Assembly (NCBI RefSeq): GCF_006345805.1 | Contig: NC_043022.1 | Span: forward strand, 10,354,001-10,418,000 | Direction of reading: 5' to 3' | DNA: 64,000 nt | Source: Octopus sinensis | Lineage: Eukaryota | In this document: positions 1 to 64,000 of the stretch, piece after piece | Layout of the letters: each line of letters starts with the position of its first letter | Numbering within the stretch: the stretch's first letter is position 1 | Notes under the pieces: generated by a model | What the model was told of the DNA's origin: nothing | The model's input: the letters and a program-made list of their open reading frames with translations, nothing else | Databases searched by the model: none | Position numbers and translations under genes: made by a program

Positions 1-655
1 GAGCAAGGTTGTTTATGGAAGACCAGCAGTCACCCATGCATACCGGCCTCCCCTCTCCACACCACTGATGTTATCCAAGGGAAAGGCAAAGGAGCCAATA
101 CAGCTTCGCAACTCATTTCTACAGCTGACTTAACTGGAGCAACGTTAAATAAAGTGTCTTGCTCAAGAACACAACATGCAGCCAGGTCCAGGATTCAAGC
201 TCACAACCTCACGATCGTAAGCTCAATGCTCTAACCACTGAGCCATGCACCTTCATGTAATATAGTATAATATAATATATTTACAAGGCAGCAAACAGGT
301 AGAATGGTTAGCATGCCAGGCAAAATGCTTAGCAGCATTTCGTCTGTCTTTATGTTCTGAGTTCAAATTCTGCCATTGTTGACTTTGACTTTCATCCTTT
401 TGTGGTCAATAAAATAAATACCAGTAGAGTATTTGGGGGATGGGGTCGATCTAATCGACCCATCTCTTCCCTGAAATTGCTGACCTTGAACCAAAACTTG
501 AAAGCAATATAATGTTTAACATACGTGTGCTGATGAAAGACCAGAGGCTGCAGTCCTCCAGTTTTACTAAGCCCTGTAAAAGAATTCAGAAGGTTGGGCC
601 TTCAACCAGGCCTTTCGCAATATCCTTAAAATCAGGAACATTTCAGCACCCCTTC

Positions 656-702
<47 letters not shown>

Positions 703-1397
703 CACACACATACAGGCAGATCAGATAATTATGATTTTATTCAACATACTCCTCTCTCAGATTCACATACTTATTGCAGCAGTCCTTTGGGTTTTCTAAG
801 CCCTGTAAAAGAACTCAGAAGTTTGGGTCCCCAGCCAGTCCTTTCGCAATGCCCTTAAAGCCAGGACGTTTTCAGCACCCCCTCATATAATCAGAAGAAC
901 AACAGCCTATACACTAGGCCACATACCTTCACCTGACTATAAATCATGAAAAGACAGGGTAGTCACATCTGGAAAATCTATCTTCATAATTTTGCCAGAT
1001 TATGACAAAACTGGAACTAAAACACAACACAAACCACATTATTTCATACTGCGACTGTGTGGTTAAGAACCTTGTATCCCAACCATATGGTCTTGGGTTC
1101 CATCTCACTACACTGCATTTTAAGCAAGTGAATTCCACTGTAGCCCTAGGCTGACACCAAAGCCTTGTGTGTTGATTTGGTAGATGGAAACTGAAAGAAG
1201 CCTATCAAGCATGTGTGTGTATATCTGTATGAGTATGTCTTTATTTTTCTATTTCGCCCTCACCATCACTTGACAACTGGTCTTGGTTTGTTTGCATCCC
1301 TGTAACTTAGCAGTTCAGTTGAAAGAAGACTAATAGAATAAGTATTAAGCTTAGAAGGCAAGCATTGTGGTCAATTTGTTCAACCAAGCCCTTCAAA

Positions 1398-1452
1398 GTG
1401 GTACCCAAGCATGTGGTACCCAAGTATGTGGTACCCAAGCATGTGGTACCCA
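1398..1452. repeat. 15-bp minisatellite inside a SINE
   Basis: gtggtacccaagcat repeated ~3.6 times. Confidence 0.85.
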
Positions 1453-1504
1453 GTCCAATGAAAGAAACAAGTAAAAAACAAAACCAATGCAAAAGATGTA
1501 CCAT

Positions 1505-1697
1505 TCAGTCGACGACCCACACAGACGAGAGATCATCAAATATTTCCTTACCGAATCCATTTTTGGTTGTTACTGGTTGTCGACACTGGGGACACTTTCT
1601 CAGTCTAATTTTAGAGCATTCCCTACATGTTCTTTTGTGTCCACATGGAAGGAATTTCACAGTGACCTGGTTATCTCCACACAGCACACATTTATCC
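1505..1697 (-). CDS. Gene A RING finger exon (MIB/IAP-type C3HC4)
   Basis: tattacag|G GAT AAA TGT...; EDKCVLCGDNQVTVKFLPCGHKRTCRECSKIRLRKCPQCRQPV. Either reads to the stop at 1505-1507 or splices at TTC G|gtaagg (exon end 1552). Confidence 0.85.
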
Positions 1698-2209
1698 CTG
1701 TAATAGCGTAACAGAGAATAAAATAGAATATAAAAACACAGTCTACCAACGACATGAATTCAAACCAAAAATGACATTGTGTATAAGTTTTACAGTGAAT
1801 ATTAAAATGTTAAAGGGGAAAAATTATACTGGTGTTTTTGTATTAAAGACTACAGAAATATATTTATGATACCACAATATCTATGTATATATCTGTCTGT
1901 CCATCCATCACCTAGATCTATTTATCTATCTTTCTGTCTATCTATCTATCTATCTATCTATCTATATATCTTTCTGTATCTATCTATCTTTCTGTCTATC
2001 TATCTATCTATCTATCAATCTATCTATCACCACAGGTGTGCTATTCCTGGACGTTATTCCTTCTCTGGACCTTTTCTTTCTCCTCTTTCTGATGGCTTCA
2101 GTGATACACACACACATGCATGCAGGTTATGTATGTATGTATGGCCTCAGTGACATGCGTGTGCGCACGCACGCACACACACGCCAACTTCAAAAGAATT
2201 TCCCTGATC

Positions 2210-3442
2210 GGATCTTTTCGGTTTGAACGGCAGTTTTTTAAAATAATTTCTAGGTAACTAAAAAATGTTAAACTTCGTATACTGGTAGAATGTGTTTATA
2301 AAACATCTTTTTTTCTTGGCTTTCTTGAGAAAATTCTGTAGTTTGTAAGGTCTTTAATTTCTTGCCTTTCGGCAATTTCAGCCAATCAATGACGTCTATT
2401 GAGGTGAAAACGATTTCTGCCGTAACATTTTATGGCGGCGTCATATGAAAATGTCCCCGTTTTTTATGAGAAAAAAGATACCCTGTGGCCATAAACTGAG
2501 GGGTCACTCGTAAACAGAGCTGGATAACAAAACCGTTCCCTATTTAGTGTCCACCCATAATTATGACTCTAGTTTCGATCTATTTATTGCATTTCAATCT
2601 GTTTTAGGGTTAGGGTTAGGGGTATCATTTTTTCTTCTAAAATATAAATAAACCCAATCTGTTTCTTAAACGAGGGACATTTTCATATTTCACTGCCAGA
2701 AAATTTTACGGCAGAGAATGTTGTCACCTCAATAGACGTCATTGATTGGTTGAAATTACCAAAAACAAACTACAGAATTTTCTCAAGAAAACCAAGAGAA
2801 AAAGATGTGGCAATCAATCTTTCGTCTCTAGTAAACCTTTCCGTCGATTTCCGTAAAAAACTTCTTTTTTTTTTTACATATGGGCTTGCGGGAACTTTTG
2901 AAGTAATGAGAGCGAAAGAGTCTAAGAGAAAGCGATTGTATGACGAGGGAAGTTCTTTTGAAGTTACCGTGCATGGGAAGCATTGATGTACATGTGTGTG
3001 TGTGTGTGTGTTTGATGGGGTGTGGGAGACAGACAGTATGTTGTGTAAATGAAGTGCTTCTGTTAGTGTGTGTTAAGAGACAGTAATGTATGAAAGAGAG
3101 AGATAACTGAAATTTTTTACTCGGTGTATGTGTATATGTATGTGTGTGTGTGTGTGTATGTATGTATGGCCGATTCAGTGTTTACATTATTTCGAGTTAA
3201 AACGAAAGATTACCTTTGCCTGTTTATGTAACGGTCTGCTATGTAGAAAATAATGAGGTTGACTCAATGGAATAATGACAGTGATCGAAGATATAGACAA
3301 TTTTTTTTTATTTAATCGTTATACTATTGACGAAAGATCGCCAAAGATGTTTCATAAACACATTCTACAGTATACGAAGTTTAAAAGTGTTTAGTTACAT
3401 AGAAATTATTTTAAAAAACTGCCGTTCAAACCGAAAAGATCC
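2210..3442. mobile_element. Non-autonomous DNA transposon with long TIRs (superfamily uncertain, Merlin-like termini)
   Basis: TIR ggatcttttcggtttgaacggcag at both ends; flanks ccctgatc/ccccgatc (8-bp TSD, 1 mismatch); a further terminus at 5999-6019. Confidence 0.75.
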
Positions 3443-3499
3443 CCCCGATCAAATCGCACTTTCTCTCTCTCTTTTATGCCGACTTCAAAAGGTCCCCTT

Positions 3500-5035
3500 T
3501 CCCTCCAACCACATTTGTAAAAAAATAAATATTTTTTACGGAAACCACCGATGTTATTCAGAAAAGTACCATAAGCTAGCCGAAGTGTGGCTTTGAATTT
3601 GGATAATTTAATTATCGCATGTACAGACAATGCTCCTTCCGTGACTGGAAATCGTGAAGGATTTATTGCCCTGATTTAAAAAATGTCCTATCAGATTCAG
3701 GTGCTCTCAATTGTTTTCATTGTACTTTGCACCAGCAAAATCTGTGCTAAATCGGCCATTTTAATTAACACTCTGCAAAAAGTCACCAATATTGTTAATT
3801 ATATTCGTACCAATGCAACAAGACATCGATAGTTTCGTAATATGTTGTGATTGAACGATGAGGTATTCACTGTGGATTTGCCGTATGAATCTAAAGTGCT
3901 TTGGCTCCCGCAAGGACAAGTGTTGGAAAAAGTTTTAACTTTACGCGAGCAGGTAATAAAATTTTATGAAGAACGAAATGGACAGTATGAATTATTAGCT
4001 GAAGATTTCTACAGGAATACTGCATTTCTTTGTGATATCATCTCAAAGTAAAATGACTTATTTATTTGCGAGGTAAAACAAAATCAGTTTATGACATGTG
4101 GCAAAAAAAATTCAAGCGTTTCGGAAAAAAAAGTTATGTTTTGAAAGATGTTCAAAATGAAATTTCAGGTGTACACTTTCCCCATTTAGTTAAGGTCGTT
4201 CATAACATGAAAAATTATATGAATCCGTTGATGAATATGCACGTGTTCTGGATTTATTAATTGAAGAATACAATGAAAGGTTCGCCGACGTTTCAACCAC
4301 ATCTAGTTGATGCCAAGGAGGCGCAATGGCCCAGTGGTTAGGGCAGCGGACTCGCGGTCGTAGGATCGCGGTTTCGATTCCCAGACCGGGCGTTGTGAGT
4401 GTTTGTTGAGCGAAAACACCTAAAGTTCCACAAGGCTCCGGCAGGGGTGGTGGTGATCCCTGCTGTACTCTTTCACCACAACTTCTCTCACTCTTACTTC
4501 AAAGGGCCGGCCTTGTCACTCTGTGTCACGCTGAATATCCCCGAGAACTACGTTAAGGGTACACGTGTCTGTGGAGTGCTCAGCCACTTACCCGTTAATT
4601 TCACGAGCAGGCTGTTCCGTTGATCGGATCAACCGGAACCCTCGTCGTCGTAACCGACGGAGTGCTTCCCAGTTGATGCCTGCAGGGTTCCTTAAAAGTT
4701 GCAGATGGAATTAATCGCGCTCTCAGAAGATGACATGTTAAAATCATTATTTAACCCTAAAAATAGATCCAGTTGAAGTATGGGAAACTGCAGTAGAATA
4801 TCCAAGACCTGGTCGGCATGCACGAAAAATGCTGTGCTGCTTCTCTACGACATTGCTGCGAATTTACATTTTCGTACTTAAACAAAATCCCTTAAGGTCG
4901 CAGATTACGGATGTCCATCTAGAACATCAGCTTAAACTGTGAACCTCAATGCTACACCAAACATTGAAAGGCTTTCAGACAAAAAACAGCAACATCTTAG
5001 TCACTGAAAGGTGAGTTACGTTTAGAATTAACTAT
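3500..5035 (+). mobile_element. Decayed hAT (Buster/SPIN-like) transposase
   Basis: HCTLHQQNLC motif near 3718; WLPQGQVLEKVLTLREQV and AFLCDI remnants; many stops and frameshifts. Confidence 0.7.
4315..4670 (+). mobile_element. Young tRNA-derived SINE with 10-bp target-site duplication
   Basis: A box tggcccagtgg, B box-like ggtttcgattccc; agttgatgcc at 4305-4314 and 4671-4680; older copies at ~9983-10295 and ~59030-59330. Confidence 0.85.
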
Positions 5036-6785
5036 TTTAAAGATATTTTCAAATTAGTCATTTTTCTTTAGTATTGTGATTCACTACGAAATATGCATTA
5101 AAAATTTTTTAATTTAATGCGACCTCTTGACTTAAAAGATTTCCCCTCCTTGGGTAAATAATACACGCATCCTCCGTGGTCAAGTTGTAAGCATTAATCC
5201 CACCCGTTTTCGTCGTAGCAAACCCCTAACCCTCGTGTGTGCGTATTCTTTATCTTCGCCGGCTTTATTATCTTGAAGAGCTTTGAATACAAATCAGATG
5301 GCAGGATGCTTGTTAAGGGGACATTAACCAGACTAATTTCCACTAGTTCTTCCCTACTTTGGGAAAAAGGGAAGATTTCAGTTCCAGCTGTTTATTTAAT
5401 TTCTGCTGATTTTATAAATTCCTGAAAGCATGTTTACATAAAAGAGGTTTAAGAATGATCGATATCCTGGAACATTTTGAATTCGTGTTAAACATGTCAT
5501 TACGAATGAGTACCAGGGGCGTACATTCGGGTATGCGCTGCAAACCCATCAAAAATGGCAAATTCATTATGAATATTAACGTTACTCATAAGTTTAATCA
5601 CAAATTATAAGGTAAAACTTTTGGGCAAGACTTTGTACCCCCCCCCAAAAAAAAAAACCACCCCTTCAATTTTTTTTCCTACACAAACCCCCGTTTTCGG
5701 CTACGGAGAATACGAATCTGCAAAAAAATTAGCAAAAATCGGCATTTTCAAACCCCCCCCCCCCCCCCCGCGCCACTTTTAACTTTTTTCAGAAATTTTT
5801 TTTTTTTCAAAATATGCGGAAAAATACGGAGATTATGATTCTGAAAAAAAATTTTTCTAGTTAGGGTTACGGAAAAAAGTGAAAAAAGATGAAGAAATGG
5901 GGGTGGGGGGATTACAAAATTCCGATTTTTGGCAATTTTCTGGAATCTCCATATTCGAAAACGTGGGTTCTTATTTTTAGAAAAAAGTGGAAATTTTACC
6001 GTTCAAACCGAAAAGATCCAAAACTAATAATACATTTTTAGAAGTCAGAAACAAAACTTAAGTCAGGTCAAATTTACCAAATTTGCTCAGTGAATTTTGT
6101 GAGGTTTTTGAACATTTTACGTCTCAAAGAAGAAGAATAGAACTTAAGTAATTTAAGTGTGGCACATAAAAAGCACCATTCGAGCGTGATTGTTACCTGC
6201 GTCGCCTTACTGGCACTTGTGCTGGTGGCACATGGAAAACAACATTCAAGTGTGATCGTTGCCAGTGCCGCTGGACTGGCTCCTGTTCAGGTGGCACATA
6301 AAAAGCACCATTTGAGTGTGGTTGTTGCCAGTACCACCTGACTGGCCCTTGTGCTGGTGGCATGTAAAATCACCCACTACATTCTCAGAGTGGTTGACAT
6401 TAGGAAGGGCATCCAGCTGTAGAAACTTTGCCAGATCAGATTGGAGTCTGGTGTAGACATCTTGTTCGCCAGACCTCAATCAAATCGTCCAACCCATGTT
6501 AACATGGAAAGCGGACGTTAAACGATGATGATGATGATGATTTTTCACTGTGTGTCCTGAAGAAAATCATGGCTTATGTTAGAATGCTTTTAATTTATAG
6601 GGTATTATTACGCTTACTTTGGTGTCGTATATCTGTCTCCCAAGTGAATTAATTTTACATTATTTAGATTTTGAATAGAAATATAGTTTGTATGCCTTGA
6701 GTAATACTATTGTTAGTCATAGTATGGTGAGTATGACACCACACCCAAAAATAACAACCATCTTACGTCACTGCTGAACACTTAC

Positions 6786-6958
6786 TCAGGTGAGAAAAAT
6801 CCATTTATTTTCTTCTTAAAATCTGGATCTTTTATGATGTCAAGTGGTGTCACATTGCTGTAGTTTTCATAAACTTTATTTCTTTTATCTGTTAGAAAGC
6901 GTTCCACTACTCTCCCAGGAACTTTGTCTTCCTTACTCAAGCCAAGTTTGGAGCAAAA
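6786..6958 (-). CDS. Gene A exon: divergent last ankyrin repeat and linker
   Basis: ttttatag|...CCT GA|gtaagt; FCSKLGLSKEDKVPGRVVERFLTDKRNKVYENYSNVTPLDIIKDPDFKKKINGFFSP; paralogous to 53633-53808. Confidence 0.85.
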
Positions 6959-7554
6959 CTATAAAAGATGAAATATAAAACAATGGGTATTAATTAGACT
7001 GCAATATACAATTAGCCTTTTAGCATTTAAATGGGTAACACCTGGCCTAAATATTCTACCTGTTTTACATTCGAAGAAACTAGATCCAGCTTCTCACACC
7101 TACCCTACAATGTCATTCTAAGAATACAAAAAAAAAAATCACATTGTTAAAATCTCAAAGCTACAAGATAATGAGTGATTAATTTGAAACAACATGAATA
7201 AATAAGCATTATCTGACTGAATAACCTGAATGCTAAAAGGTCAAACTGACCTTATCCAGCCCAGATATTCCCGTTTTATGTTCAAACTGGCCAGATCTGG
7301 CCTCTCACACTTACCCTTCAATGACATTCTATAAGTAAACAAGCATGTTGTCGAAATGCCAACGCTATGAGATAATGCATGATTCATTCAAAACGATGGG
7401 AATATATAATCATTATATTTGACCGAGTAATTTGAATGCTAGAGGGTTAAACTAATCACATCTGGCCCGAATATTCAACCCGCTTCATGTTCAAAACAAC
7501 CAGATCCAGCCACTCACATCTACCCCGTGACACCATTCTAAAAATAAACAAACA

Positions 7555-7950
7555 TAGGCGTAGGAGTGGCTGTGTGGTAAGTAGCTTGCTTATGAACCAC
7601 ATGGTTCCGGGTTCAGTCCCACTGCGTGGCACCTTGGGCAAGTGTCTTCTACTATAGCCTCGGGCCGACCAAAGCCTTGTGAGTGGATTTGGGAGATGGA
7701 AACTGAAAGAAGACCGTTATATATATATATATATATGTGTGTGTATGTTTGTGTGTTGTGTTTGTCCCCACCAACATCGCTTGACAACCGATGCTGGTGT
7801 GTTTACGTCCCCGTAACTTAGCGGTTCGGCAAAAGAGACCGATAGAATAAGTACTACTCTTACAAAGAATAAGTCCTGGGGTCGATTTCCTCGACTAAAG
7901 GTGGTGCTCTAGCATGGCCACAGTCAAATGACTGAAACAAGTAAATGAGT
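7555..7950 (+). mobile_element. Abundant ~400-bp tRNA-derived SINE (representative copy)
   Basis: aggagtggctgtgtggtaag...gggttcagtcccactgcgtggcaccttgggcaagtg; further copies at about 1050-1475, 15215-15585, 15597-15880, 19900-20400(-), 20821-21170, 21405-21725(-), 46030-46390(-), 47203-47530, 61362-61767(-) and 62143-62712. Confidence 0.85.
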
Positions 7951-9019
7951 AAACATAATTGAAATCTTAAAACTACAAGATAAAGCACAAACAACTACAA
8001 CTATTTGAATATATAAAAATTGCATTTGACAGAGTAAACTAAACAGATAACCTCAATACACACCCACACATAAATATATGTGGTGGACTCCCCTGTCGTA
8101 ATCAAGGGATGAGTTTCCCAACTTCTTGCTGAACACCCTCTACATATGATTTTTTTTTATGGCAATCAATATAAGTTTGATATATAAGTTTTATTAGAGG
8201 TTTATGTTAACCTCATGAAGGGATGGTTTCTTCCTAGGAAACTTAGCAGTTTGGCAAAAGAGACTAATAGAATAAGTACTAGGCTTGCAAAGAATAAGTC
8301 CTAGGGTCGATTTGCTCGACTAAAAGCAGTGCTCCAGCATGGCCACAGTCAAATGACTGAAATGAGTAAAAGAGTAAAGAGTATATATATATATATATAT
8401 ATGAGTGGACAAATGAGAGAGAGGGCACTCAACATATCTATTGGGAGTTACATGTATTATTCAAAACAGTTTGACTCGGATTCCCTGCTACTTCAATGAT
8501 GTGACTGTTTATTTTGGGAACAACATTGTGAGTTAGGTGTAAGAAGCCAGTGTTGGTCAGCATGAACATAAAACAGGTAGAATCTTTGGATCAGATATGG
8601 CCAGTTTAACCTTTTAGCATTCAGACTTCTCCCTCAAATATAATGCTTATCTGTTCACACTGTTTTGAATTAATTTGGATGATGTGGTTGTTTATTTTTA
8701 GAATGACATTGTTGAGCGGCTGACCTGATCTGGTGTGAGAAACTTGATCGGGTCAGCTTGAACTCAAAACTGGCTGAATATTTGGGCTGGATATGGCTGG
8801 TTTAAATGCTAAAGGGTTAAAAATGGTATTGTCAGTTTGGTGGTCAGTTTGACTGTGGCTTCTGTCACACCACTGCCCTTGCCAAAGCCACCACCATCAC
8901 AGCCACTGATACCATCATCATCATAATGTACTGTACTTCTTTATTGAAACTTTAAGGGCTGATATAGTGAATTAAGTCAAGCTCCTTCCCAATATATTGA
9001 TGGTAAAAAAAAACGGGTA

Positions 9020-9347
9020 AAGAACCCCTTCAGTCATGAATGACCATGAGATTGCATCTAGAAAGTTCCCCTCCAAAGCTCGAATCTGGGCAAAGTTGTT
9101 TCTGGAAGTCCATGCATACCAGTCCCCCCTCTACACACCACCAATGTTGTCCAAGAGAAAGGCAAAGGGGCCGATACAGCTTGGCACCTGTGATGTTGCA
9201 ACTCATTTCTACAGTTGAGCGAACTGGAACAACATGAAATAAAGTGTCTTGCTCAAGAACACAACACACAGCCCAGTCTGGGAATCGAACTCACTACCTC
9301 ATGATTGTGAGCCTGATTTTCTAACTGCTGAGGCATGTACCTTCACT
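9020..9347 (-). mobile_element. Second tRNA-derived SINE family (also 1-255 and ~46940-47135)
   Basis: Recurrent near-identical segment with A/B-box-like head on the minus strand. Confidence 0.7.
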
Positions 9348-9446
9348 GTGGATGGTACTTTGTTTATAATAATATTGAAGGGCAATGAATAAGATCAATA
9401 AATCTATAAAATCACATAACTCTAGAGAATGTATGTGTTAACTAAC

Positions 9447-9483
9447 CTGGGTGAGCATCAAGGCCACTACATCATAGTGTTGC
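9447..9483 (-). CDS. Gene A 37-nt micro-exon completing an ankyrin repeat
   Basis: ctttcag|G CAA CAC TAT GAT GTA GTG GCC TTG ATG CTC ACC CAG|gttagt gives LAVLG-QHYDVVALMLTQ; same size and phase as 59843-59879. Confidence 0.85.
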
Positions 9484-10508
9484 CTGAAAGTTAAACAGAA
9501 AGATAACATTAAAACTAAAAGTTGCATTTTTACAGATATTGAGATAATTAATTATTAGATTAATAATTGATGAAAACAAACATAAACAAGAGCAATGTAA
9601 AAGCAAGGTTAACCTAGGTGGTATTTGAACTGAGAACTGGTCAGGTTCTGTCTTGACAGCAGAAACTATGAAGATGTTCGCTCCTTAATAAAGTATATTT
9701 ATCGAGTTCCATAATGAAAAACCCAATATAATGACCTAAAGTGAGTTACAGAATAAAACCTTTTGATATTGGGTCACCTAGCACTGCTCCAGGTTGTATG
9801 ATACAAACTTCATGGTTTAAAATGATCTAAAGTACATTCTTCCATCAAACTCTGATGCTTAATAATCACAAAGTTATTTTGATACATTCTTCATTGTTTT
9901 CAAACTTAACTGAAATGAAGGTTGCAGTGAAGTAAAATTCTGTTAACTGTTCATGAGTGTTGTGCATTCATTATATACAGCCAGGCGCGTGGCTTACTGG
10001 TTAGGGGCATTCGGCTCATGATCGTAAGGTCATGAGTTCAATTCCTGGTGGTGCGTTGTGTCCTTGAGCAAGACACTTTATTTCACGTTGCTCCAGTCCA
10101 CTGAGTTGGCAAAAGTGAGTAGTACCTGTATTTCAAAGGGTCAGCCTTGTCACATTGTGTCACGCTGAATCTCCCTGAGAACTGCATTAAGGGTACACGT
10201 GTCTGTGGATTGCTAGCCACTTGCACGTTAATTTCACGAGCAAGCTGCTCCGTTGATCATATCAGCTGGGACCCTCGTCATCACGGAGTGTTCCTACTAC
10301 ACAGCCAGAACCCAACTCAATTACCAGTATCTCATCCTACTTCATCCTACGTCTATCTTGACAACAGAAACAAAGGCAGTATATTTGAACAGAAATTTGG
10401 TAACAAAATCATTAATGACTCTACAAAAACAAAAACAAACATTATTGAAAATATGAAATTAAAGAGAAAAGAAACAGATGTGAATATTCCAGATTCTTGT
10501 TGACTTAC

Positions 10509-12052
10509 CCTAAAACTGCCAGATGTAGAGGTGTGCTACCATCGTTATTCATCACATTGACATCAGAAGTAAACTTTATCAACGTCGCAACTGTAGCAAT
10601 GCGACCACCCCTACAGGCCAGGTGTAAAGGTGTGTTACCATTACTGGTCAGCACATTGATATCAGGTTTAAACTCCATTAACCGCTTTGCTATGAGATTA
10701 TCTCCATGGTGACAGACCAGATGTAAAGGTGTAATGCCTTTCTTGTCTGCTACATTGATATTAGGTCTGGATTGTAGGAACACCTGTAGAGTATCACTGT
10801 GTCCACAATGACACACCTCATGTAGAGGTGTGTGACCGTACTTATTCCTTAGATTAACATTAGGTTCTGAAAGTATTAACTCTCTAACTGTGTCACTATG
10901 TCCACCTCGACAAGCCACATGTAGGGCTGTATCACCATATTTATTCGTCGCATTGACATCAGCTTTAAGCTGCATTAATACTTTCAGAATGTCCCTGTGC
11001 CCACCACAGCAAGTCACATGCAGCGGTGTATTGCCATTTTCATCCTCCGTATTGACATCAGGCTTAGAGGAAGTTGTCAACAACTTCACGATGGCAGTGT
11101 TTCCACTACCACAGGCCATGTGCAGAGGTGTGGAGCCAAACACATTCTGCGCATTGACATCAGGGGTAGACTTCATCAACAGTGCAACTAAACCACTGCA
11201 TCCACCACCACAGGCCAAGTGCATAGGTGTGTTACCATCATTGTTTGTCATCCTGACATCATGTTTAGATGCTAACAACATCTCTACCATGTTGTGATGT
11301 CCTCCTAAACAGGCCAAGTGCATAGGTGTGTTACCATCATTGTTTGTCATCCTGACATCATGTTTAGATGCTAACAACATCTCTACCATGTTGTGATGTC
11401 CTCCTAAACAGGCCAAGTGCATAGGTGTGTTACCATCATTGTTTGTCATCCTGACATTATGTTTAGATGCTAACAACATCTCTACCATGTTGTGATGTCC
11501 TCCTAAACAGGCCAAGTGCAGGGGTGTGTTACCATCGTTGTTCTTCATCCTAACATCGGGTTCAGATGCTAACACCATCTCTACCATGTCATGATGTCCT
11601 CCTAAACAGGCCAAGTGCAGGGGTGTGTTACCCTCTTTGTTCACCGCATTCGCATCAGGTTTAGATTGCAGGAACATTTTTACTGCACTACTGTGCCTGC
11701 CACGGCAGGCCACATGTAGAGGTGTGTCACCATAAATATTTGCTACATTGGCATCATGTTTGGACTTCAACAACAACTCCACTATGTCAATTTTTTCACC
11801 TTCAGAAGCTACATGAAGTGGTGTGTTACTATACTTATCCCCCACATTGACATCAGGTGCTGACCTCAACAACATCTCCACCATTTCAATTTGTCCACGA
11901 CCACAAGCCACATGTAGAGGTGTTCCTCTACACATTTTATCCACCAAATTGATATCAGCTCCACCTTGCAGCAACAGTTCTACCATGTCAACATTTCCAA
12001 CACTGACAGCCCTATGTAAAGCTGTTCTACCTCCGGGGTCTTCTTCATTGAT
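10509..12052 (-). CDS. Gene A large ankyrin-repeat exon (1544 nt, 16 TPLH-type motifs)
   Basis: tttttcag acceptor at 12053-12054, GG|gtaagt donor at 10507-10508; covers the 493-aa ORF with GxTPLHxAC motifs at ~33-aa period. Confidence 0.95.
11211..11632. repeat. In-frame 99-bp tandem repeat (~4.3 near-identical ankyrin units)
   Basis: caggccaagtgca recurs at 11211, 11310, 11409, 11508 and 11607. Confidence 0.95.
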
Positions 12053-12244
12053 CTGAAAAAGAGACGTTAAAATGGTGTGAAGAGGAGAGGAAAAGTGTGA
12101 GTAGAAGTGAAATGGGAGGGAGAGTCTTTGAAGGAAGCAGGTGCAGACAGAGAAGAGCAGGTGAGAGAATTAGAATAACAAGAGGAAACAAGTGGTAGGA
12201 GAGAGAGAGAAGAAATAATAATAATAATAATAATAATGAAATTA

Positions 12245-12850
12245 TTGTATACAGTGCTCAGGTGCACCACAACTTGTCAGAAAGTGCGTATAGAGTATAT
12301 GCAGTAATGTACAAATGTTTGGAAAGTGAACAATGTATGAGTCAGATACATGCTTGTGTGTGTATGGAGGGGAGAAAATCACGTGTAGTGTTGGCGAATC
12401 TCAGAAAGCATGGAAATTTTGAAGGATGCAGGGTTCCGACAACTAACAACTGATGCCGGCAGTTTGTTCCATGCTTCAGCAACTCTCAGTGTGAAAAAAT
12501 GTTTCCTAAAGTCATGGGAGTTGTGCTGTTTTCTGACTTTGTAAATATGTCCACGGGTGCTAGACGGGTGGAGTTTGAAAAGGTGCTCAGAGTTATTGTT
12601 TGTAAGATGGTTGATAATTTTATGGGTGTCTGCCAAGTCAGCTGCCAGACGTCGGAGTTTCAATGTGTCCATGCCCTGGGAAGTAAGGCGTTCAGAATAT
12701 GGCAAATGCCTGATGGAGGGTATTCTTTTGGTTGCACGTCGCTGAACGGCTTCCAGACGATTGATATCCTGGGCAAGATAGGGGTTCCAGACCGGTGATG
12801 CAAATTCCAGGTGAGGTCTTACCATAGCTATATATAGCTTACCAAAGTTA
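12245..12850 (-). mobile_element. CR1/L2-group LINE 3' fragment
   Basis: LYIAMVRPHLEFASPVWNPY...LEAVQRRATK...TRGH...FFTLRVAEAWNKLP. Confidence 0.85.
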
Positions 12851-13010
12851 TATAAATGTAAGGGGAAGAGTGAGATAGAGAAGTAGAGGGAGAGAAATCT
12901 AAGGGAAGCTAAAACAGTCATACTTTTATGTGTGTGTGTATTTATTTACATATACATAAGCACACACACACATCCAGTTTAGACAAGATGAATGTTCTTT
13001 AGGAAAATTG

Positions 13011-13196
13011 GTATTGCCGAAGAAATATTATTGTCGTTTTTCCATTGGTTAATATAATTGCTCATATAAGAATTCTAAGAGTTATTTAAAGAATATTTGT
13101 ATGTAATTTTGATTCTTTAAATAACTCTTAGAATTCTTATATGAGCAATTATATTAACCAATGGAAAAACGGCAATAATATTTCTTAGGCAATACG
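13011..13196. repeat. Hairpin with ~85-bp arms and 17-nt spacer
   Basis: 13011-13094 is a near-perfect reverse complement of 13112-13195. Confidence 0.85.
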
Positions 13197-13479
13197 ACAT
13201 TACATCATATTGCCAGCTACCACAGATTGGCGCCTTATTTAAGAATGGCTACTTGCTACAGTTCATACATGATAGTCAATTGAGGAATGATTGTCAAGCA
13301 CACAGAAAATGTACATTAACAGTTTGTTTATCTCCCGTTTTTTCAGCTACTACATGATTTCAGGTGAACTGTCAATGGCGTTAAGATTAAAGCATAAAGA
13401 TTGAAGTTGTAGTTGTGGAAACCTTAGCTGATGTAGAGGACTGGCAGGCATGTGAATATTGGAGAAGAGTTTCCTGTAT

Positions 13480-14145
13480 CATGATAATTCATGCAGTGTA
13501 GCAAAACGCTGACATCATGATTGCTGTTCAGTGCTCTGTGAATACTGTAAAAGGCTGTGAGATGTGACATGGGCAGCTGCAGCAAAGACTATGAAGCCAT
13601 GGCCAGGAGTAAGGAACACAGTAGGAGTTCTAACTGTGTCTGCACATGGGAATTCATCCAACAACTGATGAACAGGGCCTTAGGCTCAATTCAGGTGGCT
13701 ATGTGAAGCTACTGAAAGACTGTGGTCAAACCCTGGCTGGAGAAGAATGCTGCTGGAAGGCCATGTGTGTGACAGTCGGATTCAACTCCTTGTCATACCT
13801 ATGGAAAGAGTCAGAAGTGTTTGTCAGAGAATTTCTTTGACTTCACCAGCCCCTACTTCTAACCTGTTAATTCCTCCAGTTATAATCCCATGGATTACTA
13901 TGTGAGGGGCACAGTTGACAAAGCCACCAACCCCTCTGTCTGCACCACTACAGCTAAGCTGGTGGCCAAGATCAGGAAGTTTGAAGACCTTCCCAGGGGC
14001 ACAGTGAGAAGTGGCCATGGTGTAAGCTGAGGGCAGCTCCTGGCCATAATGTAGTTGACACTTTCTGATTTTTAAAATACTGTAATTGCTGGATGGGGAT
14101 CTATCCTTTAATGCAAACTGTCAAATTTAGCCCAAACACCCTGTC
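13480..14145 (+). mobile_element. Decayed Tc1/mariner-type transposase
   Basis: NPMDYYV remnant of the SPDxNPxD motif near 13880. Confidence 0.5.
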
Positions 14146-15036
14146 TGTGTGTGTGTGTCTGTGAAGGTGCATGACCTTGGGGTTAAACTGTTGTACTCAC
14201 AATTGCTAGATTGTGGGGATTGATTCCCTGATTGGATGGTGTATAGTGTTCTTGAGCAAGACGCTTCATTTCACATTACTCCAATCCCCCTTTCGAGTAA
14301 GGAGGAATGTTAGCCTGCTCACTTAGCCGGGGTGGCATCGTTTGAAGGCTAAAACAATGCAAAACGCATTGTGACCAGTAATGTGTAACATCTGATAGCC
14401 TGGTTGGTCATGTGATATATGTCATCGTCAGCATCATTTAATGTCTGTTGTCCATGCTGGCATAGGTTGGATGGTTTGACCAGGACTGGCAAATTGGTAC
14501 CAGCACAGGTACCATTTGTGCAACACTGGTATCAGCGATGACTGCACTTTTACTTGGCTTGATGGGTCTTCTTCTCGAGCATCACATAATGCCAAATGGA
14601 CTCAATCATTGCCTCCGTGAGGCCCAGTGCTCGACGCCGGGCATAATATCACACACACACACACACACATATGGTGATGATGATGATGATGATGCTTATT
14701 TGTTTGTTTGTTTATTGAGCGAAGTGGTCTTCGTCCCAGAGCTCACAAGATCGTGCCTCACAGTGGGAGAAGTCTGAAATGTGGTCCTTTGCTATTCGTA
14801 AGACCTGCAAAAGAGAAAGCAGGTCAACCCCCGACACCGAGAGCATCGAAGGATGGATGAATGCGCATCCAGGCCCAGCGGTTGTGTAGGAAGTAGGGGT
14901 GATGATGATGCTGTCGCTGATGATGATCTGACGGGAGGATATAACTGAAGGTGGAGGACAATATGAAACATCACACTGGTTTGACATTGATTCATATAAA
15001 AAGACATACAAGTCAAAATGTGAAAAGACAACTTAC

Positions 15037-15123
15037 TGCTTGTTGATTTTCTGCAATAAATTGCTCAACATATTTAATGTCTCCTTTCATAACCCCGCAT
15101 AAACTCTTGTAAAAGGCCATGTC
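15037..15123 (-). CDS. Gene A (MIB-like ankyrin-RING protein), first identifiable coding exon; candidate ATG at 15120
   Basis: cattcag|GAC ATG GCC...CAA GCA|gtaagt; encodes (D)MAFYKSLCGVMKGDIKYVEQFIAENQQA. Joins in phase 0 to INEEDPGGRTALH, giving an N-terminal ankyrin-like repeat. Confidence 0.75.
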
Positions 15124-16049
15124 CTGAATGTATCAAAAGATGAATAAAATATGCTAGAAAGAGATAGAAATAAACAATAATAATTTAAAAATTAGTTATA
15201 GCAAATTATGTAATGAAGGCTGTGTGGTAAGAAGCATGCTTCCTGACAACATGGTTCCGGGTTCAGTCCCACAGCATGGTACTTTGCAGGTGTCTTCTAC
15301 TGTAGCCTCTTGCTGACCAAAGCTTTGTGAGTGGATTTGGTAGACAGAAACTAAAAGAAGCCCTTTGTATATATATATATATTTGTGTATGTGTCTGTGT
15401 TTGTCCCCCTGCTATTGCTTGACAACTGATGTTGGTGTGTTTACGTCCCCAGAAGTTAGCAGTTTGGAGAAAGAGACTGATAGAATAAGGGCTAGGCTTA
15501 CAAAGATTAAGTCCTGCAGTCGATTTCTTCAACTAAACGTGGTGCTCCAGCATGGCAGCAGTCAAATGACTGAAACTAGTGAAAGAGTATACATAAGTGC
15601 AGATGTGGCTGTGTGGTAAGAAGCTTGCTTTGCAACCACTTGGTTCTGGGTTCAGTCCCACTGCATGGCACCTTAGGCAAGTGTCTTCTACTATAGCCTC
15701 GAGTTGACCAAAGTCTTGTGAGTGGATTTGGTAGATGGAAACTGAAAGAAGCCTGTCGTATATATGTATATGCATGTATCTATGTACGTGTTTCTTTGTG
15801 TCTGTGTTTGTCCCCCAATCACCACTTGACAACTGGTGTTGGTATGTTTATGTCCCTGTAACTTAGCAGTTTGGCAAAAAGATACATAGGCGCTAGTGTG
15901 GCTGTGTGGTAAGAAGTTTGCTTCCCAAGCACATGGTTCTGGGTTCTGTCCCACTGCATGGCACCTTGCAGATACAGAAAACGTTGACTCTAAAAACATC
16001 CCATGAAATATTCTTGGTGAACACTGTGTGATGAGGATGCTGATGTTCT

Positions 16050-16785
16050 CTTGAAGTGTTTCAGTTCGCAAAGCAGTGTGCCAGGAGAAATTGCGATATT
16101 GTTGGAAAGAAGGATATTTGCATGGATGATGGTTCACTTGCAGTTAGTGAATCTGCAAAGAAAGAGGCTCGGAAGTGCCACTATGAAAGGCTACTAAATA
16201 TAGAGAACTCATGGGAGAAGCGGGGTCTAGCTAATGAGGTTTCCAACAGAGGGACCAGCAATCGAAATTGACAGGGGCATGGTAGATAAAGCCATAGGAT
16301 ATGAAGACTGGGAAAGCTCCTGACCCATCAGGAATAACTGCTGAGATACTTAAAATATCTGGTGGTGTGGGTTATGGTCTAGTTAACCATTTTGTTAATC
16401 AAGTTGTACACGAGGGAATCCTACCTAATGACTGGTTTGGCAACTCTGTAATCAACTGCTATAAAGGTAAAGGTGACGCCTTAGAGAGAAATAATTACAG
16501 AGGTATCAAATTGTTGGATCAGGTGATGAATGTTACGGAACAGGTCTTAGCCCAACAAATTAAGAAGAGACGTTATCTAGATGAGATGCAGTTTGGTTTT
16601 CTGCTAGGGAGAAGCACCACTGATGCTATTATATTCCTGGGAAGGAAGCAGCAGGAGAAGTACTTAGCCAAAAATAAACGTTTGTACTTGGCTTTTGTTG
16701 ACATGGAGAAAGCCTTTGACAGGGTCCCTCACTTCCTTATCTGGTGCCATGCAGAAGCTAGGGTAGATGAGTGGTTGGTGCACCC
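16050..16785 (+). mobile_element. Older RTE LINE RT fragment
   Basis: MKTGKAPDPSGITAE...NNYRGIKLL...QFGF...AFVDMEKAFDRV. Confidence 0.85.
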
Positions 16786-17102
16786 ATACCAGTTGCACAT
16801 AAATGCATTCATGTCAGTGGCATGTAAATAGCACCCATTACATTCTTGGAGTGGTTTGCATTAGGAAGGGCTTCCAGCCATAGAAACCATGCTAAATCAG
16901 GCAGGAACCTAGTGCAGCTCCCAGGGTTACCAGTTTCAGTCAGACTGTCTAACCCATGGAAAGGGGACACTAAATGATGATGATATATATATACGTATAT
17001 GTATGTGTGTGTCGTCATCATCATATATGTCGCCATGATAGATCGTTAGCTACTTCACATTTTTTTTCACTCCTTGTTTCTCTCCTTGTTTTTTCTGTGT
17101 AC

Positions 17103-17138
17103 CTTTCTGTAGAAGAGCGTAGGCTCGAAACGTAAAAG
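17103..17138 (+). ncRNA. Minimal Penelope-type hammerhead motif, core variant or degenerate
   Basis: cttt-CTGTAGA-a-gagc(gtag)gctc-GAAA-cg-TA-aaag; more decayed relatives near 23641 (+) and 56535-56575 (-). Confidence 0.4.
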
Positions 17139-17224
17139 ACTTTTTCTATTCCTGAGCGTTATACTAATACATCTGTTTGTTTTGTACACCACCTGTCTTC
17201 GTCTTTTATTTTTTCGTAAACTTT

Positions 17225-17271
<47 letters not shown>

Positions 17272-17930
17272 TGCATATTTATAAATAAATATACTTACAT
17301 ACATACATGCACATACACACACACACATATATATATACTTAATAAAAAAACACATATATCAGAAAGAAGCACATTTAAAAAATAGAGCAGTAATTATTAC
17401 AATAGAGTTCTGAGCATTTCCTCACGTCTGCAACGTGGCTATCTTTAAATAGCCACGTTGCAGAGCCTGACGAGCTGTCCATAAGGCTTTAGCTTTGTGG
17501 GTGTAAAACCTTGGGTAATTCTTTATAAAATTTTGTTGTTTTATATATATACTAGCAGTATCGCCCGGCGTTGCTCGGGTTTGTTTCGACCCTTTAGAAT
17601 TGGAATTTTTGAAAAGTAAAAATTTTGCATTATGTAGCTTATTATTCTCTTTAAGTGAACATTTTTCTGGTTGAAATACACTGAAAAATAGCAACACAGC
17701 AGTAAAAAATTCGTAAAAAATAGGGATTTTCATAGAAGAAAAAGCACCTTTTTGATGTAAATAATTTTTGGTGTTAACATGTTCCGATTTGAATTTTTTC
17801 TTCTACGGAAGGAAGAGCAAGCCTTCTTCTATCATACTCTCAATTTTGGTCAACTTGCGCCGCAGGGTCTCGGAGGAGATAGTGTTAGTTGAAGGCTACC
17901 AAACCTGCCATACACAGACAACTTCAGCTT

Positions 17931-18007
<77 letters not shown>

Positions 18008-18668
18008 TGCATACACATATTATTATATATTATATTATGTGTGTGAGCATTTGTGTGCACAGCCACACCATGATTCAACAAGTGAGCCTCTCATGGTCAC
18101 AGAACCAGCTAGAAAAACAGCTTACCATTGTTGTTATTGATATGTCGTGTCTGAATAAAATACAGGAAAATTAGGGTTACGTGTCTGATCATGTGTTATG
18201 CTGTGTGTCTCATGACAATCCTTTCATTCAACAAAAACTAGAACATACACCTGCTGACACTTTTATACACAAACACATTTATATCTCTCTCTATATAAAC
18301 GGCAGTTTGTCTGTGCGTGTTTCTGTGTGTCTGTTTGCTTGTACCCTCACCCCGACCACGGCTTTCAACCGATTCTAATGAAACTTGACACACACATAGC
18401 CCAATGTCATAATTCAAAACTAACGCAGCGAAAATTTTGAAAAGTTCCCCCAGTTCTGAAAAAAATCGATAAATTCGATATGGGGTCGAGAATCAGAAAC
18501 ACGAACCACAAACTGTCTAGGGGAGGCAACTCCACCTTTTTTAAATCTCAAAAAAAATTTACCATCATTTTTTTTCCATTTTTTTGCTATTTTTTGGCTA
18601 TAACTCTCTAAAGATGCTTTATAGTTATTTCCCTTACAAACCTGAGCAACGCCGGGCGATACTGCTAG

Positions 18669-18721
<53 letters not shown>

Positions 18722-21595
18722 TATGAGAGGTTACTGAAAAGTTCCTGGCTTTAAGGATGTTGCTAAAGACATGGTTGGAGGCTCAACTTTCCAAGTTCTT
18801 TTACAGGGCTTAGAGAAACTCAAGGACCACTGCAATAAGTGTGAATCTGAGAGGGGAATATCTCTATATATATAAACGGTAAAATGTCTGTGTGTGTGTG
18901 TCCTTTATACAAATCCACAATTCTTCAGTTAGAGGGCTCGCACTTTCTATGGTCATTTAAAACCGTCCAAGGGTGGTCGTGCACATCTTTACATTTCCCC
19001 AGTCACCCTGCAAAGCCATTAAAAAATCAATAAAAGTGACTTTTTTTGTGAATTTTCTATCCAAAACCCTATCAAAATGCCCGAAACTTGATACGCCAAT
19101 TGAATGCCAGCTAGCTGTATATGATTGATCGGAGATTTGGACAGTACTCATGTGTATGTGTGCACGCATGCAGCTGTATATGCATGCACTAGCACCATAA
19201 CCCGGTGTTGCAGGGTCATAGTGCTAGTATTGAATAAAATCATAACTGATCTTCCTGTATTCTGTTTTACCCAAAGCCAGGAACTTTTCAGCAGCCCCTC
19301 GAAATTGTTAAACTATCAAGTGCAGGCCATGTCTGTGCGGGATTAAGTGGTTCTCTTTGCAGTTGTGGTCCACTTGACCCTTTATCCTAGAAAAATAAGT
19401 ACCACTTGGGCATTACTCTCCTTCCCTCTACTCTTACTAAAACTTCAATTCCTTCATACCCTCCCACAACTTTCAACCATTATCAACTGAATACCCCTAA
19501 ATTCTGTGTATCTCTGTCCCTCTCTCTTTGTCATTTAGCAATAGCTAAAGATTCCTATACCCAGGACCTATGTCTAATTAGCTTGTATGCTTTTATTTTT
19601 CTTCACCCTTTCTTTTGCTTTATTTGTTCCTTCTTTATCCTTAATTTATATTATGACCTCTCCTTACTTCCCACTGCTCTAAGCCTACTATAATAAATTA
19701 CCACCTACACCTCCACTCCAGTCTACCTATGAACTAGTCTCACCTGGGTCACTGACCTTAAATATCATATTACACATTTTTCAAGAACTGCATTCTTAAC
19801 CTCAACATCCAACTCAGTTGGTCATTCTCTCATTTCATTGTCAGCTGCCACAGACTTCGGCCACATCCCTGCTGCATTCTTTGGATATTCATTTTGTATA
19901 TTCTTTTACTTGTTTCAGTCATTTGACTGTGGCCATGCTGGAGCACCACCTTTATTCAAGCAAATCGACCTCAGGACTTATTCTTTGTAAGCCTAGTACT
20001 TTATCGGTCTCTTTGCTGAACCGCTAAGTTACAGGGACGTAAACACACCAGCATCGGTTGTCAAGCGATGTTGGCGGGGACAAACACAGACACACAAACA
20101 TATACACACACACATACATATATACATATATATATACACGTATATATGATGGGCTTCTTTCAGTTTCCGTCTACCAAATCCACTCACAAGGATTTGGTCA
20201 GCCTGAGGCTATAGTAGGAGACACTTGCCCAAGGTGCCACGCAGTAGTACACACACACACACACACACATATATATGTATGTATATAAAATAACAAGGGC
20301 AGCTATATGCAATATAAAACCGAAAAGGTGCCCAAGGTGCCACGCAGTGGGACTGAACCTGGAACCATGTGGTTGGTAAGCAAGCTACTCCTATGCCTTT
20401 GCTTGTCAAATTATTTCTCATCTGATGATTATGGTCTTCTTTTATAATGGAGTAATCTTCTCATTCTTCTATTAAAAAGTTATGTCAGAAGCAGCTGTAA
20501 TGAGCTGACAATTATCCATTGTATGTTAGTATCCACTTGACTGTAATACGCCAAGGGAATTTACAACTTGTCAGACACCCTAGAGTATACCAACAACGTA
20601 CTATTCAAAGTAACACATGATTTGGATCAGCCCCTAGGTACTAAATACTCATAGGGTTGGTTTTCTATGTGTACACAACTGGAATATCCTATTTGACACT
20701 CACCAATCACAAGCCAGAACCACAAAGATTCAGCCCTACCTGGTGCATATCTTTTCAAGTACCTGATTCTATCTGTCTATCTGAATCTTATTTTACTATA
20801 TATATATATATATATATATATAGGTGTAGGAGTGGCTATGTGTACCACACGGCTTACGAATCGCATGGTTCCGGGTTCAGTCCCTATGCGTGGCACCTTG
20901 GGCAAGTGTCTTCTGCTATAGCCTCGGGCCGACCAAGTCCTTGTGAGTGGATTTGGTAGAGGGAAACTGAAAGAAGCCCGTCGTATATATATATATAATA
21001 TATATATATGTGTGTGTGTGTGTGTATGTCTGTGTTTGTCCCCACCGATGCTGGTGTGTTTATGTCCCTGTAACTTAGCAGTTCGGCAAAAAAGACCGAT
21101 AGAATCAGTACTAGGCTTACAAAGAATAAGTCCTGGGGTCGATTCGTTTGACTAACGTAAAAGAGAAAGAGTAAATATATATATATAACTTATAAATAAG
21201 GCCAAACGAAAAAATTTCTAATGCCAAATATGCCGAAAATTGGACGTATTGTCCATTTACCATATAATTTTTTTCCCCAGTATGCACGCTACTCGAAAAA
21301 AGTCCAACAGAAATCTCTAAAAATTCTGGCCATTGATAGAATTTTTTTTCCAAAAAATTTTATCCTACATTAGATATATATATATATATATATATATATT
21401 TACTCTTTCTCTTTTACTTGTTTCAGTCATTTGACTGCGGCCATGCTGGAGCACCGCCTTTAGTCAAACAAATCAACCACAGGACTTATTCTTTGTAAGC
21501 CTAGTACTTATTCTATCGGTCTCTTTTGCCGAACTGCTAAGTTATGGGGACGCGAAAACACCAGCATCGGTTGTCAAGCAATTTTGGGGGGACAA

Positions 21596-21627
<32 letters not shown>

Positions 21628-24600
21628 GACAGGCTTCTTTTAGTTTCTGTCTACCAAATCCACTCACACGGCTTTGGTCAGCCTGAGGCTATAGTAGAAG
21701 ACACTTGCCCAAGGTGCCACGCAGTAGTACACACACACACACACACATATATATATGTAAATAAAATAACAAGGGCAGCTATATGCAATATAAAACCGAA
21801 AAGGAAAAATTCAACTGTCACTAATTGTGACGGAAGGTGGCAGGAAGCACTTATACTGCTAGAAATAAGAGCTAAAAACCCTTAGAGCTGCAAGAAAGCA
21901 CATTTTCATATATTGACATATATAAACATACACACACACACACACACACACATATATATGTATGTGTGTTTATATATGTGTGTGTATGTATATATGTATG
22001 TATGTATGTATATATATAGAGAGATATATACCGCAAAATTACTGCATTTCTAATGCTTCTTTGAAATCACATAGGTCAATAAGTGAAATAAGAAAAATTG
22101 ACAATTTACCTAAAAAAGGAGAATATTTGTCGTTGGTTCTATGTATTGTGTAGAGACCGAAGATTGCGATCTTTCCGTTCTTCCTCGGAAATCTGTGAGT
22201 TTTCCTTTTCTTATGTTCATTCTATAAAGACAGGATGTAAATACTCTGAACCAATAAAACTTCTCATTTTTCCTGTAACTTTTTTATTTATTTTTATTTT
22301 ATTTTATTCTGTTACTTTTCTTTCCTACTTTTTCCTCTTCCCCTCTCACTTCTACCAGACCTGCCACCATACACCTCTTCAAACCCATAACTCCTATCTT
22401 CTATTTTTACAAATTCTATTCATCTCTTCACAAATGTATTTACTTATTAACATATCAATTCTACTGCATATTTCTTATCCTTTCTGCTTAGTATGTCATA
22501 TCTACACTATAACAAAGTAAATGTAATGAATAAACAGTGTACAGAGGCTTAGAAGCTGGAGTTAATTGTTAGATTTTTGAGTTAGTGTTCTAATTTGTTA
22601 TGTCCTGCTAATGAGCTGAAATTACTAAGATATGCAAAACATTTGTAGCTTTTATTCTCCTCATAAAGTGTAATTAATCAGACAGAAAATATGTAGCTAG
22701 GTCATAGGTGTACAGAAGAATATCTTTGATATTAAATAATATATTGTATTTAACTAAGGCGACAAATTGACAGAATCATAAGTGTGGTGCTTGGGGGGAA
22801 AATGCTTAGCAGCAATTCGTCTATCTTTATGTTCAGAGGATTTAGTCAAACAAATCAGTCCCTGTACTTATTTTACTTTTCAAGTCTGGTAATTACTTTA
22901 TCAGTCTCATTTGCTGAACTGCTAAGTTATGGAGGAATACACAAACCAGCACCAGTTGTCAAACTGTGGTGGTTTGTTTTGTTTGTTCCTTCTCGAGCCA
23001 TGCCTGGCTCATAAGGGCCGGTTTTCTGGTTTCCTTGGCGTATAGGTTCCCCAACTGGACGGGACGCCGGCCCGTCACAGGTGAGCTGCAAGATGCAGGA
23101 GGAAAGAGTGAGAGAAAGTTGTGGCGAAAGAGTCAGCAGAAGTTCACCATTACCTTCTGCTGGACCCGCTTGAAGCTTAGGTGTTTCGCTCATAAACACA
23201 CTCATCACCCGGTCTGAGATTTGAACCCACGATCCCTCAACCGCGAGTCCGTTGCTCTAACCACTAGGCCATGTGCCTCCACCAAACTGGGGTGGGGGAC
23301 AAACACAAATACAGACACACACCACTACACCTTACACCACCATACCACATAACACATCCCATCACAACACACCACCACACGCATATCAGAACTGGCCACT
23401 TCCCAGACCCACATTTTCACACTTAAACATACGCACACATGAAGATCAACAGCCCTCTTCCAAACACACATACAAACTCTCTTATACACACGCACGCGCA
23501 CCTTCGTTTTAGGATCACCACTACTTTATTATCTCCCCTTCTCCCTAGCTCTCCTGTGTGACCCTTCTGTCTGGCATTCACCATGATAGATCGCTAGCCA
23601 CTACACATTCTTTATTTTCTCTCTTTGTTTCTTTGTCTTCCTTTCTGTGGAAGAGCATAGGCTCAAAATGTTAAAGACTTTTTCACTTCCTGAGCGTTAT
23701 ACTAATACATCTGTTTGTTGTCTACACCACCTGTCTTTGTATTTTGTTTTTTTGTGAATTCCCCCACTATATATATATATATAATATGTGTGTGTGTGTG
23801 TGCAGTATGGATGAATGAGAAGAGCTGTGTGAAAAAATGCCACTCCCAAACAGTGGAAGGAATCTGAGGTAGCAGGAGATGCAGGAAGACATGGAATGAG
23901 GTGGTGAAGCGTGACCTTTGAATGTTGGGCCTCACAGAGGCAATGACAAAAGACTGAGTCCTCTGAAGATATGCTGTGACTGAGTGAGATTGAACCCAGA
24001 CTCATGTGGTTGCAATGCAAGCTTCTTACCACACAACCACTTGTGATACTTCTTTTTTTTTTTTTAGTAACCTTCTGTATTTCAAAAACATTTGTATATA
24101 TTTTAACGTATAGTACCACTTGTGTACTGGAGAAATATTGATGTTACAGACTAATTGTGCCTCCTTAAAATTTGCTGGCCTTGTGCCCTTAATTAGAAAC
24201 CCATAATGTTATTATTACACCACTACTACTACTACAACTGCTGCTGCTGTTGCCGCTGACACCACCACCACTGTTACTACTACTACTACCACTACCACAA
24301 TTGCCACTACAACAGTCACCACCACTGTTACGACTTCTACCATCACTACTACTACTACTACAACGAGACTGAGTAACAACTCCCTATAATATATGTTCCA
24401 TATAACTTGAAATATCCTCCATTAAAAATGTCTGTTTTATCTCTTCAGACATGAAAATATTGTTCACGTTGTTCTTCATGTTCTGGCGACTTCTGGCTTA
24501 TTTAAAAACCTGTTTGACAACTGGAATGTGTTGTTGTGGAGGTGGTGGTGGGGGTGGGGGGGTGGGGGTATTAGCAGTGTTGATGGTGGGATATTGGCAG

Positions 24601-25039
24601 CAATGACGGTAGTGGTGGTGGTGGCAGTTGTGGTGACAGTGATTTTTGGCACAAGGCCAACTATTTTAAAGGGGAGGGGATTTGTTGAATGCATTGACCC
24701 CAGTAATTGACTGCTACTTTATTTTATTGCAGTCTTTGTATTCATAGATCTGAGTCAGATCTATGGATTAAATTGGATTTGGTACTTACATATCTACAGG
24801 ATCCTAGTAACACTTGAACTTCATGTCTGTTTTACCTGACTGTGAACCCTGTGTTGTTGTACCAAGCCATTTCTGGCGTCCTGTGTGGTGAGGTGATATT
24901 ATATATCATACATAGAGATAGACCAACAATGAGATTGTGGAATAATATAGTCTCATAAATTTCCCCTACTTACTTTTACTTCCAAGAAAATCAATGGATG
25001 ATTTATATATATATATATATAAATATGTATATATATATT

Positions 25040-25075
<36 letters not shown>

Positions 25076-26275
25076 GCACATAAAAAGCACCATGGCTGAT
25101 GCCAGCGCTGCCTGACTGGCGTCCATGTCAATCACGCGTAAAAAGCACCAACCGATCATGGCCGTTGCCAGCCTTGTCTGGCATCCCTGCTGGTGGCACA
25201 TAAATGCACCCACTACACTCATGGAGTGGTTGGCGTTAGGAAGGGCATCCAGAAGTAGAAACACTGCCAGATCAGACTGGAGCCTGGTGCAGCATCCTGG
25301 CTTCCCAGACCCCGGTCGAACCGTCCAACCCATGCTAGCATGGAAAACAGACGTTAAACGATGATGATGATGATATATATATTTAAGTTAAGTTAATGGA
25401 AATAAAGCTATTGCTTTATAAGTTCATTCAGAGTTGTCTCTCTTAGGTACATCTCATTGACAAGAACCAAGAAGCTTGAAACATCAATGTCTGGGATTCC
25501 TAATAGATGTATTTCTTTACTACCCACAAGGGGCTAAACACAGAGGGAACAAACAAGGAGAGACAAACAGATCAAGTCGATTACAGTGCATAACTGGTAC
25601 TTAATTTATCGACCCCGAAAGGATGAAAGGCAAAGTCGACCTTGGCAGAATTTGAACTCAAAACGTAACGGCAGACGAAATACGGCTATGCATTTCACCT
25701 GGTAAGCTAACGTTTCTGCCAGCTCGCCGCCTTTAGGGATTCCTAATAGATGGCGACACTGAATGAACTGGATGTTTTCACACCTTTTTACCATAAGAAA
25801 AATATATTCTCCATGGTAACTGCAGTGTATTGCCTTTTAGTAGTTGAAATATGTCACAAACATATTTCAACTAACCTAAATTTTGCTTTTGCCTAAACAC
25901 TGCTTAGCACTAAGATTTCATTTTATATCATTGAAATTCCAACATAATCTGATTTTCACATTTTATTATTTGCAATGTTTACAATTTTACAATTCTGAAA
26001 TAAACTAGTTCTTTCATGCATTCAGTCAATCGTCAGGTTATGTAATGACAGTTGTGTTTCACAATTGATAGCTATTGTGAAATGGTTAGATTTATCTTTT
26101 AAATACCCTCCAATGAACTCCAGCAAGCTAAATCGTACAAACTGTATTTTAACCAATCAGCATATGGCTTAGATGTCACATATTGGTAAGCATGCCAACT
26201 AGGTTCTAACTGTAATTCGACCAATCAATGTGTGGCTTAGACATCACGGTTTGGAGGGCGCATCAAAGATTCTTT

Positions 26276-26312
<37 letters not shown>

Positions 26313-26776
26313 CAGGATAAAATCCCCCCCAGACAAAATTGCTATTGTTCTAACCAATATTTTAATTTTTTTATAAAATTTGACTTTCAGAAAATATTTT
26401 TATTGTACAGAAAGAACAATATCTGATTAGTCTGCTATTACGTAACATGCTTCACAATTTTAGTATATATACCTTATTAGTATTTCCTCCTATGTTTTAT
26501 ATACTCTGGGAACGCATTAAAGCCCTTTTCGGGGTTACTTTATTTGAATTCTTACTATCGGGTAACTAATTTCATGTTATTACATAACCGACTTCACAAT
26601 TTGGGTTTTCATTACTTAGTGGGAATTCCTAAAAACAACATCCTGTGCACAAAATCCGTTTTAAGTGCTACATACTTTGTATTGTTATTGGATTAGCAAA
26701 ACAATTATGAGAATGGAACCAAGGGATAAGCCCGCTTTCCCGGGAATTACCAGGCACGTCAGCTAGTGTGTGTGTC

Positions 26777-26824
<48 letters not shown>

Positions 26825-27561
26825 TAGACAGATATCTATACACAAGCAAGTTACCTAAGCCCAAGGAGCTAGGTTTGTGTGTTGAGGTTATGAAACTAAG
26901 TTGTATGGAGCCAAATCAAGTTGTTATTAAATACTAATATATATATATGTGTGTGTAATTAGTATTATTATTAGTATTATGATATTTGATCAGCTGATTT
27001 TACAAAGTGACTTCACAGTTGAGAGTTTCCTGTATGCCACTTAGAAGTAATTAAATTTAGTTGTATATTGAATTTCATTTTATCCTGTTTGTTCTTCCAA
27101 ACCTATGTATATATATCATCGTTTAACATCCATCATAGATGTGGCTATATGTGAATGGATTTGACAATCTATGTACGTTTTATATACATGCTTCTATTGC
27201 TGATGGTGGTTGCTGTTGTGAGAATACAGACTCTCTGACAGCCACAGAAGTCTAGTTTGTTTAAGATGATGCAATTGTCAAGAGTAATGTGCTCAGATAG
27301 GAGAAGTTTAAAGAAAGGAAAACCAGCATTGAAGACAAAAACCATACAATGGGAGACCATCGATTGTAACCACTGGACATGAATTGCCAGTGAGAGGACA
27401 AAGTGATTTGTGCAAACAAGCAAGTCACAATCCATGATCTTGTTGTCTGACTGGAAAGTGGTCGCAATGCATTAGAGAAGATGCTTACAAGACTTTGGGT
27501 ATCAGAAAGTCTGTATGTATATATATATATATATCATCATCATCATCGTTTAACGTCCGCT

Positions 27562-27592
<31 letters not shown>

Positions 27593-27611
27593 CATTTGTA
27601 TATATATATAT

Positions 27612-28420
27612 ATAGAAAATAGTAAAAAGTGAAAAAACTACAGAAGGTTTGTTTTAGAAGGTTAAAAAATATATATTTGAGTCAATATGTCTGAAGAATG
27701 TTATAAATTTTTTTCATACAATGACATAGTTTTTGAAGAAAGACTGGTTTCGCGTTCAGCTTTTCAAATTTCTTACATCGTTATGTTTACGTTGAGAAGT
27801 GTGAAGGAGAGTGAAAGAGAGTTCCAGATGAGGGGAGGTAATAAGTGATTTCTTCCGGTGTAAGGGAGATAATCGCTTAATATTTCTTGCCTTTCTTTTG
27901 GAGTGAGTTTCTCTGTATAAGAATGTTGGAATGGTTAAGTTTGGGCTTGTATTTTTCAATGAAGATGTTTCCTTGTTTAGTCTAATTTGTGTTGGTGTTC
28001 TGATAGCACATTGGTAAAATGGAAAGATTAAAAATTGTGGTAGTAGTTGCTTTGCGCATTTCTCAATGTGCTCACTAAAGGGTATCATTCTGTATTCTGG
28101 GAATGCAATCTGTTGTCGATGCAGTGTGCATCTACGTCTGAGTGATAGTCCCATGGACCCCACGTAGTTTTGGTGGCAGCCCGAGCATTTTATGACATAA
28201 ATTATGTTTTCAGAGGCACAAGTAAAATTAGATTTGATCTTGAATTTCTGTCCCTCTTTGAAGAGGAATTCTGATCCTTCTAGCAGGTCTTTCTTCAAAA
28301 ACTATGTCATTGTATGAAAAAAATTTATAACATTCTTCAGACATATTGACTCAAATATATATTTTTTAACCTTCTAAAACAAACCTTCTGTAGTTTTTTT
28401 CACTTTTTACTATTTTCTAT
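27612..28420 (-). mobile_element. Penelope-like retroelement fragment: GIY-YIG endonuclease remnant between ~135-bp inverted repeats
   Basis: ORF 27756-28298 FTCASENIIYVIKCSGCHQNYVGS...RCTLHRQQI; ~27612-27746 is the reverse complement of ~28287-28420. Confidence 0.8.
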
Positions 28421-28541
28421 ATATTCAACCACGTGCTTTCACACACCAACTTCTCACCTATATATATATATATAATATATAATACATTTGTATTATAGCA
28501 CACACATATATATATTTTATATACTATATATATATATATAC

Positions 28542-28583
<42 letters not shown>

Positions 28584-28661
28584 CGTGTGTGGTGTGTATA
28601 CATATATATATATATAATATATATATATATACATATACATATGTATATACATATATATATA

Positions 28662-29640
28662 TCTTGGGGCCACTGCTATTCATAATGGCCCTTTCAGTCA
28701 TGCCCTCTGTACTAAGATGGCCACCCTTGCTAGCTATGCAGATGACACAAAAGTCTCCCACACAATACGAAACCCTGGAAATATTGCACATCTGCAACAG
28801 GAGTTGGATACAATATACAGGTGGGCTGAGGACAACAACATGCAGTTTAATGCAGGGAAGTTCCAGGCCCTGCGCTACCAGCACACAAAGGTAAACGACA
28901 TGCAGACAGGATACACTGGCTCGAGAAGAATTGCAATCCCTGAGTCAAAATCAGTGCGTGACCTGGGCATTGACATGAGCAATGATGCATCTTTCCAAGT
29001 GCATATTACTAATTTGGTAATAAAATGCAGATGGCTAACTGGATGGATTCTCCGAACTTTCAGAACAAGAGAGGAGACACTGATGGTCCTTTGGAAGACA
29101 TTCATCCTCAACCACTTGGATTACTGCTCCCAACTATGGTCACCACACAATACAATGCAACATATCAGCTACTGGGAAAGACTGAAAGTATTAAAACTCT
29201 TCTCTCTGGAGCGAAGGTGGGAGAGATATGCGGTGATATACATCTGGAAAATCCTGGAGGGTCTTGTCCCAAACTTTGGCATTCAAAATTACCCCATCCG
29301 TAGAACGGGGCAAAGTTCCCAACATCACCATTGAAATACAGGACCAGATACTGCAACAGCTTGGGTTTCAGAGGACCACAGCTCTTCAATATCCTTCCTA
29401 AATGCCTGAACAACCTGCATGGTGTGGATGTGGGTTTCTTTAAAACTAAACTGGATCTCTTCTTGTCAGGGGTCCCAGATGAACCTACCTCTCGGGAGGA
29501 AACACAGATGTGGGCAGCGGGATCAAACTCCCTTGTTGATCAAATGCCACGTATCAGAGGTGGTTTCACATACAAGTGTAGCTCAGTCAATGGTGGTGCC
29601 CCAGCATGGCCGCAGCCTTTGGGCTGAAACATTTTTAAGG
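28662..29640 (+). mobile_element. CR1/Jockey-group LINE RT 3' fragment
   Basis: LGPLLFI / SYADDTK / NNMQFNAGKF / RDLGI / LDYCSQLWSP. Confidence 0.85.
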
Positions 29641-29663
29641 ATTTATATATATGTATATATATA

Positions 29664-29708
<45 letters not shown>

Positions 29709-29724
29709 TATACATAGACACTAT

Positions 29725-31185
29725 CATCATCATCATCGTTTAACGTCTGTTCTCCATGCTAGCATGGGTTGGACGGTTCGACCGGGGATCTGGGAAGCCA
29801 GAAGGCTGCACCAGGCTCCAGTCTTATCTGGCAAAATTTCTACAGCTGGATGCCCTTCCTAACGCCAACCACTCCGTGAGTGTAGTGGGTGCTTTTTACA
29901 TGCCACCTGCACTGGTGCCAGGCGAGGCTGGCATCGGCCATGGTCGGATTGGTGCATTTTATGGAAGCCAGTCAAGGCGGCACTGGCTTCGACTACGATT
30001 CGGATGGTGCTTTTTACGTGCCACCGACATGGAAGCCAGTCGAGGCGGCGCTGGCATCGGCCACAATTCGGATGGTGCATTTTATGGAAGCCAGTCGAGG
30101 CGGCACTGGCTTCGGCTACGATTCGGATGGAGCTTTTCACATGCCACTGACACGGAAGCCAGTCGAGGCAGCGCTGGCATCGGCCACAATTCGGATAGTG
30201 CTTTTTACGTACCTCCAGTCCCAGGGCCCTGGCATCTGCCAGGTGCTAGTCATAGGATTGGTTCAATTTCGATTTCGATTTCACTTGCCCCAACAGGTCT
30301 TCGCAAGCAAGGGGGGTTGCCATAGGTGCCTGTCGTCGGATGAGGTTCGATATCGACTTCACTTGCCTCAACAGGTCTTTGTGTGTCCAAGGGGGAAAGG
30401 CATGCATAAGCGGGCTGGACTCACTTGTCCTGCCTGGTCTTCTCACGCACAGCATATTTCCAAAGTTCTCGGTCGCTGGTCATTTCCTCAGTGAGACCCA
30501 AGGTTCGAAGGTCGTGCTTCACCACCTCGTCCCAGGTTTTCCTGTGTCTACCTCTTCCACGAGTTCCCTCAACTGCTAGGGATTGGCACTTTTTCACACA
30601 CCTATCTTCATCCATTCTCGCCACATGACCATATCAGCGCAATCGTCTCTCTTGCACACCACAACTGATGCTTCTTAGGTCCAACATTTCTCTCAGGGTA
30701 CTAACGCTCTGTCGAGTATGAACACTGACATTACACATCCATCGGAGCATACTGGCTTCATTCCTCGCGAGCTTACGCATGTCCTCAGCAGTCACGGCCC
30801 ATGTTTCACGGCCATGTAGCATGGCTGTTCGTACACACGCATCATACAGTCTGCCTTTTACTCTGAGCGAGAGGTCTTTAGTCACCAGCAGAGGTAAGAG
30901 CTCCCTAAACTTTGCCCAGGCTATTCTTACTCTAGCAGTTACACTTTCAATGCACCCACCCCCACTACTGACTTGGTCACCTAGATAACGGAAGCTATCA
31001 ACTACTTCTAGTTTTTCCCCCTGGAAGTGACGGAAGTTTTTTGTTTTCTGCAGATTTTCAGAGATTATTGCTCCTGAGCATCTGCCACATACAAAAACTA
31101 TCTTCCCAGTTAGCCTTCCTTTGACATTGCAGCACCTCTTATGTGTCCATAGCTTACACTGGGTGCATCTTATAGAGTTTTCTCT
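29725..31185 (-). mobile_element. RTE-clade LINE 3' fragment with ~110-bp tandem repeats in the 3' UTR
   Basis: ORFs 30421-30624 and 30634-30885 match the same family; repeats at 29930-30210. Confidence 0.85.
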
Positions 31186-31264
31186 ACACCTTTTCTATAT
31201 ATACATATATATACATAGACATATATATACATATATACACACACACACAATATATATATATATA

Positions 31265-31313
<49 letters not shown>

Positions 31314-31315
31314 AT

Positions 31316-34300
31316 ATCTACCTGACAATTTCTTGTTAAGTTTTCCTTATTAAGTAGTTGTCCTTAATTGCTAAATTTTATTCCGAAAAACTTTTTTCCT
31401 CTCCCGAATGCAATTCGTAAAAGTTTGCCATTCATCCGGATATAGTATATATAAATTCACCCATGTGCTTCGTTGATGTTGATCAATTAGCTGATCGGCT
31501 TAAGCGAAGCAGGGTCGTTGTTTATTTATAGTATATTCAGGCCTGCTGATGATTACGTAAGTATGAAATCACTGTGATACAGTTCTATATATTTTTAAAT
31601 GTCTTTCTTTGAAAAATTGCATTCGGTAGGATTAGTAATATTTTTGGTAGAAATGACTGATTGTCCCTCTTAGCGTATGGCGTGTATGTAGAATGCCTCC
31701 TGGCATGTATGTATAATGCCCTCTATATATAAATTAATATGTTCAATAAGAAATAATTATTTTCGAATTTTTTCTCTTATGAGGTTTTTACGCTATCTAC
31801 CTGACAATTTCTTGTTAAGTTTTCCTTATTAAGTAGTTGTCCTTAATTGCTAAATTTTTATTCCGAAAAAACTTTTCCTCTCCCGAAATGCAATTCGTAA
31901 AAGTTTGCCATTCATCCGGATATTGTATATATAAAATTCCCCATGTGCTTCGTTGATGTTGATCAATTAGCTGATCGGCTTAAGCGAAGCAGGGTCGTTG
32001 TTTATTTATAGTATATTCAGGCCTGCTGATGATTACGTAAGTATGAAATCACTGTGATACAGGTCTATATATTTTTAAATGTCTTTCGTTGAAAAATTGC
32101 ATTCGGTAGGATTAGTAATATTTTTGGTAGAAATGACTGATTGTCCCTCTTAGCGTATGGCGTGTATGTAGAATGCCTCCTGGCATGTATGTATAATGCC
32201 CTCTATATATAAATTAATATGTTCAATAAGAAATAATATTTTTCGAAATTTTTTCTCTTATGAGGTTTTTACGCTATCTACCTGACAATTTCTTGTTAAG
32301 TTTTCCTTATTAAGTAGTGTCCTTAATTGCTAAATTTTTATTCCGAAAAAACTTTTCCTCTCCCAAATGCAATTCGTAAAAGTTTGCCATTCATCCGGAT
32401 ATAGTATATATATAATTTCACCCATGTGCTTCGTTGATGTTGATCAATTAGCTGATCGGCTTAAGCGAAGCAGGGTCGTTGTTTATTTATATATTTCAGG
32501 CCTGCTGATGATTACGTAAGTATGAAATCACTGTGATACAGGTCTATATATTTTTAAATGTCTTTCTTGAAAAATTGCATTCGGTAGGATTAGTAATATT
32601 TTTGTAGAAATGACTGATTGTCCCTCTTAGCGTATGGCGTGTATGTAGAATGCCTCCTGGCATGTATGTATAATGCCCTCTATATATAAATTAATATGTT
32701 CATAAGAAATAATTATTTTCGAAATTTTTTCTCTTATGAGGTTTTTACGCTATCTACCTGACAATTTCTTGTTAAGTTTTCCTTATTAAGTAGTTGTCCT
32801 TAATTGCTAAATTTTTATTCCGAAAAAACTTTTCCTCTCCCGAAATGCAATTCGTAAAAGTTTGCCATTCATCCGCATATAGTATATATAAATTCACCCA
32901 TGTGCTTCGTTGATGTTGATCAATTAGCTGATCGGCTTAAGCGAAGCAGGGTCGTTGTTTATTTATAGTATATTCAGCCTGCTGATGATTACGTAAGTAT
33001 GAAATCACTGTGATACAGGTCTATATATTTTTAAATGTCTTTCTTTGAAAAATTGCATTCGGTAGGATTAGTAATATTTTTGGTAGAAATGACTGATTGT
33101 CCCTCTTAGCGTATGGCGTGTATGTAGAATGCCTCCTGGCATGTATGTATAATGCCCTCTATATATAAATTAATATGTTCAATAAGAAATACTTATTTTC
33201 GAAATTTTTTTCTCTTATGAGGTTTTACGCTATCTACCTGACAATTTCTTGTTAAGTTTTCCTTATTAAGTAGTTGTCCTTAATTGCTAAATTTTTATTC
33301 CGAAAAAACTTTTCCTCTCCCGAAATGCAATTCGTAAAAGTTTGCCATTCATCCGGATATAGTATATATAAATTCACCCATGTGCTTCGTTGATGTTGAT
33401 CAATTAGCTGATCGGCTTAAGCGAAGCAGGGTCGTTGTTTTTTATAGTATATTCAGGCCTGCTGATGATTACGTAAGTATGAAATCACTGTGATACAGGT
33501 CTATATATTTTTAAATGTCTTTCTTTGAAAAATTGCATTCGGTAGGATTAGTAATATTTTTGGTAGAAATGACTGATTGTCCCTCTTAGCGTATGGCGTG
33601 TATGTAGAATGTCTCCTGGCATGTATGTATAATGCCCTCTATATATAAATTAATATGTTCAATAAGAAATAATTATTTTCGAAATTTTTTTCTCTTATGA
33701 GGTTTTTACGCTATCTACCTGACAATTTCTTGTTAAGTTTTCCTTATTAAGTAGTTGTCCTTAATTGCTAAATTTTTATTCCGAAAAAACTTTTCCTCTC
33801 CCGAAATGCAATTCGTAAAAGTTTGCCATTCATCCGGATATAGTATATATAAATTCACCCATGTGCTTCGTTGATGTTGATCAATTAGCTGATCGGCTTA
33901 AGCGAAGCAGGGTCGTTGTTTATTTATAGTATATTCAGGCCTGCTGATGATTACGTAAGTATGAAATCACTGTGATACAGGTCTATATATTTTTAAATGT
34001 CTTTCTTTGAAAAATTGCATTCGGTAGGATTAGTAATATTTTTGGTAGAAATGACTGATTGTCCCTCTTAGCGTATGGCGTGTATGTAGAATGCCTCCTG
34101 GCATGTATGTATAATGCCCTCTATATATAAATTAATATGTTCAATAAGAATAATTATTTTCGAAATTTTTTCTCTTATGAGGTTTTTACGCTATCTACCT
34201 GACAATTTCTTGTTAAGTTTTCCTTATTAAGTAGTTGTCCTTAATTGCTAAATTTTTATTCCGAAAAACTTTTCCTCTCCCGAAATGCAATTCGTAAAAG

Positions 34301-35571
34301 TTTGCCATTCATCCATCCTGATATAGTATATATAAATTCACCCATGTGCTTCGTTGATGTTGATCATTAGCTGATCGGCTTAAGCGAAGCAGGGTCGTTG
34401 TGTTATTTATAGTATATTCAGGCCTGCTGATGATTACGTAAGTATGAAATCACTGTGATACAGGTCTATATATTTTTAAATGTCTTTCTTTGAAAAATTG
34501 CATTCGGTAGGATTAGTAATATTTTTGGTAGAAATGACTGATTGTCCCTCTTAGCGTATGGCGTGTATGTAGAATGCCTCCTGGCATGTATGTATAATGC
34601 CCTCTATATATAAATTAATATGTTCAATAAGAAATAATTATTTTCGAAATTTTTTCTCTTATGAGGTTTTTACGCTATCTACCTGACAATTTCTTGTTAA
34701 GTTTTCCTTATTAAGTAGTTGTCCTTAATTGCTAAATTTTTATTCCGAAAAAACTTTTCCTCTCCCGAAATGCAATTCGTAAAAGTTTGCCATTCATCCG
34801 GATATAGTATATATAAATTCACCCATGTGCTTCGTTGATGTTGATCAATTAGCTGATCGGCTTAAGCGAAGCAGGGTCGTTGTTTATTATAGTATATTCA
34901 GGCCTGCTGATGATTACGTAAGTATGAAATCACTGTGATACAGGTCTATATATTTTTAAATGTCTTTCTTTGAAAAATTGCATTCGGTAGGATTAGTAAT
35001 ATTTTTGGTAGAAATGACTGATTGTCCCTCTTAGCGTATGGCGTGTATGTAGAATGCCTCCTGGCATGTATGTATAATGCCCTCTATATATAAATTAATA
35101 TGTTCAATAAGAAATAATTATTTTCGAAATTTTTTCTCTTATGAGGTTTTTACGCTAGCTACCTGACAATTTCTTGTTAAGTTTTCCTTATTAGTAGTTG
35201 TCCTTATTGCTAAATTTTTATTCCGAAAAAACTTTTCCTCTCCCGAAATGCAATTCGTAAAAGTTTGCCATTCATCCGGATATAGTATATATAAATTCAC
35301 CCATGTGCTTCGTTGATGTTGATCAATTAGCTGATCGGCTTAAGCGAAGCAGGTCGTTGTTTATTTATAGTATATTCAGGCCTGCTGATGATTACGTAAG
35401 TATGAAATCACTGTGATACAGGTCTATATATTTTTAAATGTCTTTCTTTGAAAAATTGCATTCGGTAGGATTAGTAATATTTTTGGTAGAAATGACTGAT
35501 TGTCCCTCTTAGCGTATGGCGTGTATGTAGAATGCCTCCTGGCATGTATGTATAATGCCCTCTATATATAA

Positions 35572-35574
<3 letters not shown>
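31316..35574 (+). repeat. Tandem array of nine ~480-bp units (last one truncated), each with a hammerhead motif; candidate retrozyme
   Basis: Unit start atctacctgacaatttc near 31316, 31795, 32276, 32752, 33232, 33713, 34193, 34677 and 35157; no ORF of 60 aa or more; (TA)n on both flanks. Confidence 0.95.
32019..32066 (+). ncRNA. Type I hammerhead ribozyme motif (representative; CTGATGA cores at 31546, 32026, 32505, 32982, 33462, 33944, 34427, 34907, 35385)
   Basis: aggcctg-CTGATGA-t.tac(gtaa)gta.t-GAAA-tcac(t)gtga-TA-caggtct: 7-bp stem I, GNRA-capped stem II, near-palindromic stem III, AUA cleavage triplet. Confidence 0.75.
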
Positions 35575-35621
<47 letters not shown>

Positions 35622-35679
35622 GTTGTTTTTTTGTGTTTTCTTGTTTGGATTAACTATATATACACACATGTATATATAC

Positions 35680-35740
<61 letters not shown>

Positions 35741-35755
35741 CAATATATGCATACA

Positions 35756-35795
<40 letters not shown>

Positions 35796-35802
35796 ATATA
35801 TA

Positions 35803-35859
<57 letters not shown>

Positions 35860-36238
35860 TATGTATATATACATATATATGTATATATATATATGTATAT
35901 ATACATATATACGTACATATACATATATACGTACATATACATATATACGTACATATACATATATACGTACATATACATATATACGTACATATACATATAT
36001 ACGTACATATACATATATACGTACATATACATATATACGTACATATACATATATACGTACATATACATATATACGTACATATACATATATACGTACATAT
36101 ACATATATACGTACATATACATATATACGTACATATACATATATACGTACATATACATATATACGTACATATAAATATATACGTACATATATATAATACG
36201 TACATATATATATATATGTACATATATATATACATCTA

Positions 36239-36269
<31 letters not shown>

Positions 36270-36291
36270 TATATACATATATATATATATA

Positions 36292-36342
<51 letters not shown>

Positions 36343-36459
36343 CATACATATATATATACATATACATACATATATATACACAATATATATATATATATTA
36401 TCATATATTATATACATATACATACATATATATACACATATATATATATAATATTATAC

Positions 36460-36506
<47 letters not shown>

Positions 36507-36653
36507 TATATACATACATATATATACACATATATATATACATATACATATATACATATATATATATCATACATATATATACACATATATATATACATAT
36601 ACATATATATATACCATATACATACATATATATACACATATATATATATATAT
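35575..36653. repeat. (TA)n/(TACA)n microsatellite with an 18-bp higher-order unit
   Basis: acgtacatatacatatat repeated ~15 times at 35910-36190; source of the spurious YIYI ORFs. Confidence 0.95.
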
Positions 36654-37019
36654 ACTAGCAGTATCGCCCGCGTTGCTCAGGTTTGTAAGGAAATAACTAT
36701 AAAGCATTTTTAGAGAGTTATAGCCAAAAAATGGAAAAAAATGATGGTAAATATTTTTTTTGAGATTTAAAAAGGTGGAGTTGCGTCCCCTAGACAGTTG
36801 TGGTTCGTGTTTCTGATTCTCGACCCCATGTCATTTTATCGAATTTTTTCAGGACTGGGGAACTTTTCAAAATTTTCGCTGCATTAGTTTTAATTATGAC
36901 ATTGGGCTATGTGTGTGTCAAGTTTCATCAGAATCGGTTGAAAGCCGTGGTCAGGGTGAGGGTACAACCAAACAGACACACAGAAACACGCACAGACAAA
37001 CTGCCGTTTATATAGAGAG
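36654..37019 (-). mobile_element. Helitron-like non-autonomous element (related copies ~17551-17931, 18285-18669, 37855-38234, 49150-49465, 53141-53521)
   Basis: Shared terminus gagcaacgccgggcgatactgCTAGt (GC-rich subterminal motif plus CTAG); inserted in (TA)n. Confidence 0.65.
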
Positions 37020-37021
37020 AA

Positions 37022-37053
<32 letters not shown>

Positions 37054-37088
37054 CATATACATACATATATATACACATATATATATAT

Positions 37089-37136
<48 letters not shown>

Positions 37137-37192
37137 CATATACATACATATATATACACATATATATATATATATATAATATATATATATAT

Positions 37193-37511
37193 AAAAAGGA
37201 AATGAAGAAAATGCTGACAAAATAATTTAAGTAAGGGAGAGTGTATTTAATTAGGTGAAAGTTCTTTTTACCGGTTGCGCATTTGTTAGCTTATCAAAAG
37301 ATATTTTTTAAGACAGATAGTTCCTTTCTGATAGATTTTTTTCTCTATTATATCTGATAAGAGAAAAAATCAGAAAGGAACTCTATCTGTCTTAAAAAAA
37401 TATCTTTTGATAAGCATAACAAATGCGCAACCGGTAAAAAGAACTTTCACCTAATTAAATACACTCTCCCTTACTTAAATTATTTGTCAGCATTTTCTTC
37501 ATTTCCTTTTT
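37193..37511. mobile_element. Fold-back palindrome (~140-bp arms), probably inverted Penelope-type terminal repeats with a degenerate hammerhead
   Basis: Arms are reverse complements; 37403-37442 reads tctt-TTGATAA-gcat..atgc-GCAA-ccgg-TA-aaaaga. Confidence 0.6.
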
Positions 37512-37546
37512 TCATATATCACAACTTGTGTTCCACATCTCCTTTT

Positions 37547-37588
<42 letters not shown>

Positions 37589-37691
37589 TACATATACTTT
37601 TTATCTTATATTAAATTTTTTAATACTTTTTGATAGTCAAAAAAATTTTTTTTTAATTTGAAAAAAAATAAATAAAAATAAATTATATATA

Positions 37692-37748
<57 letters not shown>

Positions 37749-37772
37749 TTATATATACACATATATAATATA

Positions 37773-37826
<54 letters not shown>

Positions 37827-38928
37827 TATACATATATATATATATATATACATCTCTCTCTATATAAACGGCAGTTTGTCTGTGCGTGTTTCTGTGTGTC
37901 TGTTTGCTTGTACCCTCACCCTGACCACGGCTTTCAACCGATTCTGATGAAACTTGACACACACATAGCCCAATGTCATAATTCAAAACTAACGCAGCGA
38001 AAATTTTGAAAAGTTCCCCCAGTTCTGAAAAAAATCGATAAATTCGACATGGGGTCGAGAATTAGAGACACAAACCGCAAACTGTTCTAGGGGACGCAAC
38101 TCCACCTTTTTAACAAAAAAAAATTTACCATCATTTTTTTCCATTTTTTTGCTATTTTTTGGCTATAACTCTCTAAAAATGCTTTATAGTTATTTCCCTT
38201 ACAAACCTGAGCAACGCCGGGCGATACTGCTAGTATATATATATATATAGTTTGCTTATTATTATTATTATTATTATTACTATTTTCAGCTTCGCCTCGT
38301 ATTGCATATTATTTCTCCATACAGGGGTTTTTTTCAATGGCGGGGTTCCACTATTTCCCTTCTCTCTCTCCCTCTTTTACGTTGTCTGCCATCCCCCCTC
38401 TTCCTTTGCTAAGAGCATTTTTAAGCCAGCCCGTCATATTCCCGGTGCACCCACCCTTGCCCACCCCCACCACCAATAACCGGATATCTCTATATTTTTG
38501 CTCCATCTATACCGGATGTCGCTTCTCCACCACCATTATAGGTGTCTACTCTTCGAACCCCCCTCTTCAATACGCTATTTCACCATGCATTACCCCTCTT
38601 TGATATCCTACGTTCTACTTGCCTAGAACCTGTCATCATTTCTCTGAACCACCCCTCCCCACTGGTGCTCCCCTATATTTCTGCACCCCCCCCCCACAAA
38701 AAGCACCATCCGAACGTGGCCGATGCCAGACCCCTCTGGCACCTGTGCAGGTGGCACGTAAAAAACACCCACTACACTCACGGAGTGGTTGGCGTTAGGA
38801 AGGGCATCCAGCTGTAGAAACACTGCCAGACTAGACTGGAGCCTGGGGCAGTCCCTAGCTCCCCAGACCCCGGTCGAAACCGTCCAACCCGTGCTAGCGC
38901 GGAAAACAGACGTTAAACGATGATGATG

Positions 38929-38971
<43 letters not shown>

Positions 38972-39474
38972 ATATATATGTAGAAATGAATGCGTGCGTT
39001 CCGTCATATAATAAATTATAAATAAAACATATGCATGTACGTACCTACCTCTACATGTATATATACATGCATATATGGGTACAGGACACCAAAAAAAAAA
39101 CGTCGAACACAATGAGAAACGAAAACATAAACCACAAACCAAGGAACGGACATTTTTCTTAAACAACGAAAAAATAGAGTACAGGACAAATAATACAAGG
39201 AAAATTCCCCTTCTTCAGTCACCATGGTTTCACCTACTCTGCATTTCAAAGGTGAAGGCGATACGCATCTTCGATAGAAACTTTACTTCCCGCGAAAAAG
39301 CAAACTAAATAAAATTTGAGATCTTTTTGCAGAGGGGTAAAAATGGTAACAAAAACAGGACAGTAACGACAGTACAAAAATATAATATATATATATATGT
39401 ATTGTATGTATATATATATGTGTTTATATGTATGTATAGGGTCAGGCAAAATGATCTGACACATTTGTAGGTTA

Positions 39475-39532
39475 TATATATATGTATATATATATATATA
39501 TTTATATTATATAATATATATATATATATACT

Positions 39533-39605
<73 letters not shown>

Positions 39606-39620
39606 TATATATACATAATA

Positions 39621-39658
<38 letters not shown>

Positions 39659-39788
39659 TTATATATATATATACATATACATATATACACATATATACAT
39701 ATATACACATATATATATATATATACACATATATATATATATACACATATATATATATATATATACACATATATATATATATATACAC

Positions 39789-39821
<33 letters not shown>

Positions 39822-39875
39822 TATATATATACACACATATATATATTATACACATATATATATATATATATACAC

Positions 39876-39908
<33 letters not shown>

Positions 39909-39984
39909 TATATATATATACACATATATATTATTATACACACACATATATATATATATACACATATATATATATATAACATAT

Positions 39985-40032
<48 letters not shown>

Positions 40033-40035
40033 CAT
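39475..40035. repeat. (TA)n/(TACA) microsatellite
   Basis: Directly visible. Confidence 0.95.
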
Positions 40036-40295
40036 ATACTTTTTATCTTATATAAATTTTTTAATACTTTTTGATAGTCAAAAAAAAAGTTTTTTTTAAC
40101 TTAAAAAAAATAAATAAATATATATATATAAATTTATAAATATAAATTAATAATTTAAAATTTTTAACTTTAAATTTAAATTTTATATTTTATATATTGT
40201 ATTATTTTTATTTCTATGTTTTGGTTTATGTTTTTCAGTTTGATTTGCCTAATAGTGGTTTTATCTCTAATTTAATTTACATATATACATATATA

Positions 40296-40849
40296 CAGGG
40301 TCAGGCAAAATGATCTGACACATTTGTAGGTTAAATAAAAGGCAAATGCAGTAAAGAAACAAAAAAGTGTTTTTATTTTTGAAAAGTTCATATAATGCCA
40401 TTTTGTTTCATTATGTTTTAAAAATTAAATCAGTCAAATGGGATCCATTATTGTCCACACACTGTCGAAGGCGTTCACGAAAGTTGTCAATAACTCGGCG
40501 GATCATTTCATGTGGAATGGCAGTAATTTCTTGACGAATTGCATCTTTAAGTTCTGGCGGTGCGAGGTCGGCCGGTTGATTTTCGTTTCAATGCAGATCC
40601 AGTAGCTCTGAAATTGGTAACCCATAACAAGATCGTGTTTCGAGCTGGTACGGGATCATGTCTACCAAGATTGAAGTGCAAACGGCACGCTCTTTGTGTT
40701 GCAGTTACAGAATCGTTTGTTTTGATAAACGTTTCCACAATGAAAGCGCGATGCTCACCAGTCCAATTCATGGCAGCAACTGAAAAAGAAACGAAAAACA
40801 ATGCCTTTTATTTAACCTACAAATGTGTCAGATCATTTTGCCTTACCCT
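40296..40849 (-). mobile_element. Internally deleted Tc1/mariner element
   Basis: TIR cagggtcaggcaaaatgatctgacacatttgtagg; N-terminal HTH (MNWTGEHRAFIVETF...TGRPRT) fused to the transposase C-terminus. Confidence 0.85.
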
Positions 40850-40884
40850 ATACATACATATAAACACATATATATATACATACA

Positions 40885-40924
<40 letters not shown>

Positions 40925-41344
40925 TACTGTCGTTACTGTCCTGTTTTTGTTACCATTTTTACCCCTCTGCAAAAAGATCTCAAATTTTATTTAGTTTGCT
41001 TTTCGCGGGAAGTAAAGTTTCTATCAAAGATGCGTATCGCCTTCACCTTCGAAATGCAGAGTAGGTGAAACCATGGTGACTGAAGAAGGGGAATTTTCCT
41101 TGTATTATTTGTCCTGTACTCTATTTTTTCGTTGTTTAAGAAAAATGTCCAGTTCCTTGGTTTTGTGTTTATGTTTTCGTTTCTCATTGTGTTCGACGTT
41201 TTTTTTGGTGTCCTGTACCCATATATGCATGTATATATACATGTAGAGGTAGGTACGTACATGCATATGTTTTATTTATTAATTTATTATATGACGGAAC
41301 GCACGCATTCATTTCTACATATATATACACATACATACATATAT

Positions 41345-41396
<52 letters not shown>

Positions 41397-41405
41397 TATA
41401 CATAC

Positions 41406-41437
<32 letters not shown>

Positions 41438-41439
41438 TT

Positions 41440-44190
41440 GCAACACTAACTTCAGGAAACCTACCAGCCACCTAGTCACCTACCGATCGGGCCGACATAC
41501 CAGCCAAATTGACTACATCCTTGCCAGGAAAAGGGAAAGATGGCTGCTTATAAATGCCAAAACCTTCCCAGGCGAAGAATGCACCCCGCAACATAGAGTG
41601 GTAGTTAGTGACTTTAGGATCAGGACTAAGAGGACAACCAGAAGACGACCAACATGGAGAAAAAGGATCTGGAAGCTTAAAGATCCTGCGAATGGACAGA
41701 AATTTAGGGACATATTACTTGAAGCCTTTGACGAAGTAGAAGGGGATAGAGCATCACATGGGGTAGAAGACAACTGGACGTTTCTAAGGGACAACCTGCT
41801 AAGAGCCACTGACCAGATCTGTGGCTGGTACAAAGTCCCCTCTCGTCCCAAGGTAACGTGGTGAAGGAACAATGTTGTAGACAGGGCTATTAGAGAAAAG
41901 AGACAGGCTTGGAAGGACTGGAAGAATGGTGGTAGCAGAGAATTGTATCAGACTGCCAAAAGGGAAGCTAGGAGACAGGTCTTTCTAGCCAGAGGGGAAG
42001 CAGATAAGAAAAAATTTGCCAATGTTCTGCGCCATGAGGACCAAAGACTGGAGGTGTTTCGTGTTGCAAGACAGTGTGTGAGTGAGAATTGTGATGTGGT
42101 AGGAGAGAAATGTGTTCGCATGGATGATGGTTCACTTGCGCTAAATGAGGATGCAAAGAGAGAGGTTTGGAGACGCCACTATGAAAGGTCGCTGAATAAA
42201 AAAAATGAATGGGATAAAGAGAGTCTGCCGAATGTCGACCCAACAGAGGGACCAGCTATCTGAGTTGACAGTTCCTTGGTAGTTAAGGCAATTAGAAGCA
42301 TGAAGACAGGAAAAGCCCCAAGCCCATCAGGAATCACTGCAGAGATGCTCAAAATATCTGGTAGTGTCAGCTATAGCCTAGTCACCCATATAGTTAATCA
42401 GGTGATACACGAAGGAGTCATACCCTATGACTGGTGTAGCACTGATGCTATATTCCTGGTAAGGCAGCTGCAGGAGAAATACCTAGCCAAAGATAAGCCC
42501 CTGTACCTGGCTTTTGTTGACATGGAGAAAGCCTTCGACAGGGTCCCCCAATCCCTTATCTGGTGGTCAATGAGGAAACTAGAGATAGATGAATGGTTAG
42601 TGAGAGCTGTGCAAGCCATGTACAGGGACGCCGCTAGTAAGGTGAGGGTTGGCAACGAGTACAGTGAAGAATTCCGGGTAGAGGTAGGGGTCCATCAAGG
42701 CTCAGTCCTCAGCCCCCTCCTATTTATCATAGTCCTCCAGGCAATAACGGAGGAATTCAAGACAGGATGCCCCTGGGAGCTCCTCTATGCTGATGACCTT
42801 GCTCTAATTGCTGAGTCACTTTTAGAACTGGAGGAGAACTTTAAGGTGTGGAAGCAAGGATAAGAATCGAAGGGTCTTAGAGTCAATCTAGCTAAAATCA
42901 AAGTCCTAATAAATAGGAAGGTAGACAAATCACAAACGCCTTCAGGTAGATGGCCCTGCTCGATCTGTAGAGAAGGTGTAGGTAGAAACTCTATAAGATG
43001 CACCAGGTGTAAGCTATGGACACATAAGAGGTGCAGCAAAGTCAAAGGAAGGCTAACTGGGAAGATAGTTTTTGTATGTGGCAGATGCTCAGGAGCAATA
43101 AACACTGAAAATGCTCTGAGACCAACTTCTGCCACATTCCAGGGAGAAAAACTAGAAATAGTTGATAGCTTCCATTACCTAGGTGACCAAGTCAGTAGTG
43201 GGGGTGGGTGCATTGAAAGTGTAACTGCTAGAGTAAGAATAGCCTGGGCAAAGTTTAGGGAGCTCTTACCTCTGCTGGTGACTACAGGCCTCTCGCTCAG
43301 AGTAAAAGGCATATTGTATGACGCATGTGTATGAACAGCCATGCTACATGGGCCGTGACTGCTGAAGACATGCGTAAGCTCACAAGAAATGAAGCCAGTA
43401 TGCTCCAATGGATGTGTAATGTCAGTGTTCATACTCGACAGAGTGTAAGTACCTTGAGAGAAAAGCTGGACCTAAGAAGCATCAGTTGCAGTGTGCAAAA
43501 GAGACGTTTGCGCTGGTATGGTCATGTGGCGAGAATGGATGAAAATAGTTGTGTGAAAAAGTGCCACACCCTGGCAGTTGAGGGAACCTGTGGAAGAGGC
43601 AGACCCAGGAAAACCTGGGACGAGGTGGTGAAACACGACCTTCGAACTTTAGGTCTCACTGAGGAAATGACTAGAGACCAAGACCTTTGGAAGTATGCTG
43701 TGCGTGAGAAGACCCGGCAGGACAAGTGAGACCATAACCTGTGGCCTCTACATGGGATGTAGCTGGTCCACTTATGCATACCTTTCCTTCTTGGGACACA
43801 AAACTCTACTTGTGAAGACCTGTTGAGGCAAGTGAGAATCAGAATCGAAATCGATCAACATCAATGGAAATTGTAGGTGTGATACCAGTGTCGGTGGCAC
43901 GTAAGAGAACCATCCGAACGTGGCCGTTGCCAGCGCTGCCCCGACTGGCCCCCGTGCCGGTAGCACGTAAAAAGCGCCATCCGATCGTGGCCGTTTGCCA
44001 GCCTCGTCTGATACCTGTGCCAGTGGCACATAAAGAGCACCCACTACACTCAGAGTGGTTGGCGTTAGGAAGGGCATCCAGCCGCAGAAATATTGCCAGA
44101 TCAGACTGGGCCTGGTGCAGCCTTCTGGCTTCCCAGACCCCAGTTGAACCGTCCAACCCATGCTAGCACGGAAAGCAGACGCTAAACGAT
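41440..44190 (+). mobile_element. RTE-clade LINE, 5'-truncated and decayed (endonuclease end, RT, 3' UTR)
   Basis: AFVDMEKAFDRV, GVHQGSVLSPLLF, LLYADDL and RRLRWYGHVARM motifs; in-frame stops and an internal deletion. Confidence 0.9.
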
Positions 44191-44259
44191 GATATACATA
44201 CATACATGACCTCGTGTGTACCGTTGGCGATTTTTTTCCCCCGTCTTCCCTTCTCCTAT

Positions 44260-44294
44260 GTTTCCGACGAAGAGCTCCGCTCGAAACGTTAAAC
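44260..44294 (+). ncRNA. Minimal Penelope-type hammerhead motif (U4C variant)
   Basis: gttt-CCGACGA-a-gagc(tcc)gctc-GAAA-cg-TT-aaac. Confidence 0.5.
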
Positions 44295-45087
44295 CCTCCT
44301 TCTTTCCTGAGCGTCCAATAATTTGTTCCACGTCCTCGTGTTGTGTTTTTTTGTGCTTTCTTGTTTGGATTAACTTTATATACATGCATACATATATATA
44401 CACACACACACACATACATACATATTAATATACACGTGTGTGTGTGTGTGTGTGTGCATTACCAGTACCATAAATCTGTGTCCCTTCACTGATGCTACCC
44501 TTTTACTTCTACTCCATTTCAAACTCTTAGACACATAAACACTGTCTCTCGTTTTTCACTTATAATCTTATTTCTCCTCTTTAGAGACATCAGACTTGAT
44601 GAAAAGATCTGTTGTCTCTAAAGTGTCAAAACTTTGATAAAATCCACAGAAGGGATGGTATAATTTTTTTTTTTTTATTTTATTAAACCTCATTCTCAAA
44701 TTGCCCCCTTTCTCTTATTGGCATACTAGACATTGTATACAAAAGGTATACAACATAACCCTACACACATTCCTCACCAAAATATTACCAATGCCCCATG
44801 GTGGGAATCACGGGTCTATACCTTCTGAGTTTGCATTCTGCCAATATAACAATGGAAGCATTCATTGATGTACTTGTAATTATAATTAAAACAACACATG
44901 AAGGTTTTAAAATTCATCTTTATTTCAAAAGCTTATCTCTACTGACCAGAGGCACATGCTAGAAATGGTAGCCAAATGCCCCTCAAATCACACCCTACCA
45001 CCTTTAAAGAGTTTGTCATGAATAGAATGTCTAATTATAGATTTGCTCCTTCAAGGTTAAGCCTGAAGCTACACAACAATAACATGT

Positions 45088-45544
45088 ACAAGGTGCATTC
45101 AAGAAGTTTTGAAACTTTATTTTTTTAGAAGCACTTATAAATGTAATGTTAGTATATTATTACTATACATCAAATAAGCTGACCTGCCAACTTTTTTTTT
45201 TATTCCAGATTGAAGGAGACAGCTGTAACCACTTTGAACACCAAGACAAAGCACCAGTCCACAATTCCATCTTGGTAATCAACTTACTTGACAAAAACAG
45301 GTGCCGGAACTGTCTTTCACCATCCCTACTGCCCAGACCTTTCTCCCTGTGACTGTTCCCCAAGCTGAAGGAGAACCTCAGGGGCAATTGATTTGAAGGC
45401 ATTAAGAAGATGAAAGAGGTTGTGACAAGGATCTTGGACACCTTCACAAAGTAGCTAGAGTACAAAACGAGATTCAAGTTTTGTATTTCTTAGACATTAA
45501 TGGCACTCCTGAAAAAATCTCAAAACATCAGGAATACACCTTGT
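45088..45544 (+). mobile_element. Mariner deletion derivative immediately 3' of the gene B stop codon
   Basis: TIR-like acaaggtgcattc / gaatacaccttgt; HQDKAPVH and decayed YSPDL-like motifs. Confidence 0.65.
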
Positions 45545-45548
45545 TACG

Positions 45549-45754
45549 TTAACTTCTTTTAGTTGGTAAATAGTGAATAGCTTCAAAACATTCTGCCTCT
45601 TTGAGAGCTTTTTTTAGAACATCAACAGTACGTTGCTCTGGTCTGGAACTCTGGTACCACCTGTTTAACATTTGGAAGCTCTGTTCTTGTGTGTTTAAAG
45701 GATAATCACACCTGATATTATCCAGTTGTATGCTTTTAATTCCTAGAAAAATTC
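45549..45754 (-). CDS. Gene B terminal coding exon, rest of death domain and stop
   Basis: cttttgcag|GA ATT...AGT TAA; IFLGIKSIQLDNIRCDYPLNTQEQSFQMLNRWYQSSRPEQRTVDVLKKALKEAECFEAIHYLPTKRS*, showing the death-domain LG..I..I...EQ..ML..W..T...L..AL pattern. Confidence 0.85.
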
Positions 45755-48700
45755 CTGCAAAAGATACAACAATAAGAACTAATTACAATCATCGTCATCA
45801 TCATTTATGTGGGGCAGATTGTCTACAGCCAAATGTTCTTCCTGTCATGAACAACAACCCTTTACAAAAGTGGTTCTTAACCTATTTTTTGTAGTGCCCT
45901 CTCTTCCTTAAGTAGTTATGTCTAGCACCTACCTAAGTGGTGAGTGTCACATCAGGATTAAACTAACTTATGGATGATAATTTAGAAATTTTACTCTTAA
46001 AATGGATTGTATAAGCTTTTAACAGAGAAATACTCTTTTACTTGTTTCAGTCATTTGACTGTGACCATGCTGGAGCACCGCCTTTAGTCGAGCAAATCGA
46101 CCCCAGGACTTATGCTTTGGAAGCCTAGTACTTATTCTGTCGGTCTCTTTTGCCGAACCGCTAAGTTACAGGGACGTAAATACACCACCATGTCAAGCGA
46201 TCTTGGAGGGACAAACACACACACACATATATATATACAACAGGCTTCTTTCAGTTTCCGTCAACCAAATCCACTCACAAGGCTTTGGTCAGCCCGAGGC
46301 TATAGTAGAAGACACTTGCCCAAGGTGCCACGCAGTGGAAATGAACCCAGAACCATGTGGTTGGTAAGCAAGCTACTTACCACAGCCACTCCAAAAACAA
46401 ATTGAATGAAGACAAAAGTTGTAAATTTACTTTATACAATGCAACTTAATGACTTCCCTGTGCTTGACAAGATCTCATTTTATTTTACTAACTATCAGCA
46501 GTTTCATCATGTACAAGCAAAAAGCCCCCCGTCCAATGGACGGTGCTGTAATAAATGAGTAGAAGCATTTTGGATTATGGTAAATTTGGGAATAACAAGA
46601 GGAATGGAGCAAAAAATTTCCACTATTGATATATACAAGGCTTCTAACCAATGTTAACCAAAGCATTTCAAGAACGAAAGTCACCATAGATGCAGCATGG
46701 CTGTGTGGTATGTAGCACCAGCACTGATGAGGTCACCAAGTCATTTGCAAGACAAAAGCCCCTCAAATGAGATGGGGGAAGGTATTGGCATAGGTGGCTT
46801 TGTGCCAGGCCATGAGAAGTTAGAGTATGACAGACGAGCAAAAAGAGGTGTCTTGTAGATTATATAAATGGTTAGCCCAGCCAGAGGGAGAGAGAGAGCA
46901 ATGGAGGCGATGTGCCAGAGTGTACTTTCAAGGTACAGGAGACCCCCTCTGGTCATGAATGATCATAGGATTGCACCTAGTAAGTTATCCTCCCAGGCAC
47001 AAGGTCAGGCAAGGTTGTTTATGAATGGCCAGCAGTCGCCCGTGCATACCAGCCTCCCCTCTCCACACCAGTGATGTTATCCAAAAGAAAGACAAAGGCC
47101 AATACAGCTTGACACTAGTGATGTCGCAACTCATTGAGGCCAGTGCTTACACTGACCACACAGCTACAGTTTAATGGCCGCCAGTTAAGTATAAAAAAAT
47201 AATAGGCGTAGGAGTGGCTGTGTGGTAAGTAGCTTACTAACGAACCACATGGTTCCGGGTTCAGTCCCACTGCATGGCACCTTAGTCAAGTGTCTTCTAC
47301 AATAGCCTCGGGCCAACCAAAGCCTTGTGAGTGGATTTGGTAGACGGAAACTGAAAGAAACCCGTCATATATACATGTGTGTGTGTCTGTGTTTGTCCCC
47401 CCCCCCCAACATTGCTTGACAACCGATGCTGGTGTGTTTACATCTCTGTAACCTAGCGGTTCGGCAAAAGAGACCGATAGAATAAGTACTAGGCTTACAA
47501 AGAATAAGTCCTGGGGTCGATTTACTCGATTATCGTTCAGCTAGTGTTAGGAACATAAATTGTGACTAAGGTTTGGTGGAAGATTTAATTCAAAACTTAT
47601 GAAAACAAGACATTTGTTACCATATTTCTGTTGAGGTGCTCTGTGTTTCTTTCAATTAATTTTAAATATAACAAAGACTTTAGTAAAATAACTTAGTCAT
47701 CATTCAGCTAGTGATAACAGCAATAACTAGTTTGAAAATGATATATTTAACCTATCAGACTACTAACCAATCATTAGAATAGATTTAAGTTTCTCTTATT
47801 TTGTATAAGTAGTATTAAGGGCCATGTGGCCCAGTGGATAAGGGTGGTTGGTTACAAACAAGACAGTGGGGTAGATGGAGGTTTCAGTCTCAGGTAGGGA
47901 TTGTGATAGGATTTTATTTTTTCTGTAAATGGAGAAGGGGGGTAAAAAAAAAAAACACCTGTGTCCATGTCTTTATCCACAAGACCATTGAGACAACAAC
48001 AATAACTAGTTTGAAAATAATATATATAAACCTATCAAACTAATGTAATCACTAACCAATCATTAAAAACAAAACACAATCAGTATGGGACAAGATTGAT
48101 CCTTTGTCCAAGTGGTATATGTGTTGCGGTGTCCATGTCTTTACCCACAGGACCATTGAGACAACGGAACACACCATGCTACCTGATTCAGGAATTGATC
48201 TAACAGCCTTAATGATTACACAATGTAATAATGTTTTGTTTATTTTAATTTTTAAATGTTCATATATGCATTTTTTGCCACTAAATTCAAAAATCACATT
48301 TGTTTTGATGTAACATCGACAGTTATTTATTCCTAATTTCATATTTGCTTGTTATATTTGTAACTTTTCTCTACAGCACTTTGTTGGTTCAATCTATTGT
48401 AGTATTGTAAGGATAATTACACAACAGTTAGTACTTTTTCATATATTGAAAGGTATTTAGGAAGTATAATATTTTGGCTGTAATTTCTAGCAGGTTAAAT
48501 GAGCAGGTCTTCCTGTTTGCTTAGCTGCAAACGTAGTAGTTTATAGCAGTGACTTGCAGTCAGGAGGAATGAAGTATTTTAGAGTTAAAAGTGACTGATA
48601 AAGAAAGAGAAATAAATATATATTTATACATACAATAAGGTCGAGAAAAGTGAAGCGTGTTAAAAAAAAAAATGGAGATAAATGTGTCAAGGTCGACATA

Positions 48701-50150
48701 GGAGAAAAATGAGAGCATATGATAATGTCAAGGACAACTTATGAAAATGAGACGGGAGTAGGTCAAAGATGAAACTACGAGAATAAGAAACGGAACAGGT
48801 TTTAATCTCCATGTTGCTGCATATATATATAAGTTTGTCTCCCGGTCACAAAAAGAATATCTAATAGGTGTAAAAAAAGAAAAATGTGCAGAGAATGAAT
48901 AGGGAAAAAATTTGCGCAAAAGAATGGCGGCGGGGGCTTTCAGAAAATTCGCAAGATCCGATTTTCCTCCCATAGCTCGGGAAAATGGATGTATATTGTT
49001 GAAAATTTTATAGAAATACCGTTCAAATGGCAAAGATTACGATTATAAAAAAATGTGTGGGGAAAATGTTTTCCGAAAGGGTGGGGAGAGTATTTCGGAA
49101 AATTCACACGATCCGATTTTTTCCCCCTCATAACTTTCAGGAATATATATCTCTCTATATATATAAAGCTGAAGTTGTCTGTGTATGGCAGGTTTAGTAG
49201 CCTTCAACTAACACTATCTCCTCCGAGACCCTGCTGCACAAGTTGACCAAAATTGAGAGTATGATAGAAGAAGGCTTGCTCTTCATTCCGTAGAAGAAAA
49301 AATTCAAATCGGACCATGTTAATACCAAAAATTATTTACATCAAAAAGGTGCTTTTTTTTCTATGAAAATCCCTAATTTTTACGATTTTTTAACTGCTGT
49401 GTCGTCATTTTTCGGTGTATTTCAACCAGAAAAATGTTCACTTAAAGAGAATAATAAGCTACATAAAGTGCGCAACCTCTTTAGCTAGAAACAATGTAAT
49501 GGGGATAGCCCTCATCCATCAGCACAATTATTTTTTTGTTTACAACACCAACTGACCATCATGTATTTTTCCCTCCAGTTCTAGAGAGGTTATGTGACCT
49601 CAGCCGTTCCAGTCTGACTAGTCGTCTATACTAGCTAAGCGCTTTACAGGTTGGGCATAAGGGGAATTAGATGCTGTGTGCAAGAGAGAAGACTGCATAG
49701 GTTTGGTCAGCTGATGTGTATGGATGTAGACAGTTGCATACGAAAGTGCTGATCACTTAAAGTGGATGGAACTTGAGGAAGAGGGAGACCAATGGCCATA
49801 ACTTTTAACTTCTTGAAAAATACATTACTGCTCCTGTCCGTATAAGCTTTCTGCCCTAATACTCTAAAGTGTGCTTCTTTTACGTACATATGGACTACTG
49901 ACGATATATATATATATATATGAGAGGCTTCTTTCAGTTTCTATCTACCATATTTCCTCACAAAGATTTGGTTGGCCCAGAGCGCGAAGATTCTTGCCCA
50001 AGGTGCCACGTAGTGGGACTGAATGCAAAACCACATGTTTGGGAAGCGAGCTTCTTAACCACACAGCCACATCTGTCCACATGTATCAAAAGCTCAATTA
50101 GATGTAAAATTAAAAAGATATAAACCATGTATTGTTATTTTTATACTCAC

Positions 50151-50222
50151 CAACTTGCCGCCATTTGTTTGATAACTGTTTTGCTATACTGAGAATGTCC
50201 CTCTCATCCAGTTTTTGAGAAT
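50151..50222 (-). CDS. Gene B death domain, N-terminal part
   Basis: ttctttcag|AT TCT...GTT G|gtgagt; DSQKLDERDILSIAKQLSNKWRQVG. Confidence 0.85.
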
Positions 50223-51366
50223 CTGAAAGAAATATTTCAAAATCTTTCACTTTATATTGGAATTCCCATCTCTGCTTATAATATATAATCTATTATTGTG
50301 AAACATTGCTATCATCAGTGGTCAATGGTTGACCACTAAGGTCTCAACATTTACAATATCTACAGAGGTATCAGGTAATATCTAAATATTTAGGACTGCA
50401 ATAAAATAAACTATTTGGGGATGGTCATATTTTTGCCAATTAACCACACACACATTATATACTTGGTTTTCATTTCAGCTTTATTATTATTATTATTATT
50501 TGAGTGTCTTTTGTATGAAATTTTTCATTGGCCAGCTTCTGTCAAATCGTCCAGCCCATGTTAAACGACAATGATGATCACACATCAGTGACCTCTTTAG
50601 CTATGTTCCATCCCATGTGTCTCCTCCTGTTATGTTTAGTCCGTTCTAAAAGTTAACTACTTTCTCTAAATCTCCTCAGTTTTTAAAGATATCCAACATA
50701 TTCTCACAATAATCATTTATATTATCTAGCTATAAACCTTTTGTGATTCTTTCCTGTGACCCCTTAGCATGGAGATGTAACAGCCAGACCTGGAGAAACT
50801 CCCTGATTTCTAACCTACACACCCAGATGAGAAACGTTACCCCAGAGATCCCTCAGAGAAACCCTATTTAAGACAGCAAGTTTGGTCTTTTGACCAACCT
50901 CTCGTCTTCAGAGGATCGACTGCTGAGAATTGGTGCATTACTGTGCCAGCATCTGCAATTTAGCATCTTGCTCCATATTAATACATCCCCTAAGATACTT
51001 AAACTTCTCTTTCCATTAATCCCCATTTATTTTTACAGTATTTTTTAGTCTTTTAGTTTTACAGCTGGTATGATACTGAAGGGTAATATACCGACAACAA
51101 ACCAGTCTTCTAGTTGGAAGTTACTCAAATGGGTGTGTAGCTTAGAGACCAGGGAGTTTTTCAAGGATCCAGCTGCTGCTGCTTCACACTGAGGGGTCAA
51201 CAGCTCCACCACTATGGACATGTGATTAGACTGACACAGGAAAGAATCATTAAAAAGTTACAACCAGCTGATAATTAAATGATTGAATGGACGGATGCAG
51301 AAGCTCCAGAAGATCTCGACTTTGCAGATGATTTTGCGCTACTTTCACAAACATATTTACACTCAC

Positions 51367-51443
51367 CTGTCACTTGAGGTTCACTGCCCTGATTACCACT
51401 ACACAATGGACTCTGATTACCACTACACAATGGACTCTCCAAT
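51367..51443 (-). CDS. Gene B 77-nt exon at the position of the RING exon (degenerate RING)
   Basis: ttgtttcag|A TTG...ACA G|gtgagt; LESPLCSGNQSPLCSGNQGSEPQVT; phase 2 to 1 like exon 1552-1697, with homologous upstream intron. Confidence 0.75.
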
Positions 51444-52189
51444 CTGAAACAAAATAAAAACACAGCCCACCAATAGCATTAATTAACACTAAATAATATA
51501 TAGTATACAGGTTTACAGTGAATATTACAATACTCAGAGAAAAGATCAATTGTAGAATAAAATATTTAACATATAAACTGGCTCAAATATTCTACCTGTT
51601 TTATACTTAACAGGTTAACTGCCACAGTCCATACTGAAAATTACCAATGATGACATCTATTTCCAGTCATACTGCGTACTGTTTAATTACAAGGAAATGT
51701 CATTTATTTTCATTTCTCCACTATTTCATAATTAAGCTTTAATATTCAGCACTCATGTTATCTAACCATTAGGAGACAACAGGGATGATCCATTGGCCGA
51801 AAAGTTGAATGACAAAGATTCTGTTAGTTCATTCAATTTTCTATACAAGAATATATGTAGTTTTATACATGTAAAGTAATTTTTTATAATTTTTTTTTTT
51901 TTTGAAAATTAAGTGCATGCTCTCTGTAGAGCTAGGGAAAAGGGTTCTGTCTTCTTAGCACTGAAACTCCAAATGGTTAAATATCCTGTCAAAGATACAG
52001 AATAAAATATTTTCTTAAATTGTGAAAATATACCAGCAACAGTGCATATAGCAGTTGTATGAAGTTTGCAATGATCCACCAGTGGTGTACATGAGGCAGT
52101 TAACATGTTAAACCAACCAGATTTAGTTTCTCACACCTACTCTACATTGTCATTCTAAAATAATCAACAAAATCATGAAAATCTATAGT

Positions 52190-52606
52190 GACGAACGTTC
52201 CGGGAGGCTTGCAACCAGCAGATCTGAGAAAAACATTGCAGATGTGCATGCAACCATGATGGGAAATCATTAAATCACCGACTGTCTTGGAAACTTGTAC
52301 ACTTGTGTGCAGCTCATACACTTTCTGCAACTTTGCACAGGCCTCTGAGCGAGTATCGCCAAGCTTTTGGCAAAATTTGATGCAGATTCTCTGCTCAACT
52401 TTCTGCCATGGTCAGTGCAGCAATCACACGCTACACACGTTCCTTCCAAGCACTGCTGTAAACAACGGAAATGAACTAGAATGTTAAAACTTAGTGTGCA
52501 TGCACAGCAGACTTCAAGGTTAATCTCTGCCAACTGGGCGGCTTCCTTCTGCGTGCTTTAGCTTCGTTACTATGGTAACAGTCCGGATACTTATTGATCA
52601 GACCAC
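52190..52606 (-). mobile_element. Mariner 5' fragment
   Basis: Terminus ggtctgatcaataagtatccggact; FCQKLGDTRSEACAKLQKVY is mariner N-terminal HTH-like. Confidence 0.7.
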
Positions 52607-53632
52607 ACACATATATTATGTGGTAATGCTTAACAAGTAGAAAAGCAGTCGATCAGCTAAGAGAGTAAAGATAATCATATAATAAAAAAATTAAAAAATC
52701 CAAATCTTGTTAATAGAGCTACTCAGAGTTTCCTGGTTGAAATAATAATTGATTCCATCACAAGACCGTTTGTCAGTCGTCTTTTGAACAGATAACGTTT
52801 AAACAAGAGAGGCTTGTAAAGAGACACAAGGGAGATAACAATCGTTGCACAATTTCGATATCAAGTAAACGTAAATCAGAAGTTAATGGTTTACTAAGTG
52901 TCCTGTGGTCTATAAAATTCCAACAAGATGTATTTCTTAAAACGCTGACATACAGAAAAAGTTTCAGTCTTCAAATTTATGTATTCGTTGGAAGGTTCTC
53001 AAGTGTTTTTTTTTAAAGATAGTTTCTCAAGAGAACACTGAACATTTTTTGGGCCCTAGATATATTTACAAGATTTATGGTTTTTGGGTTTTTTTTTCAG
53101 TAAACACTTTATATATACCTGCTTGAAGACATGTGTCAATCTATATATATAAAGTTGAAGTTGTCTGTGTATGGCAGGTTTGGTAGCCTTCAACTAACAC
53201 TATCTCCTCCTATACCCTGCAGCACAAGTTGACCAAAATTGAGATTATGATAGAAGGTTTGCTCTTCCTTCCGTAGAAGAAAAAAATTCAAATCGGACCA
53301 TGTTAACACCAAAAATTATTTACATCAAAAAGGTGCTTTTTTTCTATGAAAATCCCTATTTTTTAACGATTTTTTTTACTGCTGTGTTGCCATTTTTAGA
53401 AAAATGTTCACTTAATGAGAATAACAAGCTACATAATGCAAAATTTTTACTTTTCAAAAATTACAATTCTAAAGGGTCGAAAAGAAAACAAACTTGAGCA
53501 ACGCCGTGCAATACTGCTAGTTTATATATATAATGCTTCAGTAATGTTTCTGTAGGTGAATCTGAAACAATTGTGGTGTTATCTAACAAAGTGTATTGCT
53601 GGTTTATCCTGTCACTGTTAAGGAATACTTAC

Positions 53633-53808
53633 CGAGGTGGATAAAGCACTTTTATTTTCCTTTTCAGATCTTGATCTTCAATGAGATCAATTGGTTTGGT
53701 ATTGTATTTGTTTCTACAGTAAAGGTCTGCTCCTTGCTCTGCTAGATAGCTAACCACTACAGCAGCAGAAAGTCTGGCTTCTTTAGCAAAACCAAGCTTT
53801 AAACAGCA
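53633..53808 (-). CDS. Gene B exon: MIB-type last ankyrin repeat
   Basis: ctttgtag|TGC...CCT CG|gtaagt; CCLKLGFAKEARLSAAVVVSYLAEQGADLYCRNKYNTKPIDLIEDQDLKRKIKVLYPP resembles the MIB1 segment [29 protein letters not shown] (recalled from memory). Confidence 0.9.
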
Positions 53809-54184
53809 CTACAAAGGATGAAAATATAAAGTGAGTGCAACATCATGATAATTACACAATAACCACACTATATCTCTGTACAGTTTGTACATTGAGAGAT
53901 TGAACTGATTACATAATATTGAATTCTTACCTTATTTTGGGTTGAGTCCATTTTAAATTGATTTTTACATTATATTCAATTATGTTTTAATAAGTTCATC
54001 CCAAAATACAAACCACACTAGAACTTAACTATACAACTACCTAGATAAAATCAATTGGTCACAATATGGGAAGTACTTATGTAAGAGGACTGTGTGTGTG
54101 TGTGTATATACATACGCTAATGCTTTACAAGCAAATGCTCATGCACACTATGTATAAAGCTATATATACTCGTGTGTGTGTGTA

Positions 54185-56417
54185 TCATCATCATCATCGT
54201 TTAACGTCCGCTTTCCATGCTGGGTTGGATGATTTTGACTGAGGGCTGGCAAACCAGATGGCTGCACCAGGCTCCAATCTTGATCTGGCAGAGTTTCTAC
54301 AGCTGGATGCCCTTCCTAACGCCAACCACTCCGAGAGTGTCGTGGGTGCTTTTTATGTGCCACCGGCATGGGGGCCAGTCAGGCGGTACTGGCAACGACC
54401 TCACTCAAATCTTTTTACACGTGCCAGTGAAGCGACGGTAATGATCACGCTCGAATGGTACCCTTTTATGTGCCACTGGCACGGAAGCCGGTTAGCTGCT
54501 TTGTCACTGATCACACTTGTATGGTGCTCATTGCACCCCGCTAGCATAGATGCCAGTCATCGAATTTGATTTTGGTTGATTTCACTTGCCTCAACAGGTC
54601 TTCACAAGCAGAGTTTAGTGACCAAAGAAGGAAAAGGTATGCATAAGCGGGCTGGTTACGCTCCTGGCATAGGCCACAGGTTATGGTCTCATTTGGCTTG
54701 CCGGGTCTTCTCAAGCACAGCATATTCGAAGGCCGTGCTTCACCACTTCATCCCAGGTCTTCCTGGGTCTACCTCTTCCACAGGTTCCCTCAACCGCTAG
54801 GGTATGGCACTTTTTCACACAGCTAACCTCATCCATTCTCGCCACATGACCATACCAGCGCAGTCGTCAATCTTGCACCCAAACTTCTAATGCTTCTTAG
54901 GTCCAGCTTTTCTCTCAAGGTGCTTACACTGTCAAGTATGCACACTGACATTGCACATCCATCGGATCATACTGGCTTCATTCCTTGTGAGCTTATGCAT
55001 GTCCTCAACAGTCACAGCCCATATTTCACTGCCGTGTAGCATGGCTGTTCATACACATGCATCATACAGTCTGCCTTTTACTCTAAGCGAGAGGCCCTTT
55101 GTCATCAGCAGAGTTAAGAGCTCTCTGAACTTTACCCAAGCTATTCTTATTCTAGCAGCTACACTTTCAGTGCACCCTCCTCTGCTACTGACTTGGTCAC
55201 CTAGGTAACGGAAGCTATCAACTATTTCTAGTTTTTCTCCCTGGAATGTGGCGGAAGTTGATCTCTGCACATTTTCAATATTTATCGCTCCCGAACATCT
55301 GCCACATACGAAAACTATCTTCCCAGTTAGCCTTCCTTTGATATTACTGCACCTCTTATGTGTCCATAGCTTACACTGGGTACATCTTATAGAGTTTCTA
55401 CCTACGCTTCTACTACAGATCAAGCAGGGCCATCTACCTGAAGGGATTTGTGGTTTGCCTGCCTTCCTACTTATTAGGACTTTGGTTTTAGCTAGGTTGA
55501 TTCTAAGGCCCCTCAATTCTAATCCTTGTTTCCACACTTGAAACTTCTCCAGTTCTGATAGTGACTCAGCAATTAGAGCAAGGCCGTCAGCAAAGAGGAG
55601 CTCCCAGGGGCATCCTGTCTTGAATGCCTCCGTTATTGCCTGGAGGACTATGATAAATAGGAGGGGGCTGAGGACTGAACCCTGGTGGACCCCAACCTCT
55701 ACCTTGAATTCTTCAGTGTACTCTTTGCCAACCCTTACCTTACTTACAGTGTCCCTGTACATGGCTTGCACAGCTCACAATAACCATTCATCTATCCCTA
55801 GTTTCCTCATTGACCACCAGATAAAGGATCAGGGGACCCTGTCAAAGACTTTCTGCATGTCAACGAAAGCCAGGTACAGGGGCTTATCTTTGGCTAGGTA
55901 TTTCTCCTGCAGCTGTCTTACTAGAAATATGGCATCAGTGGTGCTTTTCCCTGGCACGAAACCAAACTGACTTACTCCCTAATCCTTTGATACTTCTGTA
56001 ATTATTTGTATCTAGGGTGTCACCTTTACCTTTGTAGCAGTTGACTATTATGCTGCTACACCAGTCATTGGGTATGACTCCTTCGTGTATCACCTGGTTA
56101 ACTATACAGGTGACTAGGCTATAGCCGACACTACCAGATATTTTGAGCATCTCTGCAGTAATTCCTGATGGGCCTGGGGCTTTCCCTGTCTTCATGCTTC
56201 TAATTGCCTTAACTACCAAGTAACTGTCAACTCGGATAGCTGGTTCCTCTGTTGGGTCAACATTCGGCAGACTCTCTTTATCCCATTCATTTTCTTTATT
56301 CAGCAACCTTTCATAGTGGCGTCTCCAAACCTCTCTCTTTGCATCCTCATTTAGCGCAAGTGAACCATCATCCATGCGAACACATTTCTCTCCTACCACA
56401 TCACAATTCTCACTCAC
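54185..56417 (-). mobile_element. RTE-clade LINE copy, 5'-truncated, in a gene B intron
   Basis: ORFs 55049-55771 and 55935-56417 match the 41.4-44.2 kb copy; trinucleotide-repeat tail near 54185. Confidence 0.9.
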
Positions 56418-57548
56418 AGTATATATATATATATATACATATGTTTATATCATTTGAATTTACAGAAAAGAAAAGACAAACAGGTGAGGGAACAACAAGC
56501 AGGTGTATTAGTTTGATGCTAGAGAAGACTGCAAATTTCTGACGTTTTGAGCCCATGCTCTTTAACAGAAAGGATTGAGAGGTGAAAAAAGGAGAAAGAA
56601 TTAAAAAAAAAATGGAGAGAGAAAAAATGTGTGGGGATTAATGGTTCAACATGATGAAATATACACATTTACATAACTCATAAAACAGGTAATAACAACA
56701 TGATGAGTATGCACAGCATGTCCAAATTCAACCAAACCACAATGATTATCCTGGTCATACCAATATAAAAGGCTTTTAATGCTTCAACTCCAACTTTTAC
56801 AGAACACAAAGGATTTTCACTGGAAATACTCATCTCTCTGAGGTCCTTACATTCAACAGTATTATATGACATGACACAAGATGCCAGTGGATGTATGGAG
56901 ACCTGTTACAGTTAGAACTCTTCTCAGAATGAAATAAGCACTAAAGAGGTTATCTTTGACTTGAGACAGCATTCACCCGAGGTGGGTTGAGCTGGCTTCA
57001 CCCGGGTGGGTTGAGCTGGCTTCACCTGGTGTGGGTTCAGCTGGGTTCAGCTGGCTTCATTCATCCTCAATGCTGCATCTCTCACAAGAGATGTACAAAG
57101 AGGTTATCTAATCATGTCAAACAGCCCTCTCTTCTATGATAGATCATTATTTTGGAATGATCGTTTTGACTTCACACTTTGATGACAAATTTTTTAGGAG
57201 TTGCTCTCAATACAGTAGAGGAGCCATGTGTTTGAGGATGCAAGGAGGTTGAATATTACTGGTAATGTAATTCAAGTAGGCTTTATCAGAAGGGACTGTG
57301 ATATTTAACAGTGATGTAGGAGGGATCAGGCCATTGCCAAACTGAGGTTCATTATCTGGTGTGAAACAGATGATGCATGTTGAGCACCTTGACAGGTGCT
57401 GAAGCACAAGCCTTAGTCAACAATAGTATCAGTCAGGGAGTCTGACTGGGGTGGTACACCTGTCAAATGGTATGCGAATGGATGTGAACTGAGCCATGAC
57501 AAACAATATCCATCAGTCTCTCTCTCACAAGATAGTTTTGAAACTTAC

Positions 57549-57761
57549 CTTATCTAAGGCTTCAATATGTTTAGTCTCAGATTTAAACCTCCTTTTCTTC
57601 AAGGCTAGATGAAGAGAAGTATCTCCATACATATCACCAGCATTAACATCAGCCCCTTTCAACACTAAAGCATGAATCAGTCCCACATGTCCATTGGAGA
57701 CAGCATTATGCAATGGTGTTTGTCTATCATCATGGTCTTGAATATTCAGTTGTATTTGATC
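57549..57761 (-). CDS. Gene B ankyrin exon (213 nt, phase 0-0)
   Basis: caatatag|GAT CAA...GAT AAG|gtaagt; DQIQLNIQDHDDRQTPLHNAVSNGHVGLIHALVLKGADVNAGDMYGDTSLHLALKKRRFKSETKHIEALDK. Confidence 0.9.
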
Positions 57762-57889
57762 CTATATTGAAGAAAGAAAAAAAACTGGAAATAATTGTAT
57801 ATATATCAATATGTCATTATGGTCTTCATCATCAAACTTTTAATGCAGATTTAGTGTTGTCAGGTGAAGAATATCCTTCATAGGTCCCT

Positions 57890-58900
57890 CTATAATTTGG
57901 AATATCTAGTCACTTCTTGCATAATGAGTACAACCAGTTTCTGGATGAAAGCAGAGTCCTATCTTCTTTCCTATTTGCTGTCCCTTCAACTTTTATTAAG
58001 TTTACCTTCAGGCCTCGTGATTCTATGTTTTGCTTCCATAACTGGAATTTTTCCTTTGAATCATCTACCACAGATTCAGTTCCAAGAACTCCATATTGGA
58101 GGTCCCACATCCAGTCAGATTTACATTCCTGTTATGGCCTGGAGGATTATAATAAACAGGAGGCAATTGAGGATTAAACTTTGGTAGATCCCTACCCACA
58201 CATTGAACTTATTGCTAATGCACCTCATTGACTTGCACAGCTGTCACAAGGCCCTCATCTACATCTAGTTTTCTTAGTGACAACCAGATTACAGAACATA
58301 AAAACACTCTTAACCATTAAACAGTTAAATTGGCCATATCCAGCCCAAATATTCTACATGTTTTATGTTGAAACTGGCCAGATCCAACTTTTCATATTTA
58401 CCTTACAATATCATTCTAAAAATAAACAATCATATCGTTGAAATCTTGAGGCAATGAGATAATGCAGGATTAACTCAAGACAATGTGAATAAATAAGTAT
58501 CACATTTGACCAAGTAATCTGAATACTGCAGGTCAATGAATGCTAGGTATAGGCTAGCTCTGAACTTCTCTTGCAGTGGTCTCATCAGAAAGAGGGCATC
58601 AGTGATACCTCTTTCTGGTACAAAACTGAACTGCACCTCAAGAAAGATATTTCTGTTCTTAATCAGTAACTTTCATAAGCTAGACCACCAACTTGATGCC
58701 TCTGTAGTTTCCTCTCTCCTGTATCTCCTTTACCTTGTAATAATTAACAATAATTCTGTTTGCACCAGTCATTAGGTATAACACCTATTTTTATTTCCTG
58801 ATTGGCTATGATCCTCATCTGAAATATTCAGTATCTTTGCAACTATACCAAATAGTGTAGCTGCCTTTCCTGTCTTCATATCCTCAAGCATTCTATCTGC
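57890..58900 (-). mobile_element. Highly decayed RTE LINE fragments interrupted by a MITE
   Basis: KFQLWKQNIESRGLKVNL and ctttcctgtcttcat (MKTGK) remnants. Confidence 0.6.
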
Positions 58901-59341
58901 TGTACTGCCATCAGCCATTAACTTGGATGGCTAGTCCATCTGTTGGGATTGATTGAATATTTTTCTGTCATGCAAACAAACAATTCTTCACTTTGTTCAT
59001 GTCCTTCAACTATCTTTGCTATTCCATGTAGCTTAGTGGTAGGGAGTATTCAGTTCACAATCATAAGGTTGTGAGTTTGAATCATGGCAACGTGTTGTGT
59101 CCTTAAACAAGACACTTTATTTCACATTCCTCCAGTTAACTCAGTTGGCAAAAGTGAGTTGTACCTATATTTGAAAGAGCCAACCTTCTCACATTTGGTC
59201 TCATGCTGAATCTCTCTAGGAACTACATTAAGGGTATGTGTGTCTGTGGGGCCACTTTCACATTTATTTTGCAAGCAGGCTGTCCTGTTGATTAGATCAA
59301 TCAGAGCATATGTTTTCATAACCAATGGAGTGTAGTTATAC

Positions 59342-59538
59342 TAGGTGCTGATAAGGTCCTGGGTTTGGGTAAAAAACTACAGGATCAATTATTTTATTCA
59401 ACATATTCCCCTCTCAGATTCACACACTGAGTGGCACTTCGGTTTTTTTAAGCCCTGTAAAAAAAAACTCAGATGGTTGGGCCTCCAACCAGGGCTTTCA
59501 TGGTACCCTTAAAACTAGGAACTTTTCAGCACCCCTCA
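59342..59538. mobile_element. ~200-bp mariner-derived MITE (partial copies 545-657, 715-886, 18725-18860)
   Basis: Termini ggtgctgataaggtcctgg / ggaacttttcagcaccc; recurs in the window. Confidence 0.65.
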
Positions 59539-59842
59539 TTTATATTAGCCTATAATAAGGTGTGTATACTGTATCATTTGGTATATATTTACACAGAACA
59601 ATGTGATATATTTTGGTTTCATATTTAGATCTAAAGTATATGTTGTATCATGTGACCATTGTCAACGTGATGGTCATTTTCACAATGGCTATTGTCAACA
59701 CCACAAATATTGCTATCCTAATTACCACTATGTACCATGCTTCTCTATATTTGTATGGGTTGGATATGTTTGTTTCACCAACAATGATGATATTGAACAA
59801 CCAACAATGATAAATGCTAAAGGAGTGTATATACTGACTAAC

Positions 59843-59879
59843 CTGGGACAGCAACAATTCCACCATTTTCTGATCATTC
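59843..59879 (-). CDS. Gene B (MIB-like ankyrin-death domain protein) 37-nt micro-exon; upstream exons not found in window
   Basis: ctttcag|G AAT GAT CAG AAA ATG GTG GAA TTG TTG CTG TCC CAG|gttagt; NDQKMVELLLSQ. Confidence 0.85.
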
Positions 59880-62441
59880 CTGAAAGTTATACAAAGATGA
59901 TATTGCTACTAAAAATGCAAACATTACAGATATTGAGATAATTGATTATTAGATTAATAATTCATGAAAACAAACATAAGTAAATATAATTATAACATTT
60001 TCTACAATATACAAAACAGTCAACTGGGCAAGTGTCTTCTGATCAAAGTCTTGTGGGTGGATATGACAGACAGAAATTGATTGTGTTCATCTCTGTGTTT
60101 GTTCCCCCTTCACCGCTTGGCAACCAGTGTTGGTGTATTTACATCCCATAACTTAGCAGTTCAGCCAATAGATTGATAGAATAAGTACCATGCTTTAAAA
60201 AATTACTGGGATTGATTAATTCAATTTCAAGGCAGTGGTGCCCCATCATGGCTGCAGTCTAATGACTGAAACAAGTAAAAGATACAGGACTGTATCAATA
60301 TAAATGACATACACACCTGATTAACACAAGAATCTAGATGAGGCACAATAATGAAGTAATATGATACAGTAATATACAATAAGTAACCCTTTTGACACCA
60401 CCCACCTGAGAATGCCCCTGGTTCTGAGATATAAATTCTGTTTTGAAGTGATCTGAATTAAAAACCTTTCATCAAATTTTCATATTAATTTGTTCCAAAT
60501 ATCAAATTAATACTGACAAAGTTCTTTTAATAAATTCATTAATTTCAAAATCAACTAAAGCAATTGTATTTCAATAAATGTGGTAGGAAAAAAGGTTAAT
60601 CATCTCGCAAGGACAAATATTATAGAGAAGAGGAGATAGCTTATTTAATCAACCCTTGAACCTTTCTGTAACATATTACATCCTGCCAATAGTGAACAAA
60701 GGTAAATAAGGATGTAATTAAGAATTTTGCTTCCTAACCATGTAATTTTAAGTTCAGTCCCACTGCATGCCACTTTGGGTGCCGCCATGAGTGTCAGATC
60801 ATTTGCACAATGTGGAGAATGTACCACATTGGATTCAGAATTCATTCAAGGCTGGAGCCACATGCTCCCTATACAATTCAGACTCACAACACATAAATTC
60901 ACTGCAACACAATTTCTTTTCCTCAATTTAACATTATCCTGAAAAAAATCAAAGAATAAGGTCCCAATCTGGACAGATTTCTTCAAGGGATACCATATAA
61001 GCCACCTTACATCTCAATCAACAATAACTCCCTATTTGACTGGGCCATGATACCACAAAACTTGACTTAAAAATGATGCAACAGATCCAATCAGGTGGTG
61101 CTATTAAGTTAAACATGACCTGGGCCAATTTGTGGCCGAAATATATCTAAGTTATATCCCCATCAGATACCAAAATCATGTATGGTTTTGCTAGACGGAT
61201 ACTAAAAGAAAGCCGTCATATGCACCAGGCAAGAATTGTAAGCAATAGTTGCTTACAATTCTTGCCATTATCACAAATGTGGTGTCCAACAATTTCCCAT
61301 TATTTGTACATCATATCTGTTGTGCTCGGCAATTTACGGAAAATAGAATTTTTTTTTTTTTTACTCTTTTTACTTGTTTCAGTCATTTGACTGCGGCCAT
61401 GCTGGAGCACCGCCTTTAGTCGAGCAAATCGACCCCGGGACTTATTCTTTGTAAGCCCAGTACTTATTCTATCGGTCTCTTTTGCCGAACCGCTAAGTGA
61501 CGGGGACGTAAACACACCAGCATCGGTTGTCAAGCAATGCTAGGGGAACAAACACAGACACACAAACATATTCACACACACTTATATATATATACATATA
61601 TACGACAGGCTTCTTTCAGTTTCCATCTACCAAATCCACTCACAAGGCATTGGTCGGCCCGGGGCTATAGCAGAAGACACTTGCCCAAGATGCCACGCAG
61701 TGGGACTGAACCCGGAACCATGTGGTTGGTTAGCAAGCTACTTACCAAACAGCCACTCCTGCGCCTATTCTTATTTTTTTAAAAATTTATTTTGAAGGTT
61801 ATCAACAATGTCCTTGATCTCCACCAGAGCTGAACAGTCAAACACACACATCCACTTTAACTCCCCTCTCTTATTAGTCAGCAGTATGTGCTTTTGTATA
61901 TATGTATGTAAATGTCTATGTATTTTTGATGATTCGCTTCAAGTCTCCCATGAAAACATAACCTTACTTGAAAACAAGTGCTGGTTGAGGAACACTTCCT
62001 TTTGTACCCCCACCACCATAATTTTTTAAAATATATTACACATGGTGGAAAATTGATTTCCTACCATGTATTATAATAATGATGATGAGAGTCATAAATA
62101 TTAGGAATTTCTATTAAAATAAAAGCTTCATTTCTGTGTTATGGGCGTAGGAGTGACTGTGTGGTAAGTAGCTTGCTTACCAACCACATGCGTGGCACCT
62201 TGGACAAGTGTCTTCTACTATAGCCTAGGGCCGACCAAAGCCTTGTGAGTGGATGTGGTAGACGGAAACTGAAAGAAGCCCGTCGTATATATATATGAGT
62301 GTGTGTGTGTATGTTTGTGTGTCTGCGTTTGCCCCCCCCCACATCGCTTGACAACCAATGCTGGTGTTTACCTCCCCCGTAACTAAGCGATTCGGCAAAA
62401 GGGATCGATAGAATAAGTACTAGGCTTAGAAAGAATAAGTC

Positions 62442-62629
62442 GGTACTACTTAAGAAGAATGGTCCCGGTGCCCGCATCCGCGCTAGCTAGTCGTGACTAG
62501 TCGATCCTACAACGACTACCTAGCAAAGTAAATAAAACGCAAAATAATTTTTTAAAGTAAAAACAAAAACACAAAAGATCGACTAGCTAGCGAGTGCGCG
62601 CACCGGGACCACTCTTCTTAAGTAGTACC
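62442..62629. mobile_element. 188-bp MITE with 9-bp TSD inserted in a SINE
   Basis: TIR ggtactacttaagaaga(a/g)tggtcccggtgc; gaataagtc at 62433-62441 and 62630-62638. Confidence 0.85.
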
Positions 62630-63439
62630 GAATAAGTCTTGGGGTCGATTTGCACGACTAAAGGCGGTGCTCCAGCATGGCCACAGTCAAATGACTGACA
62701 CAAGTAAAAGAGTAAGGAGTATGTAGCTAGCGGGGATGCGCGAGTACGCGCACCGGGACCACTCTTCTTAAATAGTACCGAGTATGTATATTCATGACCC
62801 AATTTGCCTAACTTTTAGGCATGAATATACGTAATACAGAAATGAAGTTTTTAATAGAAATTCTCGATTTTTATGACTTTCTCATCGTGGGGCACAACAA
62901 GAAGTCTTTCCGAAGGACGATTGGTTAGAGACAAGGCATCCAGCTATAAAAAATCTGCTTCAAAGAATTTCATCTGAATGGAATTTTCCAAACATGGAAA
63001 AATGAATTTCAAATAAGGATGAAATGCAAGATTTGAACAAGAAACATAAAAGAAACGAACCAGAATATACTGCGAGGTATTTCAGCGTCGATGGTTACTG
63101 TTTTAACACATTACAAGAGAGAAATGTAAAGTTTTATAAGGAATTGCTGTAAGGTGAGTATTTGATACTGTAACAGGCGAAGATATAGATGAGATGAAGT
63201 GAAAAGAATCTAATGAGAAGCCAACATCGACACAGACAATAATGGCGGTCATGGTGGGAATTAATGTAAGGGAGATAATCACTGCTAGATAAGTCCAAGA
63301 ACAGTTCATCAAAGAAAACCTGCCCCCGTCTCTTAGGCAAGTTTTTCGGTTAACCTGTTACGCTCAAAGGGAGCCGAAATTGGGACTTTAACAGTAACAA
63401 AGATCCTGAATGTCTTTCCGTTACTTAAAAAGGCGTAAC

Positions 63440-63601
63440 TTCGGTATAGGTACCGGAAGTACCGGATACATTTCAAGAAAGTTTTTTTTTTATATATGGG
63501 GGGGAGGGGGTTAGGGTTTGTCTTAGGGTTAGAGGTGGAAGAAAAGGGTTTCTGTTATCTTCAGAAATGTAAACAAAGCCACTTACGGTACCTATACCGA
63601 A
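63440..63601. mobile_element. Short MITE-like inverted repeat element
   Basis: ttcggtataggtaccggaagt ... acttacggtacctataccgaa. Confidence 0.6.
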
Positions 63602-64000
63602 GGAGCGCCCTTAAAAATATAACCTATGATGGGATTATAACAAATCAATATAAACAAACGTGATTGAAAAGTTAAAAGAAATAAACGAAATTTGAACTTT
63701 AAAAGTAACAAAGAAGATTCACGAAGTATACATTATTTTTTACTTATTACAAAGACCTTAAGTATATGTTTCATTACTTAGAAATATAGTCCAGGATAGG
63801 ATTATGACAAATTAATATTGGCGAAGTGTCGGATCAGGACGGCAACATAAGTTGGATTTTCTCCATTTTGACGGGGATTTTTCCCAATTTTTTTTTCGGG
63901 ATGGTGAGGGTGGCGAGAGAAAGATAGTGAAAAACATCGATACATGTGAGAGATAATGAAATGATGAAGGTGGCCGTGGGATGTGCTAGAAACAACAGCC

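Follow-up and report, generated by a model that had tools for sequence, protein, structure and literature searches.

Genes A and B, both on the minus strand of C26 (NC_043022.1) of Octopus sinensis and each running past an edge of the window (the 64-kb stretch of DNA analysed), are confirmed as genuine genes of a large MIB2-derived octopus family. Gene A encodes 753 residues with an ANK15-RING-DD architecture (DD, death domain), and gene B, whose NCBI model is named 'MIB2', encodes 406 residues with an ANK-DD architecture and no RING. From their sequences, we put at slightly better than even (probability about 0.55) the reading that both are MIB2-derived ankyrin-(RING)-DD intracellular adaptors of cell-death or immune pathways. 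Target binding would fall to the ankyrin array; the DD, by binding other DDs, would relay the signal to death-fold partners of an immune or apoptotic pathway, with the kept RING being mostly structural. Replacement of the parent's last RING by a DD makes an adaptor likelier than a Notch ligase, and a role in immunity or cell death is a likely candidate, proposed from domain logic alone. The ankyrin-(RING)-DD architecture put forward in a sequence-only reading of this DNA holds in that both genes end in a DD, but the RING is found in gene A only and is a remnant in gene B.

The first exon seen for gene A (22110-22262) is 5′ UTR with a 36-codon upstream ORF and is joined by contigs of X9 and X11 to 15153, the edge of the start exon (15037-15153), which codes the first (capping) ankyrin helix pair. 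An in-frame stop precedes the ATG at 15120 in spliced contigs, and gene A is therefore without MZM/REP. A 1544-nt exon (10509-12052, phase 0-2) codes 15 full ankyrin repeats (Pfam Ank, 15 stretches, E 3e-118), of which repeats 5-8 arose by recent tandem expansion of a 99-bp unit (11210-11641; TRF period 99, 4.4 copies) and repeats 7 and 8 are identical. It is followed by a 37-nt exon (9447-9483, phase 2-0) coding the second helix of an ankyrin repeat and delimited by spliced joints with CT..AC ends in 4/4 runs, by a 173-nt exon (6786-6958, phase 0-2) homologous to the 176-nt last MIB2 ankyrin exon, and by a 146-nt RING exon (1552-1697, phase 2-1) with all 8 zinc ligands (Pfam zf-C3HC4_3, E 8.5e-13). 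The DD exons sit just left of the window, at C26:10353673-10353602 and from 10351212 (DD Pfam E 2.3e-5). Gene A has no counterpart of the 213-nt ankyrin exon of gene B, and contigs splice directly past its place. The joining of ankyrin exons to DD exons, on which the proposed architecture depends, is seen in gene A on a single spliced contig, one per run, in X1, X5 and X9; none of the runs is recorded as RNA, and this junction evidence covers gene A only, which is spliced and intact in 5/5 runs.

The main, 484-nt ankyrin exon of gene B lies beyond the right edge of the window (C26:10418753-10418270) and leads to a 37-nt exon (59843-59879, phase 2-0) that matches the NCBI protein model. Next come a 213-nt ankyrin exon (57549-57761, phase 0-0; Pfam Ank), homologous to the 210-nt exon of MIB2 (51% identity, E 3e-13), and a family-diagnostic 176-nt exon (53633-53808, phase 0-2) with the size and phase of its MIB2 counterpart. 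At the RING position there is a 77-nt remnant (51367-51443, phase 2-1) in which Pfam and exon comparison find no RING; it is a deleted RING exon carrying a 27-nt duplication absent from the O. vulgaris and O. bimaculoides models, and forms a low-confidence linker in the predicted structure. DD exon 1 (50151-50222; 72 nt, phase 1-1) matches the NCBI protein model, and DD exon 2 runs to the stop codon (45548-45754; Pfam Death E 5.5e-8), the whole DD reaching a Pfam E of 5e-10 and showing six helices in the predicted structure.

The correspondence between the two genes noticed in the sequence-only reading is borne out in exons and introns alike. Exon sizes and phases agree (37/37 nt, phase 2-0; 173/176 nt, phase 0-2), as does the 2-1 phase of the RING-position exon (146 nt in A, 77 nt in B), and the introns align with scores far over the random-window maxima. 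An intron stretch of gene A at 9484-9585 matches 59880-59980 in gene B at 83% over 102 nt, with a score of 121 where none of 2957 random windows exceeds 27. For a second conserved stretch (1727-1808, with its partner at 51451-51531), the alignment of 1730-1810 to 51453-51530 reaches 63, and the highest of 2951 random windows 26. In each of the two introns the best non-self match of A among the loci compared is B, and vice versa, which fits a local duplication; the duplication is old, since the proteins are distant (41% identity in the DD2 exon).

Judged by shared intron phases and tree support, both genes derive from octopus MIB2 (C26:20.27-20.32 Mb), so that the Mind bomb origin suggested earlier can be narrowed to MIB2. 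The MIB2 exon series begins 149(0-2), 157, 155, 127(2-0), 210(0-0), 176(0-2) and ends 197 RING(2-1), last RING(1-stop), and that of the family reads n(0-2), 37(2-0), 213, 173/176, RING(2-1), DD(1-1), DD(1-stop). In a tree of 18 sequences the family has a support of 99 and its grouping with octopus MIB2 and a REP-bearing MIB2-like gene a support of 98, with starfish MIB2 and octopus MIB1 falling outside; 15/15 family rows are nearer MIB2 than MIB1. The family has lost MZM/REP, keeps the MIB-type last ankyrin repeats in its central ankyrin domain, and has the terminal RING and the DD as alternatives at the 3′ end. In A and B the terminal RING exon is swapped for two phase-1 DD exons. MIB_HERC2 and SH3_15 have no match near the A/B locus or in the gene B protein, and none of the 12 genome-wide matches to the MIB2-type terminal RING exon is at that locus. 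The ankyrin array may have grown by 99/102-bp duplications within the old 149-nt MIB2 exon, and the DD cassette would have entered at the last phase-1 intron. A basal-intermediate position of the RING-RING members finds no support: they fall, with weak support values, among the DD genes.

A multigene family had been anticipated, and the genome holds 130 diagnostic exons, although a good many of the copies are broken, or sit on small scaffolds that are possibly haplotypes, which counts against the adaptor reading. Sixty of these exons are followed by a DD exon, 8 keep a terminal RING and 0 do both; no DD match occurs at any of the 8 that lead to a MIB2-type last RING. The number of repeats in one ankyrin exon ranges from about 4 to about 39. 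A and B, being old and present in single copy, are more likely to have fixed targets than the young copies that are multiplying on C27, C29 and unplaced scaffolds. Protein database searches returned gene B, its O. bimaculoides orthologue, generic ankyrin proteins and one starfish MIB2, but were word-filtered, so these matches say nothing on species range. A representative protein search was swamped by giant ankyrin proteins, and 2 of the 10 matches looked up were octopus family members. Literature searches, with closed journals and supplements outside their scope, found no description of the family.

The RING of gene A is a homologue of the first MIB2 RING, its best non-self genome match (62%). 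In human MIB2 the second RING is required and the first dispensable for activity (PMC7815719). The RING output proposed in the sequence-only reading thus stands as far as an intact RING in gene A, but is doubtful as an output, since what gene A keeps is homologous to the dispensable RING and gene B has lost its own. Missing MZM/REP and the terminal RING, A and B are predicted to have no ubiquitin-ligase activity on Notch ligands: in human MIB1, MZM/REP is what Notch needs; ANK, RING1 and RING2 are dispensable, and ANK-RING1-2 without RING3 shows no self-ubiquitination (10.1101/2024.03.01.582834). An unlikely alternative is that RING-bearing members are active E3 ligases, in which the DD would replace MIB coiled-coil dimerisation and cluster the kept RING, and ankyrin-bound targets would be ubiquitinated on assembly. 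MIB1 dimers are indeed more active than monomers (10.1101/2024.03.01.582834), and all zinc ligands are kept in 24/28 family RING exons. The gene A RING has hydrophobic residues at its V965- and M989-like sites and an Arg at the linchpin position, in the PDB it most closely matches the active cIAP/XIAP RINGs (E 2e-8), and its retention of the Pro and Arg of the E2-binding loop counts against the adaptor reading. On the other side are its homology to the dispensable RING, a Gln at the I994-like site, the rarity of an Arg after the last Cys (3/24 intact family RINGs, absent in 21/24) and the persistence of gene B in three species without a RING.

It is decidedly improbable that A and B are decoys or inhibitors, inert scaffolds bearing a DD that would either cap DD assemblies or take ankyrin-binding partners away from MIB2. 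Both functional ends of MIB2 are lost, gene B lacks a RING, one of its isoform models leaves out DD exon 1 and a further one finishes with a transposon-like exon, and two ankyrin-free genes at 23.4 Mb on the same chromosome carry a related DD cassette and are a possible target. Yet a protein competing with MIB2 would have no need of ankyrin surfaces that differ from those of MIB2 and vary as widely as these do, and a decoy would hardly call for dozens of copies.

The variable ankyrin surface of the sequence-only reading is supported by faster evolution of surface than framework sites (higher omega in 6/6 repeat groups), but positive selection is clear in one group only, and gene A shows none that is clear. 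Of the six groups, one has a surface omega that significantly exceeds 1 (2dL 5.4; lost on correction for six tests) and three have values below 1; the ratio is 1.31 (0.75-2.52) for chromosome-placed repeats alone and 1.46 (0.84-2.92) for gene A. Such weak positive selection counts against the adaptor reading, as does the near identity of gene B to its O. vulgaris orthologue (6 differences in the first 289 residues), and relaxed constraint could also explain the faster change of the surface. We give little credence to the proposal of a birth-and-death family largely under relaxed constraint or serving as a non-immune (e.g. neural or germ-line) scaffold with the DD as a generic docking module. 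It would accommodate dN/dS values of 0.66 (RING exon) and 0.71 (DD2 exon) among close paralogues, the numerous copies with frameshifts, the arrays of broken retrocopies, and the fragile omega above 1. It fits poorly with purifying selection at core ankyrin positions (0.26-0.44), with the intact splicing of gene A and with the conservation of gene B across three Octopus species.

The DD itself scores above the Pfam threshold, with 39.8 bits for gene B and 24.9 bits for the second DD exon of gene A (Pfam PF00531, cut-off 22.6), and the best PDB matches of the DD are Fas (E 3.5e-4) and then RIPK1 (E 0.1). Against the DD alone the ESM Atlas returns generic Death clusters, all below 0.9, and the top Foldseek matches of gene B are designed DARPins, which are uninformative on the DD. 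A complex prediction of the gene B DD with a CARD-DD protein at C14:63.83 Mb, run without alignments, scored 0.01. A one-exon DD tree of 38 rows does not settle the DD donor or the direction of transfer relative to the ankyrin-free pair, in which Pfam calls no RHIM and a crude pattern scan finds no kinase motif. That A and B are one-to-one orthologues of a conserved ankyrin-DD gene (ANKDD1A/B, ankyrin, DAPK) can be dismissed: the Atlas clusters nearest gene B residues 228-406 are ANKDD1A/B (0.90-0.91; only 149-159 shared features), but exon sizes and phases, the MIB-type RING, tree support and 130 loci point to MIB2, and the DDs of ankyrin and DAPK-like type in this genome average just 20-22% identity to family DDs, the octopus ANKDD1 gene lying outside the comparison. 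ANKDD1A and ANKDD1B share ankyrin repeats and a C-terminal DD with the family, but are low in copy number and probably of separate origin; we know of no MIB2 exons or RING in ANKDD1.

Among known systems, MIB2 and MIB1 (MZM-REP-ANK-RING E3 ligases) share with the family the 210/213- and 176-nt ankyrin exons, the first RING and the intron phases, and among 60 PDB sequences listed the MIB1 ANK structure (8v0e; TMq 0.55 with gene B) is that whose matching stretch reaches furthest into the C-terminal ankyrin tail (17-280). The family differs in lacking MZM/REP, terminal RING and coiled coil and in having a C-terminal DD, a variable ankyrin count and more than 100 loci; MIB1 conserves the concave face of its ankyrin domain (Cao 2024), which changes fast in the octopus family. 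PIDD1, RIPK1, Fas/FADD and IMD-type adaptors likewise combine a recognition or scaffold part with a C-terminal DD, but the octopus family has no LRR, ZU5, kinase or transmembrane part. Oyster IAPs are a comparable mollusc expansion pairing RING with DD, and the RING sequence of the octopus family is IAP-like, but the oyster proteins have BIR domains where the octopus family has ankyrin arrays; IAPs are reported to be least expanded in Octopus (PMC8917759). Human MIB2 takes part in TNF death signalling (PMC7815719).

Tentatively, and with modest odds for its parts taken together, the family could be an octopus repertoire of natural 'DARPin-like' intracellular immune receptors made from MIB2. 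Single-exon arrays would be altered by in-exon duplication and surface substitution, outputs would be interchangeable (a terminal RING, or a DD with or without a clustering-activated RING), and signalling would run through the same-chromosome ankyrin-free RHIM-like/DD adaptors with the common DD cassette. To our knowledge, no large family of variable intracellular receptors is known in cephalopod immunity.

Whether as adaptors or otherwise, dozens of DD loci are concealed by automatic 'MIB2' names. By its domain content, the family appears as the mirror image of the minimal Notch-active MIB, retaining the parts that Notch can spare and dropping those that Notch requires (Cao 2024), with a DD in place of the catalytic RING. 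Two questions become testable, namely what the MIB ankyrin repeats and first RING do outside Notch and whether octopuses use ankyrin arrays for intracellular sensing, and gene A, with its RING, and gene B, which has lost it, offer a ready comparison.

The two genes of the window (G000:C26:10354001-10418000, from a genome of 2.7 Gb) are a real observation. As the sequence-only reading proposed, they form a same-strand pair with matching exon sizes and phases, both on the minus strand. The two pairs of introns it had aligned hold up: one scores 121, where ~2950 random windows reach at most 27, and the other 63, where a like number reach at most 26; for both introns A and B are mutual best matches among the loci compared. 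Neither gene has a close paralogue, the best identity in the diagnostic 173/176-nt exon being 46% for A and 60% for B. Between them lies a tandem repeat (31315-35579; 480-bp unit, 8.9 copies, 98% identical), and putative LINE fragments encoding reverse transcriptase, by translation, are found at 12382-12945, 16298-16828, 28700-29500, 30637-31194, 41500-43730 and 55050-56440. On the minus strand ~21.6-24 kb right of the window (L011), a Thr/Ala/Pro-rich open frame of 776 residues with repeated FG motifs looks nucleoporin-like by eye.

Gene A encodes 753 residues and consists, all on the minus strand, of a UTR exon (22262-22110), a start exon (15153-15037, ATG at 15120), an ankyrin exon of 15 repeats (12052-10509), a small exon (9483-9447), the 173-nt exon (6958-6786), a RING exon (1697-1552) and, beyond it and left of the window, two death-domain (DD) exons. 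An in-frame stop precedes the ATG, so no MZM or REP, the front-end domains of MIB1/MIB2, lies before it in the transcripts seen. These are contigs from four runs of four studies in one set and four runs of three studies in a second. In each run of the first set a single contig of 1.79-1.84 kb matches the last DD exon as well as the 173-nt exon without a mismatch, and the predicted splicing of ankyrin exons to DD exons is thereby confirmed for gene A. The RING piece is listed too in the contigs of runs X5 and X9, with a gap of 73 nt into which the 72-nt DD exon, itself not among the pieces listed, would fit. In the second set the joints 9482/10508 and 6958/9447 have CT..AC ends in all four runs, and equal-length contigs extend into the ankyrin exon. 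Because introns have been removed at GT-AG ends, the transcripts are spliced, though the runs are only presumed to be RNA. Repeats 5-8 are mutually 86-100% identical, making duplication within the exon visible; the near-identical copies at 11285-11603 are not bridged by any contig. The first exon contains a 36-codon upstream ORF (22110-22221) that ends at the splice junction.

Gene B, whose splicing is taken from database models of three species, is named by NCBI 'E3 ubiquitin-protein ligase MIB2 isoform X2 [Octopus sinensis]' (P0001), and its joined exons correspond to residues 148-406 of that protein. Its first ankyrin exon (484 nt) uses the same acceptor as that of A but is not in frame until an internal ATG, and its RING exon has shrunk to 77 nt. 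The RING loss is old, since the O. bimaculoides and O. vulgaris models likewise lack a RING. In an AlphaFold model (pLDDT 84) the ankyrin repeats stack, residues 291-315 form a linker of low confidence, and the DD has six helices. Between P0001 and its counterpart from another Octopus species, P0002, the DD is less conserved (42/61) than the last ankyrin exons (123/138). A transposon-like stretch occupies 40550-40800, and database isoform P0003 of gene B appears to take its end from such an element in place of DD exon 2.

The derivation from Mind bomb suggested earlier can be narrowed to MIB2 on the basis of exon sizes and phases, the RING match and a tree. Octopus MIB2 lies at C26:20.27-20.32 Mb according to searches with MIB_HERC2 and SH3_15, which put MIB1 on C13. 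Towards the 3' end, MIB2 has exons of 149 (0-2), 157, 155, 127 (2-0), 210 (0-0), 176 (0-2) and 197 nt with RING1 (2-1), followed by a final exon in phase 1 that carries RING2, all in one continuous frame. The family series runs from an ankyrin exon (0-2) through exons of 37 (2-0), 213 and 173/176 nt and a RING exon (2-1) to phase-1 DD exons. Its ankyrin exon and the 149-nt exon of MIB2 have both boundaries at matching repeat positions, and we infer that the former grew from the latter. The best non-self match in the genome to the RING of gene A is MIB2 RING1 (62%). In a tree of 18 sequences and three exons (A lacking one exon, the B and MIB1 rows partial, and the second of three RINGs used for starfish MIB2), the family has 99% support and joins octopus MIB2 and a REP-bearing MIB2-like gene with 98%; branching within the family is weak. 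Such REP-bearing genes without MIB_HERC2 matches, at C26:19.38-19.58 and 20.36 Mb and on C6102, C6146, C9915 and C10200, form another group of truncated duplicates of MIB2. By the domains that define it, the MIB ligase family excludes genes A and B, although they descend from MIB2; by that ancestry they are not ANKDD1 orthologues, so the alternative of one-to-one orthology to a conserved ankyrin-death gene fails as to ANKDD1.

Genome-wide, at least 130 of 149 candidates match the 176-nt exon, and at least 110 of 142 match the last DD exon; both counts are lower bounds, and the exon of gene A itself is not among the matches. One of the 130 is MIB2 itself, and 75 are on small scaffolds, possibly haplotypes or cut short. 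In 60 of the 130 a same-strand DD exon lies within the next 40 kb, with a RING match in between in 19; ten of these 60 are C1 copies lying close together, intronless and broken where inspected. On placed chromosomes, 27 of the 44 remaining exons have a DD link. The C1 arrays (41.73-41.76 and 107.08-107.10 Mb; L072, L073; ~3.5-kb unit) are stop-ridden, intronless retrocopies of family mRNA that keep the ankyrin-to-DD splice order. Of 29 candidates for the last RING exon of MIB2 type, 12 are matches, eight of them after family exons: three on C18 (37.17-37.34 Mb), two with stops on C27 (11.06 Mb), one on C28 (12.28 Mb) and two on C29 (10.78 and 12.26 Mb). By-eye comparison of the two genome searches finds a DD match at none of these eight, so DD and terminal RING behave as alternative 3' ends behind one phase-1 intron. 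The six with open last exons may be active ankyrin-RING ligases. At C29:1.722-1.727 Mb (L099-L101, L187) an open ankyrin frame of 1317 residues (~39 repeats) lies upstream of family exons.

The family DD matches Fas (E 3.5e-4) and RIPK1 (E 0.1) in the PDB, and the genome's other DD genes average 16-22% identity to it. Two tandem genes at C26:23375865-23410500 (L074, L075, L136, L137) carry the family's two-exon DD with matching splice-site flanks and 47-49% identity to B; no ankyrin match occurs in 141 kb. Each has a low-complexity exon, a RHIM-like exon (by eye only; doubled in one gene) and then the DD. They are candidate IMD/RIPK1-like adaptors and could have given the DD to the family, received it or act as a partner in signalling; the DD tree favours none of these. 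Repeated copies of the intron stretch preceding DD exon 1, accompanied by short repeated exons, occur at C2:61.19-61.25 Mb (L076, L139) and C27:8.23 Mb (L200); a family DD is present at C2, with no ankyrin match in 60 kb. Two single-exon CARD + DD genes of RAIDD-like architecture lie at C14:63.83-63.87 Mb (L134:4498-5154, Pfam CARD E 1.3e-12; L135:5404-6054).

Selection was assessed on 132 ankyrin repeats, 142 from 30 loci less four from a non-family gene and six of another exon type; the C27:9.96-10.75 Mb group included are putative members. Surface positions were fixed beforehand as 2, 3, 5, 13 and 14, the sites randomised in DARPins, plus 10. Over 48 independent pairs, surface dN was 2.64 (1.63-4.37) relative to framework dS and 1.43 relative to the surface's own dS, with 0.44 at core positions. 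Chromosome-placed repeats alone gave 1.31 (0.75-2.52; 27 pairs) and gene A repeats 1.46 (0.84-2.92). The dN/dS of RING exons was 0.66 (9 pairs) and that of DD2 exons 0.71 (10 pairs). Codon models for six groups returned surface/framework omega of 2.97/1.10, 1.78/0.63, 0.85/0.61, 0.78/0.40, 0.75/0.41 and 1.37/0.51, with omega nominally above 1 only in the first (2dL 5.4). From pairs and models together, the variable ankyrin surface claimed earlier stands as faster change in all six groups, while positive selection is not established.

A MIB1 study (10.1101/2024.03.01.582834) reports that activity depends on RING3, homologue of the second RING of MIB2, that MZM/REP are needed, that ANK-RING1-2 shows no self-ubiquitination, and that Notch signalling can do without ANK, RING1 and RING2; according to PMC7815719, cFLIP-L is ubiquitylated in TNF death signalling by the second RING of MIB2, not the first. 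Compared with MIB1/MIB2, the family retains the dispensable middle, and the DD sits in the place of the active RING. Arg follows the last Cys in only 3 of 24 intact family RINGs (28 exons examined), gene A's included, so A may have ubiquitin-ligase activity. At slightly better than even odds (about 55%), the most likely working is one in which, each step being inferred, the ankyrin array would bind a target and the DD would then assemble with death-fold partners.

Searches of article listings and main texts found no description of the family, though differential-expression tables in supplements could include these genes; the main text of PMC4199593, in the portions covered, mentions neither ankyrin nor MIB. 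New from this window are the RNA-joined ankyrin-to-DD structure of an intact member, the tally of DD and terminal RING as alternatives, the ankyrin-free DD gene pair and a cautious result on selection.
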